From positions 62,001 to 126,000 of IMG/VR virus record IMGVR_UViG_3300032288_004964: DNA of 64,000 nt. One strand, given 5' to 3'. The position numbers and the translations under genes were made by a program. The notes beneath the pieces were generated by a model. That model had not been told where the DNA came from, searched no databases, and saw nothing but the letters and a program-made list of their open reading frames with translations. Positions 1 through 64,000 of the stretch are shown piece by piece; positions within the stretch are counted from its first letter, which is position 1, and each line of letters opens with the position of its first letter.

Positions 1-729
1 GTTAGACCGGCACAAGTAAAAGAAATTCAATCATATTCTATGGTAGATGATAATAACTTCTATGATATTGTAGAAAAAATGAATGATATGTTGCAATCTT
101 GTGTTAGATTAAAATATCCCGATGGTAAGATTACCTCATTTTTAGAAATTAAAGATCAAGACCGTTTATTCTTAATCTTTATGATTAGAGAATTAACATT
201 CCAGCAAGGTAATTCACTAGCAGTTAATGCTAGATGTTCTTGTGGTAATGATATGCAAATTGAAATGAAGAGAGATAATTTTGTATTTCACGAGTTTGAT
301 GAGAAATTGGAAAGATTTTTTGACCTATCAACAAAATCATTTAAATTCAAAGTTCAAAATGGTAAAGATTATGAACTTTCTCCACCTTGTATTGGTATTC
401 AAAAATCATTTACTGATTATATTATTAAAGAAAATAATGAAAAAAGAACTCCTAATTTGGCTTTCTTAAAAATCATTCCTTTTATGTTGAATGGAAGATC
501 TTCTATTACAATTGATGGTATCAAAGCTAAACTTCAAGAATTTGAAAAGATAGATGATATCTCATTTCAATTCCTTAATGCAGCTGTTGGTAAAATGACA
601 TTTGGATTGAAGGAGTTAAAGAAAACTTGTAGCTGCGGGTTGGAGGTGCGCAGCGAAATGACATTTCCCAACGGAGCGTCAGGTATTTTCGTTATTCATG
701 ATGCCTTTGAAGCATATATTAAAGAATAA
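1..729 (+). CDS. Baseplate hub assembly protein, T4 gp26-like (5' truncated by window)
   Basis: Frame is open from base 1 (VRPAQVKEIQ, like gp26 RPFxVKE). Contains DRLFLIFMIRE, two CxC pairs and a C-terminal G..GIF. Lies next to the tube gene. Confidence 0.6.
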   Translation, partial: VRPAQVKEIQSYSMVDDNNFYDIVEKMNDMLQSCVRLKYPDGKITSFLEIKDQDRLFLIFMIRELTFQQGNSLAVNARCSCGNDMQIEMKRDNFVFHEFDEKLERFFDLSTKSFKFKVQNGKDYELSPPCIGIQKSFTDYIIKENNEKRTPNLAFLKIIPFMLNGRSSITIDGIKAKLQEFEKIDDISFQFLNAAVGKMTFGLKELKKTCSCGLEVRSEMTFPNGASGIFVIHDAFEAYIKE

Positions 730-949
730 GTTACTTTTACAGAAACACTTTAATACACAAGAAATTTCAATGGATGAATGGCCTTATTGGTTATTAGAAG
801 AGAATATTAAAATAGTTAATGAAATCATAGAAGAAGAGGAAAAACAAAAGAAAAAGGATGAAGAAAAACAACAAGCAGGAATGCCTAACTTTAATCCTGG
901 ATCAATGATGAAAAATGCTTCAAGTATGATGGGTAATATTAAGAGATAA
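698..949 (+). CDS. Small baseplate/tail assembly protein, gp51-like
   Basis: LLLQKHF...MDEWPYW resembles gp51-type LMQHH...MMPWER. Overlaps the gp26-like gene in the +1 frame. Confidence 0.5.
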   Translation: MMPLKHILKNKLLLQKHFNTQEISMDEWPYWLLEENIKIVNEIIEEEEKQKKKDEEKQQAGMPNFNPGSMMKNASSMMGNIKR

Positions 950-978
950 AAAAAGAGAGACAAATGTCTCTCTTTTTT
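948..978. terminator. Bidirectional intrinsic terminator
   Basis: AAAAAAGAGAGACA-aa-TGTCTCTCTTTTTT between convergent genes. Confidence 0.85.
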
Positions 979-995
979 GTTTAGTATTTTTACTA

Positions 996-1613
996 TTAGT
1001 ATCCAGAAATAAGTGGAGGGTTAATAGAGAAGTTATTATCAATATATTCATCAATCCAGTAATCTGCTATGAAGTCTGCATCACAAGACCAGATATCACT
1101 TCCTTCCCATTTAAGAGAAATACCACTTACTGATTTAATTTGACAGTTTTGGAAAGTTACCCTTCTAAGAACAAATCCTTTTTTATCATGTTGATTTACA
1201 ATAATAGTTCCAATAATGTCACTCTTATAATGTAAGTAACCTGTTTGAGAATTCCAAACTAAATCATACCATGATTTTAATGTATTCCAGTTTTCCATTG
1301 AACCTCCTTGATTAACATTAACTTGGAAGTTAATTTTGAAGTCAATAGTTGTTTTAGCTGGACCAGCTGCCATAAAAGCTCTAGTTGAATACTTGAACCT
1401 TTGTTCTTTAGTTTCAATTGCTTCTGTTAAGTTTACATCAATTGATGTTGCGTTTTCTAATAGCAATAGGGTATTTCTACCTTGTGCTTGTAATAAAGTC
1501 GGTAATACAAATGTTATTTCAAACAAATTAGTATATACTGGTTCTTCTGGTGACGTACCTGGTCCACCTGGTGAACCTACGTTTGAGATATTTGTAAAAT
1601 GTGGTAATGGCAT
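996..1613 (-). CDS. Tail tube protein, T4 gp19-like
   Basis: EPVYTNLFEITF, LKSWYDLV..SQTG..YKSD, IVNQHDKKG, final F.ADYW pattern. Confidence 0.75.
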   Translation of the reverse strand: MPLPHFTNISNVGSPGGPGTSPEEPVYTNLFEITFVLPTLLQAQGRNTLLLLENATSIDVNLTEAIETKEQRFKYSTRAFMAAGPAKTTIDFKINFQVNVNQGGSMENWNTLKSWYDLVWNSQTGYLHYKSDIIGTIIVNQHDKKGFVLRRVTFQNCQIKSVSGISLKWEGSDIWSCDADFIADYWIDEYIDNNFSINPPLISGY

Positions 1614-1726
1614 ATCTTTTTTAATTATTTTTTATAAATTATATATTATTACTCACATTCTCTTTATCTCCATTTATTATAATTATGTTGTTAAAAATGC
1701 CATTTCCACTTTTTAATAGATAGATT

Positions 1727-2074
1727 ATGAACTGTAACTATAGATTTTGCAATAAAGAGATTAAATGGGGTAGACCAGACAGAAAGTTTTGTAATAAAAA
1801 TTGCAAGTCAAAGGAAAATGCTATAATAAAAGAACTAAAGTCACTCAGTAGAAGAAATAAAAGAAACAAAGAATTTGTTGAAAAATCAAATATTAAACAT
1901 AACTATAAATATAATTATGATTTAACGCTTTATGAAAATTGCAGAAGTAAAGTTAAAATAATATGTCCAATACACGGAGAATTTGAACAAACACCAAACG
2001 CTCATTTATACTCTGGTAGTGGTTGTGAAAAATGCGCTAGAGAAGCTAGAAGAAAAGAAACAATATCGCAATAA
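1727..2074 (+). CDS. Zinc-binding protein with DUF723-like repeat, no nuclease domain
   Basis: CxxxxC...FCxxxC plus KVKIICPIHGEFEQTPNAHL..SGCEKC. Confidence 0.6.
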   Translation: MNCNYRFCNKEIKWGRPDRKFCNKNCKSKENAIIKELKSLSRRNKRNKEFVEKSNIKHNYKYNYDLTLYENCRSKVKIICPIHGEFEQTPNAHLYSGSGCEKCAREARRKETISQ

Positions 2075-2084
2075 TTTCATATAA
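2058..2084 (+). promoter_or_regulatory. Phage bipartite promoter AAAC-N17-ATATAA
   Basis: Same motif precedes about 9 transcription units. Confidence 0.55.
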
Positions 2085-2102
2085 AAAGAAAAACTAGTTT
2101 TA

Positions 2103-3221
2103 ATGAAAGTTTTTATAACAACTGATTGGCATTTTGGTGTTTATCTTAATAATTTAGACAAATGGTTGAATATGATGGAAGATTATTTCTATAATTCATT
2201 TATACCATATATAAAAGCAAATGCCGAACCAGGTGATATTCTTATTCACTGTGGTGACCTTTATGATAATAGAACATCTATTCCTATTATAGCTTCTTAC
2301 AAGGCGGAAAAGATACTTATAGAGATATCTAAGATACTCCCACTTCACATTATAGTTGGTAATCATGATCTTTATAACAAAGGAACTAATGATATTAACT
2401 CGGTTAGATTATTCAACCATGTTCCTAATATATCTGTTTATACCGACACTACATCTATTGAAATAGGTGGTCAAAAATTAGTACTTATGCCCTGGGTTGA
2501 AAAAAGATTAGATATGATTAAAGAGATTGATAATAATCCAGGTGATTATCTTTTCTGTCACTCTGATTTAAATGGATGTTTAATGCACTTAAACTCTGTA
2601 GCCCACAGAAATGCTGATAAAATTGATGTTGATAACTTTGGAAAGTATAAACATGTATTCAGTGGACACATACACATTAGACAAACCAATAAAAACTTCT
2701 CATTTATTGGATCTCCCTATCAAATGGATAGAAATGATATGGGTGATCAAAAAGGAATAACTATACTTGATCTATCAAATGATAAAATTAACTTTGAACC
2801 AAATAAATACTCTCCAGTATTTAGAAGATTTAGTGTTTCTAATGAAGATGATATTGATAGACTAGATGAATTAAAAGATACTAAAGATTACATAGATTTG
2901 TCTATATCAAACAATCTCCTAATTAGTAATAGAAAGCTTCGCCGAAAACTAGAAGTGATGTTAGAGAAAGGTAATTTTGCTTCTGTTGACTATATTGATG
3001 ATATTACAAAAGAGTTAGTTGAAGGTGAAGAAGTGAATGAATCTGTTGAATTGGATGAGAACGGAATGGAGATATCTGTTCAATTAGAATATGAAGATTA
3101 TATTAAAGAATATATCTTAAAACAAAAATATGATAATGATAAATTCAAATCTGGAGTTATTTCTGAATTTGATGAAGTTATTAAAATCTATAATGAAAAT
3201 TATAAAGTAAAAAGTGAATAA
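2103..3221 (+). CDS. Recombination nuclease subunit, T4 gp47/SbcD/Mre11-like
   Basis: Metallophosphoesterase motifs DWHFG, GDLYD, GNHD, SGHIH, GSPYQ. Confidence 0.9.
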   Translation: MKVFITTDWHFGVYLNNLDKWLNMMEDYFYNSFIPYIKANAEPGDILIHCGDLYDNRTSIPIIASYKAEKILIEISKILPLHIIVGNHDLYNKGTNDINSVRLFNHVPNISVYTDTTSIEIGGQKLVLMPWVEKRLDMIKEIDNNPGDYLFCHSDLNGCLMHLNSVAHRNADKIDVDNFGKYKHVFSGHIHIRQTNKNFSFIGSPYQMDRNDMGDQKGITILDLSNDKINFEPNKYSPVFRRFSVSNEDDIDRLDELKDTKDYIDLSISNNLLISNRKLRRKLEVMLEKGNFASVDYIDDITKELVEGEEVNESVELDENGMEISVQLEYEDYIKEYILKQKYDNDKFKSGVISEFDEVIKIYNENYKVKSE

Positions 3222-3224
3222 AAC

Positions 3225-3252
3225 AAAAACCCATCTTTAAGATGGGTTTTTT
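3225..3252. terminator. Bidirectional intrinsic terminator
   Basis: AAAAACCCATCT..AGATGGGTTTTT. Confidence 0.85.
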
Positions 3253-3512
3253 ATTAACTTTATTTTCAAATCACCAGTTCCTTTTATTAGTCTATGATAA
3301 ATACCCATTGGTATAAATACTTCTCCTTTTATTTCTTTGGGTAATTCATTATCTATTTGAATCATCCAATCTGTTTTACCAATAGATTCGATTATTCTAT
3401 CTTCTCTATCACGATGCCACATAAATTCACCAGAATCAGTATCATTATGGAACTCTCTGATAAAGATATTATCACTTAATTTATTTTCTTGAAATGGTAA
3501 CATATGAATCAA
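3237..3512 (-). CDS. Small cupin-fold protein
   Basis: WHRDREDR...FIPMGIYHRLIKG cupin motifs. Confidence 0.6.
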   Translation of the reverse strand: MIHMLPFQENKLSDNIFIREFHNDTDSGEFMWHRDREDRIIESIGKTDWMIQIDNELPKEIKGEVFIPMGIYHRLIKGTGDLKIKLIKNPS

Positions 3513-3928
3513 TTATGCTTTGTAAATGAAATTTGTAAATGGTGAAAATTATCAACTTCCTTACCAAAGAAATACAATCTATGATTTTTATACTTTACAA
3601 GATTATGACTAGCTGGATCTTCCGTTGTAGAATAAAACATATTTAAAATATAAAAATCTTCGCTTTCCATGTAATCAATCATCCTTTCAAAAACTTCCTT
3701 TACATCATCATAGGTAAAAGACTTAGAACGTTCTTCATAATAGCCTGAATTTTGTACAACTCCAACAAATACTCTTATAGAGTCAGGACTAAGAACTCCA
3801 CCAGTTCCTTTCATCTCACGAACATCTACAAAATAACCTAAATCTGTTAGTTCTAATAAAATATCATTTAACTCATTAGTATTTTTATTAAAAGATTCAA
3901 ATATTTTATATTTTTTTAAGTGTTTCAT
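3509..3928 (-). CDS. Hypothetical, putative head-packaged protein
   Basis: N-terminal MKHLKKYKIFES; TATATA promoter 4 nt upstream of ATG. Confidence 0.55.
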   Translation of the reverse strand: MKHLKKYKIFESFNKNTNELNDILLELTDLGYFVDVREMKGTGGVLSPDSIRVFVGVVQNSGYYEERSKSFTYDDVKEVFERMIDYMESEDFYILNMFYSTTEDPASHNLVKYKNHRLYFFGKEVDNFHHLQISFTKHN

Positions 3929-3931
3929 ATA

Positions 3932-5269
3932 CTATATATAAAAATAATCAGTATAATTATTTGACTTTAATCGGTATCTCATAATTTGTCTATCTATTCC
4001 CGATCCATCAACTGCTTTTGATATAGATTCATAAATAATTCCATTTATAGAGACCGATTTTAGTTTTGGTATGCCTGTTTCTTTTAACTCGACCACTTTA
4101 TCCAAATAAAACCAACTTGGATATGATTTTGAGTTAAGTCTCCAATTTATATAATCATGTGTTTTTTTTAATTCTTTTACAGCTTCTGTTATTGACCCAT
4201 ATTCTTTTCCTTCTATTGATATTCTTTCTTTTTTTGACAGATGTGGATCAACTTCAATAAATTTATTATACTTTATGTTTAGATCATTATCTTTGAATAG
4301 ATAGTTTTTGAAGTGAGATGACTTTAATCTTGAACGTATTAAAGACCTATCAATACTAAGTCTTTCAACAGATTCGGAAATAGATTTATATTCTATATTA
4401 TCAATGATTATTTCTTTTTTAGTCTCCTGGTCAAACTTTTTTCTTTTTTCTTGAAGTCTAATCTTTATTTTTAATTTTAAATCTTCGCCAATATATTCAT
4501 AAAATTTATATCTTCTTTTAAAAAATCTATTCGGTACACAATCAATATATAAAATTAAACCATCTATATCTTTTTCAATAATTAGTCTATCGATCTTATC
4601 AAATTCCTCATTTTCTCTAATTTTTAATTTTCCAAAAATATACCTTAAATCCTCCCCAAAGAACTCGTAAAAACCATAAGCATTTTTAAGAAAATTATGG
4701 TCTACTCTTTTTTTAATTAATGATAGTTCGTTTAGATAATCATCAATATTTCCAAATTTTATCTCGTTTCTAATAAATTCACATCTTTCTTTAAATTCAT
4801 CATTATATTTCTTCCACTTTTTTTCATTTTTTAATTTAGATTCTGTAGATAAAATACTCTTATGTATATTTTTTTTAAGATTTTCTTTGTATATCTTAGC
4901 TTTTTCCAAACCAAATGCTTCTTCATAGGTTTTACCCTTTTTGGGACTATTTTTAGATATCTTCTCTCTTATTAATTCTAAATCAGGATGATTAGATAGA
5001 GTATCTCCTCCATCACCACCAGGAGCGATATTATATCCTATTTTTCTATCAGTTGATTTATAATATGATATCCAATAAATCTCCTTCTTTGAAAGTACAT
5101 TATAGTCATCAGTTTCATCAATAATTTCTTTGATGAAATTTTCCATTCCATATTTTTTTAAAGACCTACTAATTATCAATCCTGATCCAAAATAGTTGGG
5201 ATCTGATGTGGTGTCTTTGCCTATATAAATTTTATTATTTACAAGATTGGTTATTTTATATATTTGCAT
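3932..5269 (-). mobile_element. Free-standing GIY-YIG (Seg-like) homing endonuclease
   Basis: QIYKITN..N.KIYIG, YFGSG, GYNI..GGDGG; three C-terminal Y.SI..A...L NUMOD1-like repeats. Confidence 0.85.
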
Positions 5270-5322
5270 AATGATAATTTTTTATTTACCATTATATATT
5301 AAATGTCTTCTCCTCCCTTAAA

Positions 5323-5901
5323 TTACCAAAATCCCGGGTAGGATTTATTGTTCCACAAGTGACCAAATTTATTAATTCTACACGCCCAGTAACCAGCAGT
5401 AGTTTTGTCTTTTTTTGCGGGGCAATTCATGCGACTGGAAAATGCTTTTCTTGCTTTAGGATTACTAACTTTAGCAGTCAATCCACCTTTTATATCACCA
5501 AATGAAATCTTTTTAACCCTGCCAGTTTTAGGATTTTTAACATAAACATAATATTTTTTACCCGATCCGGTGTTTCTCATTGGGTAATTTAATTTAACTT
5601 CTTTTCCGTGATATTCAGCCTCATTTAGTTCTTCAATGTTTTCCATTGGTATATCTAAAGGAACTAACTCACCGTTGTACATTCCAAACTTACCAATATC
5701 AGTTGATTCATATAATTCTTTATCAACATCACATAGATTAACTCTACCTAAGTCAAATAGTTCTCTAGCTTCTTTGATAACCTCATAAAAAGCTTCTGAG
5801 CCTGGTCTGAATATATTTTCAGTAATAGGTTTATTATTCTCTAAATGATATTTAAGAGATTCTGATACATTTATAGATTCTGTGAATTTTCTAATTTGCA
5901 T
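5323..5901 (-). CDS. Putative head protein with conserved viral C-terminal domain (DUF5754-like)
   Basis: KKYYVYV..KKISFGD..ARKAF..R..C..AGYWACR; N-terminal MQIRKFTES; internal LNEAE. Confidence 0.5.
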   Translation of the reverse strand: MQIRKFTESINVSESLKYHLENNKPITENIFRPGSEAFYEVIKEARELFDLGRVNLCDVDKELYESTDIGKFGMYNGELVPLDIPMENIEELNEAEYHGKEVKLNYPMRNTGSGKKYYVYVKNPKTGRVKKISFGDIKGGLTAKVSNPKARKAFSSRMNCPAKKDKTTAGYWACRINKFGHLWNNKSYPGFW

Positions 5902-5910
5902 AGTTAGTTA

Positions 5911-6105
5911 TTATTTTAGTTCATTGAACTTTTCAATTTTGTTCTTTTTAACTTTTTCGAGTTCTTTTTCATCATGTTCAACTGGTTCAGTTTTGATATC
6001 AGGATTTAAATCCTTTTCCATTTCTAAAGAATCAGCATTAAATTCCATTTCTTGGTCTTTAGCTTTTTCTTCTTTAGTTTCGTTAAATCTTTTGATGTGT
6101 GTCAT
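5911..6105 (-). CDS. Small charged protein, putative head-packaged
   Basis: MTHIKRFNE N-terminus; in operon. Confidence 0.55.
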   Translation of the reverse strand: MTHIKRFNETKEEKAKDQEMEFNADSLEMEKDLNPDIKTEPVEHDEKELEKVKKNKIEKFNELK

Positions 6106-6107
6106 TT

Positions 6108-6431
6108 TTATTTACTAATTTTTTTAAGAACTTTAGCGCATTTTTCATACTCTTCATTTTCTTCCAGTTCTTTAAGATATTCTCTTAATTGTTCTTTATT
6201 AGATAATTCTAATTTTAGATTAAATCTAACTTCACCTAATTCTTTCATATCTTTTACTTGTTTATCTATTATTTTATTAATAACATCTCTTTTGAATTGT
6301 GACATTTTTGCAAATTCATTCCAATCATTTACACCATTATCTTTTAGAAAGTGTAAAATACCATCGGTACAAGAAGTTATTCTATCTATTGTAGATTCAA
6401 GTAAAAATTGATTATAATTATTTATTTTCAT
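6108..6431 (-). CDS. Hypothetical protein with C-terminal UVR-like motif
   Basis: MKINNYNQFLLES; EENEEYEKCAKV. Confidence 0.55.
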   Translation of the reverse strand: MKINNYNQFLLESTIDRITSCTDGILHFLKDNGVNDWNEFAKMSQFKRDVINKIIDKQVKDMKELGEVRFNLKLELSNKEQLREYLKELEENEEYEKCAKVLKKISK

Positions 6432-6473
6432 TAAAAGTATATATTATTTTTCCTTATCAAGAAATGTAAAATT

Positions 6474-6481
6474 AATATATA
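6474..6481 (+). promoter_or_regulatory. Late-type promoter AATATATA (divergent copy at 6438-6445)
   Basis: Motif recurs before most virion genes. Confidence 0.6.
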
Positions 6482-6504
6482 CTTAAAACTATTAATAAGC
6501 ATAG

Positions 6505-9500
6505 ATGTCAAATCATAAAAATTTAATCTGGTACAATAAAGAAGGTGATTATTTAAATTTCCGATACAGTGATACAACTGACAGATTTGAGGGTAATATT
6601 CTTTTTCACGAAAATTCAACAGATACATTTAAAACATATGGTTTGTATATGTTCGAAAGGATACCTGCCTTTGAATATGAGGTTCCTGGTATTTTAACAT
6701 TAGCTAAATTTCAATTATTTAATGAATATGGTATGGATATTCATGGTGCTAAGTATGCTACTCAATCTGTTACATTAATAGAACCAGTTAATAATGATCC
6801 TGATTTCTTTTCAAAGTGGATATATGGTGTTAATTTTGAATCTAAGTTTCCTATTGGAACTCATATAGTTTTTGATACTCCTTTTTTAGAGTTTACCAAT
6901 TCTCAACAAACTTATATAGTTGTTGCTTCTAAGAAAAATGCTATTATGGTTATAAGTTTGATGGATAATCAAACATTTGAAACAACATTTTACACAACAT
7001 ATAGTGATCCAACTCAATATGGTAATATTTATATTTCTGGTTTAAATTTAATAGGTGTTTATAATTATATTGATAATTTTTATAATAATAATTTATCTAA
7101 TTGGAATGAGCCTAATTTTTATGATAAGTATACTAAAGGTAGAAGATTGAATATAGTAAATTCTACTAAGAATAAAAATGCTGATAATAGATTTACACAA
7201 AAAGTTGTAACTGTTGTTGATGATAATTTAACTGATACTATTTATTTTGAGTATGATTTACCTAGTGTATCTTTACCAACTAATACTGATTTAATTATAG
7301 AGCTTGTTACTAAAACTGATTTACCACTAATTTATACTGGTCCATTATCAATATCAACAAATTCTATTTCATTTGGAACATCTACGGTTCCTATAATATT
7401 AAAACCAGGTATAGTTTTTAAGATTAATGGATCTGTTAATAATACATCATTTTATACAGTAGATTCAATACTTAATTTTACATCTAACAATCAGTCTATA
7501 TACTATGCTACGCAATCTTTAGTTACCTACGATAATAGAATATATGAATGTATTCAGGCATATACTCAGAGTGGTGTATCTCCTGATATTAGTGAGTATT
7601 TTACAAATAAAGTAGGACTATCAACAGGATATGAAATAACTCCTGATAATACGGTATATTGGAAATTAGCAACATATATACCGGTATCAGAAACATTAGT
7701 TTCTGAGAATTTATTGTCTTCTCAAATTTATCTTGATAGTAATAAATTATATTTCACACAAGGATTTACTCAAAGTCAAGCAATAACATTAGCATCAGTA
7801 GCTGAGAACTATGCTGATCAATTTAAATTATTTAATGTTGATTTATATTATTCAGTTAATAAATTAAAAGCTGATTTAATGTATCCAACTAGATATGTAG
7901 ATGTTAATTATTATCATACACAAGTTGGTGCTACTTATAGTATAGGTAGTGGTTTTGTTATAAACTATGAAAGAGTTGTTAGAGTTGAGCAAGAGTTAGT
8001 CACTGAATTAAACTATGACATTTCTGAAAATTTTGATTATAATATAGTTTTCACTGATTTAGATGAGTATGGATTAATTATTAAGATTAATAAAATGGTT
8101 TATCAAGAAGAGATAGACTGGGTTTATTCTGGTATAGCTGTTGATATGGTTAGAACAATAGATAGAACACTTAGAAATTGGTTAACTAGAAATCATCCAA
8201 GATTAGTCACATTAGGTATATTTGCTACTTTACAATATATTGGATCTGGTTATTCAATCTTTTTTAATTCTATTAAATTAACTACTGAATATCCAAATGT
8301 TCCTATTGATTTCACTGTCCAAGTTGGTACAACTGCTGATTTTTATATAGAACACTCTAGAGTTTTATTTAATGAAATGGGTAGTTATTTAGGTGTTAAG
8401 ATAAACAATAGAGATTATAGTATAGGTGTTACTTATTCTACTTATCCAACTACTGTTGATATTCCAGGAACACTTCAATTATGGAGTGATGAATATTCTG
8501 ATACATTACAAGATTTTGGAATTTATACAACTATTATCAATAATATGATAAAGTTTGATGTTAAAGAACAGGATCAAAGATTAGAGTATGAATTTTCTAT
8601 AGGTAAGAGTACTTTACCTGGTCTTCCTGGCTATTCTATAATCAGAAAGATGAAAGGTAATGTAGGATTAATAATAACATCTAATCAAATACAACTTCCA
8701 GGTCCTACATATTCTTTAGAAGAAGCTGGATTTGCAACTGGTATGGTTGTTGCTATTAATAATACAATTCATCCATATAATAATCAAGAGTTTGTTGTTT
8801 TAGGATTAGATCCAGATAGAATAGATTTGAGTTATGAGGGTCCTTTCTGGGGATTGACAAATGATATTTGTAGTGTTTCCCCTTTTGTTAATATTGCGTT
8901 TAATCTTGGTTTTGGTGCTACTGGTTGTCCTACACCTGTTGGTCCTACTGGTGCTGGGGGCGGTCCATTTAATCAGTATCAATTTAGTAATTTAATGTTT
9001 AGTATCTCTTATAATCCTAATAGTTATATAATTAACACTTATAATCTAAGTTCATATCAGGGAACTTCTAATATGGTTGATATTACTTATGTTCAGTTAT
9101 CTAATTCCATTTATGCGTTGGGTGATGATATTACAGTAATGGATTCTTATTTTGCTGATTATTTAACTACTATTTCTCTACCGGGTAACACTCAAAGTTT
9201 ACATTTAAAGTTTAATAGTATTAATAATTATCTTTATTCATTATCTAAGAATATACTATATGTCATAGACCCATTATTGAATACCGTTATATCTACTATT
9301 ACTTTAGCAAATGATGCTTTTGGTATTGAGATAAACACATTTAATGGTGATATCTATATCTCATATCAAAATACAAATAGAATTGATATTTATAATTATT
9401 TAAATGTTCTTGTAACAACATTAACATCTGGTTTATCTTGGTCAACCGGTAAAACATATAATATGGCTTTTAATGAGTTTGAAAAAGACATGTATGTTAT

Positions 9501-12348
9501 TACTGATGATTTAAATGATATTGTTCTTAGAATAGATGGTACTACTAGAACACTTCAGACCACTTATGGTATTCCTGGATTGTCCAGTATGTTATCATCC
9601 GCTTACAATATCTATTATGAGCCGGTAAATGAATCTGTTTATGTTTGGGGTAGTGCTAGTCTATATAAAATAGATAATAGTTCTCCCATTTCTATTCCTA
9701 ATGTGATTACTCAGAATTTTAATGAAATACTATTTAATAATTTGACAGGTCAAATGTATATTTCTGACTCATCATTGTCATTTCAATCATTAGATCTTAA
9801 TACGAATGCTACTTTATTTAACACTGGTCCTTCTACATATGGTTACTTAGCTCTTAATCAATATGATAGTGATATTTATTTATCATCTCTTACTACAAAT
9901 ACTATTAAAGTGATGAGTTCTATTAATGGTAGTGTTTTATATACGGCTGCTTTAACTGACCAAACTACAAAAATTATTTATGATCCCGACAGAAAGAGTG
10001 TTTGGGCTATTCAACCTAATACAAACTCCATAATAGAGATAGTTGTTAATTTGACAAGTTTTATTTCTACTTATGTTATTCCTACATCAAATATATCCGA
10101 AAATCAATATGGTACTTTAGATCCTAATTATGTTCAGAAAAATGATCTTTGGTTGAAGACAAGAGACTATATTAGAGCTCCTAGAGAGAACTTCTTAGGT
10201 GAACCAAGAGTAACATATTATTACAGATGGATGACTGATAATGTTCCTGAGATTTTCTTATATGATTTCTCTGGTGATCAACTACCAATAACTGGATCAT
10301 ACGCATATATTGGTGTTAAGCCACTTACTGAAGTTAATCTTAATAAAGTCCCTAATAGAAATTTAAATAATATTTCTTTGCCTCAAGCTCAACAAACAAT
10401 ATTTGATAGAGTTTATTATAGCTTAGACCATATTGATGAAGAAACTACTAATATTTATTTAGATCCAACTCCAATAGAGACATTTATTGGATTTAATTCA
10501 CCACAAGAAGGTGCTATAAGATCTATACTACAATTATTTAAAAGAGAGAATGTTAGTTTTGAAATTAACACAAACTCTACTAATAATGATATTATAACAT
10601 TTAAAACATTTGTTGACATTGATGGCGTTAGTAGAGGTGAAATTAAGTTGAATATCGCATCAAGTAAATACTTTGTTTATGATAGTAATGGAAATAAAAG
10701 AGGTCTTAAGTCCGGTCAGTTATTAAGAATTGATGTTAAAGATAAAACAAATACAAAGAAGCAGTATATTTCTGGAAATAGTGGTAGAATATTTAGAATA
10801 AAAAATGTTTATAATAGAACTATAGTTGTTGATTTTCTAAGAACTTCAGATTCAATGCTATTTGAAACTACCATCATCAGTAACTATCCGAAGATTGGTA
10901 AAACAACATACTTAGGTGTGACGTTTACAGCCTTAGATAGAGAGATTGGTAGATTTAATGTACTTGGCCAAACAGAAGAAGAAGATGTTAGATTTAGGGT
11001 AGAGTTGGGTAATGTTGGTAAGAACATAGGTTCTGATGAGACATTTATTTTCAAAGAATATGATATTTATGAAGGTGGTATTGATTGGACCTACTTAAAT
11101 AAAAAGAGAAAAGAGATGTTAATGCAAAAGCACCTGATATATCCATATATTGGTTCTTATAAATCAATTATAAATGCTATTAACTTCTTTGGATATAATG
11201 ACTTAGAACTAAATGAATATTATAGAAATATAAATGAGGCATCTGATAATTTTAATAAATTATTTAAGGTGGAAATTCCAGATATTTTTGATAATACTGT
11301 TGAGGGTTGGACAGAAAATGACTTTATTAAACATACTTTTCCAAATCCTAATTATGAGACTACTAATTTATTTAATCTAACTTTTAGAATAACAGATAAA
11401 GAAGGTAATAATGTTTTACTCTATAGTTTAGCTGAAGTTCAGATTAAATTACAAGGTCTAAAGTATTGGTTACAAAGAAATATAATTCCATTAACTCATA
11501 AGATATTAGATATAACAGGAAGAGCTGACTTTGTTGGTGTGAAAACCATAGAACACCGTTCTTTTGATATACATCAATTTAATGTAAAACAGAATATGTC
11601 TCCAGTTTCATTTAAATTAAATGAAGCTTACTTGATGCCGGTTAATAGTGGATCAACTCAATATACTTGTGTACTAGATTTTAACTTATTATCATCTTCT
11701 ACATATTCAAGTAGTTTATCAACATATCCAAGTGCTTCTACCGCTTCTATTCCTGACTTTTATAATATTTCTATAAGAACTTATAAGACATATCCAGAAT
11801 GGAATCCATTTGTTACTTATCAAACTGGTGATAATATTATCTATTATAATAAATTATATCAATCTGTTATTGATAACAATAGAGTTAAGAATCCTAGAAA
11901 ATATGATTCTTCTATTGAATGGTCTTATCCATCTGGTACATATAGTTTTACAGTTGGTCAAGTTTATAAATATGATAGAGATTATTATGTTTATAGCGGA
12001 ATAGGAGTTTCATCTGCTACTTCATCAACATATTCAACAATTACACCTAATAAAGACAGTAGTAATTGGTTAAATGTTACAGAATGGAGAGAAATGGATT
12101 TTATGCCTGTTCAAAGTTTCTCAGAGTTTAGGGGAATTGATAATTTATATCCTTATAACTTTACAATAGATTCAAATATAGATCCTTTCTTAGTTATTGA
12201 AATAACATCTGATAATGGTTATGGTCAGACTTATAGAGATAGAAAGAACTATGAGATAAGAGGATTACTTGATATAAGAAATGGAATAGTTACCTATGAC
12301 CCAATTGGTCCATTTGTTCCAATTAATCAAATAACAACTTTACCTTAA
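6505..12348 (+). CDS. Large virion (baseplate/fibre) protein with beta-propeller region
   Basis: 1947 aa, S/T/N/Y-rich. YVTN-like blades (FNSINNYLY, INTFNGDIY, FNEFEKDMY); baseplate-wedge-like GSYKSIINAINFFGY. Confidence 0.65.
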   Translation: MSNHKNLIWYNKEGDYLNFRYSDTTDRFEGNILFHENSTDTFKTYGLYMFERIPAFEYEVPGILTLAKFQLFNEYGMDIHGAKYATQSVTLIEPVNNDPDFFSKWIYGVNFESKFPIGTHIVFDTPFLEFTNSQQTYIVVASKKNAIMVISLMDNQTFETTFYTTYSDPTQYGNIYISGLNLIGVYNYIDNFYNNNLSNWNEPNFYDKYTKGRRLNIVNSTKNKNADNRFTQKVVTVVDDNLTDTIYFEYDLPSVSLPTNTDLIIELVTKTDLPLIYTGPLSISTNSISFGTSTVPIILKPGIVFKINGSVNNTSFYTVDSILNFTSNNQSIYYATQSLVTYDNRIYECIQAYTQSGVSPDISEYFTNKVGLSTGYEITPDNTVYWKLATYIPVSETLVSENLLSSQIYLDSNKLYFTQGFTQSQAITLASVAENYADQFKLFNVDLYYSVNKLKADLMYPTRYVDVNYYHTQVGATYSIGSGFVINYERVVRVEQELVTELNYDISENFDYNIVFTDLDEYGLIIKINKMVYQEEIDWVYSGIAVDMVRTIDRTLRNWLTRNHPRLVTLGIFATLQYIGSGYSIFFNSIKLTTEYPNVPIDFTVQVGTTADFYIEHSRVLFNEMGSYLGVKINNRDYSIGVTYSTYPTTVDIPGTLQLWSDEYSDTLQDFGIYTTIINNMIKFDVKEQDQRLEYEFSIGKSTLPGLPGYSIIRKMKGNVGLIITSNQIQLPGPTYSLEEAGFATGMVVAINNTIHPYNNQEFVVLGLDPDRIDLSYEGPFWGLTNDICSVSPFVNIAFNLGFGATGCPTPVGPTGAGGGPFNQYQFSNLMFSISYNPNSYIINTYNLSSYQGTSNMVDITYVQLSNSIYALGDDITVMDSYFADYLTTISLPGNTQSLHLKFNSINNYLYSLSKNILYVIDPLLNTVISTITLANDAFGIEINTFNGDIYISYQNTNRIDIYNYLNVLVTTLTSGLSWSTGKTYNMAFNEFEKDMYVITDDLNDIVLRIDGTTRTLQTTYGIPGLSSMLSSAYNIYYEPVNESVYVWGSASLYKIDNSSPISIPNVITQNFNEILFNNLTGQMYISDSSLSFQSLDLNTNATLFNTGPSTYGYLALNQYDSDIYLSSLTTNTIKVMSSINGSVLYTAALTDQTTKIIYDPDRKSVWAIQPNTNSIIEIVVNLTSFISTYVIPTSNISENQYGTLDPNYVQKNDLWLKTRDYIRAPRENFLGEPRVTYYYRWMTDNVPEIFLYDFSGDQLPITGSYAYIGVKPLTEVNLNKVPNRNLNNISLPQAQQTIFDRVYYSLDHIDEETTNIYLDPTPIETFIGFNSPQEGAIRSILQLFKRENVSFEINTNSTNNDIITFKTFVDIDGVSRGEIKLNIASSKYFVYDSNGNKRGLKSGQLLRIDVKDKTNTKKQYISGNSGRIFRIKNVYNRTIVVDFLRTSDSMLFETTIISNYPKIGKTTYLGVTFTALDREIGRFNVLGQTEEEDVRFRVELGNVGKNIGSDETFIFKEYDIYEGGIDWTYLNKKRKEMLMQKHLIYPYIGSYKSIINAINFFGYNDLELNEYYRNINEASDNFNKLFKVEIPDIFDNTVEGWTENDFIKHTFPNPNYETTNLFNLTFRITDKEGNNVLLYSLAEVQIKLQGLKYWLQRNIIPLTHKILDITGRADFVGVKTIEHRSFDIHQFNVKQNMSPVSFKLNEAYLMPVNSGSTQYTCVLDFNLLSSSTYSSSLSTYPSASTASIPDFYNISIRTYKTYPEWNPFVTYQTGDNIIYYNKLYQSVIDNNRVKNPRKYDSSIEWSYPSGTYSFTVGQVYKYDRDYYVYSGIGVSSATSSTYSTITPNKDSSNWLNVTEWREMDFMPVQSFSEFRGIDNLYPYNFTIDSNIDPFLVIEITSDNGYGQTYRDRKNYEIRGLLDIRNGIVTYDPIGPFVPINQITTLP

Positions 12349-12349
12349 T

Positions 12350-12379
12350 AAAAAACCTCTTATAATTAAGAGGTTTTTT
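12350..12379. terminator. Bidirectional intrinsic terminator
   Basis: AAAAAACCTCTTA..TAAGAGGTTTTTT. Confidence 0.85.
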
Positions 12380-12380
12380 A

Positions 12381-13709
12381 TTATTTATTAGGTGTTTCGC
12401 TTGGGAGTGGCTTTTTTCCACCACCTTTACCACCTTTTTTATTCTTTTCTTCAGGTACTCCCTTTTCAAATTCAGAGTAAACATCAGGATAAACATCACC
12501 TTCAGCATCTTGGTCATATTTTATCTCAAAAAAATCACCAAAGTCAAGAAGACCAGCTCTTGTTAATTCAACCTCTTGTGCTTTGTTTAGATATTTTTCA
12601 ATATAAACATTTATATCATCAACAAATTTATTAAATAAAATAACTGTATTATCTGTGAATAAACCAATAGGCTTTTTTCTCTTCTTATTAAAAGAACCAA
12701 GTACAACTTTAAAAATGTATTCTAGTTTAGAATCTTCTTTAATATAATCTTTAGTTAGTTTATTATTAATAAGTTCTGTGTTAATTTTAAATTTATCTTT
12801 ATCAAAGAATTGAGGAACTACAAAATCAAATTCAATAAGATCTTGTTTAACTTCAGAAACATAAATATTAAATAATTTGGAAATCAAATAGATATAAATC
12901 TCATCTTTTTTCTCACCTTTTAGTTTAATATCTTCAATGTTTACTGATTGACAAAAATTTAAGAAGTTAATTAATATAAGAGTGTATATTTCAACAAAGT
13001 CAGTTGAATTATTATCACTAATTCTCTTATAAAGTGGATTTAATAACTCAAATGAAATATCTTTATCATCACTTCTGATAATTAACTTTTCTAAGTTTTT
13101 CTGGAAGTCTTCTTCCATTAAAAATGAATTAGTGGAAGTAGGATTTAATATTTTATAGAAGAAGAAAGCAAATGATTTTTCACCAAAAATATATTCTAAG
13201 TCATCATCACTAGTATTAATAAAATACTTAATAGCTTCTTTCATTCTCTCAGTTAATTTACCTTGAAATAAAATAGGAATCATATCAACATCAAATAACC
13301 TAGCATATTCATCTAACTCATCTATTGAAAATTCATACTTACCACTTTTATTAATAGCAGTAATAACTAAGTTGTTTTTAGGGACTTTAGAATATTCTAT
13401 ATTAGCTGGTTGATTATCAGGAAAGTATTCAAAACAAAACCACCATTTTTTATTTAGTAGAGATTTAACTCTTTGATCCAATGAATTAAAATAATTAATA
13501 GCAGGGTTGTAATAGTTTTGCATAGCTAAGTCAATTAGATTTATTGACTCATTTCCAATTGATTTTGGTTTGATAGTAAATTCATTACCATCCCAACTTA
13601 CCCAAATTTTACTACCTTGTATATCTTCAAATACTGTTATTTCAGAATCAAATAGATTGTTTATTAAAGTCTCATCATTTAACCCATTCAGTGTTACTAG
13701 TTTACTCAT
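12381..13709 (-). CDS. RNA-ligase (Rnl2)-fold protein with degenerate catalytic motifs
   Basis: VFEDIQGS (cf. TEKIHGT), FCFEY, IPILFQG, LEKLIIR (cf. EGvVIR) in ligase order; motif I Lys absent. Confidence 0.45.
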   Translation of the reverse strand: MSKLVTLNGLNDETLINNLFDSEITVFEDIQGSKIWVSWDGNEFTIKPKSIGNESINLIDLAMQNYYNPAINYFNSLDQRVKSLLNKKWWFCFEYFPDNQPANIEYSKVPKNNLVITAINKSGKYEFSIDELDEYARLFDVDMIPILFQGKLTERMKEAIKYFINTSDDDLEYIFGEKSFAFFFYKILNPTSTNSFLMEEDFQKNLEKLIIRSDDKDISFELLNPLYKRISDNNSTDFVEIYTLILINFLNFCQSVNIEDIKLKGEKKDEIYIYLISKLFNIYVSEVKQDLIEFDFVVPQFFDKDKFKINTELINNKLTKDYIKEDSKLEYIFKVVLGSFNKKRKKPIGLFTDNTVILFNKFVDDINVYIEKYLNKAQEVELTRAGLLDFGDFFEIKYDQDAEGDVYPDVYSEFEKGVPEEKNKKGGKGGGKKPLPSETPNK

Positions 13710-13763
13710 AATTTTTATACTTTGTTTTTGATTTTTGTTTTATATCAAATTATATATTAATAA

Positions 13764-14078
13764 TTACTTATTACTTAAAAAATTGGTAATTATAATCAAA
13801 TCTTCTTCATAATTACCTGTTAGATTACTCTCTAATCCACCCGCTTTTAGATATTCATTATGTAATCTTATATAATCATCTTCAAAGAATAAGTCTTTTG
13901 TTAGATCATTTTTAGAACTACTATTTTCAACATCTTTAACATTAACTAATGATGTATCTGTTTGAGTAATTGTTTTATTTTGAAGTCTTGTTTCACCGTA
14001 AGCTGGCCCAATCGGACCTACCAATTCTGTTCCCGATACTTCTTCATTTATAAAATCATTAAATTTTTTAATCTTCAT
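13764..14078 (-). CDS. Hypothetical, putative head-packaged protein
   Basis: Likely start at 14078: MKIKKFNDFINEE. Confidence 0.55.
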   Translation of the reverse strand: MKIKKFNDFINEEVSGTELVGPIGPAYGETRLQNKTITQTDTSLVNVKDVENSSSKNDLTKDLFFEDDYIRLHNEYLKAGGLESNLTGNYEEDLIIITNFLSNK

Positions 14079-14526
14079 CTTTAGTTGGTATTTTTTCAAA
14101 ATATTCATCTTGTTCTTGTAATGAATATTCATCTTTTTTGGTGTTATAGATTATATTGTAAAGGAATTTATCTTCTAATTTATGTTTATTGTCTCCTTTC
14201 ATGATAACTATACAAGATTCATCTTCAAATGAGTTAGTTATTCCAATTATTGGCAAACCTATTTTACCATTTCTATCATGTAAGTCACATATTACCTTTT
14301 TACCTTTCTCTAAAAGAGAAGATATTTTACTAAAAGTAGTATTTTTTGAAAGATATAAGAAGTCTTTCATATCATCATCTTTGGTGTTTTGATATAAATC
14401 TAAAAACCTTTTCTCTCTTTCTGATAATTTAGATTTACCAGAAACTTTATCCAATATTCTATTCATTTCTATTTCTTTAACAGATTCACCAAATAAATAA
14501 TATTTAAGTATTTTTTTAATTTTCAT
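14068..14526 (-). CDS. Hypothetical protein
   Basis: ORF after TATATA promoter; MNRILDKVS..LSEREKRFL motif. Confidence 0.55.
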   Translation of the reverse strand: MKIKKILKYYLFGESVKEIEMNRILDKVSGKSKLSEREKRFLDLYQNTKDDDMKDFLYLSKNTTFSKISSLLEKGKKVICDLHDRNGKIGLPIIGITNSFEDESCIVIMKGDNKHKLEDKFLYNIIYNTKKDEYSLQEQDEYFEKIPTKDED

Positions 14527-14610
14527 ATTATAAAAATTCTTTTACTTTAAGTTATATATTAATTAAGGATATATGTTTTTTTATATATACTATGTAAAAT
14601 TAATTTTTAA

Positions 14611-17600
14611 ATGGATAAGCAACTACTACAAGCTCTCGATAATCTATCTATCGCATTAGAGAAGATATCCGATACTCTAAATAAGAAGGATTCAAAATCA
14701 TCTACTGGGAAGGCTATGGAGAGTGGTAATTTTGGAGGTCAGCTAAAAGAGATAAGTAATGGTATTAAAAAATTGATATCTGATAATCAAAAAATTCTTA
14801 AGAATCAGGATACTATTATAGCTCTATCAAAGAAAAAAGAGTCTGATAAAAAGACTGGTGTTTTAGAAGAAGCGGGTGGTGATAAGAAGAAGGAAAGCAA
14901 TATTAAAAAAGGTGTTGGTACTATACTTTTAATTGCGGTTGCTGTTTTAGCAATTGGTATGGCATTTAAATTAGTTGGTAATGTAGACTTCTTATCGGTT
15001 GTTGGTCTGGCCTTAGCCATGACTCTTGTATCAATAGCTTTTGAAAAAATATCTAAGTTAAAAATATCTACAAAAGATGCACTTAACACTTCTTATGTTT
15101 TACTAATTATAGCTGGTGTTATAACAATATCATCTTGGATATTAGCCTTAGTTATACCTCTTAGTTTTGGTAAAGCACTAACCGCGATATTAATTGCTGG
15201 AGTGTTTACTATTTTATCATACGGATTAAAGAATATAATAACTGCTTTAAAGGGTGTTAATATATTTGCCTTAATGACAACTATGGAGTATTTACCATTT
15301 ATATTCTTTGCTTTATCAACCGCAATCGCTTTATCATCATATGTATTGGCATTGGTTTTACCACTTAGTTTTAGCAAGGCTATAACCGCTATTTTAATTG
15401 CGGCTGTATTTGCGGTAATATCTTATGGGTTGAAAAATATAATGACAGCTTTTAAAGGTGTTAAAATACTTGATATATTCGCAGCTGCTGAGTTTATACC
15501 TATGATATTTTTATCACTATCAACCGCTATAGCTTTGTCTTCATATGTATTAGCATTAGTTATGCCTATTGGACTTGGTCAGGCAATAACTGCTATTTTA
15601 ATTGCGGCTGTATTTGCGGTAATATCATATGGATTAAAAAATATAATGAAATCATTTGAAGGTATTTCGGTTGACTCAATAGCTGAAGCTATTGTTGCAA
15701 TACCATTTATATTTATAGGTCTTTCTTTTGCTATTGCTGCTTCATCTTGGTTATTAGCGATGGTTGTTCCTATAACATTTGCACAAGCTTTGACATCTAT
15801 AGCTATATCTGTTGTTTTTGTTGTCTTATCATTTGCAGCGTCTCTTATATTAAAGGCAATTAGTGGAATAAGCAATTCTAAGTTGATAGCAGCATCTATA
15901 ATAATGCCAATTTTATTCACTGCTATGTCACTTGCAATAATGGTTTCTTCATATTTACTTGCTCAGACACAGGAGATACCATTCATGAAATTACTTAGTA
16001 TTCTTGGACTAGCAGTGACCGTTGCTGTCGCTGCCGTGGTTCTTGGATTAGCAGCCATAATACTAAATAAATTAGGAGGGATAACAGATTATATAAAGGG
16101 TGGAATAGCAATACTTATAATATCTGCTACTATTATGGCAGCATCTTTAATTTTAAGTTATGGTACATATGATGAGGGTAAATATCCTAGCTGGGAATGG
16201 GCTCTTGGTGTTGGAATGAGTTTAGCCGCTTTTGGAATTGGTGCTGTTTTATTAGGAACACAAGTACTTAATCCTTTCTTCTATGCTGGGTTAGGTGTAA
16301 TTTTACTTGTATCTGCTACTATTCTTGCAACATCACTAATATTAGCTGAGGGTGAATATAATGAAAGTAAATTTCCATCAATGTCTTGGATGTTAGGTGC
16401 TACCGGAACTATATTAGCAATGTCTCTGGTGGCCGTTGCTATAGCATTCCTTTCACCTCTAATTGTACTTGGTTCTATTGCAATAATGACTGTTGCTCTA
16501 ACTATTATGTTAGTAGATAAAGCATTATCGGAAGGTAAATTCAAATCATATCCATCAGATAAATGGATGTTAGGTGCTGTTAAAACGATACTTGAAATGT
16601 CTATGGTGGCTGTAGCATTGGCTATCTTCACGCCTTTAATTATTTTAGGATCTATTGCTATAATGACATCAGCTTTAACTATAATGTTGATTGATAAAGT
16701 ATTTTCAGAGGGAAAATTTAAATCATATCCATCAGATAAATGGATGAGTGGATCTACTAAATCAATATTGAAGATTGCTATGATATCTGTTGGGTTGGCT
16801 TTCTTCCTTCCTTTAATTATTTTAGGAGCTATTTCAATATTATTAACAGCCGCAAGTATAAAAGAAGTTGATGATATACTTAGAGAAGGTGAGTATAAAA
16901 AATATCCATCAAAAGAATGGATTGATGGTGTCTCGGAAACACTAACAAAGTGGACGGGTCTAATGGATAATATTTCATTTGGAGATGTTGTCGGTGGTGC
17001 GATAGCTGACTTTTTTGGTGGTGGATTAGGTGACATAGCTGAGTCAATAGTATCAGTTGATAATATTCTAAAAACAGGAGATTATAAAACATATCCATCT
17101 AAACAATGGATAGACGGTGTGGGTCTTTCTTTAATGTCAATGAGTAGTATAATGGCCGGTGATTTAGAGGTTGATGACGATATACTTGGTGTTGCTGATA
17201 TGTTAGTTTTAATAGCAGCTAAGATAAAGGCTAATATTGCGGTATTCAATTCTAGTATTAATCCTGGTTTTATGAAATCAATAGCATCAAATATAACATC
17301 ATATGTTGAATTAGCTAAATATGTAGCTGGTAACTATCCAGGTCAAAAAGGTGGATTGGTTGGTGCTGTTCAGGGTATGTTATTTGGAGCAGATTCGACT
17401 CAAGATCCAATGGATAGAGTAGTTAATGGAATGGTTAAATTAGGAAATGCTTATGCTAAATTAAGTCAGTCTATACAGAATTTTGGTAATGCGATTAATG
17501 CTATTGATGCTGAGAAATTATCAGCTATTAAATCATTCACATCAAATGTAATTTTAATGTCTTTAATGGATCCTGATATGTTTGAGGACATGTTAGATAG

Positions 17601-17853
17601 ATTAGAGGATAAAGCAGGTGTATTTGTTGATGCTATAAATGAAATAGACTCGGATAAAGAGGATGTTAAAAAACCAGCAAGTGTTAATGCTGGCAAGGGA
17701 GCAAAAACACCACCAGATCCAAATCAACAAAAAATGATTCAGTTATTAACCGCTATGGATGCTAAGTTAGGTACAATTGCTAAAAACTCTGGAACATTAG
17801 CAGACTACACAAATGAGTTAAGAACATCTTCTGGTGTTAAAGTAAAAAAATAA
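14611..17853 (+). CDS. Tape-measure-like protein with hydrophobic repeats
   Basis: 1080 aa; ~68-aa Ala/Ile/Leu repeats and YPSxxW repeats; coiled-coil termini. Confidence 0.6.
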   Translation: MDKQLLQALDNLSIALEKISDTLNKKDSKSSTGKAMESGNFGGQLKEISNGIKKLISDNQKILKNQDTIIALSKKKESDKKTGVLEEAGGDKKKESNIKKGVGTILLIAVAVLAIGMAFKLVGNVDFLSVVGLALAMTLVSIAFEKISKLKISTKDALNTSYVLLIIAGVITISSWILALVIPLSFGKALTAILIAGVFTILSYGLKNIITALKGVNIFALMTTMEYLPFIFFALSTAIALSSYVLALVLPLSFSKAITAILIAAVFAVISYGLKNIMTAFKGVKILDIFAAAEFIPMIFLSLSTAIALSSYVLALVMPIGLGQAITAILIAAVFAVISYGLKNIMKSFEGISVDSIAEAIVAIPFIFIGLSFAIAASSWLLAMVVPITFAQALTSIAISVVFVVLSFAASLILKAISGISNSKLIAASIIMPILFTAMSLAIMVSSYLLAQTQEIPFMKLLSILGLAVTVAVAAVVLGLAAIILNKLGGITDYIKGGIAILIISATIMAASLILSYGTYDEGKYPSWEWALGVGMSLAAFGIGAVLLGTQVLNPFFYAGLGVILLVSATILATSLILAEGEYNESKFPSMSWMLGATGTILAMSLVAVAIAFLSPLIVLGSIAIMTVALTIMLVDKALSEGKFKSYPSDKWMLGAVKTILEMSMVAVALAIFTPLIILGSIAIMTSALTIMLIDKVFSEGKFKSYPSDKWMSGSTKSILKIAMISVGLAFFLPLIILGAISILLTAASIKEVDDILREGEYKKYPSKEWIDGVSETLTKWTGLMDNISFGDVVGGAIADFFGGGLGDIAESIVSVDNILKTGDYKTYPSKQWIDGVGLSLMSMSSIMAGDLEVDDDILGVADMLVLIAAKIKANIAVFNSSINPGFMKSIASNITSYVELAKYVAGNYPGQKGGLVGAVQGMLFGADSTQDPMDRVVNGMVKLGNAYAKLSQSIQNFGNAINAIDAEKLSAIKSFTSNVILMSLMDPDMFEDMLDRLEDKAGVFVDAINEIDSDKEDVKKPASVNAGKGAKTPPDPNQQKMIQLLTAMDAKLGTIAKNSGTLADYTNELRTSSGVKVKK
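15382..15649 (+). repeat. Near-identical 64-nt direct repeat (204-nt period) within the tape-measure-like gene
   Basis: ataacYgctattttaattgcggctgtatttgcggtaatatcWtatgg at 15382 and 15586. Confidence 0.85.
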
Positions 17854-17854
17854 T

Positions 17855-17880
17855 AAACAAATAATACTTATTTCATATAA
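17855..17880 (+). promoter_or_regulatory. AAAC-N16-ATATAA promoter
   Basis: Recurring motif. Confidence 0.55.
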
Positions 17881-17885
17881 TTGAT

Positions 17886-18317
17886 ATGAAGAACATTTCT
17901 TTATTCAAGAAAATTAAACTTTTTAGAGAGTTTAAAAAGCAGATTAAAAACAGTAAAGAAGATTTAGAAAGAACTCTAAATATAAGAGTTGATAAGTCTT
18001 ATAGACTATACACTGTTTTAAACATACCTGAAGACTTGGTAGGTGAGGCTTATAGTCTTAAAAAATCCGATATTGATAGAATATCTGAAAATTTTACAAG
18101 AGAATATACACTTGGTGTGTCTAGATTTTTAGATACAAAGGGATTAAAAGAACTTTATGAGATATATGAGATTAGAAAAGTTGATAAATATTCTTATCTA
18201 ATTGTTATAGGATATTCTTTATTTAAAAGTAATAAGTATTATGATACTTTATATTATAGAGTTATACCTGGTGGTATTATACTTTCTATTATTTTATCTC
18301 TTATTTTACTACTATAA
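17886..18317 (+). CDS. Hypothetical protein with C-terminal membrane anchor
   Basis: Ends GGIILSIILSLILLL. Confidence 0.6.
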   Translation: MKNISLFKKIKLFREFKKQIKNSKEDLERTLNIRVDKSYRLYTVLNIPEDLVGEAYSLKKSDIDRISENFTREYTLGVSRFLDTKGLKELYEIYEIRKVDKYSYLIVIGYSLFKSNKYYDTLYYRVIPGGIILSIILSLILLL

Positions 18318-18369
18318 CTAAACTTTTTAATCATTTTCAATTATAAAAAAAAACAAAAACAAAATAAAT

Positions 18370-18801
18370 ATGGATAATTTCTATGAATTGTCGGAAGACA
18401 CAATATCTAAATTTTTAGAGGTTTTTAATAAAAAAACTTTCCCAGTTTCTATCAAATTTCAATTTGAAGGAGATGAAAAACAAAAAGAACTTATTAAAAT
18501 ATCAGTAATCCCACCAAAGTACCAATTTATAATTGGTAAGGATTTATTAGTATCAATTAATGAAGATATTCTAAATGTATTTGATGACGAATCAGTAACT
18601 ATTTTACTTGAACAAGAAATTGACAAAATCAATATGAATATTGAGACTGGTAAAATTAAACTTGTTAAAACAGATTTAAATACATTCTCATCACTTGTAA
18701 ATAAGTATGGTGTTGAAAAAGTAGCTAGAGCTAATAAGGTTGAAGAACTTTATAAAGAACAACAAAAAGATGCTGCTCAAGACGAAGAATTTATTGTATA
18801 A
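18370..18801 (+). CDS. Putative phage-metallopeptidase-like protein lacking HExxH
   Basis: LLEQEIDKI...DLNTFSSLVNKYG parallels HELxHI...HDvEeF..iv.ryG. Confidence 0.35.
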   Translation: MDNFYELSEDTISKFLEVFNKKTFPVSIKFQFEGDEKQKELIKISVIPPKYQFIIGKDLLVSINEDILNVFDDESVTILLEQEIDKINMNIETGKIKLVKTDLNTFSSLVNKYGVEKVARANKVEELYKEQQKDAAQDEEFIV

Positions 18802-18815
18802 AAATATAAATCAAA

Positions 18816-19067
18816 ATGAGTATTACACACGGACAACATCACGGTCAAAACTATGTTTCGGCTTTGAAGAAGAAATATGAGTTTCAAATGGAAGAAGCAA
18901 AGGCAAATTTAGCACTTTACTTTTCAAATACAAATCTTGCAGCAATTGGAGAACACTCTGATCTATTAACAGAACATGATAAGTGGATTGAACAATATGC
19001 AAATGCTAAAGATAAATTAGAGACACTGATGTCTTTGTATGACACAGTAACCAATATTAACGGATAA
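18816..19067 (+). CDS. Conserved small myophage protein
   Basis: A.AN...Y....AIGEHSDL..E.DK pattern. Confidence 0.55.
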   Translation: MSITHGQHHGQNYVSALKKKYEFQMEEAKANLALYFSNTNLAAIGEHSDLLTEHDKWIEQYANAKDKLETLMSLYDTVTNING

Positions 19068-19085
19068 AAATAAAAAATAAATAAT

Positions 19086-19724
19086 ATGAAAATAGAAACT
19101 AATGTAATTAAACCAGAAATTAAATTTCTTGAGAATGATGTTGAAAATATCATCATTACTCCTGAATATGAATCACCGCTTGATTCTAAACTTCAAGGAG
19201 TTGAAGAATTTATGAAGGCTAATGGTGGTAAAGGAAAGTCAGAATCTGAAAAAGATGAACTTTATAAACAATCACAACAATTGTGGCAAGATTTAGCTCT
19301 TTGTTTAAGAGATACAAAATATAATTTCCATCTTAACAGACCACAGTGGAAATTTTTAACTGATTTAGTTCTGGTTAAACTAGAATATGATGTGAATACT
19401 GTTTTCTTTGCAATAGAACTAACAGATCTTTTGGGCTCTATGAAAGATGTTAAATATTCAAATGATAAAGACCTAATTGCTTTTCCAGTTAATGCAACTG
19501 AAATCACTTATATCTATCATTTAATATCAAAACACAATGTAAAGGGTTTATCAAAAGATTCTTATACATTCGCACAGATTCTTAAAAGAATTGGTGCTAT
19601 CAGTAAGGTATTTAATTACTATGATACAACAATTAAAAATCTTTCAACTGAAATCCAAGATTGGATTACTTCACTTGAAGATGGTGTTACCATAGAAGGT
19701 AAAGCAGAATCAGAAACTGTTTAA
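19086..19724 (+). CDS. Hypothetical protein
   Basis: 212-aa ORF in operon, followed by a terminator. Confidence 0.6.
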   Translation: MKIETNVIKPEIKFLENDVENIIITPEYESPLDSKLQGVEEFMKANGGKGKSESEKDELYKQSQQLWQDLALCLRDTKYNFHLNRPQWKFLTDLVLVKLEYDVNTVFFAIELTDLLGSMKDVKYSNDKDLIAFPVNATEITYIYHLISKHNVKGLSKDSYTFAQILKRIGAISKVFNYYDTTIKNLSTEIQDWITSLEDGVTIEGKAESETV

Positions 19725-19743
19725 TATAAATAAAATAGAAATT

Positions 19744-19777
19744 AATAAAAGTGGTACTTATTAGTACCACTTTTATT
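19744..19777 (+). terminator. Intrinsic terminator
   Basis: AATAAAAGTGGTACT..AGTACCACTTTTATT. Confidence 0.85.
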
Positions 19778-19790
19778 ATATATACTAATA

Positions 19791-19994
19791 ATGAATTCAA
19801 TACATGTTACATCTAAAACAAGTTCTATTAGAGCTACTTGGACTCGTGAATTATCAGAGGATTTGAATATGTATCATGGGTTGGATTTTGAAGATGAGCT
19901 ATCTCAAATTCTAAAGAAAGAACTACTAAAAGAAAGATGTAGTGATAGAAAAAAATCTATTAATAAAATTTTCAAACTACAAAAAACATCATAG
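19791..19994 (+). CDS. Mini-protein: major capsid (gp23-like) fragment plus basic tag
   Basis: VTSKTSSIRATWTRELSEDLNMYHGLDFEDELSQIL matches the gp23 block VxAKxRxLKAxWxxELAQDLxAxHGLDAExEL..IL. Confidence 0.65.
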   Translation: MNSIHVTSKTSSIRATWTRELSEDLNMYHGLDFEDELSQILKKELLKERCSDRKKSINKIFKLQKTS

Positions 19995-20014
19995 TAAATT
20001 TTGATATAAATACT

Positions 20015-21253
20015 ATGAATGTACTCAGTGTTGTTAATTACTCTAAAATAAATCCCAATATATCAGTTATTAAATCTAAACTAGAAAACAAAAACAATAG
20101 TTTACAATTTCTTCCTCAAATTTTAGATAATTTATCAAAAGATAAAAACTTTAATTATAAAAATCAAAAATTAAAATCAGCTTATGCAATAGATATTGTT
20201 CATAATTTGATTTTAAAATATTATTTCAAAAAAGAAAATAAATTTCATTTACTAGCAACTATTCTTAAAGAGAAGTATGGTTATCTTTATAACTACTACA
20301 TTGATTACTTAATTGAGAGAAATATTATATTACTTCTTTCAAATCACCAGAAAGGTAAAAGTTCAAGAGTGTATTCGATAAATGAATCAGTTCTTAGAGG
20401 CAAAATCACAAGATATAATAATAAAGACAAAGTACTCCTAAAGAAGTATAAATCTAAAGTATCTCAAATAGAAGAAAATGATATTGAAAGTTCTTTAATA
20501 GATGTTGATATTAAAAGAAAACTAGTTAGTGATTTATTTGGTATTCAAATAGAATTTGATAGGTCAATTTTCTATTTAGATAGTCTTAAAAATGAAGATA
20601 TGGATATTTATAATAGAAATAAATATTCAGTAGAATGTGTTAAAGAAGGTCATATATTTTATCACTTTGATAATTATGGCAGAATGCACACTAACTTTAC
20701 TATACTTAAGGCTTTTATTAGAAAGAATTGTTTATTAATTGATGGTGAAGAAACTTGTGAAATGGATATTAAAAATAGTCAGCCTCTTTTCTTATCAAAA
20801 TTAATACAAGATAGTAATACAAAGTGGGTTGATAAAGATGAATTTGAGTTATTCAAGAGTCTAACTATTAACGGTAACTTCTATCAATATATTATGGATA
20901 ACATTAAAACAAAAGATAGAGGTATGGTTAAAGAATTAACATATAAAGTTCTCTTTGGTAGAAATGGTGCTACTAGCAAAGCTGATAAGATATTTATTAG
21001 TTTATTTCCCACAATACATAACTTTATTAAGTTATATAAAAAAGATCATAATGATTATAAAATATTAGCCTATGATTTACAAAAAGCTGAATCTAGTTTA
21101 ATATTCAATAAGATAATTAGACAAGTTATGAACTTATATCCAGATATTAAGATTGTTACAGTTCATGATAGTATAATTGTACCTAAAAAAAATAAAGAAG
21201 AGGTTTTGGCTATTTTTCAAACTAAACTTTATGAAGAATTCGGATTAATATAG
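20015..21253 (+). CDS. Minimal family-A polymerase-like protein
   Basis: GRMHT, motif A DIKNSQP, motif B R..VK...Y.VLFG, LQKAES, motif C VHDS. Confidence 0.6.
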   Translation: MNVLSVVNYSKINPNISVIKSKLENKNNSLQFLPQILDNLSKDKNFNYKNQKLKSAYAIDIVHNLILKYYFKKENKFHLLATILKEKYGYLYNYYIDYLIERNIILLLSNHQKGKSSRVYSINESVLRGKITRYNNKDKVLLKKYKSKVSQIEENDIESSLIDVDIKRKLVSDLFGIQIEFDRSIFYLDSLKNEDMDIYNRNKYSVECVKEGHIFYHFDNYGRMHTNFTILKAFIRKNCLLIDGEETCEMDIKNSQPLFLSKLIQDSNTKWVDKDEFELFKSLTINGNFYQYIMDNIKTKDRGMVKELTYKVLFGRNGATSKADKIFISLFPTIHNFIKLYKKDHNDYKILAYDLQKAESSLIFNKIIRQVMNLYPDIKIVTVHDSIIVPKKNKEEVLAIFQTKLYEEFGLI

Positions 21254-21254
21254 T

Positions 21255-22211
21255 ATGAAAAAGATTTTATTTCTATGTGCTCAACCAGATGTACCTTATT
21301 TTCATTGGCAGGTTGAGGTTATGATTCATAACTTTATGAAAGTTGGAATAAATCCAAATCATATTGAGATTTTATTTTCATATGATTCATCTCCATCTAA
21401 TCAAGGCAGAGAACTAGCCAGTAGATATCCTTATGTTAGATTCTTCTTTTACAAAAGAACAATTTTAGATAATGGTGGTTATATACCTATACTTAGACCA
21501 GATATCATAGAACAACATTTTATGAGTTATCCAGAGTTATCTAATGAAACTATTTTTTATCATGATTCGGATATTGTATTCAGAGAACTTCCAGATTTTA
21601 ATTCTATGAATAATGATGATATATGGTACCTAAGTGATACTATATCTTATATATGTGCTGATTATATAAAATCTAAATCAACTGAATTATTTATTGAGAT
21701 GTGTAGAATATCCGATATTGATCCTCAATTAGTAGAATCAAATAATTCTAATTCAGGTGGTGCTCAGTATCTAATGAAAGGTGTTGATTCTGAATATTGG
21801 AGAGAAGTTAAAGAAAAGGCTTTAGCTTTATATAAATATATGTCTAATAGAGAAAACATTGAAAGAAGGTCATTAACACCTGAAAAACTAGTTAATTATA
21901 ATCCTATACAAAAATGGTGTGCTGATATGTGGGCTGTCCTATGGATGTCTCTAAAAAGAGGAAATAAAGTTCAAATATCCAAAGAGTTAAATTTTAGTTG
22001 GGGAACATCACCAATTTCCGATTATAATTCATGTAAGATATTTCATAATGCTGGTGTTACAACATCTAGTGGTGGTTTATTTTATAAAGGCGAGTTTATT
22101 AATAAGAATCCATTTGAAGAGGATCTTTCCTTTGTTAAAAAAGACACCGCATCTTTTAAATATGTAGAGGCAATTTTATATGCTAAAGATATGAGAAATA
22201 AGCCTTTATAG
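21255..22211 (+). CDS. GT-A glycosyltransferase resembling peptidyl O-glycosyltransferases
   Basis: YFHWQ, Y.P.LRP, DSD (DxD), GGAQY, WCADMWA. Confidence 0.6.
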   Translation: MKKILFLCAQPDVPYFHWQVEVMIHNFMKVGINPNHIEILFSYDSSPSNQGRELASRYPYVRFFFYKRTILDNGGYIPILRPDIIEQHFMSYPELSNETIFYHDSDIVFRELPDFNSMNNDDIWYLSDTISYICADYIKSKSTELFIEMCRISDIDPQLVESNNSNSGGAQYLMKGVDSEYWREVKEKALALYKYMSNRENIERRSLTPEKLVNYNPIQKWCADMWAVLWMSLKRGNKVQISKELNFSWGTSPISDYNSCKIFHNAGVTTSSGGLFYKGEFINKNPFEEDLSFVKKDTASFKYVEAILYAKDMRNKPL

Positions 22212-22235
22212 TTTTTTAAATAAATATATACCTTT

Positions 22236-22385
22236 GTGAAAAGGTTTTATCTAAAATATAAACATGAGACTATAAATGTAGTTGATTTGAATACTTTAGA
22301 AGAAGCTATTTCCTATTTCAGTAAGATAAAAAAATTATCTGTAAGTAATTTGTTGAAAATCTATATTGTCACAGACCAACATTAG
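22236..22385 (+). CDS. Small 49-aa protein (not in ORF track)
   Basis: GTG start after AAATATATA; MKRFYLKYKHETINVVDLNTLEEAISYFSKIKKL... Confidence 0.5.
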   Translation: MKRFYLKYKHETINVVDLNTLEEAISYFSKIKKLSVSNLLKIYIVTDQH

Positions 22386-22403
22386 ACTTTTAATATATAC
22401 ATA

Positions 22404-22940
22404 ATGAATCTTCAAGGTCAAAATATATCTTATGTTATTTTATCATCCGATAGATTAGATGATATGATTTCTATTCTTTATGCTAAAGAATATCAAGTAA
22501 TTCCGATTAAAGGATATTATAGGGGTCAATATGAGGATTCGGTTATGGCTTTTGGTATGGTTGATAATGATAATTTAAGAAAAGATGTTTTATTTTTATT
22601 AAATCATTTTCATCAGGATTGTGCGATTATAAAATACTTAGGTGAACCATCAGCTAGAAAGATTTTTAAAGATGGATCCGAAAAACCACTTGGTATAGTA
22701 ATGTATAATACCGATGCTGAGAATGTTTCTTACTTATACAATGGTCATTCATTCTCATTTATAGAACAAGTTAGATATTGGAAACCTACTAAGAAAGAAG
22801 ATTTCAGAGTGGGTATGATTGTTGAGTATTTTAATAAAGATAAATGGTATGAGAGATTAGTTGAGAATCCTCATGATGAGTATGAAAAACTTTATAAATT
22901 ACTTATAAAGTATGATAAAGTTAGAGTAGCCTCTAAATAA
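22404..22940 (+). CDS. Hypothetical protein
   Basis: G.Y.GQ.EDS, F.QDC motifs; AATATATA promoter. Confidence 0.6.
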   Translation: MNLQGQNISYVILSSDRLDDMISILYAKEYQVIPIKGYYRGQYEDSVMAFGMVDNDNLRKDVLFLLNHFHQDCAIIKYLGEPSARKIFKDGSEKPLGIVMYNTDAENVSYLYNGHSFSFIEQVRYWKPTKKEDFRVGMIVEYFNKDKWYERLVENPHDEYEKLYKLLIKYDKVRVASK

Positions 22941-23721
22941 TCTCAAACCACTTTATACACCTTTCCCAAGACCCTGGAGTTTCTGACATAAAATAAGTAG
23001 AATCACTTATATTATTAATAACATTTAAACCTATTTCTGGTTTATTTATATTTCTCATCAATATAACCTTTTTAGGATTAATCAAATGAGATGGTATGAT
23101 ATCAATTCCTGATATATTACCAGTTACTGTTGTTCCATTATTTTGAATAGTAAATGTATTACTTTTCAATAAATACATATAAACATCTAAACCAACCAAC
23201 ATTGAATTAGCTGGTCCTATTCTGCTATCCATAGCAATCATACTATTCAACATCATTATCTTAGATACTATTTTTCTAAAATTAGAATTATCATTATCAT
23301 AACTTGATAAAGTAGGATCATTCTTAATAGTGACATTCATACTTTGATTATTAGATGAAGTCATTGGATTTAAAGTCAATGATTCTAGCTTTTTTACTAT
23401 ATCATAATAAAGTGATTGATTATCTATCAGTTTTTGAGATTTAACAGTCAAACTTTTCATTTGAGTTGATACAGACATTATATAACTTTCTTCTTCTAAT
23501 CCCCATTCATTTGACTCTTTTTCATTATTCCATTCATCAACTTTATTCTCAAGAATTGCGTCAATTGTTAAATCTCTTCTTTTACTTTTCAGAATATTTT
23601 TATAATCTTCTGTGTCAGAATAAACATATTCTAAATAGTAAATAATCCCGCTAGGTAAAGATGGTTTTGAATTTTCTGAGTAATTACAGACTTTTTCTAA
23701 ATCATATCGAGTAACTGTCAT
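22933..23721 (-). CDS. Protein with major-capsid C-terminal-like segment
   Basis: KI...NSMIA..SRIGPANSMLVG...G.ISGI resembles gp23 N.IA..TRRG.gNf; also RRDLTIDAIL tag. Confidence 0.45.
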   Translation of the reverse strand: MTVTRYDLEKVCNYSENSKPSLPSGIIYYLEYVYSDTEDYKNILKSKRRDLTIDAILENKVDEWNNEKESNEWGLEEESYIMSVSTQMKSLTVKSQKLIDNQSLYYDIVKKLESLTLNPMTSSNNQSMNVTIKNDPTLSSYDNDNSNFRKIVSKIMMLNSMIAMDSRIGPANSMLVGLDVYMYLLKSNTFTIQNNGTTVTGNISGIDIIPSHLINPKKVILMRNINKPEIGLNVINNISDSTYFMSETPGSWERCIKWFEII

Positions 23722-24469
23722 ACTTATTCTTCATTCCATTTTTCTGAGCTTGTGCGTTAGACATCTTCATTATTTCATCTTTACTCATTGCTGATGTTTT
23801 TTGCAATAATTCTAGGTTTCTCTGATAGTATTTCATATCAGGTGCTGTTCTTGAATGATATAAGTGATAACATTTATTAGGAAGTTCAATCCAATTTAAG
23901 AAGTGTTTAACTTTTAGAGATACAAAATCATCTTCAGCTCCCCATCCAACGAATGATTCGTTCCATCCACCAATTCTCATGATGGCATCTTTTCTAAACA
24001 CACAGATACCACCACAAAGAGGAACCTTTTGATGGTCTAATTCGCCTCTACCAGGTCTATTAATTTGTAGTATTTGTTCAAATCTTAATCCAGATTCATT
24101 TTGGTCTAAATCAATAACTGATTTATATGGATTCACCATTTCATATTGTTCTATTGCTTTAAGAGATTCTATAAATTGATTAGGATCCATTATTAAATCA
24201 GAATCTGCAAAAACTATGATATTTGAGTTTGAGTTTTTAATTGCTACATTAAATCCCCAAGATTTATTATAAGGTAATGTTGATTTTAAGAAAATATGTT
24301 TAGCTTTAAGATTTAAGTGTGATATTTTTGAATGTTTATCTTGTTCAACTATAATAACTTCAGACCCGACAAATCCATTTACCCAGTCTAATGTTTTTCT
24401 TAGATTTTGTAATCTATCTGGTGAGTGTCTGTAACCTATTACATAAGTAAAAGCATGTGTATAATTCAT
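23702..24469 (-). CDS. Glycosyltransferase GT2/GT7-like
   Basis: IIVEQD, YNKSWGFN, DSD, GGWNESFVGWGAEDD, HLYH. Confidence 0.85.
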   Translation of the reverse strand: MNYTHAFTYVIGYRHSPDRLQNLRKTLDWVNGFVGSEVIIVEQDKHSKISHLNLKAKHIFLKSTLPYNKSWGFNVAIKNSNSNIIVFADSDLIMDPNQFIESLKAIEQYEMVNPYKSVIDLDQNESGLRFEQILQINRPGRGELDHQKVPLCGGICVFRKDAIMRIGGWNESFVGWGAEDDFVSLKVKHFLNWIELPNKCYHLYHSRTAPDMKYYQRNLELLQKTSAMSKDEIMKMSNAQAQKNGMKNKYDSYSI

Positions 24470-24488
24470 TAATGATATTATTTTTTAA

Positions 24489-25217
24489 TTATACTATAGA
24501 TATGTTGATTTGTTTTGATTCTATAAACTTTTTCACATCTAACTTTCCACTTTTTTCAGAACTATAGAAATTAGACAATGGTAGTGTTTTATCATATCCA
24601 AGTAAATCCACAATTATATCATTATATAGCGATTCACCAAATTTAAGCCAAATGTTATAATCATAATTTGTCTCATGTGTTGTGTGATATATCAGTTCAT
24701 CTTTTATATGATATAGATTTAGACCATTTTTAACACAAGATATTGGAACCCAGTAGTCCCACCAAGGCATTCCAATTACATACTTGTCATTTTTAAAAAT
24801 GTTTGTATATTTAGAATCAAATATAAAGATATCATATCCATATATAAATGGATATTTTTTATCACCATCTAATTCATATCTAGTTCCTATAAAAACTCCA
24901 TTCTTTAGGTATCTTTTATTTATGTTAATTTCACTATCCTCTTTTAATTTAATATCTGAATTTATTATAGCAACTATACCTGATGATTTTTCTTCTATAG
25001 CTTCTAATATAGCGTCCAGCTTAATAAGTCTTTTATTTTTATAATTAAATGTATTATTCGTTTCTATAAATATTACATTAGGATATATATCTTTTATTTT
25101 TTCAATTTCTTCTTTTAGGTTAACTGAATAAACTTGATAATACTTAGACCAAGTATTAATTGAATGACTTTGAACTTCAAAGTTTCCATATGGATTTATT
25201 GTTGTAAATATTTTCAC
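24489..25217 (-). CDS. Putative glycosyltransferase
   Basis: IINSDI, GYDIFIF, IGMPWWDYW, H..H; same domain as C-half of 28032..30125. Confidence 0.55.
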   Translation of the reverse strand: MKIFTTINPYGNFEVQSHSINTWSKYYQVYSVNLKEEIEKIKDIYPNVIFIETNNTFNYKNKRLIKLDAILEAIEEKSSGIVAIINSDIKLKEDSEININKRYLKNGVFIGTRYELDGDKKYPFIYGYDIFIFDSKYTNIFKNDKYVIGMPWWDYWVPISCVKNGLNLYHIKDELIYHTTHETNYDYNIWLKFGESLYNDIIVDLLGYDKTLPLSNFYSSEKSGKLDVKKFIESKQINISIV

Positions 25218-25260
25218 ATATTATATATTCAAAGACTTCTTGTTTGTAATATATAAATAC

Positions 25261-25869
25261 ATGAATATTATTTCCTTTCCTAGAAGTGGACAACATTTGA
25301 TAGAGAGTGTATTAAGACACTTATGTTTACAACATAACATTGATTTTACTTACTGTGAATATTATGGTTGTTGTAATACAATTCCATGTTCAAAAGGATA
25401 TTTAGTTAGTAAAAACCATGATTTTTCCTTGAACTTAGAGATAAAAAAGGATGTTAAATACATTTTACTTTATAGATCTGATATGATATTACAACTAGAA
25501 TCTTATTATAGATTTGCGATTAGAAATAAAGATGTGGAATACAACTATAATGACCTATTAAACTTCATAAAATCTAATACTAACTATTATAATAAATTTT
25601 TAAAAAAATGGGTAGAAAACAGTTATGATAATATAGTTAAAGTAGAGTATTATGATTTTGTTAATTATCCTGTTAAATATTCTAAAATAATTTTTAATCA
25701 CTTTTTTCCAAATTGTGAAATAAAGGAAGATGTATTTAATGATTTACCTAATTTGTACCTATCTATACATAGAGGATTTAAATCAACTAATTTGAATAGC
25801 AAAATTCAAATTTTGAATAAAATGAATGATGATTTGTATAATAGAATAAAATTAGACTTAATCGACTAA
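25261..25869 (+). CDS. Sulfotransferase-like protein
   Basis: PAPS-binding loop ISFPRSG, K.HD, LYR...S, V.YYDFV..P. Confidence 0.65.
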   Translation: MNIISFPRSGQHLIESVLRHLCLQHNIDFTYCEYYGCCNTIPCSKGYLVSKNHDFSLNLEIKKDVKYILLYRSDMILQLESYYRFAIRNKDVEYNYNDLLNFIKSNTNYYNKFLKKWVENSYDNIVKVEYYDFVNYPVKYSKIIFNHFFPNCEIKEDVFNDLPNLYLSIHRGFKSTNLNSKIQILNKMNDDLYNRIKLDLID

Positions 25870-26430
25870 TTTTTGAAAAATACATTTTTTATATTCTATA
25901 TTAGTTTTCATATTTTCTTTTGTGAATTTATGAACAAATCCAGACTCTGAAAATTCACTAACCGGTTTATATTTTTTTGAAACTTCAGTATCTTCAAACA
26001 TAAAGTTTGAGTTGTATATCACAATAAACCCATCTTTATTTAATTTCTCATCTAACCGAATGATAATATCATTAAATTGATTAAAGTTATAAATATCAGT
26101 TGAGTTATTAATTGATGATGTATCTGGCCATCTACAAAGTACACTCATACAGAATATGATATCAAATTTTTCATCTGGTATAATATTTGATATTTTAATT
26201 CTATCTACATTTTTAGTATATTTTTTACTAGTTTTTATTGATTTTTCATCTACTTCAACTCCAAATATCTCAGAATTGCCAAAAAACATAGCTAGTGTTA
26301 CTAATTCTTCACCACTTGAGCTACCAAAGCTTAGAATCTTACAGTTATATTTCTTTCTATTATCATAACAAAATTTAAATATATCAGGGTATCTATTTAT
26401 ACCGGTAGTTGTCATTTTTTGATGTAACAT
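25858..26430 (-). CDS. SAM-dependent methyltransferase
   Basis: ILSFGSSSGEE, GVEVD, FDIIFCMSVL. Confidence 0.7.
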   Translation of the reverse strand: MLHQKMTTTGINRYPDIFKFCYDNRKKYNCKILSFGSSSGEELVTLAMFFGNSEIFGVEVDEKSIKTSKKYTKNVDRIKISNIIPDEKFDIIFCMSVLCRWPDTSSINNSTDIYNFNQFNDIIIRLDEKLNKDGFIVIYNSNFMFEDTEVSKKYKPVSEFSESGFVHKFTKENMKTNIEYKKCIFQKLVD

Positions 26431-26431
26431 A

Positions 26432-27052
26432 CTATTTATCTTTTAATATTTTTCTCATAGCTTCTGATTTAGTCATTGAATTATCTGAACAATGTTTAAA
26501 TGAGCAATGTATTAAACTTGATTCAATTGGAAAATCTTCTACTAAATTATATGATTTTATAAATTCATTTTTTTCGCTAATTAGATTCATCATAATAATC
26601 ATATCAGATGTATGTTTTTTTCCATTATAATCTATAAAATAATCTTGACCTCTTTCACAAAATATATTAAAGATATTACCATAATGTTCACTATTTCCAT
26701 AGACTAAACAAGGAACATGTCCTTGTAATATAGAAAGTGACTCATACTTAATAGCATCATTTGGAGTAAAACCATTGTTTACTACGTCATAATCCGACAT
26801 CCAACCTCCACCTATCTGACTCATAGCTTTCCACCTTATATAACAAGTTATTTCATAATCTATGTTATTTACAGTTGGTATTTTATAGATTAAGTTATAC
26901 TCTTCATCTGTTATCAACACATCTTTTTTTGTGAGAACAATTGGCTCCCATCCAAATTTAATCCAGGAACATTTCCATAAGTCTATTAACTCTTCTTGAT
27001 TTGATCCATTATTAATAAAATCAATATTTTCATAAAATGTATATACTTTCAT
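26432..27052 (-). CDS. Putative DxD glycosyltransferase (GT32-like)
   Basis: W..SW...GW, CYIRW, GGGWMSDYDV. Confidence 0.55.
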   Translation of the reverse strand: MKVYTFYENIDFINNGSNQEELIDLWKCSWIKFGWEPIVLTKKDVLITDEEYNLIYKIPTVNNIDYEITCYIRWKAMSQIGGGWMSDYDVVNNGFTPNDAIKYESLSILQGHVPCLVYGNSEHYGNIFNIFCERGQDYFIDYNGKKHTSDMIIMMNLISEKNEFIKSYNLVEDFPIESSLIHCSFKHCSDNSMTKSEAMRKILKDK

Positions 27053-28035
27053 AATTTATCAATTATTTTTTCATAAGAGTTATATTCAAAGTTTAAATTA
27101 GATTTTAACATGAACTTCTCTATTTTATCTAACATTGATGCTTTTAAATGATTGAATTTATCAATATCTTTATTCTCAAATACCTCATAATTTATTTGAT
27201 TATTTGAATATTTTGATATATCATAAAAGTTTTTAAATAAATTGGACAATCCTTTTAGTCTCCAGTCTCCTTCCCACCAAATAAATATAACAGGTGTATC
27301 AAGAGCTAAACAAGGAAGAGCCGTGTGTAGTCTTGATGTTATTACTAAATCCGCACTATTATATTCATCTAGCAATTTTACACAAGTTTCCATAGAGTCT
27401 TTGTATGTTCCCTCTCTTAACTCATATATATCATGGTCTGTGAAGATTGCATTATCTAATATATTTTTAGGTATTCTTCCCTTCATATTATTGTAATATT
27501 GATCACTTGGTATTTCATAGATAAAGTCTTTTTTAAATTTATTTAAATTGTCTTTACCCATTTGACTAACTGGTCCGTCTCCATTCCACATTCTATCTAA
27601 TTCATTTATAATTATCTTACCTGTTTTATTTTTTGGCTTATTAGATTTTAATAATAATGTTAAACAAGATGAAAAATATGAGTTTGTGTTGATTTCTTTT
27701 AACTTTTCATATGAATTAATATCTCTTAATCCAACTTCATTTGTTTTAAAAAAATTAGGCATTTCATCAAAACATTTAGGTTGTAAGTTTACTGATATAG
27801 GTAATATGTTTCTCATATTTTCTAAATATGAGAAATCACCAACAGCTGTATTTGTCCACCCATTGTATATCATGAAACTTTTCTCATCATATTTAAAAAT
27901 ATCATTAGTCCTATCTAACCTACCATTGTCTCTGTTTATTGTATGTGTCACTTCTGGATAGAACTGTAGTGTTGCTAATGATTGAATCCAATCACCCGCG
28001 TTTATTGAGCTGTAATCTAAAGAATAATAATTCAT
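27049..28035 (-). CDS. Polysaccharide pyruvyl transferase
   Basis: NAGD.IQ, GLRD..S, VITSRLH.ALP.LA..TP. Confidence 0.8.
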   Translation of the reverse strand: MNYYSLDYSSINAGDWIQSLATLQFYPEVTHTINRDNGRLDRTNDIFKYDEKSFMIYNGWTNTAVGDFSYLENMRNILPISVNLQPKCFDEMPNFFKTNEVGLRDINSYEKLKEINTNSYFSSCLTLLLKSNKPKNKTGKIIINELDRMWNGDGPVSQMGKDNLNKFKKDFIYEIPSDQYYNNMKGRIPKNILDNAIFTDHDIYELREGTYKDSMETCVKLLDEYNSADLVITSRLHTALPCLALDTPVIFIWWEGDWRLKGLSNLFKNFYDISKYSNNQINYEVFENKDIDKFNHLKASMLDKIEKFMLKSNLNFEYNSYEKIIDKL

Positions 28036-30125
28036 TTATCTAATAATATTTTTTTATCATATGTCTTTTCCATCCAGTCTTTTCCGGTAAATTTAAAATT
28101 AGGAGACTTTTCTGACATCCAATTATAAGCTATTTTTATATTTTTAATATTTGTTTCTGAAAACATATTTTCTTTTTTTTGCCAATATGATTCATGTTTT
28201 TCGTGATATGATACATTGGGTGTTTCACAGACTAATCCTTGTTTTTCAAATTGTTGTTTGAAAACTATATCTCCTTCTATACTTTTACCCATTGTTATTC
28301 TAAAAATCCAATCCCAACTAGGTCTACCTATTATTTGACCATCTGGTATATAGTCTCTCCATTCCCTCCACCATGATTTAGTTACTGCGAACAAATCAGC
28401 ACCTTTTGGATGATCACCACAATCTGACCATTTAGCTAACTCTACTTCCTCTTTACTCATTTCTCTTTCTAACTTAAATGGGAAGTCTTTTCTAAATGAA
28501 AATGTACACTTCCACCTATTACAAGATTCTACTATTTTTTCATATAAATCATCTGTTAAACATATATCACAATTAGTGTACATGACTATATCATTATCAT
28601 TTTGGCACATATTATATCCATAATCAAACAAATCTTTTATCATTGGTATCTCTAAATCATCTATCCTGTTATATCTTAAACAAGGAATAATTTTTTTATT
28701 TTCATATAATTTTTTCCAAGTTTTCTGTGCAAATTCTATTCTTTTATTGGTTTCAACATCATATGATTTGTACAAGGATGATACATGATATATAAATTGT
28801 TGACAATCTTCTATATCAGATTCCATATCCGTTTTTAATTTCTCTCCAAAAAACAAAATATCACTTAAAGATTCTAAAACATTCTTATGAGATTGACTAT
28901 GAAATAACTCATAGAATTCAGAATCTGATAAAAACCTATCTGTCTTTCTTCCTTTCCAGTTTTTATAAGCATCTCCTAAGTGTATAACTGACTTCTCAAA
29001 CTTACCTCTTTTTGTAAATTTGTCTCTAAATTGTAAATCACTCCATGCAGCATCATCTGAAAACTCAGGAAATGGTAATTCCTTATTAATATTTGAATTG
29101 TTAATATTAAATAGTTGGAAAAATCCTAATCCTTTATTTATTTCATATTTTCCTAATTTTTCTATTTCTATTTTACCTTCTTCCCAATCTCTATAAGTAT
29201 TATAATCTTTACATATATACCTATCTGATGTGTATAATAAATCAATATCAGTATCAATATTTATTTTTTGAGTTATTATGATATCAGCATCTAATAGTAA
29301 AATCCAATCTGGATTTTCAATTGATTTTATACCATCATTTATAGCTTTTCCTTTATTAAAAGTAGCTCCATTTTCATACATTCTATCTGTGACCACACAT
29401 TTAACTCCAAACTTATCACATATTTTTTGACACATTAAATCATCAGCTGATGTTACTACTGTTATGTCCTCAAAATATTTAATATTATTACTTAAAGAGA
29501 GTAATAAGTAATCATTATAGTTAACTGAGACTATAATAACAGATATTTTATTAATTTCATTTATTGGATTTACTACAATTGATTCTATACTATTTGATAT
29601 AGTTCTTCTAGATACCGGCTTTGAAACCTTAACCATTACTGATTCTTTATCTGGATTTATATTAGGTCTTTTATTTATAACATTAATATCTAATGTTATT
29701 TTATTAGAAATTATAGAATCTATTACATTAACATTATCTTCTATTTTAGAACTTGAATTGAATATTAATGCGTCTAGTGAATTTTTATTTTCTTTTCCAT
29801 TAAATTTTGAATTTACATAAATTAAATTTTCAATTAGGTTAATTTTATTAACTTTAAATAAACTATTATCAAATTTTGCAAACTTATTTGCCCATATTAT
29901 AGTTTTATTTGGATATATTTTATGTACAGCCTTTAGTAGCTCTATATCAGTACCTTTGTTTTCAAAAACAACAACTTTATTTTTATTTAAATTAAAATAT
30001 GGAAAATTAACAAAGATGATTATTCTAGATATCAATGAATTGGATATATTATAATCCAGTGAGTTTATAAATTCTGGTCCAAAATCATCAAATTCTTTTT
30101 CTGTTAATTTAATTACAAGTATCAT
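28032..30125 (-). CDS. Multidomain glycosyltransferase (GT2 plus second GT domain)
   Basis: ISVIIVSVNY, FNKGKAIN, LLDADI, GFFQLF; then YTNCDI, GADLF, IGRPSWDW. Confidence 0.75.
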   Translation of the reverse strand: MILVIKLTEKEFDDFGPEFINSLDYNISNSLISRIIIFVNFPYFNLNKNKVVVFENKGTDIELLKAVHKIYPNKTIIWANKFAKFDNSLFKVNKINLIENLIYVNSKFNGKENKNSLDALIFNSSSKIEDNVNVIDSIISNKITLDINVINKRPNINPDKESVMVKVSKPVSRRTISNSIESIVVNPINEINKISVIIVSVNYNDYLLLSLSNNIKYFEDITVVTSADDLMCQKICDKFGVKCVVTDRMYENGATFNKGKAINDGIKSIENPDWILLLDADIIITQKINIDTDIDLLYTSDRYICKDYNTYRDWEEGKIEIEKLGKYEINKGLGFFQLFNINNSNINKELPFPEFSDDAAWSDLQFRDKFTKRGKFEKSVIHLGDAYKNWKGRKTDRFLSDSEFYELFHSQSHKNVLESLSDILFFGEKLKTDMESDIEDCQQFIYHVSSLYKSYDVETNKRIEFAQKTWKKLYENKKIIPCLRYNRIDDLEIPMIKDLFDYGYNMCQNDNDIVMYTNCDICLTDDLYEKIVESCNRWKCTFSFRKDFPFKLEREMSKEEVELAKWSDCGDHPKGADLFAVTKSWWREWRDYIPDGQIIGRPSWDWIFRITMGKSIEGDIVFKQQFEKQGLVCETPNVSYHEKHESYWQKKENMFSETNIKNIKIAYNWMSEKSPNFKFTGKDWMEKTYDKKILLDK

Positions 30126-30155
30126 AAAGTTATATATAAAGAAAAATCATTTCCA

Positions 30156-30560
30156 ATGAAAAAAACTATAGGCAGATGTGAAAAAATTTCACTTGTGGAT
30201 TTAGGATTAGATTCTAAGGCTAAAATAGACACAGGTGCTTATTCAACCGTTATTCATGTTGATGGTGTTAAAGTTATAGATAATAAATTGCAATTTTGGA
30301 TTGGTGATAAATCAAACAAATTTACTTTTTATGATTATAAAAAAATAACAGTAAGAAGTTCCTTTGGAAAAAAACAAAAAAGATACAGTATTTTAACTAG
30401 ATTAAAAGTAGGTAATAAAGTTTATAAAATTTATGTATCTTTAACAGATAGAAAAAAAATGAAATATCCAATATTAATAGGTAGAAGATTTCTCCATAAG
30501 TTTGGATATATTGTTGATGTAACAAAGAAAAATATTTATGATACCACTAAAAAGGTGTAA
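30156..30560 (+). CDS. Retropepsin-like aspartic protease (RimK-associated/DUF785 type)
   Basis: AKIDTGA, LTDR..MKYPILIGRRFL. Confidence 0.85.
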   Translation: MKKTIGRCEKISLVDLGLDSKAKIDTGAYSTVIHVDGVKVIDNKLQFWIGDKSNKFTFYDYKKITVRSSFGKKQKRYSILTRLKVGNKVYKIYVSLTDRKKMKYPILIGRRFLHKFGYIVDVTKKNIYDTTKKV

Positions 30561-31056
30561 TTATATCACCGGTGATAGTTCCTCAGTATCTTATGGATTA
30601 GATAAGATAATTAATTTTCTAGAATTAGAAGGTAAAAATATTATTGTTTTTTTCCCTAAACCAAAATCATATTACAATTCTCTTACTTATTTCGTGAATA
30701 ATAGAAAAGAGTATGATGGATTTGATAACCTAAAGTCATTCATAGAAACCGAAGGAACTCTTTTTAGAGTTAATTTAATAATTTTAGATATTTGGCATTT
30801 AAGAAATTTAAGTAAAGAATATATTGACTTAGTAAAATCAACAGGAATTGATTTTATATTAGTATCTAGAAATTATCATTATACTTCTTCAGAAGATGTT
30901 TGTGATTATCACATAAAAAGAGAATCTGTTTCACATAGAAATTCAGACCAATTTTTCATAACAGATAAACTAAATGGTTGGACTACCGATTTAGATGCTC
31001 TTAGAATATCATATATTAGAGATATTAAAATAAACAAATTATTTGACAAAGAATAG
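30538..31056 (+). CDS. Possible degenerate P-loop protein with RDxKI tag
   Basis: YITGDSSS, LIILD, C-terminal IRDIKINKLF. Confidence 0.45.
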   Translation: MIPLKRCNYITGDSSSVSYGLDKIINFLELEGKNIIVFFPKPKSYYNSLTYFVNNRKEYDGFDNLKSFIETEGTLFRVNLIILDIWHLRNLSKEYIDLVKSTGIDFILVSRNYHYTSSEDVCDYHIKRESVSHRNSDQFFITDKLNGWTTDLDALRISYIRDIKINKLFDKE

Positions 31057-31110
31057 TTAAATTTGTTAAATGTTAAATTTATCCGTATATTTATATTAAA
31101 TATAAACTAA

Positions 31111-32202
31111 ATGAGAATTAGAAAAAAGTTTTTAAAACTTACAAACTACACCTATCCACATGGAACAGAAGGATTTTTGAAAGGATTCCTACCTCAAGGA
31201 TATCAAGAAGATGGATATGGTAATTATTACTATCTAATCGGAGATAATCCATCTACAATGTTTACTTGTCACTTAGATACTGCTTGTAGAGAACAAGAAA
31301 GAGTAAAACATATTTTCAGTGGTAATATGATTATGACTGATGGTAAAACAATATTAGGAGCCGATGATAAAGCGGGAATGGTTGTTATTCTTAATATGAT
31401 TGAGAAAAAAGTACCAGGTCTCTATTTATTTTTTATAGGAGAAGAAGTTGGATGTATTGGCTCTGGTTTATTAGCTGATAATTGGAGTAAATTTCCACAT
31501 TCAAAATCTATAACTAAAGTAGTTTCATTTGACCGAAGAGGTACATCATCTGTTATTACTCATCAATTTTGGGGAAGATGTTGTTCAGATGAGTTTGGTA
31601 AGATATTAGCTGGTAGATTATCTTCAACAAGTGATAGATTAATGTTAGATATTGATGATACTGGTGTTATGACTGATTCTGCTAAGTTTATGAGATTAGT
31701 TCAAGAATGTACCAATATATCAGTTGGTTATTATAATGAACATACATTCAAAGAGTGTCAAAATATTGAGTATCTACAAATATTGTGTGATGCTGTTGTT
31801 CAAATTGATTGGGAAACCCTACCAATTGTTAGAAGTGTTGATGAAATTGATTTTGAAGAAGAAGATGAATATGATTATATTGACTCTGATGATTTTGAAA
31901 TGAAAGATGAGTATGAAGAAGAATTCTTTTCACACTTTAAGTATAAAGATGGTGTTAAGAAAATGTTTATTTCAAAAAGACATATTTCAAAAGAAAGATT
32001 AATTATTTGGAATTGGATTAATTCAAGATGTGAATATAGTGGTGTTAGTTCTTTTACTTGGAATGGAAACTCTCTTCATATTGATAATGAGTTTGTTGGT
32101 AATAGAATTGACCTAATAGATATGATTAGTCAATTATCATCTGTTCCTACATCTGAATTATCTCCAGTTCCTACAAGGATATCAAAAAAAATCCTGATGT
32201 AA
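31111..32202 (+). CDS. M28/M20-clan zinc peptidase
   Basis: CHLDT, GADDKAG, GEEVG, FDRRG, NISVGY.NEH. Confidence 0.85.
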   Translation: MRIRKKFLKLTNYTYPHGTEGFLKGFLPQGYQEDGYGNYYYLIGDNPSTMFTCHLDTACREQERVKHIFSGNMIMTDGKTILGADDKAGMVVILNMIEKKVPGLYLFFIGEEVGCIGSGLLADNWSKFPHSKSITKVVSFDRRGTSSVITHQFWGRCCSDEFGKILAGRLSSTSDRLMLDIDDTGVMTDSAKFMRLVQECTNISVGYYNEHTFKECQNIEYLQILCDAVVQIDWETLPIVRSVDEIDFEEEDEYDYIDSDDFEMKDEYEEEFFSHFKYKDGVKKMFISKRHISKERLIIWNWINSRCEYSGVSSFTWNGNSLHIDNEFVGNRIDLIDMISQLSSVPTSELSPVPTRISKKILM

Positions 32203-32213
32203 ATCAGGATTTT
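32188..32213. terminator. Bidirectional intrinsic terminator
   Basis: AAAATCCTGAT..ATCAGGATTTT. Confidence 0.75.
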
Positions 32214-32218
32214 AATTT

Positions 32219-32407
32219 TTAACCTAGAATTAAACCAGGTGTTTTGTATTCTTTTTGAGAAACTATTTCTAACATTTGACTAGTTGATAGTTCTTTAGGA
32301 TTCCAACCTTTAGTTTTAGAGTATTCACTGATGAATTTTTCTCTTAGAAGATCTATTTCTTCTTTCTTTAGTCCTTGGTTTCCCTTAATTAGTTCTTTAT
32401 TTTTCAT
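32219..32407 (-). CDS. Small hypothetical protein
   Basis: 62-aa ORF, KGWNP..L...Q. Confidence 0.5.
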   Translation of the reverse strand: MKNKELIKGNQGLKKEEIDLLREKFISEYSKTKGWNPKELSTSQMLEIVSQKEYKTPGLILG

Positions 32408-32423
32408 AAAATTAATTTATTTT

Positions 32424-32858
32424 TTACTGTAGTAAGAATATATATACAAATATTTGAATTAGCAAACCTAACACCATTAAAACAGTTCTTTTATTATATC
32501 TCATCAATCCAGAATAGAATACTGGTAAAGTCTTAGACTCATCTTTCCACTTCATTGGATACATTTTATCATCTAATTTATTTCTTGTTAAGTAGTAAGT
32601 TCCGTTGTGGAAGTAACTAAATAACATAACCATAGAAACTGTTGATATTAATGAATACCATCCTAAAGTGTGTACTAAAAATCCAGCAATTAGTAATATA
32701 ACAAGTGATCTTTGTAAAGAGAAAATTCTGTTAATTTCAAATTCACAAGTTCTTCTGCTATTATTTCTATAGTGCCAATAGAATCCTTCTCTGAATCCAT
32801 CCATCATTGAATAAGCTATCCAGATTAAATTTGCTAATAATAATGTAATTATAATCAT
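32424..32858 (-). CDS. Membrane protein
   Basis: 3-4 hydrophobic segments; late-type promoter. Confidence 0.6.
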   Translation of the reverse strand: MIIITLLLANLIWIAYSMMDGFREGFYWHYRNNSRRTCEFEINRIFSLQRSLVILLIAGFLVHTLGWYSLISTVSMVMLFSYFHNGTYYLTRNKLDDKMYPMKWKDESKTLPVFYSGLMRYNKRTVLMVLGLLIQIFVYIFLLQ

Positions 32859-32882
32859 ATTGTATATATTAAAATAATTTTG

Positions 32883-32890
32883 TATCTTTG
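32883..32890 (+). promoter_or_regulatory. Bacteroidota-type -7 promoter element TATCTTTG
   Basis: Matches TAnnTTTG, just upstream of ATG 32895. Confidence 0.45.
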
Positions 32891-32894
32891 TTCT

Positions 32895-33374
32895 ATGTTT
32901 GAGTTAATAGGAAAAATAGAATTTGACCCAGTAAATGTTACTAAAAAACACAATAAACAAGCTTCTTGGAAGAAAACTGCTATGGTTAAATTTGACTGTG
33001 ATATTTGGGAATATTACTCTTGGTTTCTACAAAAAAGATTTAACTTATACTTAAATAAGCCTTTAAGAGGAACTCACTTAACTATTATTAATGATAAATT
33101 TGACCCAGAGACTGAACATTTCTATGACCAAGGTCGTCAATTATTTCACGGTAAAGAAATAAGAATACAATATGATCCTACTTTAATTAGAGCTAATGAT
33201 AAAGGACACTGGTGGATAAATGCTAAGTGTGATGATGCTAGAAATATTAGAAGTGTTATGGGGTTAACTCCAGATCCTTATTTTGGGTTTCACATTACTA
33301 TTGGTTTGGCTACTCACTTACAATTAGAACACTCTAAGTATATTTTAAAACAATGTCTAAAATACAATCTGTAG
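32895..33374 (+). CDS. 2H phosphoesterase-family protein
   Basis: Two HxT motifs (THLTII, FHITIG) about 70 aa apart. Confidence 0.65.
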   Translation: MFELIGKIEFDPVNVTKKHNKQASWKKTAMVKFDCDIWEYYSWFLQKRFNLYLNKPLRGTHLTIINDKFDPETEHFYDQGRQLFHGKEIRIQYDPTLIRANDKGHWWINAKCDDARNIRSVMGLTPDPYFGFHITIGLATHLQLEHSKYILKQCLKYNL

Positions 33375-33380
33375 TTAATA

Positions 33381-33731
33381 ATGGATGATTTTTTTGATAG
33401 TTTTAAGGGTAGACCTAAATATGACCATAAAGTCAGAGTAGTTCATTTTAAGAAAGAACCTTTTGATATTTATATCGGTAGACTACCAAATGGTAAGTTC
33501 AATAAGTGGGCCTACCCAAAAGAACTACGTGATACTTTCCCAGAAGGAACTCCAAGAAAAACAATTGTAGATGCTTATGAACAGTATCTAATTTCTAATC
33601 AGGAATTAATGAATGACTTACATGAGTTAAAAGATAAAGTTCTTGGTTGTTGGTGTAAAGATATTGGTGGAAAAGGAAAATCTTGTCACGGTGATATTTT
33701 AGTTAAATGGGTAAAGAAAACTTGTAATTAA
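33381..33731 (+). CDS. DUF4326-family protein
   Basis: DIYIGR...KW..P...L.EL..K.LGCWC...CHGDIL. Confidence 0.8.
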   Translation: MDDFFDSFKGRPKYDHKVRVVHFKKEPFDIYIGRLPNGKFNKWAYPKELRDTFPEGTPRKTIVDAYEQYLISNQELMNDLHELKDKVLGCWCKDIGGKGKSCHGDILVKWVKKTCN

Positions 33732-33766
33732 AATTTGATATAATAATAGTATTAAATTTATATTAC

Positions 33767-34552
33767 ATGCCAGAATTAGCAGAATTAAAAATCATGTCTG
33801 ATTATATCAATCAGAATGTAAAAGAAAAAACATTTACAAAACTATATCACGTTGAAAAGGGAAATAATCCCGTAGATTCAAATCTAATTGAAAACTTCAA
33901 AGTAGAATCCGTTTCTAACGGTAAAGAATTAGTATTAAGAGTCTATCATGATGTTGCAGATCTAAAATTTTCTGTCTTTATGGGTATGTCTGGTAACTGG
34001 AAGTGGGTTCCAACTGAAAAATGGAATGATACTAAATTTATCAGAATGAGATTAGATTCAACAGATGGTCATTCACTTCTTTTATATGGTTCCTATATGG
34101 GTCCTAAATATAGATTAGGTGGATTTACTGGTGTTAAAAGAGGACCAGATCCAACAAAAGAATTTGATAAATTTAAACAAAATATATTAGATAATCTTCA
34201 TACTAAATTATTTGATAAACCAATTTGTGAAGTAATTTTAGACCAAAAATACTTTAATGGAATTGGTAATTATTTAAGAAGTACCATATTGTTTTATTTA
34301 GATGTCAATCCATTTGAATCTGCTAGAAAAGTTATTACTGACAATCCTAATATTTTAGATTTATGTAAAGATATTCCTCTAAAAGCATATGAGTTAAATG
34401 GTGGTCAATTACAAGACTGGATTAATCCGTTTGATACTGATTATGATGAATTCAAAAAGTGGGTTTTTTATCAAAAAGGACTTAAAGTAAAAGATAAAAC
34501 AGGTAGAACTTTTTGGTTCCATGATAAATGGAAAGATTTCTGTCCTTACTAA
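33767..34552 (+). CDS. nei: Fpg/Nei family DNA glycosylase (NEIL1-like)
   Basis: N-terminal MPELAE, GKEL, GMSG, H2TH LDQKYFNGIGNYL, GRTFW. Confidence 0.85.
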   Translation: MPELAELKIMSDYINQNVKEKTFTKLYHVEKGNNPVDSNLIENFKVESVSNGKELVLRVYHDVADLKFSVFMGMSGNWKWVPTEKWNDTKFIRMRLDSTDGHSLLLYGSYMGPKYRLGGFTGVKRGPDPTKEFDKFKQNILDNLHTKLFDKPICEVILDQKYFNGIGNYLRSTILFYLDVNPFESARKVITDNPNILDLCKDIPLKAYELNGGQLQDWINPFDTDYDEFKKWVFYQKGLKVKDKTGRTFWFHDKWKDFCPY

Positions 34553-34583
34553 ACAATTAGTATCCGTTTGGATATAAAAGATA

Positions 34584-35078
34584 ATGTTTGGTAAAAATTT
34601 CAATATAGTTATAGGAGATAGAGCTTCTGGTAGAACTACATTTCTATTTGAGTTGGCTAGACTGATTAAAAGTTTTGATAAAAAAATATGTTATGTCGGT
34701 GGTACTGATGAATTCTTTGAATTTGCTAATAATTCAGTAGAAAGGATTTATGATTCAGCTTTTTTCTATAAAAATGACATTAGACTATTTCAAAATATAA
34801 AAGAAATAACCGAAAGAGATAATTATGAATACATATTTGTGGATGATATAGATTATATCTCACATGATTGTATAGATATATTAAGTAGTATTAGAATAAA
34901 TAAAATAGCTACTTGTTTAACTGATAATTTACCAATCTTTAATCAAGATATTAATTGTTATGAAATTAAAAGCGATAAAAATACACTTTTATTAAAAATC
35001 GGAGAAGAATTAGTAAAAACAAAAGATATAATAACTACTTTAAGTAGAGACCAAAAAATAAAATCAGTATTAAAATGA
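34584..35078 (+). CDS. Small P-loop-like protein with RDxKI tag
   Basis: GDRASGRTT (Walker A K to R), IFVDD, C-terminal RDQKIKSVL. Confidence 0.55.
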   Translation: MFGKNFNIVIGDRASGRTTFLFELARLIKSFDKKICYVGGTDEFFEFANNSVERIYDSAFFYKNDIRLFQNIKEITERDNYEYIFVDDIDYISHDCIDILSSIRINKIATCLTDNLPIFNQDINCYEIKSDKNTLLLKIGEELVKTKDIITTLSRDQKIKSVLK

Positions 35079-36130
35079 ATTCGGTAGATAAACAATATTT
35101 TGAACTATTAAACCACTTATTAAAGAATGGTGTTACTAAAAAAGATAGAACCGGAACCGGGACTATATCTGTATTTGACTATACTATGAGATTTAATATG
35201 TCTGAGGGATTTCCTTTATTGACTTCTAAAAAAATGTTTACTAAGGGTGTAATACTTGAGTTAATATGGTTTCTAAGAGGTGATACTAATATTAAATATC
35301 TTGTTGAGAATGGTTGTCATATTTGGGATGGAGATGCTTATAAGAGATATTCCATCATCGCTGGTGTGTCTACTCAAGTTCAAACCTTAACAAAAGAAGA
35401 ATTCATAAATAAAATCAAAACCGATGATGAGTTTGCTAAGAAGTGGGGTGAATTAGGACCTGTTTATGGTAAACAGTGGAGAGACTGGCAAGGGTTTAAG
35501 CAAGGTTGGGATTCTATGGCTAATACAGAATATTCTGGTGAGTTTGATACTAAAGGTGTAGACCAAATTTCAAACTTAATTAATGATCTTAAAAACAATC
35601 CAGATTCAAGAAGACTAATGGTTTCAGCCTGGAATGTTGGAGAATTGGATTCAATGGTACTTCCTCCTTGTCATTATGGTTTTCAATGTTATACACATGA
35701 AATGAATACATATGAAAGAAAGATGTGGTGGTGTAGTTCTTTAGGTAAGAATATTAGTTATGCTGAAGACTTAGAAGAAACTGAATTAAATTCATTAAAT
35801 ATTCCTAAAAGAAAATTAAGTCTTAAATGGACTCAAAGAAGTGTTGATTCACTACTTGGTTTGCCATTTAACATAGCTTCTTATGGTTTGTTATTACATC
35901 TTTTAGCTAAGGAAGTTAATATGGTTCCAAGTGAATTAATTTTCTCTGGTGGTGATGTTCATTTATATACTAATCATATTGAACAAGCTAAAGAACAATT
36001 AACAAGACAAACATTTAATCTACCTACATTAGAATTAACTAATACATCATTAGACAATCTAAAGTATGAAGATATTAAAATTCTAAATTACCAATCTGAT
36101 AAGGTATTAAAAGCAGAATTATCAAATTAA
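35075..36130 (+). CDS. thyA: Thymidylate synthase
   Basis: DRTGTGT, LGPVYGKQWR, LPPCH, QRSVD..LGLPFNIASY. Confidence 0.97.
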   Translation: MNSVDKQYFELLNHLLKNGVTKKDRTGTGTISVFDYTMRFNMSEGFPLLTSKKMFTKGVILELIWFLRGDTNIKYLVENGCHIWDGDAYKRYSIIAGVSTQVQTLTKEEFINKIKTDDEFAKKWGELGPVYGKQWRDWQGFKQGWDSMANTEYSGEFDTKGVDQISNLINDLKNNPDSRRLMVSAWNVGELDSMVLPPCHYGFQCYTHEMNTYERKMWWCSSLGKNISYAEDLEETELNSLNIPKRKLSLKWTQRSVDSLLGLPFNIASYGLLLHLLAKEVNMVPSELIFSGGDVHLYTNHIEQAKEQLTRQTFNLPTLELTNTSLDNLKYEDIKILNYQSDKVLKAELSN

Positions 36131-36138
36131 TTAAATAA

Positions 36139-36630
36139 ATGAGTAATATAACATCAAATAATTATTTAGACAACATAGTTGAACTAATTAAATCAATAGA
36201 TACTACTGAGTTAACAGACATAGTTGACCAAACTGCTATGTCAAAAGTAACAGAAGAGCAAAAAGTTTACTTTTGGATTAGACTTTATCTTAAAGATGAT
36301 AATATTAATGCTGAGATTGGAGATGATATTAGCATTAATTGGAAACAATCAGGTGAAAAATTAGTAACTAAGTTTATTTGTTATGGTAAAAAAGGATTAA
36401 ATAAAGATTACAATGATCAAGTAACAAATTATAATTCAGAAGATGATAAAAAATGCCTTTGTTTAATGATTGATACTAAAATGGTTAATTTTAATGATGA
36501 TATTCCTTTTATTAGATCTTTATTTAAAACCGGATATCACTATAAATATCAATTGGTGAAAAGAGAAGATTTACAATTTATTATTGACAAAAATGGAATG
36601 ATTTTAGATTACTTTGATTGTGATTTTTAA
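36139..36630 (+). CDS. Hypothetical protein
   Basis: 163-aa ORF after thyA. Confidence 0.55.
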   Translation: MSNITSNNYLDNIVELIKSIDTTELTDIVDQTAMSKVTEEQKVYFWIRLYLKDDNINAEIGDDISINWKQSGEKLVTKFICYGKKGLNKDYNDQVTNYNSEDDKKCLCLMIDTKMVNFNDDIPFIRSLFKTGYHYKYQLVKREDLQFIIDKNGMILDYFDCDF

Positions 36631-38234
36631 GAACAATCTGGGCAATCTACATTACCACTTCCATCACAAGAATAGCACTCAACCTGGCCTCTTTCATCAC
36701 AGTCAACACAACCTAATTCACCATCACCATCACAGTCTTCACATTTTATATAACCATCTTTACATTCGGTGCATTCAACTTTTCCACTAGCTGAACATTC
36801 ATCGCAATCAGTTTCATTTCCTTCTTCATCTTCGACATGACCAGTTCCGTCACAGTTAGAACAATCTATTTCACCTGAGGCATCACAATTAGTACACTCA
36901 TGTTGTCCTTCTCCAGAACATTCATCACATCTTGTATTTCCTCTGCCATCACATTCTATACAATCTACTTCTCCATCTCCTCCACAATCATGGCATTCTA
37001 TTCTACCACGACCACCACAATACTCACAAGAACCATTACCACCGTCAGTTTCTTCTAAATTATACTCATAACTTCCGTCATTATAATTTGATAATTTTCC
37101 TGTATTAGGATTATAATTTTTGAATGTATCCATATAAGGATAGTAATTATAATCATAACTTGGTAATTCAATTACTATTTCTTGCTCATCTACTGGTTTT
37201 CCATTTAGTAAAAACTTTGTAGCTTCATTACTATCTTGTCTTTCTTTATATAAGAATTCATTCTTAATTGCATATTCTTTGAATAATGTTTCATCTGCCG
37301 AATTATTAGTATAGATTCTGTCCATTATTTTTCTACCTAATTTATCAGTCCATAAAAGAGCTCTTCCTGTTATAGATGTTCCATCTTTTTTATTCATCAA
37401 AACAATCATTGAAACTTTTTCTGGATTTCTAACATAGATATCTAAGAATTTTTGACATTTTTTATGTCTCATACAAGAATTGCCTAATGTCCCATCCATA
37501 CTTTCATAATTTTCAGAAGAATAAAAATCTCTAATTTCTTCACCAGATACTATTTTAAATCTTAAGAAAGCTTCTTTTCTTATTTGTATTATTGATTTGT
37601 ATTTATTAACAAATTCTTCAAGATCTTTATCACTTACTTTCACACCTGCCTTATCCAATATTCTTCTTGCGAATCTACCTACTCCGATTTCACTTTTAAC
37701 TAAATTATCTGTTTGATAATCTAATCCTTGATCACCCATTATAATTTCACCATCACCATCACTATCAGTGTATTTAAAATGAACTACTCTAAGACCATTT
37801 GCATATGTATTTCTCCAGTATGATTTATTTGTGTTGCTTAAAGATGCCATCTCATCAGCTGTTAGTTCTTTTACAATTTGACCTATAGCTCCATTTAGTG
37901 GAATTCTAACATTCTTTATTTCATATTCTCCGTTTTTTTCTAAATTCTCAGATAAAGTATCATATGAAGTTCCTGGATTTATAACTTTTACTTTTAATGA
38001 TTTTAATTTATTCTCAGGTATAAATTTTATCATATCTTCTCTGTCTTTATCTATATCAATGTAATTCGTATTAACATCTACTTCCTTACCATTTAAAGAT
38101 AGTAGTTTACTGGATAAATCTGAATTGATATCATTAAGAACATTCATAAAGTCCTTAGTGTATTTAATATTGGCTTCTAAAAGTAGTTCTAATTTACTTT
38201 CATTTATAAAGTCAATGTATCTGTTAATTTTCAT
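36627..38234 (-). CDS. Putative packaged protein (SCM/GRALxW/MDRIY family) with C-terminal CxxCxGxG zinc-finger array
   Basis: MKINRYIDFINES; LGNSCMR, GRALLW, MDRIY, YPYMDTF; about 11 DnaJ-like CxxCxGxG units. Confidence 0.6.
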   Translation of the reverse strand: MKINRYIDFINESKLELLLEANIKYTKDFMNVLNDINSDLSSKLLSLNGKEVDVNTNYIDIDKDREDMIKFIPENKLKSLKVKVINPGTSYDTLSENLEKNGEYEIKNVRIPLNGAIGQIVKELTADEMASLSNTNKSYWRNTYANGLRVVHFKYTDSDGDGEIIMGDQGLDYQTDNLVKSEIGVGRFARRILDKAGVKVSDKDLEEFVNKYKSIIQIRKEAFLRFKIVSGEEIRDFYSSENYESMDGTLGNSCMRHKKCQKFLDIYVRNPEKVSMIVLMNKKDGTSITGRALLWTDKLGRKIMDRIYTNNSADETLFKEYAIKNEFLYKERQDSNEATKFLLNGKPVDEQEIVIELPSYDYNYYPYMDTFKNYNPNTGKLSNYNDGSYEYNLEETDGGNGSCEYCGGRGRIECHDCGGDGEVDCIECDGRGNTRCDECSGEGQHECTNCDASGEIDCSNCDGTGHVEDEEGNETDCDECSASGKVECTECKDGYIKCEDCDGDGELGCVDCDERGQVECYSCDGSGNVDCPDCS

Positions 38235-38316
38235 ATAAGTATATATTTAATATCCTAATTCAAAATAACTTTTTTTATAAAAATGATATAACACATGTAA
38301 TAAAATAAAAAAATTC

Positions 38317-40017
38317 ATGCTCGTAGAGACACAATATTTAAGTAATAGTAAGAAATTAGTAGTAAGTTATGTTGATAAATCCGGTGAAATCAAACTAAAA
38401 TACTACAATTGGGATAATCCAATGAAGTATATTTCTTGTGAGGATAATGATCCTCTAAAGCATCCTACATTTAGATCTTGGGATGGTAAGTCTGTTAAAC
38501 AAATAGAAGTTAGTCACCCAGATAGATACGCTATTTATGAGTTTTTAGATGACTTGCCTGAAGCAGAAAGAAATGAAATATTTGAATTTAATTTACCAAA
38601 AATATTTTTTATAGATATTGAAACTGAAATTGTTGATGGATTCCCAGAGGCGGCTGATGTTTTAGACCAACATGGTAATGTTACTAAAGAAGGAGCATCA
38701 ACTCAAGTTCTTTCTATATCAATTGTTTATGATGATAAAATCATTTTATTAGGTCTTAAGGATTTAAGTGAAGATGCTCAATTAAGAATAAAAAATAACA
38801 GTAACAAATACTTTGAAAAGTTTGGTGCTGATTATAAATTCAAATATATCAAGTATGATGATGAGTTTGATATGTTATATGCTTTCTTCTACAAGATGAT
38901 TCCAAAAATGCCTATACTAACCGGTTGGAACTTCCTTAAATATGACTGGTTATATTTAGTAAACCGTTCAAGAAAAATATCTAAGTGGACTAATGGTAAA
39001 GAATATAAAATTGATCCAGCAGTTTCTTCCCTAACAAAAAGATTAAATAAAATCTGGTCAACTGATTTTGAAGTTCCTGCCCATAGAATGATATTTGACT
39101 ACATGCAATTGTATGAAGTTTGTGATACTTCTATTAAAGTAAAGGAATCATCAGGGTTGGACTTTGTGGCTAGTAAATTAGTAGGCGTTGAGAAAGTTAA
39201 ATATGTTAACTCAATTTATAAATTGAAAGAAGACTCTACTATTAACGGGTATTCTTTTAAAGAAGGTGACATTTGTAGAACAGAAGGAGATACTTATTAT
39301 ATGTATGTTGGTACTGAGAGAGTAATATTTACAAAAGAAAACTTTTCAAAGCATAAAAGTCTTTTCAAAGAAGTAAATGTTTCTAACCTACAGAAGTTAT
39401 ATGAAGAAGATTTTGAAATCTATATGTACTATAACGCGGTTGACTCGGTTTTAGTTCAAAAGATTCATGATGCTCGTAATTACATTTCAATTATTTATGC
39501 GATTTCATCATTGGCTAAGATAAGAATTGTTGATGTTGTTTCTCAAATGAATAACGCTCTTGGTTCATTAGCTATTACAGAAGGAGTTTTAAGAAATAGA
39601 TTCCGTGAGATGGATAATATTGTTCTTTTCCGTGATGAAAAAGGAGATGCTGAATCAACTATCGCTGGTGGGTGGGTAAAGGATCCTGTTGTTGGTATGA
39701 ATCAGTGGTGTGTTTGTTATGACTTTGCGTCACTATATCCAACAACACAAAGACAATTCTTTATAGCACCTGAAACATTTGTCGGTGTTCAAGATGAGAA
39801 AGATAAATCTAAATGTTCAAATGGTAGACCAATTGATTTGGATAAACATGTTTTATGTGTTAATGGTGTTGTTTTTGAGAAAAGAGTATCACCAACTTTA
39901 ACTATGTTAGAGGATGTTTATGCTGATAGAAAGAAGGCTAAGAAAGTGATGATGGATAAAAAAGAAGAATTGAAATCTATTATAGATGAGATTAAACAGT
40001 TAGAAGCAGAATTATAA
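38317..40017 (+). CDS. DNA polymerase B, N-terminal part (exonuclease plus motif A) of a split gene
   Basis: DIETE, TGWN...YD, YNAVD, GGWV, DFASLYP; ends in fingers helix without NSxYG or YGDTD. Confidence 0.85.
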   Translation: MLVETQYLSNSKKLVVSYVDKSGEIKLKYYNWDNPMKYISCEDNDPLKHPTFRSWDGKSVKQIEVSHPDRYAIYEFLDDLPEAERNEIFEFNLPKIFFIDIETEIVDGFPEAADVLDQHGNVTKEGASTQVLSISIVYDDKIILLGLKDLSEDAQLRIKNNSNKYFEKFGADYKFKYIKYDDEFDMLYAFFYKMIPKMPILTGWNFLKYDWLYLVNRSRKISKWTNGKEYKIDPAVSSLTKRLNKIWSTDFEVPAHRMIFDYMQLYEVCDTSIKVKESSGLDFVASKLVGVEKVKYVNSIYKLKEDSTINGYSFKEGDICRTEGDTYYMYVGTERVIFTKENFSKHKSLFKEVNVSNLQKLYEEDFEIYMYYNAVDSVLVQKIHDARNYISIIYAISSLAKIRIVDVVSQMNNALGSLAITEGVLRNRFREMDNIVLFRDEKGDAESTIAGGWVKDPVVGMNQWCVCYDFASLYPTTQRQFFIAPETFVGVQDEKDKSKCSNGRPIDLDKHVLCVNGVVFEKRVSPTLTMLEDVYADRKKAKKVMMDKKEELKSIIDEIKQLEAEL

Positions 40018-40665
40018 TACTCTAATTGTCTTAAAATCTATATTTGGAAGTTTTTCTTTTACTACTCTTGTTGCTTTTGTTATGTATTTAGCATTATCAT
40101 CGTAGAAAATAGCTTTTTTGAATCCAGTTTCATTAAGTATTTCAACTATCTTCTCACCTTTCCAGTGTCCAGCATTTTTAGTATTATCAGGTATCATGTG
40201 TAATCCAAACTTAGGAGTTTCTAATCCAAATTCTTTTAGTTTGGATTCTATTTTACTTCTTAGACTTTCGGGTCTTGCTGTTACAATACATTTGTTTTTA
40301 ATTGACGAGTATAGATTAGATAATTCTTTAATGCTGGTAGGTAAACTTATATCAGATAAATGAAAAACATTAGGAGTTACTAAATAAACTCTTTTACCTT
40401 TTCTTACCCAGTTACCAAATTCTTTAATTTCATCTTTAGGGTCATTTACATATATTCTACCATTTTCCCATTTTAAGTCTCTTAAATTAACTCCTATTCT
40501 TCCTACAGATGTTTTAAGCATATCACCAATACTTAAATCTTCTTTTAGAAATTCAATAGCTAGCTCTTCAAAACTTGGGGAATTAACAAGCGTGTCATCA
40601 AAGTCAAAGATGTATAAGGTATCTTTGTTTTCTAAAAACTCATTAAATTTTTTAATCTTCATCAT
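40012..40665 (-). CDS. HAD phosphatase (Swiss-Army-knife RNA repair-like)
   Basis: IFDFDDTLV.SP, VTAR, K, FYDD. Confidence 0.7.
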   Translation of the reverse strand: MMKIKKFNEFLENKDTLYIFDFDDTLVNSPSFEELAIEFLKEDLSIGDMLKTSVGRIGVNLRDLKWENGRIYVNDPKDEIKEFGNWVRKGKRVYLVTPNVFHLSDISLPTSIKELSNLYSSIKNKCIVTARPESLRSKIESKLKEFGLETPKFGLHMIPDNTKNAGHWKGEKIVEILNETGFKKAIFYDDNAKYITKATRVVKEKLPNIDFKTIRVL

Positions 40666-40834
40666 TGAATAATTTATCTATAATATCGGTATATCCACCT
40701 CCAAAGTGGGTTATACACATAGTATATATTTCTTCTTTGATCTCATATCCTTCTGATATAAGTGCATTTACATAATTTTCAACATCTTCAATTGTAGTGT
40801 AGATGTTAAATTCATCGTAGTCGGTGATTAACAT
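40652..40834 (-). CDS. Small hypothetical protein
   Basis: Likely start MLITDYDEF; overlaps the next start. Confidence 0.45.
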   Translation of the reverse strand: MLITDYDEFNIYTTIEDVENYVNALISEGYEIKEEIYTMCITHFGGGYTDIIDKLFNDED

Positions 40835-40947
40835 GGTTGGTAGATTATTTTTATATACTATATATTTATAAAAAACCATCAAAAAACCTATTTTTCAAAC
40901 TATTTTCAAAAAAATTATATAATTTTATATAAAAAATTCCATCTATA

Positions 40948-42615
40948 ATGTCATTAAAGAAAGACCTACTAAAATATAAGCCCAGAAAGGAACAGAAAGA
41001 AGCACTTGATTTCATTGATTCTGAATATCAAAAAAATAAATTGAATAAGTTTTTCTTACTTAATTTACCTGTTGGTTCAGGTAAAAGTCATTTAGCCTTA
41101 ATGATTGCTGATTGGTATAAAAAGAATGTTAACAAGATGGCTAGAGTTGATATTATCACTAATAGTAAGATTCTTCAAGATCAATATGCAAATACATATC
41201 AGTCAATATCTGATTTGAAAGGTAAAGAAAATTATGAATGTGAAACTTATGCTTGTTCTTGTGCACAAGGATCGGAATTTAATAGATTAAACAAAACTTC
41301 TTGTGAAAGTTGTCCTTATTCTTCAGCTAGAGAATCTTACCAAAGTGGTGGTATTTCTTTAACAAACTTTTATCTTTATATTCTTTATGCTATCTATAAT
41401 CCTAAGTTAATGGAAAGTAGAGATGCTAGAGTTTTAATTGTAGATGAAGCTCATGAATTTGATGATGTTATGTCTGACTTTATTACTATTAAAATCACAG
41501 AGACTTCACTTAAGAAATACAAATTTGCAAGTGAGTATGACCTAATTAAAAGATTAAAGGCTGTTAAATCTATTACTGATTATGTTGAGTTCTTAAAGCA
41601 CTATAATACTGAGATAATAAGCACTATGGATTCGATGGCAAATGGTATGGCTTCTGTGCCTAGAAATGTAACAGAAGATAAAAGAGATTTAAAGATATCT
41701 AAGCTATTGAAAACTAAAAATAGCGATGTTAAAATGATGCAGTTAATTACTGATTTAAAACAACAACAATCAAAAATTGATGTTTTCTTAACTGAATATA
41801 AAGCAAATCCTAACAACTGGGTACTTGAAACAAGTTATAATGAAAAGTTAAGACAGAAAGAATTATCATTGGAGCCAATCTGGGCATATGATTACTTAGA
41901 TAAGTATGTATTTAGTCATTATGATATGGTATTTCTGATGTCTGGTACTATCTTAGATAAGAATCTTTTCTGTCAACTAAACGGATTAGATGTTAGTAAG
42001 GCAGTTTACTATTCTATTTCTTCACCATTTCCACTTAGAAATAGAATGATATATTACATGCCAATAGGTAAGATGTCCTATAAGTCTAAAGAAGAAACAT
42101 TTAAGAAGTATATCCCTTATATTAAGAAGTTATTAGATAAGTATAAGGGTAAGAAAGGTATTATACATACTAACTCATTTGAATTAGCAAATTGGATAAA
42201 AGATTCTATTAAGGACTCAAGATTAATTTTTCATGACTCATCAAATAAAGATGAAATGTTAAGATTGCACATTGAATCAGAAGAACCAACTGTAATTGTT
42301 AGTCCTTCTATGGATACTGGTGTCAGTTTTGATAATGATTCTGCTAGATTTCAAATAATTGCTAAAGTTCCTTATCCAAGTTTAGCCTCACAAAAGAATA
42401 AAATGAGACAATCTAATAATCCTGATTGGTATTCTTGGAAAACAGTTTCGGGTTTTATTCAAATGACTGGTAGAGCTGTTCGTTCAGATATGGATTATGC
42501 AGATACAATAGTTATTGATGGGGGTTTTGGTGATGTGATAAAACACAGTTCACACTTTTTACCTGATTGGATTCAAGAAGCAATTAAGAAAATTAACATT
42601 AAGATAGAAGCATAA
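40948..42615 (+). CDS. DinG/XPD-like SF2 helicase
   Basis: PVGSGKS, Cys cluster, DEAH, MSGT, KVPYP, QMTGRAVR. Confidence 0.9.
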   Translation: MSLKKDLLKYKPRKEQKEALDFIDSEYQKNKLNKFFLLNLPVGSGKSHLALMIADWYKKNVNKMARVDIITNSKILQDQYANTYQSISDLKGKENYECETYACSCAQGSEFNRLNKTSCESCPYSSARESYQSGGISLTNFYLYILYAIYNPKLMESRDARVLIVDEAHEFDDVMSDFITIKITETSLKKYKFASEYDLIKRLKAVKSITDYVEFLKHYNTEIISTMDSMANGMASVPRNVTEDKRDLKISKLLKTKNSDVKMMQLITDLKQQQSKIDVFLTEYKANPNNWVLETSYNEKLRQKELSLEPIWAYDYLDKYVFSHYDMVFLMSGTILDKNLFCQLNGLDVSKAVYYSISSPFPLRNRMIYYMPIGKMSYKSKEETFKKYIPYIKKLLDKYKGKKGIIHTNSFELANWIKDSIKDSRLIFHDSSNKDEMLRLHIESEEPTVIVSPSMDTGVSFDNDSARFQIIAKVPYPSLASQKNKMRQSNNPDWYSWKTVSGFIQMTGRAVRSDMDYADTIVIDGGFGDVIKHSSHFLPDWIQEAIKKINIKIEA

Positions 42616-42641
42616 AAAAACCCACCATATGGTGGGTTTTT
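42616..42641. terminator. Bidirectional intrinsic terminator
   Basis: AAAAACCCACC-atat-GGTGGGTTTTT. Confidence 0.9.
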
Positions 42642-42649
42642 AGTTATAT

Positions 42650-43108
42650 TTATTTCTTTTTAGCTTTTGCTTCTTTTGCTGCTTTTTTCATTGGTTCCTT
42701 TTTATTACCGTCTTTATCTAAATCTAAGAAATCAGGTTTAGCTTTTTTACCACCCTTTTTTTCTTCTTTATCATCTTCTTTCTTATCTTCCTTTTTAGCC
42801 TTTTGTTTATCTAAGAACGCTTGAAACCCTTTATTAATTTTTTTCTTTTCAACTACTATAGGATTAACTTCTTCATCTCCCCAAGTTTCTTCTTCTTTTT
42901 CTTCTTCTTTTTCTTCATAGTTTCCACCACACTCACAATCAGTGCAATTACATCCACATTCTGGACAATTTTCTTCACCATTTCCAGGCATTACCTCATC
43001 ATTACCATCTTCTGGCATTACATTAGGCATTACTTCTTCAGGCTCATTTGTAAATCTATCACCAAGATCTTGTCCAGAGAAGTGTTCGAATTTTTTTAGA
43101 TATTTCAT
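42650..43108 (-). CDS. Charged head/core-like protein
   Basis: MKYLKKFEHF; Cys cluster; KPDFLDLDKDGNKKEPMKKA EF-hand-like motif. Confidence 0.55.
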   Translation of the reverse strand: MKYLKKFEHFSGQDLGDRFTNEPEEVMPNVMPEDGNDEVMPGNGEENCPECGCNCTDCECGGNYEEKEEEKEEETWGDEEVNPIVVEKKKINKGFQAFLDKQKAKKEDKKEDDKEEKKGGKKAKPDFLDLDKDGNKKEPMKKAAKEAKAKKK

Positions 43109-43180
43109 ATCGGCTATATTATTTTTATAAAGTATATATAAATGTTTTATTTTCATTTTGTTGATTTTAATATATACTTT

Positions 43181-44506
43181 ATGAAAATATTTAATTTTTT
43201 AGATTTTATTTTAGAAGCAAAAGAAGAATTACTTCTTCCTATTATAATATCTGAAGAATTTTATGAAAAACTTAACAGAATAGATTCACCAATTGCTAGT
43301 AAATTAAAAGCAATTAAAAAAGACAGACCGTTAGGTGAATATTCTTTTATATCCTCTGGTAGTTCTGAAGAAACTGTTAAATATACAGATACCTATAAGT
43401 TAGATAAGTATCTTAGAGATAAATATGATACTAGTATAGATTTTGATACATCTAAATATTTAAAAAGAGTTGTTGAGTGGGATCCATCGGATGGTATATG
43501 GAATGAAAATAGAACAGAAATTAGAATAGGTAGATTTATTAAAAGATTTTTTGGAACAGAATATACTGATGCTGAGATTGAAAAATTTGTTAATCAATGG
43601 AAGTCTTTAGAAGAAAACTCAACATTCGAATCATGGGAAGGTTGGAAGATTAAAGACGGATATAGGTCTAATAAGTACTTCTTTGCTGAGAATAGTTCTA
43701 ATCCTCTTATAAATTCTTGTATGAATGACCAAATTCATTTAGTAGAATTCTATCAATATTGTTCTTCTGCTAAATTACTTGTGCTTCTAGATGAAGATGG
43801 TTTGATATTAGGTAGAGCTTTAGTTTGGACTGATTATATGAATAGAGTAATAATGGATAGAGTTTATTATGCTTTAGATAAAGATTATCATAAATTTGTT
43901 GATTATGCTAAAAAGAATGGTTGGTTTTATAAAAAGAGAAATATAAGTGGAGGTTCACCATTTATTAAAGATGGTAAAGAAGTTTCTCTTAAAACTAAAG
44001 TAAGTGTTACTAATGTATTTAACTATCAAGATGAGTGTGAAGATTCCTTTCCATATATGGATACTTTTTATTATGCTCAAGGTGAGTGGTGTATGAATTA
44101 TGAGCCATCTAATGGTGAATATTATAAACTAAATGATACAGACGGTGCATTTGAACACCATAATAACTTATATGATGTTCACGGCCAATCAATATCTCAT
44201 GATATTGAGGATTATTATGTTCATTCTAATGAACAAGATGGTTTAATTTATAGAGATGATTCTATCTATGTTGATTATAGTGGAGGTCAAGGATTTAATG
44301 ATTACACATTTAGTGATTGGATTGAGAAGTCATACTTAGAAAATCCAAAGAATGGATTCGTAAAATCTGGAGAAGAATGGTATAATAAAAACCATTGTGT
44401 TTGGTCTGAGAAAGAAAAATCTTGGATTTATAGACCTGATGCTATTTGGGTTAAAAATGATTGGGTTAGTTGGGATAATTTTAACCCTGGTGGAAATAAT
44501 ATATAG
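43181..44506 (+). CDS. Paralog of 36627..38234 (putative packaged protein)
   Basis: MKIFNFLDFILEA; IGRF, EKFVN, NSCM, GRALVW, MDRVY, FPYMDTF. Confidence 0.65.
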   Translation: MKIFNFLDFILEAKEELLLPIIISEEFYEKLNRIDSPIASKLKAIKKDRPLGEYSFISSGSSEETVKYTDTYKLDKYLRDKYDTSIDFDTSKYLKRVVEWDPSDGIWNENRTEIRIGRFIKRFFGTEYTDAEIEKFVNQWKSLEENSTFESWEGWKIKDGYRSNKYFFAENSSNPLINSCMNDQIHLVEFYQYCSSAKLLVLLDEDGLILGRALVWTDYMNRVIMDRVYYALDKDYHKFVDYAKKNGWFYKKRNISGGSPFIKDGKEVSLKTKVSVTNVFNYQDECEDSFPYMDTFYYAQGEWCMNYEPSNGEYYKLNDTDGAFEHHNNLYDVHGQSISHDIEDYYVHSNEQDGLIYRDDSIYVDYSGGQGFNDYTFSDWIEKSYLENPKNGFVKSGEEWYNKNHCVWSEKEKSWIYRPDAIWVKNDWVSWDNFNPGGNNI

Positions 44507-44509
44507 TAT

Positions 44510-45295
44510 ATGGAAATTATTAAATTTAAAAAATATTCTTTACAAGATTCAATTTTGAATGACTTTTTAACCTCATTTGACAAAATGATTGTTGAATCCG
44601 ATGAAACTGGTTATAAGGAAATGGAGAAAAAGATAATATCTGACCTAAAATTGAATACTAAATTAGTTTTTACATTCGGTGCTGGTATTGGAGCTTTTTA
44701 TCCTATTGTTGATAAATTAATGAAGAATATGAATATAGATTCTATTGAACTAACTCCAGATAGAATTGTTTTATTAACTATAGCCGCTGTTACTATTATA
44801 TTTATAGAAGAAAAGAAATTCAAATCAGCTGAAGAAGAAGCAATTTTAGTTAAAGATTCTAAGTCAATGTTGGAAGAGTTAAAGATGATGGGTATTGGTA
44901 ATGGAATAGTTAAGAAATTAATAAAAGGATTAAAGTCTATTACAAATATATTTTCACTTATTGGTAAGCACTTAGGTGCTGTTGTTGGTGGATTTATTGA
45001 TATGTTTGCTTATACAGCTATGTTAATACCTATAATGAATGGTATCTCCTATATTATTGGTAAGTATGATATGAATTTAGATACTATATGTGATAATTTT
45101 ATGGGGTTAGCTATGGGTGTTGGTACGGTAATTGCTAAACATGGTATAGTAGAAATATTGAATAAGATAAAAGACAAGTTTCCTATTAGTAAGAAAAAAG
45201 TTATTGATGAAATAGAAACTCCAATCATTCAAAAGTTTGGTGATATTAAGGATAACAGTCCAGAGCAACAAGGTGATTTAATTAAGGAGCAGTAA
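44510..45295 (+). CDS. Hypothetical protein with hydrophobic helices
   Basis: TFGAGIGAFYP and several hydrophobic stretches; late-type promoter. Confidence 0.55.
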   Translation: MEIIKFKKYSLQDSILNDFLTSFDKMIVESDETGYKEMEKKIISDLKLNTKLVFTFGAGIGAFYPIVDKLMKNMNIDSIELTPDRIVLLTIAAVTIIFIEEKKFKSAEEEAILVKDSKSMLEELKMMGIGNGIVKKLIKGLKSITNIFSLIGKHLGAVVGGFIDMFAYTAMLIPIMNGISYIIGKYDMNLDTICDNFMGLAMGVGTVIAKHGIVEILNKIKDKFPISKKKVIDEIETPIIQKFGDIKDNSPEQQGDLIKEQ

Positions 45296-45361
45296 TTGAG
45301 TTTTTTATTTAAACTTAAATTATAGATCATATATAATATAATACAAAAAATATGAACATCA

Positions 45362-46690
45362 ATGACTCCACAACTAGAGAAAGTCTTCTTTAATTTTATA
45401 CTTAAAAACAAGAAGTTTTTCGACATAGTAAAGCCTTACTTTTTTAGAAATTCCGAGATACAATTTGTTTACGGTGTTATTAGAAACTATATGGTTAATA
45501 ATAATGACACACAAATTCCAAGTCCTCGTCAAATTCTAGACATGGTTGCTTTAGAAGATAAAGAAGGAGTAATAACAAAAGAAATCCTAAAGTCTATATT
45601 ACAAGTTGATCTTAAAGAATATGATGAAAAGAATTTTATTGAACCTAAATTTAATGCTTGGATTCTTTCTAATAGATTAAAAACAGGAACTGTTGATATT
45701 ATTGATGAAACAAGAAATTTAGATTCTATATCTGATTTTGAAAAAGCTGTTGAGGCAGCAAATAGAATAAAAGGTATAGTTGATGAAATGTCTTCAACAA
45801 ATTTTATTCAAGATGATGACTTAGGTTCAGATTTTGATGATGCTGAAAATCATGTTCAAGATTCTTCTAAATTTAAAGTTAAGTGTGGTTTTGAAAGTAT
45901 AGACCATATGTTAGGTGGTGGATGGGATATATCTACACTTAATGTAATTATGGCTGAAACTAATAATGGTAAATCATTATGGATGCAAAACTTTGCAGTT
46001 AGATCAGCTGATATGGGATTTAATGTTCTTTATGTAACTCTTGAGATGAGTGAAAGAAAAGTTATGAAAAGAATGGGAGCTATGCGTCTTAAACTTCCTA
46101 TCAATGATTATGATAAATTATCAAAAGATACTGATATGATTAAAAAGAGAATTGCTGCCTTATCTAAAGCAGATGGTGGTGATATCTTTGATAAAAAAGT
46201 TGGTAAGATTATTACTAAGTTTTGGGCAGCTGGTACTGCTACTGTTGCTGACTTTGATAATTATTTACAAAAATTAAAAGAGAAAAAAGATATTAAGATT
46301 GATTTAGTCATTGTTGATTATATTACTCTTGTGGCTGCTGCTAAAGGAACGGCTTCTGATAACCTTTATTCAAAAGGTAAACAGTTGGCTGAGGGATTAA
46401 GAGCAGTTGGTGCTAAATATAAGTGTCCAGTTATTACTGGTGTTCAAGTTGCTAAAGATGCTTGGAATGCTTCTGATATTACATTAGAAAGTGTACCAGA
46501 ATCTAAAGCAATTGCTGAAACAGCAGACACTTTCTTCGCTATAATAAGAACAGAAGAAATGAAAAGACAGAACTTATACAGATTTAAGTTATTGAAACAA
46601 AGAGATGGTGACTTTTTAAAGTCTCAAATTAGGTTAAGCTTGAATCCTATATATTTAACACTAGAAAATGATCAATTTATTGATCAATAA
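45362..46690 (+). CDS. Replicative helicase, DnaB/T4 gp41-like
   Basis: AETNNGKS, YVTLEMSE, VIVDYI, AEGLRA, ESKAI..TAD, LKQR. Confidence 0.9.
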   Translation: MTPQLEKVFFNFILKNKKFFDIVKPYFFRNSEIQFVYGVIRNYMVNNNDTQIPSPRQILDMVALEDKEGVITKEILKSILQVDLKEYDEKNFIEPKFNAWILSNRLKTGTVDIIDETRNLDSISDFEKAVEAANRIKGIVDEMSSTNFIQDDDLGSDFDDAENHVQDSSKFKVKCGFESIDHMLGGGWDISTLNVIMAETNNGKSLWMQNFAVRSADMGFNVLYVTLEMSERKVMKRMGAMRLKLPINDYDKLSKDTDMIKKRIAALSKADGGDIFDKKVGKIITKFWAAGTATVADFDNYLQKLKEKKDIKIDLVIVDYITLVAAAKGTASDNLYSKGKQLAEGLRAVGAKYKCPVITGVQVAKDAWNASDITLESVPESKAIAETADTFFAIIRTEEMKRQNLYRFKLLKQRDGDFLKSQIRLSLNPIYLTLENDQFIDQ

Positions 46691-46706
46691 TAAAAATAAA
46701 CTATTT

Positions 46707-47669
46707 ATGGCAAAAAAAGTTAGAGATGATGACGAATTCGAAGATGAATTTGAAAATGATAATGATGAGGTAGAAAATACCGAAGACATTCAAGATGAAC
46801 CAGATGATGAATCAGATGACTCTGATGATGACGGTAGTTCATCTATTATCAATGATGATGAAGATAAGATTGATATAGTTATCGAGATAGATGAGGATGA
46901 TCTTGATCTAAATGATGATGATGATATTAAAGAAGATTCTTCTGAAGAAGATGAGATTGTTCTTTCTAAACACAAAATGGAAGGAAAACACTCTCTTAAA
47001 TATGATTCAATCTTTAAGGGTAAAAAAGAAGATCCTTTAGATGAAGATAATCCGGATGGGTCAGCTCTTTACTACAAAGAATCAATAGAAGTTGATAAGT
47101 CATCAAACTACTATTTTGAGTCTATGGATAATGAAAACTACATTAGAACCAAATTAATAAAAGAAAAAGTTTATGTAGTTTTAAAAGATCATACAAGTAT
47201 GAACTTCTTAAATAATAGAAGAAAGCCTTCTAGAATTGACTTTAATAATTATTATGAGTTGTTAAAAACTAATCTAAAAGAAGAAAGTTTTACCAACATT
47301 GAGTTGTTTAATGAGTTGTCAGTTTACTTTTCGGATAATTTATTTAACATGTTTAAGTTATTGGATAATAAATGGAGAAACTTAATTATTAATGAGTTAC
47401 AAGAGCATATAGGTAGAACTAAAAATTCTAAGGAAATTTCAAATAGAAATATTTATATAGGAACAGAATTAGAATTTGATTGGATTGATAATGGTGAAGA
47501 TAAATTAATAACAGGTGTTGTAGTTGAAGTTGATTATGTTAATTCCGTATTTAAAATAGATTCTTATGAAAATATTTATGAAGTTGATATAAAACAAATC
47601 ACAAAAATATTGAATAATACTAAATTCAAGTATAATCTTAACAAATTAAACAACATAGATTTTCTTTAA
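46707..47669 (+). CDS. Hypothetical protein with very acidic N-terminus
   Basis: About 85-aa D/E tract; directly after helicase. Confidence 0.6.
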   Translation: MAKKVRDDDEFEDEFENDNDEVENTEDIQDEPDDESDDSDDDGSSSIINDDEDKIDIVIEIDEDDLDLNDDDDIKEDSSEEDEIVLSKHKMEGKHSLKYDSIFKGKKEDPLDEDNPDGSALYYKESIEVDKSSNYYFESMDNENYIRTKLIKEKVYVVLKDHTSMNFLNNRRKPSRIDFNNYYELLKTNLKEESFTNIELFNELSVYFSDNLFNMFKLLDNKWRNLIINELQEHIGRTKNSKEISNRNIYIGTELEFDWIDNGEDKLITGVVVEVDYVNSVFKIDSYENIYEVDIKQITKILNNTKFKYNLNKLNNIDFL

Positions 47670-47779
47670 AATTTTTATTTTTTAGGGTCATAAAAAACCT
47701 TAAAAAAAATAAGATGATGAAAATTGAGTTGAAACTTTAAATCGATATATAAAAAACAAAAAATTAAAATAATAAAAAT

Positions 47780-50332
47780 ATGAGCAGTATAAAAGTAATA
47801 AAAAGAAATGGAAAGAAAGAACCGGTGATGTTAGACAAGATTCTTGATAGAATCACACAACAAACTTATGGTCTTGATACTAAGTGGATTGTTCCATTTG
47901 AAATCGCACAGAAAGTTATAGAAGGTATTATGCCTGATATTAAAACATCTGTTTTAGATCAATTAGCTATGGAAACAGCAGCTTCATTGACTACAAAACA
48001 TCCAGATTATTCTGTCTTAGCAGCAAGATTAGCTATTACAAACCTACACAAAGAAACTAAAAAGAGTTTTTCAGAAACTGCTGAAGATTTATACAAATAT
48101 GTAAATCCAAAAACTGGAAAACACGCACCAATTGTTTCAGAATCTTTTTATAGCATTGTTAAAAAACACGCTGATGAATTAGATTCAGCTATTGTTCACT
48201 CAAGAGACCACAATTTTGATTACTTTGGTTTCAAAACTTTAGAAAAGTCTTATCTACTAAAAATTGATGGTAAAGTTGCTGAAAGACCTCAATATATGTA
48301 TATGAGAACTGCCTTACAAATATGGGGTGAGAATATTGAAAAGGTAGTTGAAACTTATAATACACTTTCTGAAGGATATTATACACATGCTACTCCAACT
48401 TTATTTAACTCTGGCACAACAAGACCACAATTATCATCTTGTTTCTTACTTGATGTTGAAGATGATTCAATTGAAGGTATCTTTAATACTCTTAAAGAAT
48501 CTGCTCAGATTTCTAAGAATGCTGGTGGTATAGGTATTGCTTTCTCTAAAGTTAGAGCTAAAGGAACTTATATTGCTGGTACTAATGGTACATCAAATGG
48601 TATTATTCCTTTCTTAAAAATCTACAATGAAACTGCAAGAGCTGTTGACCAAGGTGGTGGAAAAAGAAAAGGTTCAATCGCTATTTATATGGAACCTTGG
48701 CATTCAGATATTTTTGAATTCTTAGATTTAAGAAAGAATCAAGGTAAAGATGAAATAAGAGCTAGAGATTTATTTTTAGCTATGTGGATGAATGATTTAT
48801 TTATGGAAAGAGTTGAATTAGATGCTGATTGGTCATTAATGTGTCCACATGAGTGTCCTGAGTTAACAGAAACTTTTGGTGATGAATTCCGCAATATCTA
48901 TTTAAAATATGAATCTAGTGGAAAAGCTAAAAAAGTAGTTAAAGCAAGAGAAGTTTGGAATAAAATTCTTGAATCTCAAATTGAAACTGGAACTCCTTAT
49001 ATTCTTTATAAAGATGCTATTAATGAGAAGTCAAATCAAGCTAACATTGGTGTGATTAGAAGTTCCAACTTATGTGCTGAGATTGTAGAAGCAACTGGTA
49101 TTACTAAGATTCAAAATGAAATTTTACAAAATAAAGAATTACTTGAAAAAGCTGGACTTTCTGAGTTCTATGGTGAAGAATCGGTTAATGAAACTGCAGT
49201 TTGTAATTTAGCATCTATTGCACTTCCTAAGTTTGTTAATAAAAACAGAACTTATAACTTTAATAAGTTGTATGAAATTGCTTACTCAGCTATCATTAAC
49301 TTAAACAATGTTATTGATGTTAATTATTATCCATCTAGAGGTGCTAAGTTTTCTAACTTATTACACAGACCAGTTGGATTAGGTGTTCAGGGATTAGCTG
49401 ATGTTTTCTTCTCAATTGGAGTATCTTATGACTCAGATGAGGCAAAACAATTAAACAAGGAAATCTTTGAAACTATCTATTATGCTTCAATTAAAGCTTC
49501 TTGTGATTTAGCTAAAGAACAAGGGACTTATGCTACTTATGCTGGTTCTCCTATATCTCAAGGTAAATTCCAATTTGATTTATGGAATGTTAAACCAACT
49601 AAGAGATGGGATTGGGATAAATTAAGAGAAGAAGTTAAAAAACATGGTGTTAGAAACTCTTTAACAACTTGCATCATGCCAACTGCTTCTACTGCATCTA
49701 TTTTAGGTAATGAAGCTTCTTGTGAAGCACAAACATCTAATATGTACACAAGAGGTGTTCTTTCTGGTACCTTTATCTTAGTAAATAAATACTTAGTTAA
49801 GGAATTAGTTAAGTTAGGATTATGGAATGATAATTTGCGTAAGAAGATTATCAATGAGAATGGTTCAGTTCAGAATATTCCAGAAATTCCAACAGGATTG
49901 AAAGAGATTTTCAAAACAGTTTATGAAGTTAAACAAAAAGATGTTATTGATATGGCAGCTGATAGAGGAGCATTTATTGACCAAACGCAATCAATGAATA
50001 TCTTTATGGATTCTCCAAACTTTGCTAAATTAACATCAATGCACTTTTATGGTTGGGGTAGAAGAAACTTTATAACTGGAACTGATGGTCAACCTATTAT
50101 TCCACAAGGAAGTGATATTCAAGTTATCTATGATAAAGATGGTAACCCAAGATGTTATAGAGATAAGAAAGTTTCTCTTAAAACAGGAATCTACTATCTG
50201 AGAAATAAATCAGCAACTGATGCTGTTAAGTTTACAGTTCAAGAGGAACAAAAGAAATCAGTTGAAGAACAAATGGCTGAAATCAGTTGTTCACTTGACA
50301 ACCCAGATGATTGTTTAGCTTGTGGATCATAG
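47780..50332 (+). CDS. nrdA: Ribonucleotide reductase class Ia alpha subunit
   Basis: ATP cone VIKRNG, ATPTLFN, SSCF, SNLCAEI, MPTAST, TGIYYLR, C-terminal CLACGS. Confidence 0.97.
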   Translation: MSSIKVIKRNGKKEPVMLDKILDRITQQTYGLDTKWIVPFEIAQKVIEGIMPDIKTSVLDQLAMETAASLTTKHPDYSVLAARLAITNLHKETKKSFSETAEDLYKYVNPKTGKHAPIVSESFYSIVKKHADELDSAIVHSRDHNFDYFGFKTLEKSYLLKIDGKVAERPQYMYMRTALQIWGENIEKVVETYNTLSEGYYTHATPTLFNSGTTRPQLSSCFLLDVEDDSIEGIFNTLKESAQISKNAGGIGIAFSKVRAKGTYIAGTNGTSNGIIPFLKIYNETARAVDQGGGKRKGSIAIYMEPWHSDIFEFLDLRKNQGKDEIRARDLFLAMWMNDLFMERVELDADWSLMCPHECPELTETFGDEFRNIYLKYESSGKAKKVVKAREVWNKILESQIETGTPYILYKDAINEKSNQANIGVIRSSNLCAEIVEATGITKIQNEILQNKELLEKAGLSEFYGEESVNETAVCNLASIALPKFVNKNRTYNFNKLYEIAYSAIINLNNVIDVNYYPSRGAKFSNLLHRPVGLGVQGLADVFFSIGVSYDSDEAKQLNKEIFETIYYASIKASCDLAKEQGTYATYAGSPISQGKFQFDLWNVKPTKRWDWDKLREEVKKHGVRNSLTTCIMPTASTASILGNEASCEAQTSNMYTRGVLSGTFILVNKYLVKELVKLGLWNDNLRKKIINENGSVQNIPEIPTGLKEIFKTVYEVKQKDVIDMAADRGAFIDQTQSMNIFMDSPNFAKLTSMHFYGWGRRNFITGTDGQPIIPQGSDIQVIYDKDGNPRCYRDKKVSLKTGIYYLRNKSATDAVKFTVQEEQKKSVEEQMAEISCSLDNPDDCLACGS

Positions 50333-50351
50333 TATTCAAAAAATTATTAAA

Positions 50352-50386
50352 AAAAATAGGGAAAATTAAAAACTTTCCCTATTTTT
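50352..50386 (+). terminator. nrdA terminator
   Basis: AAAAATAGGGAAA..TTTCCCTATTTTT. Confidence 0.85.
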
Positions 50387-50471
50387 GTGCTATAATTAAT
50401 CCACCCTTGAAAAAACTGAAATTTTAAGGGTTGATATATACAATCAATCAGAAATATTTTTATAGTCTTAT

Positions 50472-50497
50472 AAACTTTTAGAAAATTCTGAATATAA
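50472..50497 (+). promoter_or_regulatory. AAAC-N16-ATATAA promoter upstream of the non-coding unit
   Basis: Exact motif, with no credible + strand ORF before the terminator. Confidence 0.55.
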
Positions 50498-50530
50498 ATA
50501 AACCGTTCTTTAAAATACAATTAAATTACT

Positions 50531-50595
50531 CCAGTAGTAAATTGAAGTGTTACTTCGCAGGATATGAAAAAACACACTTTGATGATTTCCTCTGG
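50531..50595 (+). ncRNA. Candidate Y-RNA-like module 1
   Basis: CCAG/CTGG outer stem, internal loop TAGTAA/GATTTCCT, 10-bp stem ATTGAAGTGT/ACACTTTGAT, loop starting TACTTCG; upstream of Ro60. Confidence 0.55.
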
Positions 50596-50615
50596 TCAAT
50601 ATAATTAAAAGCAAA

Positions 50616-50661
50616 CATAGCGATAGTTTGAGATACTTCGATAAATATCAATTCAACTATA
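50616..50661 (+). ncRNA. Candidate Y-RNA-like module 2 (partial)
   Basis: TAGCG, stem ATAGTTTGA/TCAACTAT, second TACTTCG. Confidence 0.4.
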
Positions 50662-50676
50662 CAGAAAAAGTGACAA

Positions 50677-50881
50677 GCGACAGCAAGTCTACTGTATTCA
50701 AATAAAACCGAAAGGAGATTTGAATTAAAGTGAAAAAGTCCGAAAAGCAACCCCCGTTAAGGTCTAAGGAATTCAGCTGATTTTCCTTTAAATAAAAAGC
50801 TGAGTGATATGGTCACTACAACTATAGGCAAAGTTTAGGAGAGAATTCTTTGTAACGCTTAGGCTAAATTTACTTGTTTGC
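50677..50881 (+). ncRNA. Candidate long Y-RNA-like module 3
   Basis: Ends pair (GCGA/TTGC; AGTCTA/TAGGCT) around loop CAGCA/AAATTTACT; inner hairpins ATTCAAAT..CCGAAAGG..ATTTGAAT, ATTCAGCT/AGCTGAGT, AGTGA/TCACT. Confidence 0.5.
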
Positions 50882-50888
50882 AAATTAT

Positions 50889-50929
50889 AAAAGACCAGAT
50901 TAACATATGTTACTCTGGTCTTTTTTTTT
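50889..50929 (+). terminator. Strong intrinsic terminator between the ncRNA and the Ro60 gene
   Basis: AAAAGACCAGA-TTAACATATGTTAC-TCTGGTC followed by a long T tract. Confidence 0.85.
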
Positions 50930-50965
50930 GTAATTAAATTAAAATTAAAAATTAAAATATAGATT

Positions 50966-52417
50966 ATGTCAAAATTTAACACAACTGCCCCAAAGGCAAA
51001 AACTTTAACTGAAAACCTAGCAGGTGGTCAGGCTTACAAACAATCTGATGAACTAGCATTAGTATCATTGTTATTAACTTCATTTGTTAATGATCAATTC
51101 TATAAAAATGCTCAAACAACTCTTGAAGATTTAAGAAAACTTTCTGAGAAAGTAAAAGATAAAGAGTTTGTTGCGAAAGCCGCTATTTTCGCTCGTGACC
51201 GTTTTGGTATGAGAAGTATCACTCATGCTCTTGCTGGTGAATTAACTTCACAATTGAATGGTGCTGAGTGGGGTAAGAACTTCTATGATAAAGTAGTTGT
51301 CCGTGTTGATGATATGACAGAAATCATGTCATACTACTTAGCATATAAAACATCTAAGAATAATCCAAAGTTTCCAAATTCTTTGAAGAAAGGATTTGCT
51401 AAGGCTTTTGATAAATTTGACTCTTATCAACTTGCTAAATACAAAGGTGATAATAAGGAAGTTAAACTTGTTGACGTTGTGAACATTGTTCATCCAGTTC
51501 CAAATGCTAGAAACAAGTCTGCCTTAGAACAACTTATTAAAGGTGAACTAAAAAGCACAGATACTTGGGAATCTAAGTTATCACAAGCTGGTCAATTAGC
51601 TGAGTCTGAAGAAGATTTAACTAAATTAAAGTCTGATGCTTGGTCTGAGTTAATCATTGGTAAAAAGATTGGTTACTTTGCTCTTCTTAGAAATCTAAGA
51701 AACATTATTAACCAAGCTCCTACTGCTATTCCAGCAGCATGTGAGTTATTAGTTGATGAAAGAATGATTAAGAGCTCTAGGGTTCTTCCATTTAGATTCA
51801 CCACAGCTTATGATGAAATATCTAAGTTAGGTTCTTCTAAGGAAGTGCGTGATGTTTTAGTTGCTATCAATAAGGCTTTAGACATTTCAGTTTGTAATGT
51901 TCCAAAGTTTGATGGTGAAACATTAGTAGTTATGGATGTATCTGGATCAATGAGTGGTAAACCATCTGAAATAGCTTCATTATTTGGTGCTATTTTAGCT
52001 AAAGTTAATAACTCTGATGTTATGACTTTCTCTACTTCCGCTAACTATAAGCAATATAATCCAATGGATTCAGTATTGACTATTAGAGATGGATTTAGAT
52101 ATTCTGGTGGTGGAACAAACTTCCGTGCAATCTTTGAGAAGGCTAATAAGAAGTATGACAGAGTTATCATCTTGTCAGATATGCAAGGTTGGGTTGGTTA
52201 TGAAACACCAACTCGTCAATTTGCTGAGTATAAGAAAAAGTTTGGAGCTAATCCATTTGTTTACTCTTGGGATCTGGCTGGTCTTGGTACTTTACAGTTC
52301 CCAGAACAAAATGTCTTTGCTTTAGCCGGTTTTTCTGATAAAGTATTCGACATCATGAAGATGATGGAGTTGGACAAGAAAGCTCTTTACAATGAGATTA
52401 AGGATATACAGTTGTAA
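50966..52417 (+). CDS. rsr: Ro60/TROVE-domain RNA-binding protein with vWA domain
   Basis: N.AGG.AY, FY, YQLAKY, TWE..LS, ALLRNLRN, LPFRF..AY, MIDAS DVSGSM, GGT, ILSDMQ. Confidence 0.92.
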   Translation: MSKFNTTAPKAKTLTENLAGGQAYKQSDELALVSLLLTSFVNDQFYKNAQTTLEDLRKLSEKVKDKEFVAKAAIFARDRFGMRSITHALAGELTSQLNGAEWGKNFYDKVVVRVDDMTEIMSYYLAYKTSKNNPKFPNSLKKGFAKAFDKFDSYQLAKYKGDNKEVKLVDVVNIVHPVPNARNKSALEQLIKGELKSTDTWESKLSQAGQLAESEEDLTKLKSDAWSELIIGKKIGYFALLRNLRNIINQAPTAIPAACELLVDERMIKSSRVLPFRFTTAYDEISKLGSSKEVRDVLVAINKALDISVCNVPKFDGETLVVMDVSGSMSGKPSEIASLFGAILAKVNNSDVMTFSTSANYKQYNPMDSVLTIRDGFRYSGGGTNFRAIFEKANKKYDRVIILSDMQGWVGYETPTRQFAEYKKKFGANPFVYSWDLAGLGTLQFPEQNVFALAGFSDKVFDIMKMMELDKKALYNEIKDIQL

Positions 52418-52448
52418 AAAAAACCCACTCATTGAGTGGGTTTTTTTT
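52416..52448. terminator. Bidirectional intrinsic terminator
   Basis: AAAAAAACCCACTCA-t-TGAGTGGGTTTTTTT. Confidence 0.9.
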
Positions 52449-53202
52449 ATCCATTATCTTCTCTATAAGCATTTACAGAATCATTAATTTCTTGTCTATC
52501 TATTATAAATTTCTTAGTTTCTGTATCATATGAAGCTACTCCGTATAAGTCTTCGCTAATAAAAACTCCGATTAGAATATACCCTTCTTCATCATCAGTA
52601 GTATCCATATATTTATCAAAGTCTATCCCTTCTTTTCTATAGATATTTCTAAGTTTTTCTAGTCCTTCTAAGTATTCTTTATCTTTTGTTGAAATGTATT
52701 TATTATATATGTCTTTTAATTCTTTTGTATTTATCTCATCGCTTAAAAATGTTATAAAAAATTTATGATTGATACTTTCCTTTGTATTATCTACAGATTC
52801 TGGATGACCTACAGATAATGATGTAACTATATAAGTATTATCTTTTAATTCCAATCCTTTTGATTCCGCTCTACTAATCATTTCATCAATTGAGATATTA
52901 ATTGTATTTAGATTATCAATAACTTTACTAAAATCATTTTTACCTGATTTTATATTATATTGAATCAAGCAGTTATATAACATTCTATATGTCTCATTAT
53001 CATCAACTTCAGCGTTGACTGCTTTAAGTTTTGAATCAACTAAATATCTATATGTTCTAGCTGAAGCAAATTCTTTAACATCAAATAAACTATCATTGAA
53101 TGTGTCTAATGAAATAGATTTAAATGTCAAGAAGTCTTGATAATCTTTAGATGTTCCAAAACTTTCATTTATAGAAAAGTCATTATATCTTTTTAATTTC
53201 AT
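52447..53202 (-). CDS. Hypothetical, putative head-packaged protein
   Basis: MKLKRYNDFSINES. Confidence 0.55.
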   Translation of the reverse strand: MKLKRYNDFSINESFGTSKDYQDFLTFKSISLDTFNDSLFDVKEFASARTYRYLVDSKLKAVNAEVDDNETYRMLYNCLIQYNIKSGKNDFSKVIDNLNTINISIDEMISRAESKGLELKDNTYIVTSLSVGHPESVDNTKESINHKFFITFLSDEINTKELKDIYNKYISTKDKEYLEGLEKLRNIYRKEGIDFDKYMDTTDDEEGYILIGVFISEDLYGVASYDTETKKFIIDRQEINDSVNAYREDNG

Positions 53203-54035
53203 TTCTTAAAATTATTATTTAATATTATCATTTTAGTATGAGTAGAATGTTTAATAACAATTCCAAAATCTTCCATTACTTTTTCTTTAATAAAAGGAAC
53301 TATAAAGTCTTCCTCGGATATTATCTTATAAGAAGAAGGTATTTTCTTTTTAACAGTTTCTAATGATACTGGTAAATAATTTTCATTTAATTCTCTTTCC
53401 CAGTTATCAATATATCTATACTTTAGTAAGAAATGAACAAATGTTCTATAATTATTATCTATTGAATCCCATCTATCTTCAAATGATTTTAAATAGTATG
53501 GATTAGCTAATTCTCTAACTTTTTTAACATCTTCTTCAAATGACTTTCTTTCACCTTTGTGTATTTCAACAGAAGGTATCATATCTCTAATAGTTATCCA
53601 TTTGAATTGACCACCAAATACTTGTTGTTCCCAAAACTTTTTAATTACACTTGAATGTGAGTAAGAATAAACTTCGTGTATAACAGAACTTAAGTTAAGT
53701 AAAGGTCTTTTATATCTTGACAATTCAGAAACTACCTGGTTCCAATTACTTGTTAGTAAGGCATCTTCACCTAATATAGATTCTGCTTTTGAAAGCATTG
53801 TGTCATCTAAGTCATATCCAATTAACTTAACATCTGGTTTCATATTTTGAACAAGTGAAAGAAATGTTCCATTAGCGCATCCAAAATCTACAATAACATC
53901 AAAGTCTAATTTGTTTACAAAGAATAACTTGTCTTGCATTGACATTTTCATTCCCTCAATATATTCATCAAAGTCAGCGATTGGTTTATCACCTACTAAT
54001 TCTTCAAGAAATAGTTGCCAATTTAGTATTTTCAT
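53199..54035 (-). CDS. Class I SAM-dependent methyltransferase
   Basis: IVDFGCANG, GYDLD, LSSVIHEVYSY, IRD. Confidence 0.8.
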   Translation of the reverse strand: MKILNWQLFLEELVGDKPIADFDEYIEGMKMSMQDKLFFVNKLDFDVIVDFGCANGTFLSLVQNMKPDVKLIGYDLDDTMLSKAESILGEDALLTSNWNQVVSELSRYKRPLLNLSSVIHEVYSYSHSSVIKKFWEQQVFGGQFKWITIRDMIPSVEIHKGERKSFEEDVKKVRELANPYYLKSFEDRWDSIDNNYRTFVHFLLKYRYIDNWERELNENYLPVSLETVKKKIPSSYKIISEEDFIVPFIKEKVMEDFGIVIKHSTHTKMIILNNNFKK

Positions 54036-54050
54036 AGAGTATATATTAAA

Positions 54051-54818
54051 TTATTTCCAGATTTTTTCCAAATCTATCTTAGAATTTATATCTATGACTT
54101 TGCCATCTTTTTTAAGTGAGTATGTTTGTATAGGTTGAAACATCTTAACTATATCCTTTACTTTCTTTTTTTCTTCAGGTTCCATATCAAAGTTGAATAT
54201 TTGAATAAGATTTTCTATCTCATTAAATGTTAATTTGTTTTTATCTCCTGAAAAGAAGGTAAAATTATAACTATAGTTATTAAATTTAGCAGCATCTGGT
54301 TTATTTGATTTACTAATTAAAAATTTAGTTAAACAGTTTTCTAATCCAATTGATGGTAAAGAATATCTATATCCATTGATTATAAATTCTTTATTCTTAT
54401 TATCATAATGTCTCATTAACTCTTCAGTTATTATAAAGTAGTTAAAGTGTTTAGTATTAAATTCTATAACATCATTAATTCCTCTTTCATCATCAAAGTA
54501 TTGTAATTTTATTGACTCACCTTTTGTGAATCTAACAATTTCAAAAAATAAGAAGATAATATCAATACTTTTGATATCATTGAATGTATAACCTTTTGAT
54601 AGCTTAATATTTTTCTCAACAAGATGTTTTAATTTATTAATAACAACACCAACATTATCTTTAACATAATTGTGTTCATATTCTATAATATCTTCAACAT
54701 CTGCTCTTTTGATGGAAATTTCAAAGTCATCTTTATAGAATAAACCTTGTGATGGTAATATCTTAGTATCTATCTTTTTTGTTAGGTTAAGAAGTCCTCT
54801 TAGTAAATCCATTAACAT
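54051..54818 (-). CDS. Second gp26-like baseplate hub paralog
   Basis: LPSQGLFY, DIIFLFFEIVRFT, LPSIGL parallel to ORF 1..729; lacks the Cys pairs. Confidence 0.55.
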   Translation of the reverse strand: MLMDLLRGLLNLTKKIDTKILPSQGLFYKDDFEISIKRADVEDIIEYEHNYVKDNVGVVINKLKHLVEKNIKLSKGYTFNDIKSIDIIFLFFEIVRFTKGESIKLQYFDDERGINDVIEFNTKHFNYFIITEELMRHYDNKNKEFIINGYRYSLPSIGLENCLTKFLISKSNKPDAAKFNNYSYNFTFFSGDKNKLTFNEIENLIQIFNFDMEPEEKKKVKDIVKMFQPIQTYSLKKDGKVIDINSKIDLEKIWK

Positions 54819-54883
54819 ATTTAAATAATATTTTATTATTATATATTATTTCAATGAGGTTATGTTCATCTAATATATACATA

Positions 54884-55612
54884 ATGATAATTAATGATGA
54901 TTGTTTCAATTATATTACCACAATCCCTTCAAATTCAATTGATTTGGTGTTAGTAGATCCACCCTATCTTATATCTCGTTCATCTGGATTTACAAACTAT
55001 TCTGATGATGCTAATGATGATATGAAGACTAAATATGGTCAATTATCTATTGATTTTGGTGATTGGGATAAATCAGAAATTGATTGGAATAAATTATTTT
55101 CAGAATATTATAGAGTCCTTAAAAAAGGAGGAACTGTTATTTTCTTTTATGATATATGGAAATCAAATGAGATTAAAGAAGCAGCTGAATTAAGTAAGTT
55201 TAAACAACCAAGAGTTTGTCAGTGGCAGAAAACAAATCCTGTTCCTGTTAATTCTAAACTTAATTACTTGTCCAATGCCATAGAGTATTTCTTTACATTT
55301 GTTAAGAGTGGTAAACCTACTTTTAACTCTGAGTATGATAATGGTGTTTATAGATATCCGATTTGTCATGGTAAAGAAAGATCTGAACATCCGACTCAAA
55401 AGCCTTTAAGTTTAATATCTGACTTAGTTAAGAAACACTCTAATCCTGGTGATGTTGTGTTGGATACATTTGCTGGATCTGGAACTACTGGACACGCTTG
55501 TATTTTAAATGATAGAAAGTACATATTGATAGAGAAAGAGGAAAAATATTTTGAAATAATAAAACATAGATTAAAAAATCTATCAACAAATAGTAATTTT
55601 AGTAATATATAA
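54884..55612 (+). CDS. Orphan N6-A/N4-C DNA methyltransferase (beta class)
   Basis: DPPY ... HPTQKP ... VLDTFAGSGTT. Confidence 0.92.
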   Translation: MIINDDCFNYITTIPSNSIDLVLVDPPYLISRSSGFTNYSDDANDDMKTKYGQLSIDFGDWDKSEIDWNKLFSEYYRVLKKGGTVIFFYDIWKSNEIKEAAELSKFKQPRVCQWQKTNPVPVNSKLNYLSNAIEYFFTFVKSGKPTFNSEYDNGVYRYPICHGKERSEHPTQKPLSLISDLVKKHSNPGDVVLDTFAGSGTTGHACILNDRKYILIEKEEKYFEIIKHRLKNLSTNSNFSNI

Positions 55613-55631
55613 AAATAAAATATTAATTAAT

Positions 55632-56033
55632 ATGAGTATAATAGTAAAAAATTCACAACTTAATAATGAAACGGTTGAGGCTTTGAATATTTTAATTGAT
55701 TTAGATATAAATGCAACAGCTGCTTTTAGATTAACAAGAATAATTAAAGAATTGTCATCTATTGTTGATGATAAATTAAAAATGGAGAAAAGGATTCTTG
55801 ATAAATGGATTGAAAAAGATGAATTAGGTAACCCAGTTAGACCTAAAGATGAGACTGGTAATGTAGTTGAAGGAGCTGTTAATGTTACCAATGTTGAAGA
55901 ATTTACTAAAGAAATGAAGTCTCTTATGGAAATTGAGAATGAAATTTCTTATGATAAAATTAAGTTTGAAGAATTAAATTTAACAACTGCTAAGGTTAAA
56001 GATTTAATGAAACTAGAATTCTTATTTGATTAA
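55632..56033 (+). CDS. Hypothetical helical protein (possible fibre chaperone)
   Basis: 133-aa ORF just before the fibre genes. Confidence 0.5.
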   Translation: MSIIVKNSQLNNETVEALNILIDLDINATAAFRLTRIIKELSSIVDDKLKMEKRILDKWIEKDELGNPVRPKDETGNVVEGAVNVTNVEEFTKEMKSLMEIENEISYDKIKFEELNLTTAKVKDLMKLEFLFD

Positions 56034-56035
56034 CT

Positions 56036-56137
56036 ATGCCATTTCCACATTATAACATATATCTCAGTTCTATTCTAAAAAGAAATAGAAGAAGGAAATT
56101 TATTGAAAAATTATTTTCTAAAAAGTCTGATAAGTAA
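56036..56137 (+). CDS. 33-aa mini-protein: tail-tube-like N-terminus plus basic tag (not in ORF track)
   Basis: MPFPHYNIYLSSILKRNRRRKFIEKLFSKKSDK; ATG 2 nt after the upstream stop. Confidence 0.45.
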   Translation: MPFPHYNIYLSSILKRNRRRKFIEKLFSKKSDK

Positions 56138-56152
56138 TTATCAGACTTTTTT
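56121..56152 (+). terminator. Intrinsic terminator
   Basis: AAAAGTCTGATAA..TTATCAGACTTTTTT. Confidence 0.85.
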
Positions 56153-56200
56153 ATTTATACTATGATATTTTAATATATAGTATAAAATTATCAATTTTTA

Positions 56201-58585
56201 ATGCCAAGTACTTATAGTATAAATGTTGGTTCATCCACAGAAGCTCATAGATTAGCAACAATTGAAGATGTTTTAAATTTACTTCCAGATAATTTAGAAA
56301 AATTAGTCAATCCTATTGATGTCAGAAGTGTTGTTTATTCTACTTGGGAAAACTCAGTATTTAAACAATTAACCGGTAGTGCTTCAATTGAATATATTGG
56401 TATTCATAGAAATGATATTTATAATAAAATTTATTTTGGTAAGAAACAATTATCAAGTAATGATATAATGAGTTCATCTCTTCTTAATAGTGATGTTGAT
56501 ACATTCTTTTATAACACAAAATCTGATTCTAATTTATCAAACCAATATACTAAAATAAGTATTTTATCTGGTACAAATTCTGGTTGGTATAATATAGCTC
56601 CTTATATGAGATCTTATATAGCAATCAGTCCTCCTAATCCTGTGTTAGCCCCAAGTATTATTGGGAGTTCTATTGCTGTTGGAAATACACCTCAAGGAAT
56701 TGCGTTTAACCCTATTAGTAACACGATGTATGTATGTAATGCTTCATCGGCTACTATATCTGTTATAGATTGTGTTACAAATACAGTTATTTCTACAATA
56801 ATTTTACCTGCGAGTTATCCTCAAAGAATAGCTTATTGTTCAGTAAATAATACAATGTATATCGGTAATGCTCCTCCATCTATTAATGGCAACAATGTAT
56901 TTGTTATAGATTGTAATACAAATACACTTGTAGCTACTATAATAGGTTGTGGAGTAGCTTTGGCATATAATCCTGTTAATAATAAAATGTATTGTTGTAG
57001 AAATCTTACAGGGGTATCAGTAATTGATTGTAATACTAATACATTTACGAATATCGCAACTCCAAATTGTTCTAATATAGATTACAATTCTTTAAGTAAT
57101 ACTATGTATTTTACCACAGGAGCAAGTGGTAATGTTGTAGTTATAAATTGTGTCACAAATACTATTAGTTCTACTATATCAATAGGAGTTAACTCAACAT
57201 CAATAGTATATAACTCATTAAATAACACAATGTATGTTAGTAATCCTGGATTGTCTAGTATAAAGATTATAAATTGTAATACCAATACTGTAACATCTAC
57301 TATAACTACTTCGGGAAATGTATCTACCATGATTTACATTCCATTATTTAATTATATTTATTTTTCCAATTTTACATTGGATACTGTTGATATTATAGAT
57401 TGTAATACTAATTTAGTAGTAAATTCTTTACCAATTTTTAGTGTTAGATATTTATCATATAATTACTTAACTAATATCATATATGTTACAAATCAAAATA
57501 CTGCTAATGTCACATTAATTTCTGCTCCTCCTCCAGTGGGTTATAGTTTTTCACAAGTTATTCAGTATAGAATTACTAATCCATCATCTGGTAATGTTTA
57601 TGTTACCACAGATTCTGGTAGAGTTTATATAAATGATATAGGTTTACCAACTATCAATGAGACAATCGGATCAGCATCAAACAATGCTATTTTAGAATAT
57701 AGTAATGGTAATTTAAGTTGGACATTCAATAATTATACAGCAGCATCGATTGGTACACCTGGTCTTACTTTATCAATCTTGGGAAATCCAATTACAGTAA
57801 ATGGATATAATATAGAATTAACAGATAGTAGACCAATTATTCAAGATTCATTTAATAGTATTCAAAGTGGACAAACATTTTCTAAAGCCACTTTGGTTGA
57901 TGTGATAGAAAGAATGTTATATTCTTATATACCACCAATTGTTAGTTTATCTGTAAGTCCTTCTATTGGTGAGAAGGGTAATCCACCCACTATTACTGTT
58001 ACATATACTATTACAAAGGAAACTGATCCTGTAATTAATTGTCAGTTTCCATCTGGAAATGTTATTGGATTTTCAAGTCCGGCTCCTATAAATGCTCCGG
58101 GAACTTCTATAGTGAGTGGTAATGTTACCGGAATAGCTCCTTTTGGGTTTACATCTTCATACATATTTCAGGTTACTGATTCTGGAGTTTCTAATGGTAA
58201 TGTACCAACTACAGTTAGCACTTCAGCAACTTTTAATTTAGTTTATCCTTATTTCTGGGGTATTACTTCCTCAAATGCGGTAAATGCTTCTCAAATGAAT
58301 TCCATACTTAGTGGTCTATCAAAATCAGTTAGTAGTAAGTCTAATAAAACTGCTATTTTTAATGGTGTTGGATATGTTTATTTTGCTTATCCAAGTAGTT
58401 ATGGATATTTATCTCAAATTTTAGATGAGAATACTAATCCTGTTTCATTTACATATTCTATATATAGTGGACCAGGATTGACATCTCCAGGTTATTATTG
58501 GTCGAATGTTTCATACATAGTTTATAAAATTGGACCAACAACAGTCGGATTTCCAAATTCAGTTAGTTGGCAATTTGATTATTAA
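56201..58585 (+). CDS. Virion fibre/appendage protein with YVTN beta-propeller
   Basis: About 7 blades I.YN..NNTMYV...VIDC.TNT; C-terminal VYPYFWG...YFAYP..YG.L..I.D module. Confidence 0.7.
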   Translation: MPSTYSINVGSSTEAHRLATIEDVLNLLPDNLEKLVNPIDVRSVVYSTWENSVFKQLTGSASIEYIGIHRNDIYNKIYFGKKQLSSNDIMSSSLLNSDVDTFFYNTKSDSNLSNQYTKISILSGTNSGWYNIAPYMRSYIAISPPNPVLAPSIIGSSIAVGNTPQGIAFNPISNTMYVCNASSATISVIDCVTNTVISTIILPASYPQRIAYCSVNNTMYIGNAPPSINGNNVFVIDCNTNTLVATIIGCGVALAYNPVNNKMYCCRNLTGVSVIDCNTNTFTNIATPNCSNIDYNSLSNTMYFTTGASGNVVVINCVTNTISSTISIGVNSTSIVYNSLNNTMYVSNPGLSSIKIINCNTNTVTSTITTSGNVSTMIYIPLFNYIYFSNFTLDTVDIIDCNTNLVVNSLPIFSVRYLSYNYLTNIIYVTNQNTANVTLISAPPPVGYSFSQVIQYRITNPSSGNVYVTTDSGRVYINDIGLPTINETIGSASNNAILEYSNGNLSWTFNNYTAASIGTPGLTLSILGNPITVNGYNIELTDSRPIIQDSFNSIQSGQTFSKATLVDVIERMLYSYIPPIVSLSVSPSIGEKGNPPTITVTYTITKETDPVINCQFPSGNVIGFSSPAPINAPGTSIVSGNVTGIAPFGFTSSYIFQVTDSGVSNGNVPTTVSTSATFNLVYPYFWGITSSNAVNASQMNSILSGLSKSVSSKSNKTAIFNGVGYVYFAYPSSYGYLSQILDENTNPVSFTYSIYSGPGLTSPGYYWSNVSYIVYKIGPTTVGFPNSVSWQFDY

Positions 58586-58626
58586 ACTTTAAATAATTAA
58601 TATATACAAAAAAGATAAAATTATTA

Positions 58627-61611
58627 ATGCCAGCAACTTATAGTATAAATAATAATACAGCATATGAAGCGGTTAGATTAACCACAATAGGATCCGTACT
58701 TAATCTCCTACCTGATAATACAAATAAATTAATCTCACCAAGAGATACTAGAGATGCTATTTATTCATCATGGGAGGCATCTGTATTTAAACAATTAACC
58801 GGTAGCGCTTCCATTGAATATATTGGTATTGATAGAAATGGACTAAATAATAAAATTTTATTTGGTAAAAAACAATTAGCTGGATTAGATGTTCTTAATA
58901 GTACTTTATTAAATTATAATTTTAATGATACTGATATTTTCTTTTTTAATAACAAAAATGGTATTACACCAAGTAATACAAAAATATCTTTTTTAGCTGG
59001 TACAAATTCAATTTTATATCCATATGCTCCTTATATAAACTCATATCAAGGAACATCATCTTTGCATTTAGAAATTGTTAATCAAACAGGTGATATAACA
59101 ATTGATAGTAGTATTGGTAGAGTTTCAATTAATAATGTAACTTTTCCTACAAAATTAGAAACCGCGTCGGCGTCAAATGGTCAAATATTAAAATACTATA
59201 ATGGTAGATTAATTTGGGATAATAACACAATTAATCTTGCTTCAATTGGAAGTACCAACTCTGTTACTAATATTTATGGTAGTCCAGTTTTAGTGAACGG
59301 ACACAGTTTAGAATTAACTGAGTCTTCTCCTATAATTGCAACATTTGGGAATATAGAACCAGGTCAAACATTTAGTAGTGCTCCTTTAACAGAAGTTGTT
59401 AGACAAATGTTATACCCACATTTAGGTCCTGATGTTAGTTTATTAATTAATGTTAGTCCTTATAATGAAACACCTAGTGGTTATACTACATCAGCAGTTG
59501 CTGAATTTGGAAATATATATGTTTCGGATATTGAATTAGCTTGGTCTATTACTAAAAAGTCAGATCCTGTTATATTTGCTGGATTGAGTAATTCTTATGT
59601 GGGTGGGTTTGCTCCTACTTTACCTATTAGTTATCCGGGATTAACATCTATTTCTGGTGTTTCTTTAGGATACACTCCTTCTACTTCAATGACTTATACT
59701 TTAAGTGTTTATGATAGTGGTGTTACTAATTATCCATTAGATAATATGGCAATTGCTACTGGATCAAGTACTGTTACTTACGCTACTGCCTCAGTTACCT
59801 TAGATTTGGTTTATCCATTCTTTTATGGCGTTTCCACTTATAGTGTTGTTTCTGGGACATCCAATTTTGTTAGATCTCAGTTAGATTTAATTATACCCAC
59901 TCTTAATAAACTAATTGAAAAAGAATCTGATAAGTCTGTTCCACTAAGTGGTACAGGTTATATTTATTATTGTATACCAGAGACATATCAATCATTGGTT
60001 CAAGTAATTGATCAGAATGGATTTGATATCACTACATCATTTGAACAAATTTTAAGATATATTGGACCTAATGAATATAACCCACTTATAGAATCCCCTG
60101 ATTCATATTGGGATAATATTGGATATGAAATTTGGAAACATGGACCAACTACTGTTGTTCCTAGTTTAACTGACTGGCAATTTAAATTAGCGGCTCCTAC
60201 TACTACAACTACAACAACTACTGCTGCGCCAACTACAACAACTACAACAACTGCTGCACCAACAACTACAACAACAACGGTAGCTCCTACTACAACAACT
60301 ACAACAACTGTGGCTCCGACTACAACTACAACTACAACTGCAGCACCTATACCTGATTTTGTATATGGTCAGTCTATTATGTATGATGTAGCTGGTGCGA
60401 TTGATATAAGTTCACCCTTGAATATAATTGTGGCTAGTCCATCAACTGTAAAAGTTATATCTACACAAGGTCAGAGAACTCCAATTAATACAATTGGTAC
60501 TGGATTATTCTTATTTACATATGTTCCGAATGATCCATTAGACTATGGTAATTATAATATCCAATTAGATTCAAATACATATACAAATGCTATGATTATT
60601 AATACTAATCTTACTCCACCTACTGCTCCTATGCCTAATTGTGCTATAGATACTGCAATTTGGGATAGTATAGATACTGTAAACTTTACAAGTTTGCAAA
60701 TTTGGGATCCAACTTCTGTTGTAGTATATGATCCAAACTTTAACATAGTTAGTAGCACAGTTACTAGTTTATTACCAGCATCTATACAGTTTACTCCTAC
60801 TATGTTAGGTACTTATAGTGTGGCTTTAGATTCATTTAATGTTCCTTTTTACTCGGATCCACTTAGACCTAATCCTTGTGTATATAGATTTGATATAGCT
60901 ACTTATTCACCTGCTACAACAACTACTACAACAACTGCGGCACCGACTACAACTACAACAACGGCAGCTCCAACTACAACAACTACAACAACTGCTTATG
61001 TATGTCCATCTGGTGATTTTTATTCATATGTAAGTCCTACTAGCTCTAATTATATTACAATAGTTTCTGCTGGTAATATTCAATTAGTTGATGACAATTT
61101 ACATTCTGGTAATATTACTGTTTTGGGCCCACCATCAAATACTAATCCTCTTACTAATGTTTATCCACTTCAATCGGGAACATTCTCATTTACATTTGAT
61201 ATCTTTGATCCTAATTTTTCTCAGTATGGACTATTCTGGATTGTAATTAGTGATGGTACTTATAGTTGTACTTATAAACAAATGCCTACTCCTCCACATA
61301 GTCCAGTAGATGCTGGTGTTTATATTCCGGATTCAGAGCCGGCTCCAATAACTTCAGGTAATGGCTCTTTAGAATGTGCTGTAAATGACTTAATTGCTGA
61401 TACTGGTACTAAAAATATTGCTAGTCCAACTAACATTAATGTAGTTGATGTAAACTCAGTTATTTTCTGGGATGAGTCTTATAATGTAATAACTCCTATC
61501 ACACCAATAGTTGTCGGTCATCTAAATGCTACATTTACAAGTTTAAATCCTTTATCAAATTATTACATTAGTGTGGATGGATGTTTATATAATGTTGTTA
61601 GTTCTGCATAA
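58627..61611 (+). CDS. Paralogous virion protein with mucin-like Thr tracts
   Basis: Shares N- and C-terminal modules with 56201..58585; (A/V)APTn repeats. Confidence 0.7.
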   Translation: MPATYSINNNTAYEAVRLTTIGSVLNLLPDNTNKLISPRDTRDAIYSSWEASVFKQLTGSASIEYIGIDRNGLNNKILFGKKQLAGLDVLNSTLLNYNFNDTDIFFFNNKNGITPSNTKISFLAGTNSILYPYAPYINSYQGTSSLHLEIVNQTGDITIDSSIGRVSINNVTFPTKLETASASNGQILKYYNGRLIWDNNTINLASIGSTNSVTNIYGSPVLVNGHSLELTESSPIIATFGNIEPGQTFSSAPLTEVVRQMLYPHLGPDVSLLINVSPYNETPSGYTTSAVAEFGNIYVSDIELAWSITKKSDPVIFAGLSNSYVGGFAPTLPISYPGLTSISGVSLGYTPSTSMTYTLSVYDSGVTNYPLDNMAIATGSSTVTYATASVTLDLVYPFFYGVSTYSVVSGTSNFVRSQLDLIIPTLNKLIEKESDKSVPLSGTGYIYYCIPETYQSLVQVIDQNGFDITTSFEQILRYIGPNEYNPLIESPDSYWDNIGYEIWKHGPTTVVPSLTDWQFKLAAPTTTTTTTTAAPTTTTTTTAAPTTTTTTVAPTTTTTTTVAPTTTTTTTAAPIPDFVYGQSIMYDVAGAIDISSPLNIIVASPSTVKVISTQGQRTPINTIGTGLFLFTYVPNDPLDYGNYNIQLDSNTYTNAMIINTNLTPPTAPMPNCAIDTAIWDSIDTVNFTSLQIWDPTSVVVYDPNFNIVSSTVTSLLPASIQFTPTMLGTYSVALDSFNVPFYSDPLRPNPCVYRFDIATYSPATTTTTTTAAPTTTTTTAAPTTTTTTTAYVCPSGDFYSYVSPTSSNYITIVSAGNIQLVDDNLHSGNITVLGPPSNTNPLTNVYPLQSGTFSFTFDIFDPNFSQYGLFWIVISDGTYSCTYKQMPTPPHSPVDAGVYIPDSEPAPITSGNGSLECAVNDLIADTGTKNIASPTNINVVDVNSVIFWDESYNVITPITPIVVGHLNATFTSLNPLSNYYISVDGCLYNVVSSA
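60190..60348 (+). repeat. Coding tandem repeat (A/V)APT6-8, five units
   Basis: ACT/ACA tracts separated by GCN CCN. Confidence 0.9.
60910..60996 (+). repeat. Second poly-Thr/AP repeat block
   Basis: PATTTTTTTAAPTTTTTTAAPTTTTTTTA. Confidence 0.9.
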
Positions 61612-61643
61612 ATAGTAAAATAAAAAAATGAATATATAGTAAT

Positions 61644-63608
61644 ATGGCAATAAATATAACAGATGGTTTTAATCTAAATTACGCAGCTCCAGTTGATTAC
61701 AGAATGGTAGTTGCTGACTCTACTGCTAGAATAGCACTTACATATAAATATGATGGATTAAAAGTATTCCAATCTGATAATAGAAATACTTATATCTATA
61801 ATTTATCCTCTACTAGTTGGGAAATTGAAAATTCTGATAAGATTACAGCATCGGGATCAACTAACTATATTCCTAAATTCACAGGAACTAATTCAACAAC
61901 CGGAGCTTGGATACTTGGAAATTCACCTATCTCTGCTATTGGTGGTAATGTTGGTATTAGTACAAATAATCCAACAGGAGCGTATACCTATTTACAAATA
62001 GGAGGTACTAGTCTAACAGAAGATCCATATTGGTATTCTGGTCAATCTTTACCTTTAATAATTCATAAAGGTGGTGTTGCTGTAATTGGATATAATTGGT
62101 ATTGGTCAGGTGTTGCTGATGCTTATTTTGATAGTGCTGTTGGATCATCAACAATATCATTTTTTGATAGTGCTATTGGATTTAGAACAAGACCTGGATC
62201 AGGATCTTTTGTTTATAGTATGTTTGTTTATCCAGGATATGTTGTCTTTTCAGATGCTCTAACTAGTGGTTCAACTAAATCTCCTATGATTAGATCTCAA
62301 GGATCTACTTCACATTCTACACAAACAACACCAGATTTTACTTGGTACAACAATGATCAAACTGGTATTTTTAGACCATCAGCTAATGTTATAGCTTTTA
62401 CTAATGATGGTTCTGAGTCGGCTAGAATTACAGCAGATGGATCTGTTATTATTGGAACATCTACTGTTACTCCTACTCCTATTCATACACTTACTCTTTC
62501 TGAATTACTACTTGGTTATTCTAGTATGTTTCCATCTGTTACTCCAAAATTAAATATTCTTGTTGGTAATTCAATCTCAAATTATGAAGAGCTTATGGTT
62601 TTAAGAGGACTTAAAGGTTCTGTTAGTAATACATTAACAAGATTAGGTATTATTATGAAACTTTCTGATGAGTATGATGCTAATGAGTCTAGTAAAATGG
62701 GTGGTATGATTTTAGAATCAACACAAGGATACTCTAATTCACCATCATTGTATTTGACTACTGCTAATTCAAAAAGATTGGGTATAGATTATTATGGTAA
62801 TGTCCTTATTGGAACAACAACTCCATTTTCATTAGGTACTGGTCAGGATTCTTTATTTACTCTTAATGGTACAGCCAGTGTTACTGCTGTATATCATGGC
62901 ACTGGAACTAATAATTGGCCATCTATATCTTTTAAAAATGACCAAAGCACTGGTATTTATTGGGCATCTCCTTATACAATTGGTTTCTCTACTGCTGGCT
63001 CTCAAAGAATGACAATCAGTAATAATGTTGGTATTGGTTTATCAAGTCCTACTTATAAACTTACCGTAAATGGTGTAATACAAGGCAAATCTATTACTTC
63101 AAAAGTAGTTAGTGGGACTACATTAAATGTAGGTGGTAGTTTTTATAATGGTGATGTGCATTTATTATTTGGTCAAGTAAATGGGTCTAATAATTCATTT
63201 ATACAATCTACTTCAGGTGATGTGACTTATAGTGGATCTAATATTGGTACAGCTTCTTACACATTGATGTTAAATCCAGGTGGTGGTGTAGTTCAATACT
63301 TGACTGGTAATCTTGTAGCTATATCAGATTCTCGTGAAAAGAGAGATATAAATTATACATTTAATTATGGCTTAGATGAAGTTAATTTATTAAAACCAGC
63401 CACATTCAAATATCTTAACTCTGATGAATCAGTTATGGGATTTGTTGCTCAAGATATTATGGATATAATTCCTGATTTAATTTCTAAATATAAGATATCA
63501 GAAGATGAGGATAGATTATCATTAAAGGAAACTTCAATTATGCCAATTTTAGTAAAGGCTATACAAGAGTTATCAGATAGAGTTAAATACTTAGAATCTA
63601 ATAATTAA
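61644..63608 (+). CDS. Tail fibre with C-terminal peptidase S74 intramolecular chaperone
   Basis: GNVGI repeats; SDSREKRDI, L.P..F.Y, GFVAQD, LVKAIQEL. Confidence 0.85.
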   Translation: MAINITDGFNLNYAAPVDYRMVVADSTARIALTYKYDGLKVFQSDNRNTYIYNLSSTSWEIENSDKITASGSTNYIPKFTGTNSTTGAWILGNSPISAIGGNVGISTNNPTGAYTYLQIGGTSLTEDPYWYSGQSLPLIIHKGGVAVIGYNWYWSGVADAYFDSAVGSSTISFFDSAIGFRTRPGSGSFVYSMFVYPGYVVFSDALTSGSTKSPMIRSQGSTSHSTQTTPDFTWYNNDQTGIFRPSANVIAFTNDGSESARITADGSVIIGTSTVTPTPIHTLTLSELLLGYSSMFPSVTPKLNILVGNSISNYEELMVLRGLKGSVSNTLTRLGIIMKLSDEYDANESSKMGGMILESTQGYSNSPSLYLTTANSKRLGIDYYGNVLIGTTTPFSLGTGQDSLFTLNGTASVTAVYHGTGTNNWPSISFKNDQSTGIYWASPYTIGFSTAGSQRMTISNNVGIGLSSPTYKLTVNGVIQGKSITSKVVSGTTLNVGGSFYNGDVHLLFGQVNGSNNSFIQSTSGDVTYSGSNIGTASYTLMLNPGGGVVQYLTGNLVAISDSREKRDINYTFNYGLDEVNLLKPATFKYLNSDESVMGFVAQDIMDIIPDLISKYKISEDEDRLSLKETSIMPILVKAIQELSDRVKYLESNN

Positions 63609-64000
63609 TTATATCTTCTCAAACCACCAATTAAAGTAGATATAATTATCTCCAACTAAGTTGTAATAGTCAGGTCCATATTTTACTATGATTTTATCAT
63701 TATGAGATCTGATTAACTCAATCTCAATTCCTTTTTCCATTTTTAGTTGTTTACCAGTTTCTGTTGAATAACAAACTACTTCATCATTTAAAAGTTTATA
63801 CATTCCTGGCTCGGGTTTTAACCAAGCTTTAATAGTTTTAATTATTAAGCCTTTTGTTTTAATAATCCATTCTTTAGATTGATATAAGTCAAAATCTTTG
63901 AAAACTTCAGATTTGAACTCTGGATTATTCATAATATTTTTAATAACTCCCCAGTATTCTTCTTCTCCTATTATAAAACTAACATAAACATCATAATTAA
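63609..64000 (-). CDS. Hypothetical protein (5' truncated by window)
   Basis: Frame stays open upstream of ATG 63932 to the window end (NYDVYVSFIIGEEEYWGVIKNI). Confidence 0.6.
   Translation of the reverse strand, partial: NYDVYVSFIIGEEEYWGVIKNIMNNPEFKSEVFKDFDLYQSKEWIIKTKGLIIKTIKAWLKPEPGMYKLLNDEVVCYSTETGKQLKMEKGIEIELIRSHNDKIIVKYGPDYYNLVGDNYIYFNWWFEKI

What the first reader, a model, noticed from the sequence alone, without database searches (positions are those of the whole stretch)
3509..54035. Shared N-terminal capsid-targeting-like peptide on about 13 proteins
The pattern M-K-(I/L)-x-(K/R/N)-(F/Y)-x-x-F-(I/L)-x-E-(S/A/E), or a looser variant, begins ORFs at 3928, 5901, 6105, 6431, 14078, 14526, 38234, 40665, 43108, 43181, 44510, 53202 and 54035. 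Known: T4 internal proteins use a roughly 10-aa capsid targeting sequence (MKTYQEFIAE-type) that the prohead protease removes after Glu. Inference: a large packaged and injected proteome, with a portable tag useful for engineering.
Basis: partly seen in the sequence, partly recalled or inferred. Interest (0 to 1): 0.6.

Follow-up and report, generated by a model that had tools for sequence, protein, structure and literature searches.

The report
Capsid-targeting-like tag in huge phage
A 385-kb freshwater phage puts the same 10-13-residue N-terminal peptide, built like phage T4's capsid-targeting sequence and like its own scaffold repeat, on about 62 otherwise unrelated proteins, so it probably loads many enzymes into the capsid for injection; this is not yet shown by experiment.

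Summary
All 13 positions are genuine ATG starts. Eight carry a strong shared N-terminal motif, two carry only its core, and three are indistinguishable from background. Across the 385-kb genome, 62 of about 450 genes carry the tag. A strict regex matches 23 N-termini against 0.12 expected by chance. The proteins behind the tag fall into 54 unrelated groups. They include RNA ligase 1, a CCA-adding enzyme, a NUDIX-kinase, a 2H/Acb1-like phosphoesterase, a HAD phosphatase and an ankyrin protein.

The tag is selected as a peptide. Orthologues keep M, the aromatic residues and Glu while the linker varies, and synonymous codon use is ordinary. Its core, [FY]-x-x-[FY]-[ILV]-x-E, has the spacing of T4's MKTYQEFIAE, where residues 4 and 7 target and residues 8 and 10 direct cleavage.

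The genome has a T4-type head module. Its gp21-like protease is fused to a scaffold that holds ten 14-residue repeats containing YSEYIAEN, the same pattern as the tag. The capsid protein propeptide contains SINE-N.

Best reading (confidence about 0.6): a scaffold-mimicking capsid-targeting and cleavage tag, greatly expanded in the Mahaphage-like huge phages. Packaging and cleavage remain untested.

The parts
3509..3928 (-). Tagged ORF, 139 aa, starts MKHLKKYKIFES; strong member (24.1 bits); weak paralogue of G000 332258 and 380715
   Evidence: no Pfam or PHROG family
3932..3938 (-). Promoter-like box TATATAG, 3 nt before the ATG at 3928
5323..5901 (-). ORF, 192 aa, starts MQIRKFTES; doubtful member (2.9 bits); matches phrog_7595 (function unknown)
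5911..6105 (-). Tagged ORF, 64 aa, starts MTHIKRFNET; strong member (22.1 bits); orthologue in LR745206 starts MKHIKRFNEA
6108..6431 (-). Tagged ORF, 107 aa, starts MKINNYNQFLLES; strong member with the T4-like core; TATATAC box at 6437-6443
13764..14078 (-). Tagged ORF, 104 aa, starts MKIKKFNDFINEE, then a conserved body beginning VSGTELVGP; highest score (25.2 bits). All 33 orthologous loci encode the tag (3 lack an ATG at that position, so the start there is GTG or unresolved). AF2 gives pLDDT below 50 for residues 11-41 (block mean 52 for 1-10) and a folded C-terminal domain
14068..14526 (-). ORF, 152 aa, starts MKIKKILKYYLFGES; not a member by score (-3.6 bits)
36627..38234 (-). Tagged ORF, 535 aa, starts MKINRYIDFINES; strong member with core; paralogues at G000 278319 and 336080, both tagged; function unknown, viral-only relatives
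40012..40665 (-). Tagged ORF, 217 aa, starts MMKIKKFNEFLEN, then a DxDxT-type HAD motif; weak DUF2608 and PNK-phosphatase matches
42650..43108 (-). Tagged ORF, 152 aa, starts MKYLKKFEHFSGQD (16.6 bits, no hydrophobic-x-Glu); true start is 43108, not 43156
43181..44506 (+). ORF, 441 aa, starts MKIFNFLDFILEA; core-only member; TATATAC box 3 nt before the ATG; true start is 43181, not 43142
44510..45295 (+). ORF, 261 aa, starts MEIIKFKKYSLQD; not a member by score (-6.5 bits) and has no Glu site
52447..53202 (-). Tagged ORF, 251 aa, starts MKLKRYNDFSINES; strong member (18.3 bits)
53199..54035 (-). ORF, 278 aa, starts MKILNWQLFLEE; core-only member; weak SAM-methyltransferase similarity; TATATAC box 3 nt before the ATG

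Best explanation
The shared N-terminus is a capsid-targeting and processing peptide of the T4 type. It is an amphipathic stretch of 10-13 residues with the core [FY]-x-x-[FY]-[ILV]-x-E. This core imitates the 14-residue repeat of the phage's own scaffold (NIAYSEY[IL]AENLDK) and a site in the capsid protein propeptide (SINE-N). Shown: the tag exists on 62 unrelated proteins, is conserved as a peptide, is an add-on to otherwise complete enzymes, and matches motifs of the head-assembly core. Inferred: during prohead assembly the tag lets the cargo co-assemble with the scaffold core. The gp21-like protease, which is fused to that scaffold, then cuts after the Glu, as it would cut the scaffold repeats. 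The mature cargo stays in the head and enters the next host with the DNA. The cargo of recognisable function is an RNA-repair and likely counter-defence set (Rnl1, a P-loop kinase (AAA_33) fused to NUDIX, a HAD/PNK-phosphatase-like protein, CCA-adding enzyme, 2H/Acb1-like phosphoesterase). Such proteins would gain from being present at the moment of injection.
For: (1) Enrichment and distinctness of the tag. (2) The 62 bodies fall into 54 BLAST groups with diverse Pfam families. (3) Peptide-level selection. Rnl1 orthologues at 60-85% identity keep M1, K2, Y6, F9 and E12 while the following linker varies in sequence and length. The 104-aa family keeps the tag in 33 contigs, although its length varies from 10 to 13 residues. 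Synonymous codon use in tags equals that in the bodies. (4) The tag is an add-on: residue 24 of the Rnl1 homologue aligns with residue 7 of T4 Rnl1, and AF2 leaves most of the N-terminal 41 residues unstructured (pLDDT below 50 for 11-41). (5) Match to T4. ipII and ipIII start MKTYQEFIAE. T4 mutagenesis places targeting at residues 4 and 7 and processing at residues 8 and 10 (PMC9026906), the same i, i+3, i+4, i+6 spacing. LR756501 even has MKTFNQFINE. (6) Hydrophobic-x-Glu at residues 7-14 occurs in 57 of 62 tagged proteins against 112 of 392 untagged ones. (7) T4-type head module: Gp23-family capsid protein (97 bits), gp20-like portal, and a gp21-like protease with GExxHP and VSSRxxG aligned to T4 H85 and S140. 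(8) The scaffold fused to the protease carries 10 of the proteome's 47 internal matches to the core regex. It has 4.6 [LI]xE per 100 aa against 1.28 genome-wide. All 80 orthologues have 9-11 repeats. (9) Co-variation in other lineages. In PAU, the scaffold gp152, the annotated internal capsid protein gp154 and three neighbouring proteins all start MKT[LI]xxLYE. In MA9V-2, tags read MK[TN]FxxF[IV]NE and the capsid protein propeptide contains EFINE-A. T4 gp22 starts MLKEQLIAE-A. (10) A tagged gene sits directly after the capsid gene, and this is conserved in relatives.
Against: There is no virion proteome, no N-terminal mapping and no RNA data. The protease assignment is weak by score: PF03420 gives 20-22 bits, below its cut-off, hhalign gives 66% probability, AF2 failed, and the PDB profile search found nothing. 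Sixty-two cargo genes (14% of the genome) is far beyond any known case. Two tagged proteins have membrane segments, one of them a PQ-loop protein. The T4 homologues of several cargo enzymes act in the cytoplasm and are not packaged. T4 gp61.1, which is not annotated as a virion protein, also starts MKTFKEFIKE. Tags are associated with ATG-adjacent promoter-like boxes (31 of 62 against 51 of 392), which hints at a link to the mode of expression. The basic N-part (K/R at positions 2, 5 and 6) has no T4 counterpart. The tag's P2 and P1' residues differ from those of the scaffold repeat.
Confidence: 0.6

Rival explanations
1. The peptide is a targeting or interaction tag for something other than the capsid, for example a common hub protein, chaperone, protease (degron) or membrane site. 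It resembles the T4 CTS only because short amphipathic helices look alike.
For: The cargo is mostly cytoplasmic enzymes and includes two proteins with membrane segments. T4 gp61.1 carries a CTS-like start without being annotated as a virion protein. No direct evidence of encapsidation exists.
Against: It does not explain why the same pattern is repeated ten times in the scaffold fused to the prohead protease. It does not explain why the pattern ends in the Glu-containing site seen in the capsid protein propeptide. It does not explain why tag and head-core motifs co-vary in T4, PAU and MA9V-2.
Confidence: 0.22
2. The conserved start is an expression feature. The host apparently uses no Shine-Dalgarno sequence, and many of these genes have a promoter-like box 3-5 nt before the ATG. 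The first codons might therefore be constrained as an initial transcribed or ribosome-loading region of leaderless mRNAs.
For: Tagged genes prefer the ATG-adjacent box layout: 31 adjacent against 8 distant, compared with 51 against 80 for untagged genes (Fisher p = 8e-6). All the codons involved are A/T-rich.
Against: Thirty-one tagged genes have no adjacent box and sit inside tightly packed arrays. Fifty-one untagged genes with the same adjacent box have diverse N-termini. Synonymous codon choice in tags equals that in gene bodies. Substitutions among orthologues are conservative at the amino-acid level and change tag length. The pattern hits show free synonymous variation.
Confidence: 0.1
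3. The resemblance is a by-product of composition or of paralogy: a 29% G+C genome rich in K, I, N, F, Y and E, or one expanded gene family.
For: The genome is 28.7% G+C and MK starts are common in it (29% K at position 2). A few tagged proteins are paralogues (groups of 6, 3 and 2).
Against: The composition-matched expectation is 0.12 against 23 observed. Internal Met positions give 1 match in 2091. The score distribution is bimodal. There are 54 unrelated groups.
Confidence: 0.02

Closest known systems
Capsid targeting sequence (CTS) of phage T4 internal proteins IPI, IPII, IPIII (Mullaney and Black 1996; reviewed in PMC9026906 and PMC3012670)
   Same: An N-terminal peptide of 10-19 residues on otherwise unrelated proteins. 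It has two aromatic or hydrophobic targeting positions three residues apart, followed by aliphatic-x-Glu. It occurs in a phage with a gp23/gp20/gp21-type head. The cargo is diverse and linked to host takeover or defence.
   Different: Here there are about 62 carriers instead of a handful. Most tags are 1-3 residues longer, with a basic K/R-rich start. The cargo is mostly acidic (median pI 4.9) and includes sizeable enzymes. The tag pattern is repeated ten-fold in a scaffold that is fused to the protease. Function is not tested.
Head-module proteins of Sphingomonas phage PAU (gp149, gp150, scaffold gp152, gp153, internal capsid protein gp154) and Chryseobacterium phage MA9V-2 (gp208 and others)
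   Same: Several head-associated proteins share one N-terminal motif with the scaffold (PAU) or with a site in the capsid protein propeptide (MA9V-2). Both are distant relatives by capsid protein (about 25% identity).
   Different: Only about five carriers each, with different motif wording (MKT[LI]xxLYE; MK[TN]FxxF[IV]NE). As far as the literature searches here show, the shared motif has not been described as a system.
Long propeptides of ejection proteins in phiKZ-like giant phages (SPN3US, 201phi2-1; PMC5694885)
   Same: Many proteins are packaged in the head and processed by a gp21-related protease after Glu. Conserved N-termini occur on diverged paralogues.
   Different: Those propeptides are mostly longer than 100 residues, the cleavage motif is A/S/G-x-E, only about eight proteins are cleaved, and no short portable tag is shared by unrelated proteins.
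Mobile regulatory cassettes (PeSL) of T4-type phages (PMC2839356)
   Same: Short conserved promoter-containing modules flank hypervariable accessory genes and could drive gene shuffling. Here promoter-like box plus tag-coding sequence forms a conserved module of about 50 bp.
   Different: PeSLs are non-coding early-promoter and stem-loop elements. Here the conserved part extends into the coding region and is conserved as a peptide.

Membership tests
T4-type capsid targeting sequence | Located at the extreme N-terminus and 10-19 residues long | tested here: met
   The tag starts at Met1. Glu of the hydrophobic-x-Glu site lies at residue 7-14 in 57 of 62.
T4-type capsid targeting sequence | Two targeting residues three apart (T4 Tyr4 and Phe7) | tested here: met
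   The matrix shows Y/F at position 0 (3.1-3.4 bits) and F at +3 (3.8 bits). These are invariant in orthologues. The T4 data come from PMC9026906.
T4-type capsid targeting sequence | Processing determinants: aliphatic at P3 and Glu at P1 (T4 Ile8 and Glu10) | tested here: met
   [LIVMFY]xE in 57 of 62 and [LI]xE in 38 of 62, against 29% and 16% of untagged N-termini. The strict core [FYW]xx[FYW][LIVMF]xE occurs in 21 of 62 against 2 of 392.
T4-type capsid targeting sequence | Shared by proteins that are otherwise unrelated | tested here: met
   54 BLAST groups among 62; diverse Pfam families.
T4-type capsid targeting sequence | Phage has a gp21-family prohead protease and a scaffolding core | tested here: inconclusive
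   PF03420 scores 20-22 bits, below its 27-bit cut-off. hhalign to T4 gp21 gives 66% probability, E 5.6e-5, with the His and Ser motifs aligned. The gene lies between portal and capsid genes. AF2 failed.
T4-type capsid targeting sequence | Carrier proteins are found inside the capsid with the tag removed after Glu | not testable with these tools
   No isolate and no proteome exist; only DNA metagenome runs hold the sequence.
T4-type capsid targeting sequence | Tag is sufficient to package a foreign protein | not testable with these tools
T4-type capsid targeting sequence | Expression at the time of head assembly | tested here: inconclusive
   Boxes of the form TATATA followed by C or G precede the capsid, protease, sheath-like and fibre genes and 22 of 31 box-adjacent tagged genes. 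Six replication genes have A or T after the box. The sample is small and there is no transcript data.
Sec or lipoprotein signal peptide | Hydrophobic core of 7-15 residues after a basic N-region | tested here: not met
   Tags alternate charged and aromatic residues and never have more than three consecutive hydrophobic residues (listing). Only 2 of 62 proteins have any membrane-like segment, and it is not at the N-terminus.
Single paralogous gene family | Similarity extends beyond the N-terminus | tested here: not met
   Only three small paralogue groups (6, 3 and 2 members); 51 singletons.

The most novel reading that the evidence does not exclude
A widespread clade of huge freshwater phages (relatives of the 634-735-kb Mahaphage genomes) uses a scaffold-mimicking 10-13-residue tag to pre-load its capsid with about 60 different proteins. 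These include a complete RNA-repair kit and candidate counter-defence enzymes. About 14% of its genes would then encode an injected proteome that acts before any phage gene is expressed. The tag would be a natural, evolvable loading address for the capsid.
Probability: 0.4. Interest if true: 0.85.

Novelty: new variant of a known kind. Interest (0 to 1): 0.68.

Why it matters
If the tag works as in T4, three things follow.

First, capsid targeting by a short N-terminal address would be an ancient and general feature of T4-type heads, not a peculiarity of T-even phages. It would have expanded here to a scale that changes how the role of huge genomes is seen, because a large share of their unknown genes would be injected cargo.

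Second, it offers a mechanism for targeting that is still unknown even in T4: imitation of a scaffold repeat. That is directly testable.

Third, it would give a sequence rule for predicting injected proteins in uncultivated phages, and a compact tag for loading foreign proteins into large capsids.

If the tag does something else, 14% of the genes of a common phage clade still share an unexplained address label.

Tried and rejected
There is therefore no binding test.
- The AF2 model of the protease domain was unusable (pLDDT 36), so no fold search was run. The PDB profile search with the protease-scaffold alignment found nothing.
- Public runs: only DNA metagenomes (freshwater, plankton, groundwater, lake) hold the sequence and there are no RNA runs. 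Transcript starts and timing could not be examined.
- Pfam, PHROG and NCBIfam leave most tagged proteins without a family. The ESM Atlas gives only viral hypothetical clusters for the 535-aa protein.
- Tenacibaculum phage PTm1 lacks the tag: 0 strict matches and 3 against 1 for the core pattern. It has only two ORFs with a different shared start.
- Jug gut phages (PMC12880540) were considered as the source because of similar size and G+C. This was not pursued, since the habitat here is freshwater and that paper mentions no such motif.
- Literature searches for the capsid targeting sequence, CTS-like motifs and Mahaphage found no description of an expanded tag system.
- A giant eukaryotic virus was considered early, because of an AAAATTGA-like motif upstream of 5901, an Fpg/Nei-like N-terminus (by eye) and glycosyltransferase-like genes. 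It was rejected on the T4-type capsid, portal, terminase and tail fibre genes.
Full report
**What the window is.**
The window is bases 62001-126000 of a 385,333-bp IMG/VR virus record. The record is 95% complete, linear, and 28.7% G+C. It has a T4-type head module:
- a Gp23-family major capsid protein (97 bits);
- a gp20-like portal (phmmer 3.6e-23);
- a large terminase and a tail fibre protein;
- a 712-aa protein between portal and capsid genes whose N-terminal domain resembles the T4 prohead protease gp21.

The evidence for the protease is as follows. PF03420 scores 20-22 bits, below its cut-off. hhalign gives 66% probability and E 5.6e-5. GExxHP and VSSRxxG align with T4 His85 and Ser140; that these are the catalytic residues is from my memory of the gp21 structure paper.

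The capsid protein is 72-74% identical to those of two uncultured phages of 634-642 kb and 53-56% identical to those of the 636-kb and 735-kb genomes. These sizes match the genomes over 634 kb of the Mahaphage clade, which were predicted to infect Bacteroidetes (PMC7162821). No Shine-Dalgarno-like sequence is apparent upstream of the starts inspected by eye, which would fit such a host. The DNA occurs in freshwater, plankton, groundwater and lake metagenomes, and no RNA run holds it. About 350 IMG/VR contigs encode close relatives of the protease-scaffold protein.

**Check of the observation.**
All 13 positions are ATG starts of open frames. A position weight matrix refined on the genome's N-termini gives this consensus: M-K-(H/Y)-(L/I)-K-(K/R)-(Y/F)-N-(E/Q)-F-(L/I)-x-E. 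A one-residue-shorter class starts M-I-K-K-Y-x-x-F-I-x-E.

The scores are bimodal: 59-60 genes lie above 8 bits and almost none lie between 4 and 8. In the window:
- eight ORFs are strong members (3928, 6105, 6431, 14078, 38234, 40665, 43108, 53202);
- two have only the core (43181, 54035);
- three are background (5901, 14526, 44510).

Chance is excluded. A strict regex hits 23 of 450 N-termini, 1 of 2091 internal Met, and 0.12 per composition-matched random set. Genome-wide there are 62 tagged ORFs totalling 13,823 residues. They are scattered on both strands, with arrays at 310-317 kb (11 of the 62) and 378-383 kb (7).

**The tag is portable and selected as a peptide.**
With the first 16 residues removed, the 62 proteins form 54 BLAST groups. 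The recognisable bodies are:
- T4-type RNA ligase 1;
- a CCA-adding enzyme;
- a NUDIX plus P-loop kinase fusion;
- a 2H/LigT/Acb1-like phosphoesterase;
- a HAD/PNK-phosphatase-like protein (window 40665);
- an NFACT-R protein;
- an ankyrin protein;
- a PQ-loop membrane protein.

None of the replication, nucleotide-metabolism, capsid-shell or tail genes identified here is tagged.

Orthologues support peptide-level selection. In Rnl1 orthologues at 60-85% identity, M1, K2, Y6, F9 and E12 are invariant, while the next eight or so residues vary in sequence and length before the conserved body begins. Residue 24 aligns with residue 7 of T4 Rnl1, so tag plus linker is an extension. The 104-aa window protein (14078) has orthologues in 33 contigs. 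All encode a tag of 10-13 residues in front of an almost invariant (V/I)SGTELVGP. AF2 leaves most of its N-terminal 41 residues without confident structure (pLDDT below 50 for residues 11-41) and folds the C-terminal part.

Nucleotide-level constraint is not visible. Synonymous codon use in tags is the same as in the bodies, and the DNA matches show free synonymous variation.

**Relation to T4.**
T4 ipII and ipIII start MKTYQEFIAE and ipI starts MKTFKEF. According to the review of Black's work, targeting depends mainly on residues 4 and 7 and processing on residues 8 and 10. The propeptide is cut off by gp21 after incorporation into the scaffolding core (PMC9026906; PMC3012670). The tag here has the same spacing: aromatic, aromatic at +3, aliphatic at +4, Glu at +6.

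The numbers are these:
- The strict core occurs in 21 of 62 tagged N-termini and in 2 of 392 untagged ones.
- Hydrophobic-x-Glu at residues 7-14 occurs in 57 of 62 tagged against 112 of 392 untagged.
- The residue after Glu is mostly S, E or N.

A DNA pattern for the T4-like core just after an ATG gave these counts:

| Genome | Matches | Control |
|---|---|---|
| This genome | 39 | 9 |
| LR745206 | 30 | 8 |
| LR756501 | 48 | 3 |
| LR756500 | 34 | 5 |
| T4 | 6 | 1 |

LR756501 includes MKTFNQFINE. The T4 hits include ipII, ipIII and gp61.1.

**Link to the head core within this genome.**
The 712-aa protease-scaffold protein carries ten tandem 14-residue repeats, NIAYSEY(I/L)AENLDK. Each repeat contains Y-x-x-Y-(I/L)-x-E-N, the tag's core. 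That protein holds 10 of the 47 internal proteome matches to the core regex, in 0.6% of the residues. It has 4.6 [LI]xE per 100 residues against 1.28 genome-wide.

The repeat is present in 9-11 copies in all 80 orthologues examined and in 13 copies in LR756501. It is degenerate in LR756500. T4 gp22 contains EWLAEN and starts MLKEQLIAE-A.

The protease-scaffold N-terminus reads MKPVLIVE-N and is invariant. This recalls the nine-residue self-cleaved N-terminus of gp21 (PMC9958956). The capsid protein propeptide contains SINE-N at a position aligned with T4 IFE-N, and INE is the commonest tag ending. A tagged NFACT-R gene lies directly after the capsid gene, which is conserved in relatives.

**Support from other lineages.**
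- In Sphingomonas phage PAU, the scaffold gp152, the annotated internal capsid protein gp154, and gp149, gp150 and gp153 all start MKT(L/I)xxLYE.
- In Chryseobacterium phage MA9V-2, five ORFs start MK(T/N)FxxF(I/V)NE, or MTTKFRSFITE in one case. One of them lies between the capsid assembly and protease genes, and the capsid protein propeptide contains EFINE-A.

So tag wording and head-core wording change together from lineage to lineage. That is what a targeting and cleavage signal predicts.

**Mechanism proposed.**
The tag forms a short amphipathic helix whose hydrophobic face (positions 4, 7, 10 and 11) imitates one scaffold repeat. This lets cargo join the scaffold core. The protease then cuts after Glu, as in the repeats. 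The scaffold falls into 14-mers and leaves, while the cargo stays and is ejected with the DNA. All of these steps are inferred.

Capacity is not a problem. One copy of each cargo protein is about 1.6 MDa, and ten copies of each are about 16 MDa. By my arithmetic from the copy numbers, that is of the order of T4's internal protein load.

**Caveats and rivals.**
- Tagged genes prefer a layout with a TATATA box 3-5 nt before the ATG: 31 of 62 against 51 of 392, and adjacent against distant p = 8e-6. However, half of the tagged genes lack the box, and untagged genes with the same layout have unrelated N-termini. An expression-only explanation is therefore weak.
- A different destination for the tag cannot be excluded.
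- Two carriers have membrane segments.
- T4 gp61.1 shows that the motif can sit on a protein not annotated as virion-associated.
- The timing evidence is only suggestive. Boxes followed by C or G precede head, sheath-like and fibre genes and 22 of 31 box-adjacent tagged genes, whereas six replication genes have A or T.

**Novelty.**
Searches of the held literature for the capsid targeting sequence, CTS-like motifs and Mahaphage found T4 work, phiKZ-like propeptides and engineering uses. They found no account of an expanded tag system or of scaffold-repeat mimicry. I therefore rate it a new variant of a known kind, of considerable interest but untested.

Noticed in passing
whole genome G000; in the window e.g. 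3932-3938, 6437-6443, 38239-38245, 43171-43177, 44500-44506, 54039-54045: A promoter-like box (T)AATATATA[CGA] occurs 137 times. Its distance to the next same-strand ATG has two sharp peaks, at 3-4 nt (47 cases) and at 17-26 nt (about 45 cases). The first layout implies leaderless or nearly leaderless mRNAs. A host-type TAnnTTTG element appears upstream of some other genes.
   Followed up: partly
window 19791-19994 (+); also G000 304199-304318, 127439-127693, 85134-85403: Short ORFs match pieces of the Gp23 major capsid protein family. The 67-aa window ORF matches Pfam positions 138-185 (E 2.7e-8) and has its own ATG-adjacent box. These may be capsid gene fragments or small capsid-derived proteins of unknown role.
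   Followed up: no
window 38317-40017 (+): The family-B DNA polymerase appears split. This 566-aa ORF has the exonuclease domain and only the first third of the polymerase domain. It is followed by the tagged HAD-like gene on the opposite strand. A similar N-terminal fragment is present in LR756501.
   Followed up: no
G000 29105-30454 (-) and 28654-29103 (-), outside the window: A PepT/M20-like tripeptidase gene lies in the head module two genes after the capsid gene. It could clear scaffold and tag peptides. Next to it is a very acidic 149-aa protein starting MKLKNYKELFEE.
   Followed up: partly
window 42650-43108 (-) and 43181-44506 (+): Two divergent tagged genes lie 72 bp apart with back-to-back boxes. 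Longest-ORF calling (43156, 43142, and 14132 for the 14078 gene) overshoots the real starts.
   Followed up: yes
window 50966-52417 (+): A TROVE/Ro60-like protein with a vWA domain, next to ribonucleotide reductase. Together with the tagged RNA ligase, kinase and CCA-adding enzyme, it points to a large RNA-repair and RNA quality-control repertoire.
   Followed up: no
T4 NC_000866 18966-19130 (locus L160): T4 gp61.1, a 54-aa hypothetical protein upstream of the primase gene, starts MKTFKEFIKE. This is a near-perfect CTS, which raises the question of whether it is an unrecognised internal protein.
   Followed up: no
PTm1 AP019524 224211-224432 and 208828-209517 (locus L043): Two PTm1 ORFs share a start of the form (M/L)(K/R)KLYxxISEN, ending like that phage's capsid protein propeptide site TINEN. 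This may be a small CTS-like system in a cultured Tenacibaculum phage.
   Followed up: partly
window 21255-30125: A cluster of about ten genes on both strands with glycosyltransferase-like N-termini (judged by eye only) lies between the structural genes and the nucleotide-metabolism genes.
   Followed up: no

What the first reader, a model, noticed from the sequence alone, without database searches (positions are those of the whole stretch)
19791..56137. Family of 'core-protein fragment plus R-x-x-x-I-x-x-(L/I/V) tag' genes
Five otherwise unrelated ORFs carry a similar short basic amphipathic helix: RKKSINKIF (19791, capsid fragment), RDLTIDAIL (22933, capsid-like), RDIKINKLF (30538) and RDQKIKSVL (34584) (both degenerate P-loop-like), and RRKFIEKLF (56036, tube-like N-terminus). 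Each partner resembles a broken copy of an essential phage protein. Inference: the tag is a docking or localisation signal that displays decoys or adaptors on a common scaffold, protease or membrane. This could be an undescribed counter-defence or sorting system.
Basis: inference. Interest (0 to 1): 0.7.

Follow-up and report, generated by a model that had tools for sequence, protein, structure and literature searches.

The report
Shared sorting tag on phage proteins
A group of very large freshwater phages puts the same nine-residue peptide, which copies a helix from the capsid protein's removable leader, on the end of 10-15% of their small, otherwise unrelated proteins; it most likely works as an address label that loads them into the virus head.

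Summary
All five peptides are at the stated coordinates. In the 385-kb phage contig, RxxxIxx[LIV][FL] lies within the last 20 residues of 25 ORFs, against 0.65 expected. A looser form tags 47 of 458 ORFs here, 136 of 936 in LR745206 and 94 of 925 in LR756504. LR756501 has its own variant; LR756500 and Lak-B5 have none.

Selection acts on the protein. Every six-frame hit lies in an ORF near its stop, synonymous codons follow genome usage, and the flanks are not conserved. Orthologues that are only 31-65% identical keep the tag. Carriers share nothing else and are almost all under 250 aa.

"Broken core protein" fits only a minority: mini-ORFs made from pieces of capsid, portal, protease, scaffold and sheath proteins. 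ORF 22933 is not broken. It is a complete small HK97-fold protein, and its internal copy of the motif aligns in register with the propeptide helix of T4-like gp23 (R..I.A.ILENQE). Internal copies are often followed by Glu, which gives the T4 prohead-protease site I-L-E.

Best reading (about 45%): a capsid-targeting sequence like that of the T4 internal proteins, but mostly C-terminal and used on a very large scale. The main rival is a client or degron tag for the phage's own Hsp100/DnaK machinery. The receptor was not identified.

The parts
19791..19994 (+). 67-aa mini-ORF: gp23 (major capsid protein) spine-helix fragment plus C-terminal tag
   Evidence: Pfam Gp23 E 1.5e-8, HMM positions 139-185. 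PHROG major head protein. An orthologue in LR745206 keeps the tag. The ORF stays open in a diverged strain, with 4 synonymous and 4 non-synonymous changes and none in the tag.
19947..19973 (+). tag RKKSINKIF (aa 53-61)
22933..23721 (-). 262-aa complete compact HK97-fold capsid-protein paralogue with a propeptide-like N-terminal region
   Evidence: Pfam Gp23 23.5 bits. AF2 pLDDT 84.4. The top PDB folds are all phage capsid proteins, including HK97 and T4 gp23/gp24, E about 1e-7. 81 homologues.
23551..23577 (-). internal copy of the motif, RDLTIDAIL (aa 49-57), followed by E-N
   Evidence: R49, L51, I53 and D54 are invariant in 24 homologues down to 33% identity. The motif aligns in register with the gp23 propeptide helix of Aeh1, Astolliot and C48C1.
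30538..31056 (+). 172-aa ORFan with a C-terminal tag
   Evidence: No Pfam or PHROG hit. Orthologues in LR756502 and LR745206 keep the tag (RDKKIDGII, RDKKINDIF) at 38% overall identity.
31018..31044 (+). tag RDIKINKLF (aa 161-169)
34584..35078 (+). 164-aa RecA/KaiC-like P-loop protein (Walker A GDRASGRTT) with a C-terminal tag
   Evidence: AF2 pLDDT 77.6; fold matches RadA and KaiC with TM about 0.55-0.6. Weak TK and AAA hits.
35046..35072 (+). tag RDQKIKSVL (aa 155-163), a flexible terminal helix
   Evidence: R155, K158, L163 and K164 are invariant in 12 homologues down to 32% identity. pLDDT is below 50 for residues 151-164, and the short helix 157-163 is not packed on the domain.
56036..56137 (+). 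33-aa mini-ORF; its N-terminus resembles the tail-tube N-terminus (MP.PH[FY]) and it ends in a tag
   Evidence: MP.PH[FY] occurs only here and at the tube protein in six frames of the contig. A 35-aa orthologue in LR745206 has the tag RKDKIKNIF. This is weak evidence for the tube relation.
56090..56116 (+). tag RRKFIEKLF (aa 19-27)
56124..56152 (+). intrinsic-terminator hairpin plus T-run that holds the mini-ORF's stop codon in its loop
   Evidence: Read directly from the sequence. The same arrangement occurs at other tagged ORFs at operon ends.
41683..41709 (+). internal motif RDLKISKLL in the 555-aa Fe-S (XPD/DinG-like) helicase; uncertain whether it is a functional tag
   Evidence: Matrix score 18.9. 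Conserved at the same position in LR756502.

Best explanation
The motif R-[DNK]-x-K-[IL]-x-x-[IL]-[LF] is a short helical sorting peptide, read at the protein level. I commit to this function: it is a capsid-targeting sequence, working like the T4 internal-protein CTS. It copies the conserved helix of the T4-type capsid-protein propeptide. That should let any protein carrying it dock to the prohead scaffolding core, be enclosed in the head and, presumably, be injected with the DNA.

There are two layouts:
- N-terminal or internal copies are followed by Glu. This makes an I-L-E site for the gp21-type prohead protease, so the copy acts as a classic cleavable propeptide.
- The much commoner copies sit 0-7 residues from the C-terminus of small (under 250 aa), fast-evolving ORFans, and of mini-proteins made from pieces of head and tail proteins.

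Shown: the tag exists, is selected as protein, is flexible and terminal, is clade-wide with a consensus that differs between lineages, and resembles the propeptide helix. Inferred: binding to the core, encapsidation and ejection.

Confidence that this is a genuine shared sorting or docking peptide is about 0.9. Confidence in the capsid-targeting function is about 0.45, and that is the figure given below.
For: 1. Enrichment and position.
2. Selection at the protein level. Codon use at R0, D/N1, K3, I4 and L/F8 equals genome usage (p > 0.1, n = 128). There are no hits in non-coding frames and the flanks are unconserved.
3. Carriers are unrelated outside the tag. Of 23 orthologue pairs, 19 keep it at 31-65% body identity. 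It is invariant in homologues of 34584.
4. The tag is an unpacked terminal helix.
5. The internal copy in the HK97-fold paralogue 22933 is its most conserved N-terminal segment. MAFFT places it in register with the gp23 propeptide helix of Aeh1 (RKDIVARIFENQ), Astolliot (RQGIIAQILENQ) and C48C1, and the Arg is the only invariant column. hhalign puts the C-terminal tag profile on that same helix, E 0.006.
6. Glu follows the motif in 5 of 15 internal copies and in 0 of about 32 C-terminal ones (counted by hand). This gives L/I-x-E, the T4 gp21 cleavage motif (PMC9026906).
7. The phage has a gp21-type protease fused to a repeat scaffold, next to the MCP and portal genes.
8. Precedent: T-even internal proteins are diverse defence proteins that share only a CTS, which encapsidates them into the scaffolding core (PMC3012670). 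Alt and gp21 have C-terminal propeptides (PMC9026906).
9. Tagged mini-ORFs derive from MCP, portal, protease, scaffold repeats and sheath.
10. There is a strict size limit: in ORFs over 250 aa the tag occurs 0 times in 150 in this contig and once in 211 in LR745206.
Against: - There are no virion proteomics, and binding was not shown. The one co-folding job (scaffold repeats against a tagged protein) gave no answer.
- Tagged genes lie preferentially in operons behind Bacteroidota-type TAnnTTTG promoters, which look early (12 of 35 against 89 of 483, p 0.02). They are depleted behind the AATATATA motif that precedes head and tail genes.
- 47-136 cargo species per genome is far more than any known phage head holds.
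- The phage's own main MCP has a diverged helix (RAEWMAEYAEF) rather than the tag consensus.
- The hhalign probability is low (6%) for such a short profile.
- Tagged protein bodies are not basic, unlike the T4 IPs.
Confidence: 0.45

Rival explanations
1. Proteostasis tag. The C-terminal peptide marks clients for the phage's own chaperone and unfoldase set (Hsp100/Clp-like ATPase, DnaK, DnaJ-like, ClpS). It would act as a degron or timer for early proteins and for potentially dominant-negative fragments of assembly proteins, or as a chaperone-recruitment signal.
For: - The phage encodes a 711-aa double-AAA+ Hsp100 without an N-domain, a bona fide DnaK (966 bits), a truncated DnaJ and a ClpS.
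- The Hsp100 is found in all five tag-positive genomes and is missing in LR756500, Lak-B5 and three T4-like phages. DnaK follows the same pattern where checked.
- The Hsp100 and the J-protein sit in early-type operons next to tagged genes.
- The tag is terminal, flexible and confined to small proteins.
- The N-terminal extension of ClpS contains a tag-core-like V-D-x-I-L-S-K that is conserved in LR745206.
Against: - The co-occurrence is confounded by phylogeny: there is only one close tag-negative genome.
- The contig has no ClpP.
- Known degrons lack an invariant Arg plus a helical i, i+4, i+7/8 pattern.
- Acidic residues in the core are poor for DnaK binding (my own knowledge).
- It does not explain the in-register match to the capsid propeptide helix, or the I-L-E after internal copies.
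Confidence: 0.17
2. Decoys or assembly poisons, the first reader's idea, restricted to the mini-ORFs. Fragments of capsid, portal, protease, scaffold and sheath proteins, brought to a common site by the tag, would interfere with co-infecting relatives or satellites, or soak up host sensors that recognise these proteins.
For: - Three back-to-back mini-ORFs (MCP, protease and portal pieces) lie in a non-structural operon.
- The fragments are only 27-50% identical to the resident full-length genes.
- The ORFs are kept open across diverged genomes and strains.
- Host defence systems are known to sense capsid, portal, terminase and tube proteins (my own knowledge).
Against: - It covers only about a fifth of the carriers.
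- There is no evidence of a target.
- It is compatible with, rather than an alternative to, capsid targeting.
- MCP-like pieces also occur inside larger ORFs in LR756501.
Confidence: 0.12
3. Docking motif for a replication or transcription hub, for example a PIP-like sliding-clamp peptide.
For: The spacing [DN]-x-K-I-x-x-I-[LF] mimics the PIP box Q-x-x-[ILM]-x-x-[FY]-[FY], and T4 clamp binders use C-terminal tails (my own knowledge). A clamp loader is present.
Against: - The clade's own DNA polymerase (the C-terminal half, in LR745206) ends in MDIFGGFK. That is the classical T4-type clamp tail and is unlike the tag.
- No clamp was detected.
- 10-15% of ORFs is too many.
Confidence: 0.05
4. Not a protein signal. 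It would be a DNA or RNA element at gene ends (promoter, translation-coupling site, recombination site), a compositional artefact of Lys/Ile-rich proteins, or the conserved end of one paralogous family.
For: The genome is 28.7% GC, so the tag is A-rich. Many tagged ORFs overlap the next start codon or a terminator.
Against: - Shuffles that keep composition give 0.65 against 25 observed.
- All six-frame hits are in-frame in ORFs.
- Synonymous codon use is as in the rest of the genome, except for ATA at position 7.
- There is no flank conservation.
- BLAST finds no similarity among the carrier bodies.
Confidence: 0.02

Closest known systems
Capsid targeting sequence (CTS) of the T4 internal proteins IPI-III, and the propeptides of T4 head proteins (PMC3012670, PMC9026906)
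   Same: A short conserved peptide is the only thing shared by small, diverse, fast-evolving proteins. It targets them to the scaffolding core. There is a link to the gp21-type protease motif L/I-x-E, seen here after internal copies. The phage is T4-related, with a gp21-like protease, a scaffold and a gp23-like MCP.
   Different: Here the tag is mostly C-terminal rather than N-terminal. Its sequence resembles the MCP propeptide helix (R..I.A.ILENQ), not the IP CTS. It is used on 47-136 ORFs per genome instead of a handful. Encapsidation is not shown.
C-terminal capsid-interior docking peptides: encapsulin cargo-loading peptides, the HK97 protease C-terminal targeting tail, and the P22 and 80alpha/SaPI scaffold C-terminal helices
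   Same: A short C-terminal peptide or helix docks cargo or scaffold to the inside of an HK97-fold shell and can be transplanted.
   Different: Different sequences; one or a few cargo proteins per system; no relation to a capsid propeptide helix has been reported.
ssrA/SspB-type C-terminal degrons and adaptor-docking tails for AAA+ unfoldases
   Same: A terminal, flexible, transplantable tag. The phage encodes Hsp100 and ClpS.
   Different: Those degrons are co-translationally added or unique to one protein, end in non-polar residues, and have no helical Arg...Ile..Ile-Leu signature. No ClpP was found here.
T4-type clamp-binding C-terminal tails (polymerase gp43, gp33, gp55)
   Same: C-terminal hydrophobic peptides shared by several unrelated proteins that dock to one hub.
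   Different: This clade's polymerase carries its own distinct ...MDIFGGFK tail, so the tag is a different signal.

Membership tests
T4-type capsid targeting sequence / head-protein propeptide system | A short conserved peptide is the only similarity among otherwise unrelated small proteins | tested here: met
   No BLAST similarity among 32 carrier bodies except one pair. The tag is enriched 30-40-fold at C-termini.
T4-type capsid targeting sequence / head-protein propeptide system | N-terminal position, removed by the gp21 protease after L/I-x-E | tested here: not met
   About 85-90% of copies lie 0-7 residues from the C-terminus. Only the minority of internal or N-terminal copies are followed by Glu (I-L-E; 5 of 15, hand count).
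T4-type capsid targeting sequence / head-protein propeptide system | The phage has a gp21-type prohead protease, a scaffolding core and a gp23-type shell | tested here: met
   Protease-scaffold fusion: phrog_207 E 3.5e-31 and PF03420 E 5.6e-4. MCP: PF07068, 97 bits. 14-residue scaffold repeats.
T4-type capsid targeting sequence / head-protein propeptide system | The peptide binds the scaffolding core | tested here: inconclusive
   Co-folding of the scaffold repeats with a tagged 70-aa protein gave 'no answer', score 0.00. This is not evidence either way.
T4-type capsid targeting sequence / head-protein propeptide system | Carriers are present in virions and are ejected | not testable with these tools
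   The phage is uncultured and known only from freshwater metagenomes. No RNA or protein data were found.
Gp23 major capsid protein family (PF07068): ORF 19791 | Pfam score above the gathering threshold | tested here: met
   34.9 bits against a 24.4-bit cut-off, but it covers only HMM positions 139-185 of 376, so it is a fragment.
Gp23 / HK97-fold capsid proteins: ORF 22933 | HK97 fold and family-level sequence match | tested here: met
   The Pfam score is just under the cut-off (23.5 against 24.4). The AF2 model (pLDDT 84) matches only phage capsid proteins at the top of the PDB search, E 1e-7, including T4 gp23/gp24.
C-terminal ssrA-like degron | Non-polar extreme C-terminus (LAA-like) recognised by ClpX or ClpA | tested here: not met
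   The tag is usually followed by K, N, S or D, or by 2-7 further polar residues. Recognition could not be tested.
T4-type or PIP-type sliding-clamp binding motif | Same motif as the C-terminal tail of the phage's own DNA polymerase | tested here: not met
   The polymerase C-half in LR745206 ends ...SVVMDIFGGFK, which is of the T4/C48C1 type (..LEDFFG).
MinD/FtsA-type membrane-targeting amphipathic helix | Broad hydrophobic face, net positive charge, little residue-specific conservation | tested here: not met
   There are only three aliphatic positions. Arg is invariant, D/N and K are strongly preferred, and acidic residues are frequent at positions 1, 5 and 6.

The most novel reading that the evidence does not exclude
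Huge phages of this clade use one transplantable C-terminal 'zip code', evolved from the capsid protein's own propeptide helix. With it they load a library of 50-140 different small effector proteins (10-15% of their genes) and mini-fragments of virion proteins into the head for co-injection. This would be an arsenal-delivery system an order of magnitude larger than the T4 internal-protein system. The tag consensus differs between lineages, which suggests co-evolution with its receptor.
Probability: 0.35. Interest if true: 0.88.

Novelty: new variant of a known kind. Interest (0 to 1): 0.78.

Why it matters
- It would give a function-level handle on about a tenth of the 'dark' ORFans of the largest known phages, as packaged and probably injected effectors, from sequence alone.
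- It would show how a capsid propeptide helix can be copied onto other proteins as a portable address label.
- It would offer a nine-residue tag for loading foreign proteins into large capsids.
- If the receptor turns out to be the phage chaperone/unfoldase set instead, it would be the first proteome-wide phage-encoded degron or client code.
- Either way, the tag is a simple sequence marker for sorting huge-phage proteomes and for tracing this clade in metagenomes.

Tried and rejected
- **Chance or composition:** rejected by shuffles.
- **DNA or RNA element:** rejected by frame-locking, codon usage and unconserved flanks.
- **Paralogy of carriers:** rejected. ORFs 30538 and 34584 show no similarity.
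- **Sliding clamp as receptor:** gp45, DnaN and PCNA-type Pfam models and a jackhmmer search seeded with C48C1 gp45 found no clamp. The polymerase tail is of a different type.
- **Co-folding of scaffold repeats (2 copies) with a tagged 70-aa protein:** no answer, controls not run. This is not evidence for or against binding.
- **My by-eye readings of two mini-ORFs:** ORF 84518 as a PolB motif-B fragment is marginal (z 2.0, p about 0.05). ORF 145366 as a TerL Walker-A fragment is not supported (z 1.0). Both.
- **Function from carrier domains:** Pfam on ten of the largest tagged proteins of LR745206 gave nothing. ESM Atlas on the tag region gave nothing.
- **Literature:** searches for a described motif found none.
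- **My first claim that LR756504 and LR756501 lack the tag:** wrong. It rested on a matrix and a DNA pattern trained on this genome, and the unbiased search corrected it.
- **J-domain proteins:** present in all five relatives, so not informative.
- **Population variation from lake metagenome contigs:** too little divergence to test selection on the tag.
- **Caveat on counts:** my ORF caller is crude (ATG starts only, greedy longest-first), so all counts are approximate.

Full report
**What the window is.** The window is bases 62,001-126,000 of a single 385,333-bp IMG/VR virus contig with 28.7% GC. It carries T4-type genes: a gp23-like MCP, a gp21-like protease fused to a scaffold, portal, sheath, tube, clamp loader, DnaB, RNR and thymidylate synthase. 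Its nearest public relatives are the 'huge phages' LR756502 (642 kb) and LR745206 (635 kb), with DnaB 84% identical. LR756504, LR756501 (735 kb), LR756500 and the Lak phages are more distant. Near-identical DNA occurs in freshwater, lake, plankton and groundwater metagenomes, and no RNA runs were found. The contig is probably incomplete. It holds only the N-terminal half of a split family-B DNA polymerase; in LR745206 the other half lies 100 kb away.

**The observation.** All five peptides are present as described, but the copy in ORF 22933 is internal (aa 49-57 of 262). Across the contig:
- RxxxIxx[LIV][FL] occurs 38 times in 483 ORFs against 9.8 expected from per-protein shuffles.
- Within the last 20 residues it occurs 25 times against 0.65 expected. 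None of 300 shuffles reached either value.
- A position matrix gives the consensus R-[DN(K)]-x-K-[IL]-[DEKN]-[KQN]-I-[LF]. It finds 44 hits at score 14 or more against 0.45 in shuffles.
- Most copies sit 0-2 residues before the stop codon, a few sit 3-7 before it, and about ten are internal.
- An unbiased scan for any three-residue gapped pattern enriched in the last 14 residues returns R...I..I, R..K...I, R..KI and RD..I as the top patterns.

**Protein, not nucleic acid.** Four results point the same way:
- In a six-frame scan, all 50 matrix hits lie in open frames and about 43 lie within 12 residues of the stop. The six hits that my ORF caller missed are further small ORFs.
- DNA flanks on both sides are unconserved.
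- Over 128 tags from two genomes, synonymous codon usage at R0, D/N1, K3, I4 and L/F8 does not differ from genome-wide usage (p > 0.1). Only Ile7 shows an excess of ATA.
- Some C-terminal extensions (..KNPLN..SKKSDK) are simply the left arm of the operon's terminator hairpin.

**Carriers.**
- The bodies of 32 carriers share no BLAST similarity, except two gp23-fragment mini-ORFs.
- Carriers are small: 15-20% of ORFs of 60-100 aa and 11-13% of ORFs of 100-150 aa carry the tag. Among ORFs over 250 aa it is found in 0 of 150 here and 1 of 211 in LR745206.
- Ten of the largest tagged proteins have no significant Pfam domain; one has a weak sub-threshold PolyA_pol hit, E 0.0018.
- Of 23 tagged proteins with a homologue in LR745206, 19 keep a strong tag and two a variant, although the bodies are only 31-65% identical.
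- In 12 homologues of ORF 34584, down to 32% identity, R155, K158, L163 and K164 are invariant.
- AlphaFold2 models ORF 34584 as a RecA/KaiC-like P-loop domain. The tag forms a short terminal helix with pLDDT below 50, not packed on the domain.

**Phylogenetic spread.** Counts use the relaxed pattern R...[IL]..[ILVM][ILFMV] in the last 16 residues.

| Genome | Tagged ORFs | Expected | Notes |
|---|---|---|---|
| This contig | 47 of 458 | 1.6 | |
| LR745206 | 136 of 936 | 3.7 | |
| LR756504 | 94 of 925 | 3.5 | consensus shifted to R-K-x-[KI]-I-x-x-L-L at the very end |
| LR756501 (first 400 kb) | 11 of 538 | 1.3 | variant ..KN.[KR]-R-T-K-L-[IM]-D-x-M-L-N |
| LR756500 (first 400 kb) | 3 of 544 | 1.5 | at background |

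A 41-kb Lak-B5 sample and a 50-kb sample of the T4-like phage C48C1 are also at background. The consensus therefore drifts between lineages. That is what a signal co-evolving with a receptor would do.

**The 'core-protein fragment' part.** It is true for a subset.
- ORF 19791 matches Pfam Gp23 positions 139-185 (E 1.5e-8). The contig has four to five further gp23 pieces besides the full MCP.
- Three back-to-back mini-ORFs lie on the minus strand at window 280282-280796. They are an MCP piece, a prohead-protease piece and a portal C-terminal piece, and each ends in R-K-x-K-I-K-x-[ILM]-F.
- Other examples are a sheath N-terminus, a second protease piece, an MCP C-terminal piece, and three scaffold repeats at E 1e-37 in LR745206. 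LR756504 has an MCP N-terminal piece.
- Two calls I made by eye, PolB and TerL, are not statistically supported.
- These mini-ORFs are about a fifth of all carriers. Their orthologues keep both the open frame and the tag.

**The key link.** ORF 22933 is not broken. It has 81 homologues of constant length. Its AlphaFold2 model has pLDDT 84, and the best PDB matches are all phage capsid proteins, including HK97 and T4 gp23/gp24.

Its internal motif is the most conserved part of its N-terminal region: K45, R49, L51, I53 and D54 are invariant. MAFFT aligns this region in register with the propeptide of T4-like major capsid proteins. The segment RDLTIDAILENK lies over RKDIVARIFENQ (Aeh1), RQGIIAQILENQ (Astolliot) and RKAVTAAILENQ (C48C1), and the Arg is the only invariant column. 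A profile of twelve C-terminal tags aligns to exactly that helix by hhalign (E 0.006 for this single comparison, though the probability is low for so short a profile).

Internal or N-terminal copies of the motif are followed by Glu in 5 of 15 cases, against 0 of about 32 C-terminal copies (hand count). Further ..ILEN.. cases occur in LR745206. The resulting I-L-E is the L/I-x-E cleavage motif of the T4 prohead protease (PMC9026906).

[quoted passage not shown] That CTS is a 10-19-residue propeptide, and Alt and gp21 also have C-terminal propeptides (PMC9026906). The simplest model that covers all the observations is that the tag is such a targeting sequence. It would be derived from the capsid-protein propeptide helix and placed mostly at the C-terminus of small accessory proteins.

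I put this at about 45%. The difficulties are these:
- No binding or virion data exist.
- The single co-folding job gave no answer.
- Tagged genes are enriched in operons with Bacteroidota-type TAnnTTTG promoters, and depleted behind the AATATATA motif found upstream of the head and tail genes.
- The number of putative cargo species is unprecedented.

**Rivals.**
- The phage encodes an Hsp100 ATPase, DnaK, a J-protein and ClpS.
- The Hsp100 was found in every tag-positive genome and in none of the tag-negative genomes examined. DnaK was checked in fewer genomes and follows the same pattern.
- The N-terminal extension of ClpS carries a tag-core-like V-D-x-I-L-S-K.
- A client or degron code therefore remains plausible (about 17%). 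It does not explain the propeptide match, and the co-occurrence is confounded by phylogeny.
- A clamp-binding role is unlikely, because the polymerase carries its own T4-type tail.
- The decoy idea may hold for the mini-ORFs and is compatible with targeting.

**Verdict.** This is a genuine, strongly selected, clade-wide sorting peptide. It is a new variant of the T4 capsid-targeting principle if my model is right, and something more novel if it is not. The receptor was not identified.

Noticed in passing
LR756500.1 (loci L129-L148), e.g. record positions 11706-15907, 197835-199532, 313382, 331856: The tag-negative relative has its own C-terminal motif. About 15 proteins of 160-370 aa end in ..(K)YEHL.NADDFGF[FL]DN. 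It resembles T4-type clamp-binding tails (DFxF/FG). It may be a paralogous family or a different shared tag.
   Followed up: partly
window 38317-40017; LR745206 232797-234344 (+) and 130568-131998 (-): The family-B DNA polymerase is split after motif A into two genes about 100 kb apart on opposite strands. The C-terminal half (motif B onward, ending MDIFGGFK) is absent from this contig. The contig is therefore probably incomplete, despite CheckV's 95% estimate.
   Followed up: partly
genome 32744-34882 (-), i.e. upstream of the window (locus L016): The prohead protease is fused to a scaffold that holds about ten tandem 14-residue repeats (YSEYIAENLDKNIA), followed by a very acidic stretch. Just after the protease domain sits a tag-like ESKINELFN that lacks the Arg.
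   Followed up: partly
whole contig; e.g. window 56168-56180 upstream of 56201: Two upstream motif classes. AATATATA(C) lies 5-30 nt before the start codon in 79 of 198 intergenic regions (3.5 expected), including upstream of the MCP, protease, portal and tube genes. TA..TTTG, a Bacteroidota -7-like box, lies upstream of operons of small genes. They look like late and early promoters respectively.
   Followed up: partly
genome 332913-334802, 196109-196816, 285157-287292, 48848-49132, 235740-236348, 343565-344122: The phage encodes a full DnaK, a truncated DnaJ (J-domain plus zinc finger), an N-domain-less Hsp100, ClpS, an ECF-type sigma factor and a NusG-like protein. It also encodes Sir2, LigA, MgtC and class-I aminoacyl-tRNA synthetases.
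   Followed up: partly
window 56201-58585 and 58627-61611: Two paralogous tail-fibre-like proteins start MP[SA]TYSIN and carry R-L-x-T-I-x-x-V-L-N-L-L-P-D-N at aa 17-31. This is a motif-like N-terminal segment shared with an LR745206 homologue. The second protein has long P-T-T-T-T-T linkers.
   Followed up: no
window 36627-38234 and 43142-44506: Two paralogues share a ..YPYMDTF.. core. The first ends in a long run of CxxCxGxG zinc-finger repeats of the DnaJ type.
   Followed up: no
window 30156-30560 and 31111-32202: A retropepsin-like 'ATP-dependent zinc protease' domain protein (PF05618, E 1.6e-17) overlaps the start of tagged ORF 30538. A 363-aa ORF follows it, which looks like a metallopeptidase to me, by eye only.
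   Followed up: no
LR756501.1 517537-517779, 145855-146025, 276453-276566: Gp23-like segments also occur in this more distant relative, but inside larger open frames of 482, 182 and 196 aa.
   Followed up: no
LR745206 296091-296213; LR756502 320871-321047: Short open frames (100 and 79 aa) resemble residues 277-335 of the Hsp100 ATPase. If real, fragment mini-ORFs are not limited to virion proteins. I did not check whether they carry the tag.
   Followed up: no

Follow-up and report, generated by a model that had tools for sequence, protein, structure and literature searches.

A predicted glycan-building and sulfation gene cluster in a huge freshwater phage

We found that a 385-kb huge freshwater phage carries a cluster of predicted soluble enzymes for adding and decorating sugars, and that one of them belongs to a widespread phage enzyme family whose homologs lay beside capsid, tail or fiber proteins with poly-threonine tracts in 7 of 8 phage contexts. 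This points to glycosylated virus particles rather than to glycosylated DNA, and we consider virion glycosylation the best-supported reading of the cluster (probability of about 55%), although it is inferred from sequence and predicted structure alone. The analyzed window comprises 64,000 nucleotides (positions 62,001 to 126,000 of IMG/VR record IMGVR_UViG_3300032288_004964), and all coordinates refer to it. A sequence-only reading had described positions 21255-30125 as a glycan-building cluster with about six glycosyltransferase (GT) domains plus pyruvyl-, sulfo- and methyltransferases under late-type promoters, and our analysis confirmed this observation, with the ORFs lying at the stated coordinates. 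The region encodes five supported GT-A domains (ORF 21255, the 255-aa GT2, the 242-aa ORF and the middle and C-terminal domains of the 697-aa ORF), one unverified protein with a DxD-type motif (206 aa), a pyruvyltransferase, a SAM methyltransferase and a small PAPS-type sulfotransferase (Table 1).

Table 1. Features of the cluster and of a candidate acceptor gene in the 64,000-nt window.
Coordinates	Strand	Feature	Supporting evidence
21255..22211	+	318-aa GT-A glycosyltransferase, phrog_4417; candidate poly-Thr protein O-glycosyltransferase; accessory module	PHROG 4.9e-71; more than 3000 homologs
22404..22940	+	178-aa protein of unknown role, conserved beside the cluster	Weak S-AdoMet lyase hit (Pfam E 0.0043, below cut-off); exact TTAATATATA 4 nt before its ATG; conserved in the related contigs L010, L014 and L015
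22933..23721	-	262-aa protein with a Gp23 (major capsid)-like segment (residues 107-196) and an Asn/Ser-rich middle; last gene of the core operon, overlapping the GT2 gene by 20 nt; possible structural protein or acceptor	Pfam Gp23 4.3e-5, just under cut-off; BLASTP 1e-4 to the phage's own capsid protein; co-conserved with the GT2 gene in L010, L014 and L015
23702..24469	-	255-aa GT2-family glycosyltransferase; core operon	Pfam Glyco_transf_7C 1e-8 (35.1 bits against a threshold of 23) and Glycos_transf_2 1.4e-6 (28.8 bits against 23.3); phrog_1721
24489..25217	-	242-aa GT-A glycosyltransferase, GTG start; first gene of the left core operon	Invariant N86-S-D88, W152-W-D154 and H178/H181; relatives at 68 viral loci
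25218..25260	.	43-bp divergent control region	GAATATATA 2 nt before the GTG of 25217 (minus strand); TAATATATA 5 nt before the ATG at 25261 (plus strand)
25261..25869	+	202-aa small PAPS-type sulfotransferase; variable cassette	Start more likely ATG 25261 than TTG 25240; invariant P7-R-S-G10, a 5'-PSB-like motif
25858..26430	-	190-aa class I SAM methyltransferase; variable cassette	Pfam Methyltransf_31 1.3e-7; NCBIfam pseudaminic-acid-associated methylase 1.5e-6, sub-threshold
26432..27052	-	206-aa putative glycosyltransferase, unverified; variable cassette	Invariant D87-Y-D89
27049..28035	-	328-aa polysaccharide pyruvyl (ketal) transferase; variable cassette	Pfam PS_pyruv_trans (PF04230) 4.2e-13, 50.3 bits against a cut-off of 25.3, profile positions 1-278 of 280
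28032..30125	-	697-aa three-part protein: N-domain (1-185) of unknown function, middle GT-A domain (about 190-410), C-terminal GT-A domain (about 435-693); first gene of the right operon	2204 homologs with modular fusions
30126..30155	.	30-bp divergent control region	TTATATATA (one mismatch) 5 nt before the ATG of the 697-aa gene (minus strand)
58627..61611	+	994-aa fiber-like protein with eight (A/V)AP-T6-8 repeats (residues 523-572 and 764-790); candidate acceptor for ORF 21255	Pfam Mucin-like hit; poly-Thr scan; exact late-type motif upstream; followed by a tail-fiber gene with an S74 chaperone domain

The sequence-only reading had proposed that ORF 21255 resembles peptidyl Ser/Hyp O-glycosyltransferases and could act as the priming enzyme. 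The protein itself did not match the HPAT (PF23452; GT95/GT96) or SGT families: no Pfam family was hit at E<=5, including Glyco_transf_8, and only 10% of one neighboring Atlas cluster carried PF23452. However, its AlphaFold2 model (pLDDT 93.5) showed a single Rossmann-like GT-A domain closest to the retaining GT8/GT24 group, with Foldseek matches to UGGT, WbbM and LgtC (E 6e-7; probability 1.00 to many GT-A structures) and a VIA Z of 14.9 to glycogenin. The resemblance to GT8 is at fold level only. The acidic DxD-type motif, H103-D104-S105-D106, was invariant in 38 sequences.

For the 242-aa ORF, the AlphaFold2 model (pLDDT 88.3) also showed a GT-A fold, with top Foldseek hits to polypeptide GalNAc-transferases (ppGalNAc-T2), chondroitin synthase, WrtF, RmlT and SpsA. 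The C-terminal domain of the 697-aa protein was homologous to this 242-aa family (hhalign 96.4%, E 1.3e-9). Its middle domain carries conserved D279-A-D281 and H382 and scored only E 0.008 to PF00535, but ESM Atlas models matched GT2 clusters, and 29 of 51 homologs, which are multi-GT fusions, carried Pfam GT2 somewhere in the protein. In contrast, a profile of the 206-aa protein built from 21 homologs gave no Pfam or PDB match, and hhalign comparison to the other families was negative. The sulfotransferase was weak when searched alone (Sulfotransfer_3, E 0.17, 12.5 bits against a threshold of 27), and its assignment rests on its family profile, which hit solved SULTs (SULT1B1, 6.5e-8, with the 5'-phosphosulfate-binding loop aligned) and the phage's own bona fide sulfotransferase (4.5e-6), and on homologs that carry PF00685 or PF13469.

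Elsewhere in the genome, we identified an APS kinase (2e-65), two more sulfotransferases and two further glycosyltransferase loci. The APS kinase and a sulfotransferase sit among collagen-repeat, lectin-like and poly-Thr proteins. No cluster protein contained a hydrophobic segment, and a hydrophobicity scan of the whole genome, albeit crude, listed no initiating phosphoglycosyltransferase and no polytopic flippase- or polymerase-like (Wzx/Wzy-like) protein; the only highly hydrophobic ORF was the 1080-aa one at 14611-17853. A search with PF01370 found no NAD-epimerase-type nucleotide-sugar gene, so all sugar donors would have to come from the host.

The TATATA signals that the sequence-only reading had placed before 30125 and 25217 are part of a real, promoter-like motif, TTAATATATA, which was about 31-fold enriched upstream of genes. 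TATATA alone occurred in 34% of upstream 30-nt windows, compared to 2.8% of random windows. The full motif is exact before 22404 and 25261 and has one mismatch before 30125 and 25217. It precedes the capsid gene and fiber-like genes, but not PolB, helicase, RNR or ThyA. That it is a late promoter is inferred only from which genes carry it. The motif also precedes genes of unknown class, and its link to large ORFs is weak (12/36 against 77/397, P = 0.054).

To investigate the proposed acceptor of ORF 21255, we examined eight unrelated phage contexts of phrog_4417 homologs. In iLp84, phiFL1C, PMBT8, prophage 1_EfsPF36 and R3.3, the homolog lies directly after capsid or tail-tube genes whose products end in poly-Thr. 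In Chryseobacterium phage MA9V-3 and a 430-kb phage contig it lies beside poly-Thr proteins, which in the 430-kb contig are large and fiber-like and neighbor gp13 and baseplate genes. Only Enterococcus phage Planchet showed no poly-Thr within 5 kb. None of 66 control loci (730 kb) contained such tracts (Fisher P = 4e-9, although the loci are not independent). The phage studied here encodes three poly-Thr proteins, one of them in the window. Further, among five relatives holding the core operon (697-aa, 242-aa, GT2 and the 262-aa Gp23-like protein), only the one with an ORF 21255 homolog had poly-Thr coding (T7 runs). The co-occurrence gives strong genomic support to a peptide O-glycosyltransferase role, but since ORF 21255 is absent from relatives that keep the core operon, we regard it as a separable module and not as the demonstrated primer for the rest.

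The order of the core operon, with overlapping genes, was conserved across at least four related contigs, whereas the cassette is swapped between relatives. Distant homologs of the 242-aa enzyme lie in small phage contigs, in sugar cassettes (DUF6492, methyltransferases, NDP-sugar epimerase/dehydratase) among large tail-like ORFs. The cassette was near-identical in runs from three further studies (freshwater, groundwater and plankton), while no RNA run held the region. The cluster was absent from the closest large relatives by DnaB, and the 697-aa and pyruvyltransferase proteins had no tblastn match in the phage collection.

We propose that the region is a cytoplasmic protein-glycosylation toolkit of a phage that probably infects Bacteroidota, and that it most likely decorates virion surface proteins by means of two separable modules. 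In this view, ORF 21255 would add the first sugar to threonines in poly-Thr tails or linkers of structural proteins, with the 994-aa fiber-like protein and the two poly-Thr proteins outside the window as candidates. The second module would consist of the two leftward operons running from TTAATATATA-type promoters, whose conserved core would be complemented by a swappable cassette adding pyruvate ketal, O-methyl and sulfate groups to give an anionic glycan, with sulfation fed by the phage's own APS kinase. The analysis itself establishes the enzyme families and folds (the latter from models), predicted solubility, gene order, motif enrichment and the genomic co-occurrence with poly-Thr proteins, while the acceptor, the order of the reactions, the sugars, the late timing, any effect on the virion and the presence of a glycan as such are inferred. 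The core operon persists in relatives that lack both ORF 21255 and poly-Thr coding, and its acceptor need not be a virion protein. The interpretation given by the sequence-only reading, virion glycosylation or host-surface remodeling for superinfection exclusion rather than T4-style DNA glucosylation, is supported in part.

While we favor virion proteins as the target, we cannot exclude that the soluble transferases act at the cytoplasmic face of the membrane on undecaprenyl-phosphate-linked capsule, LPS or exopolysaccharide intermediates and use the host's own flippase and polymerase, which would change the cell surface during infection, for example to block superinfection or to alter aggregation. 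Pyruvyl-, methyl- and sulfotransferases are classic polysaccharide-decorating enzymes, and glycans decorated in this way are typical of cell surfaces. A second locus holds a GT9 heptosyltransferase-like gene and a GT4 gene, the cassette is exchanged in the way O-antigen or capsule loci are, and the core operon does not depend on poly-Thr proteins. Nevertheless, we consider this reading unlikely given the lack of membrane-embedded polysaccharide machinery in the hydrophobicity scan, the motif shared with capsid and fiber genes, and the location of ORF 21255 and 242-aa relatives inside structural modules of other phages. Also doubtful, at a similar level, is a mixed or other target, in which the core operon builds a free or protein-anchored polymer outside the virion, such as an intracellular or released glycan, or in which the modules serve unrelated purposes and are clustered only because this is a variable genome region. 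The independent gain and loss of ORF 21255 and the cassette relative to the core, and the missing matches in the closest large relatives and the phage collection, would fit this, but the conserved order of the core operon and the shared control motifs speak against it.

Modification of phage DNA to evade restriction and CRISPR, as in T4 and other phages with glycosylated hydroxymethyl-pyrimidines, appears very unlikely. Phage glycosyltransferases of the GT-A fold are reported to modify DNA (reference 46 in PMC12619734), huge phages face many defense systems, and a weakly SAM-lyase-like ORF sits in the cluster. However, the genome contains a single ThyA-family gene (PF00303) with ThyA-type active-site residues, including the ThyA-type Asn, and about 2e-72 to solved thymidylate synthases, and no TET/JBP gene (PF12851) was found. 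Moreover, sulfation and pyruvylation of DNA sugars are not known to occur, and phrog_4417 occurs in 36-43-kb temperate siphophages directly after capsid or tail genes.

The closest comparison is with mycobacteriophage virion glycosylation (Freeman et al. 2023, Cell Host Microbe; cited in PMC12619734 and PMC11256854), where phage-encoded cytoplasmic glycosyltransferases are reportedly proposed to put glycans on C-terminal tails of capsid and tail-tube subunits. The phrog_4417 contexts show exactly such tails, as poly-Thr. Here, the enzymes belong to other families (a GT8-like phrog_4417 protein and multi-GT-A proteins), the phages are those of Bacillota and Bacteroidota and include a huge phage, and the candidate acceptors include internal mucin-like linkers of fiber proteins; for the predicted pyruvate, methyl and sulfate decorations and a phage APS kinase, we know of no counterpart. 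The fibril glycosylation clusters of giant viruses (Mimiviridae) likewise involve large genomes with several loci of multi-domain GT-A and GT-B enzymes, pyruvyltransferase and methyltransferase fusions, and glycans built in the cytoplasm on surface fiber proteins without host export machinery, and BFVD matches to GT8-like proteins of Klosneuvirus, Mimivirus and Hyperionvirus were observed. The present cluster differs in belonging to a tailed phage of bacteria, in the lack of nucleotide-sugar synthesis genes in the PF01370 search and in its sulfation genes. With the retaining GT8/GT24 enzymes that act on proteins (glycogenin, UGGT and the Skp1 alpha-galactosyltransferase), ORF 21255 shares the predicted fold (VIA Z 14.6-14.9 over 214-229 aligned residues, rmsd 3.4-3.8) and a DxD-type motif at a sequence identity of only 7-13%. 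Finally, capsule, EPS and O-antigen loci share the decorating enzyme families and the cassette-like replacement between relatives, but the cluster described here has no initiating phosphoglycosyltransferase, flippase, polymerase or export genes, and all of its products are predicted to be soluble.

The window is bases 62001-126000 of a single viral contig that is 385,333 bp long with about 27% G+C, and IMG/VR and CheckV rate it about 95% complete. It represents a tailed phage, as it encodes a T4-type capsid protein (PF07068, 1.2e-28, outside the window), a tail fibre with an S74 chaperone domain, DnaB, family B polymerase, RNR and ThyA. Its DnaB is 84% identical to that of two uncultured 635-642-kb phage genomes, which may belong to the huge-phage clade predicted to infect Bacteroidota. 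Additionally, a TAnnTTTG element, the Bacteroidota -7 consensus, precedes some genes. The family B polymerase ORF stops after about 155 positions of the polymerase domain and is followed by a gene on the opposite strand, suggesting a split or interrupted polymerase, and a gene for an I-TevI-type homing endonuclease was also identified. Near-identical copies of the cluster were detected in sequencing runs from three further studies, labelled freshwater, groundwater and plankton, whereas no RNA run contained it. Joints in the mapped reads, with sides of about 21 nt at 85% likeness, were disregarded. No alternative genetic code was used.

Coordinates of the features discussed (window positions, or positions on the whole contig where marked G000)
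Position	Strand	Feature
3932-5269	-	I-TevI-type homing endonuclease gene
14611-17853	+	1080-aa ORF with hydrophobic segments
19791-19994	+	small ORF matching part of the Gp23 capsid model
20015-21253	+	412-aa ORF
22386-22403		promoter-like motif, example
22933-23721	-	262-aa ORF with Gp23-like segment
23702-24469		GT2
25249-25260		promoter-like motif, example
25261-25869		small sulfotransferase, by family profile
25858-26430		SAM methyltransferase
27049-28035		pyruvyltransferase
30156-32202	+	RimB-like, 172-aa and M28-peptidase-like proteins
38317-40017	+	family B DNA polymerase ORF
40012-40665	-	gene following the polymerase ORF
50966-52417	+	Ro60-like protein
58590-58626		promoter-like motif, example
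58627-61611		994-aa poly-Thr protein
G000:16340-21518		further glycan locus
G000:30982-32664		full capsid gene
G000:127439-127693		small ORF matching part of the Gp23 capsid model
G000:174367-176847		poly-Thr protein next to the sulfation genes
G000:177314-180268 (window 115314-118268, beyond the window end)		sulfation locus
G000:179687-180268		APS kinase
G000:224244-228386		poly-Thr protein
G000:291066-297125		further glycan locus
G000:304199-304318		small ORF matching part of the Gp23 capsid model

The glycan-building cluster that a sequence-only reading had described is real, and its genes lie where that reading had placed them. Pfam alone names only three of them (the GT2, the SAM methyltransferase and the pyruvyltransferase), while the others required profiles and predicted folds. 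ORF 21255 belongs to phrog_4417, annotated as unknown function, and has more than 3000 homologues. Its AF2 model (pLDDT 93.5) is a GT-A fold nearest to the retaining GT8/GT24 group, namely UGGT, WbbM, LgtC, glycogenin, LARGE1 and the Skp1 galactosyltransferase (Foldseek E 6e-7; VIA Z 14.9), and it contains an invariant HDSD motif, whereas a sequence search against PDB returned no match. The 242-aa ORF is predicted to fold as a GT-A domain (pLDDT 88), with polypeptide GalNAc-transferases, chondroitin synthase, WrtF, RmlT and SpsA as best matches. Searches of the 242-aa family against PDB, and a tblastn search of one of its distant homologues against annotated phages, found nothing.

The 697-aa ORF is modular and gave no match in sequence searches against Pfam, PDB and INPHARED. 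Because our initial homologue search covered only proteins of 0.55-1.75 times the query length, its domain-level relatives were collected by a length-free search. The 2204 homologues reuse an N-domain plus middle-domain unit and a C-terminal unit in fusions with GT2, GT25, GT1, GT32, Branch, pyruvyltransferase and methyltransferase domains. The middle domain carries a DAD motif and a conserved His, scores E 0.008 to PF00535 on its own, and its Atlas model matches viral GT2 clusters, while the C-terminal domain is homologous to the 242-aa family (hhalign 96.4%). The small ORF starting at 25261 is a sulfotransferase by family profile, with 6.5e-8 to solved SULTs with the PAPS loop aligned. The profile also detected the bona fide sulfotransferase of the phage at 4.5e-6, although BLASTP between the two found nothing. 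The 206-aa ORF shows only an invariant DYD motif, as its family matched neither PDB nor Pfam and hhalign against the other families was negative. We therefore count five supported GT domains plus one putative, close to the estimate of about six from sequence alone.

None of the cluster proteins has a hydrophobic segment, and a crude hydrophobicity scan detected no flippase- or polymerase-like membrane protein in the genome. The 1080-aa ORF has about 21 hydrophobic segments, locally higher G+C (33%), no Pfam match and a one-mismatch late-type motif upstream, and may be a tape-measure-like or membrane-active protein. A single ThyA-family gene with ThyA-type residues and no TET/JBP were found. 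A hydroxymethyl-pyrimidine route to DNA glycosylation is therefore not encoded.

Although the family annotation of the genome is not complete, the phage invests heavily in glycans and sulfate outside the cluster. An APS kinase (2e-65) lies beside a cytidylyltransferase-like gene and a bona fide sulfotransferase (1e-12), among collagen-repeat, ConA/laminin-G-like, LRR and poly-Thr proteins. A phage-encoded PAPS supply seems unusual, and literature searches found nothing on a phage sulfotransferase plus APS kinase. Of the two further glycan loci, the one at G000:16-21.5 kb holds a sulfotransferase, a GT9 heptosyltransferase-like gene, a GT4 and a methyltransferase, and the one at G000:291-297 kb a GT61, two GT1-like genes and a uridine-kinase fusion protein. 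No NAD-epimerase-type nucleotide-sugar gene was found.

The TATATA signal noted in the sequence-only reading is not an accident of A+T richness, since it occurs in 34% of 30-nt upstream windows against 2.8% of random windows. The full promoter-like motif is TTAATATATA, which is 31-fold enriched and lies upstream of 109 of 433 ORFs, while the TAnnTTTG element is separate and precedes other genes. The motif has two spacing classes. In one it ends 4-7 nt before the ATG, which would give nearly leaderless mRNAs, and in the other it ends 17-28 nt before the ATG. It precedes the capsid gene and its neighbours, the 1947-, 794- and 994-aa ORFs and, with one mismatch, the tail fibre, but not PolB, helicase, RNR or ThyA. 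In the cluster it is exact before 22404 and 25261 and has one mismatch before 30125 and 25217. The designation of these promoters as late is a reasonable inference from the genes that carry the motif. Enrichment among large ORFs is only marginal (P = 0.054).

One contig from another sample carries the cluster at 100% protein identity, and four related contigs allowed us to separate core from accessory genes. The order 697-aa, 242-aa, GT2, 262-aa is kept. The block of pyruvyltransferase, 206-aa, methyltransferase and sulfotransferase genes is replaced in one relative by three other genes, one of which has weak, sub-threshold DUF6492 and Stealth CR2 hits, and is absent in two other relatives. 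This swappable decorating cassette suggests diversifying selection on the particle or cell surface. ORF 21255 is present in only one relative. The gene for the 262-aa product, which has a Gp23-like segment, overlaps the GT2 gene and is co-conserved with it, but evolves faster. Besides the full capsid gene, four small ORFs, of which this is the second, each match a different piece of the Gp23 capsid model (in the order window 19791-19994, window 22933-23721, G000:304199-304318 and G000:127439-127693: positions 138-185, 189-279, 155-194 and 300-376). The first two are conserved in related phages, and the four may be paralogue remnants, small structural proteins or decoys.

Genes flanking the cluster are also conserved. 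The 412-aa ORF, which has no Pfam or PDB match, is retained next to it in three related contigs (74-92% identity). Motifs resembling those of family A polymerases were seen in this ORF by eye, but neither Pfam nor PDB supports this reading. Directly on the other side lie a protein with a RimB-like / putative ATP-dependent zinc protease domain (1.6e-17), a 172-aa unknown and an M28-peptidase-like protein, which are conserved with the cluster in two relatives (L014 and L016). Elsewhere in the window, a Ro60-like protein combines a TROVE domain (5.9e-17) with a vWA domain.

In annotated phages, the ORF 21255 homologue lies inside the structural module. In iLp84, it follows the capsid gene; the capsid protein ends in T7, the next small protein has five T6-12 runs, and the major tail protein ends in T7. 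In phiFL1C and PMBT8, it follows the major tail protein, which ends in T5-T7 runs and in T16, respectively. In prophage 1_EfsPF36 and phage R3.3, it follows capsid-like and tail-like ORFs that end in poly-Thr, and in Chryseobacterium phage MA9V-3 it follows two ORFs with three T6 runs each. In a 430-kb phage contig, it follows a 1590-aa and a 308-aa protein with long Thr tracts, beside gp13 and baseplate genes. Only Enterococcus phage Planchet lacks poly-Thr within 5 kb.

In contrast, 66 viral loci without the gene (730 kb) have no T>=6 run in any ORF. The control loci are mostly from other phage groups with different composition, and the loci are not independent, so that the Fisher P-value of 4e-9 overstates the case. 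The present genome encodes three such poly-Thr proteins. Among five related records with the core operon, only the one with an ORF 21255 homologue has T7 coding runs; the others include a 263-kb and a 176-kb record. Complex prediction of ORF 21255 with residues 515-580 of the 994-aa poly-Thr protein gave a score of 0.01, which counts neither for nor against binding. Literature searches found nothing on a poly-Thr link to phage glycosyltransferases.

The interpretation offered from sequence alone is supported in part. Virion glycosylation, its preferred reading, is the best supported and DNA glucosylation is unlikely, but two corrections apply. ORF 21255, which had been likened to peptidyl Ser/Hyp O-glycosyltransferases and suggested as a priming enzyme, is GT8-like by predicted fold and does not match the Hyp/Ser transferase families, and it is a separate accessory module rather than the shown primer of the core operon. 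While the gene order, the enzyme assignments, the motif enrichment and the co-occurrence with poly-Thr proteins are results of our analysis, glycosylation of poly-Thr by ORF 21255, the late timing and any action on the virion are inferred from sequence, context and predicted structure. For the core operon, whose acceptor is not identified, evidence that it also works on structural proteins is indirect, and consists of the shared promoter motif, the Gp23-like gene predicted to be co-transcribed, predicted soluble enzymes with no export machinery by the crude hydrophobicity scan, and relatives of the 242-aa enzyme sitting in sugar cassettes among tail-like genes of small phages. Such a conserved cassette, comprising a 242-aa-like GT-A, DUF6492, two methyltransferases and an NDP-sugar epimerase/dehydratase, lies between large tail-like ORFs and 600-, 267- and 357-aa ORFs in a group of small, largely unannotated phages (two JGI contigs of 23 kb and 18.5 kb and about 50 IMG/VR loci), and is possibly another virion-glycosylation system. 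We cannot exclude host-surface remodelling through host lipid carriers, which remains a live rival.

More tentatively, and less likely than not, phrog_4417 could be a previously unrecognised, widespread family of phage polypeptide threonine O-glycosyltransferases. In this view, it makes mucin-like poly-Thr tails and linkers on capsids, tail tubes and fibres into glycan brushes, from 36-kb Lactobacillus and Enterococcus prophages to huge Bacteroidota phages. In the present phage, the virion glycans would be further pyruvylated, methylated and sulfated with phage-made PAPS, which would be the first sulfated glycocalyx on a bacterial virus. The three to four sulfotransferases and the APS kinase suggest sulfated surface glycans, which could change particle charge, adhesion and grazing or decay in fresh water. 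The link between poly-Thr and phrog_4417 also provides an unannotated family of more than 3000 members with a directly testable function in culturable phages.

Virion glycosylation has been shown in mycobacteriophages, where it affects antibody recognition. If it is common in phages of lactic acid bacteria, enterococci, staphylococci and Bacteroidota, it bears on phage therapy, on dairy phage biology and on how phages stick to mucus or evade receptors. The association of phrog_4417 with poly-Thr is the pattern expected if this family glycosylates poly-Thr tails, and it matches what is reported for the C-terminal tails of mycobacteriophage capsid and tail-tube proteins (cited in PMC12619734).
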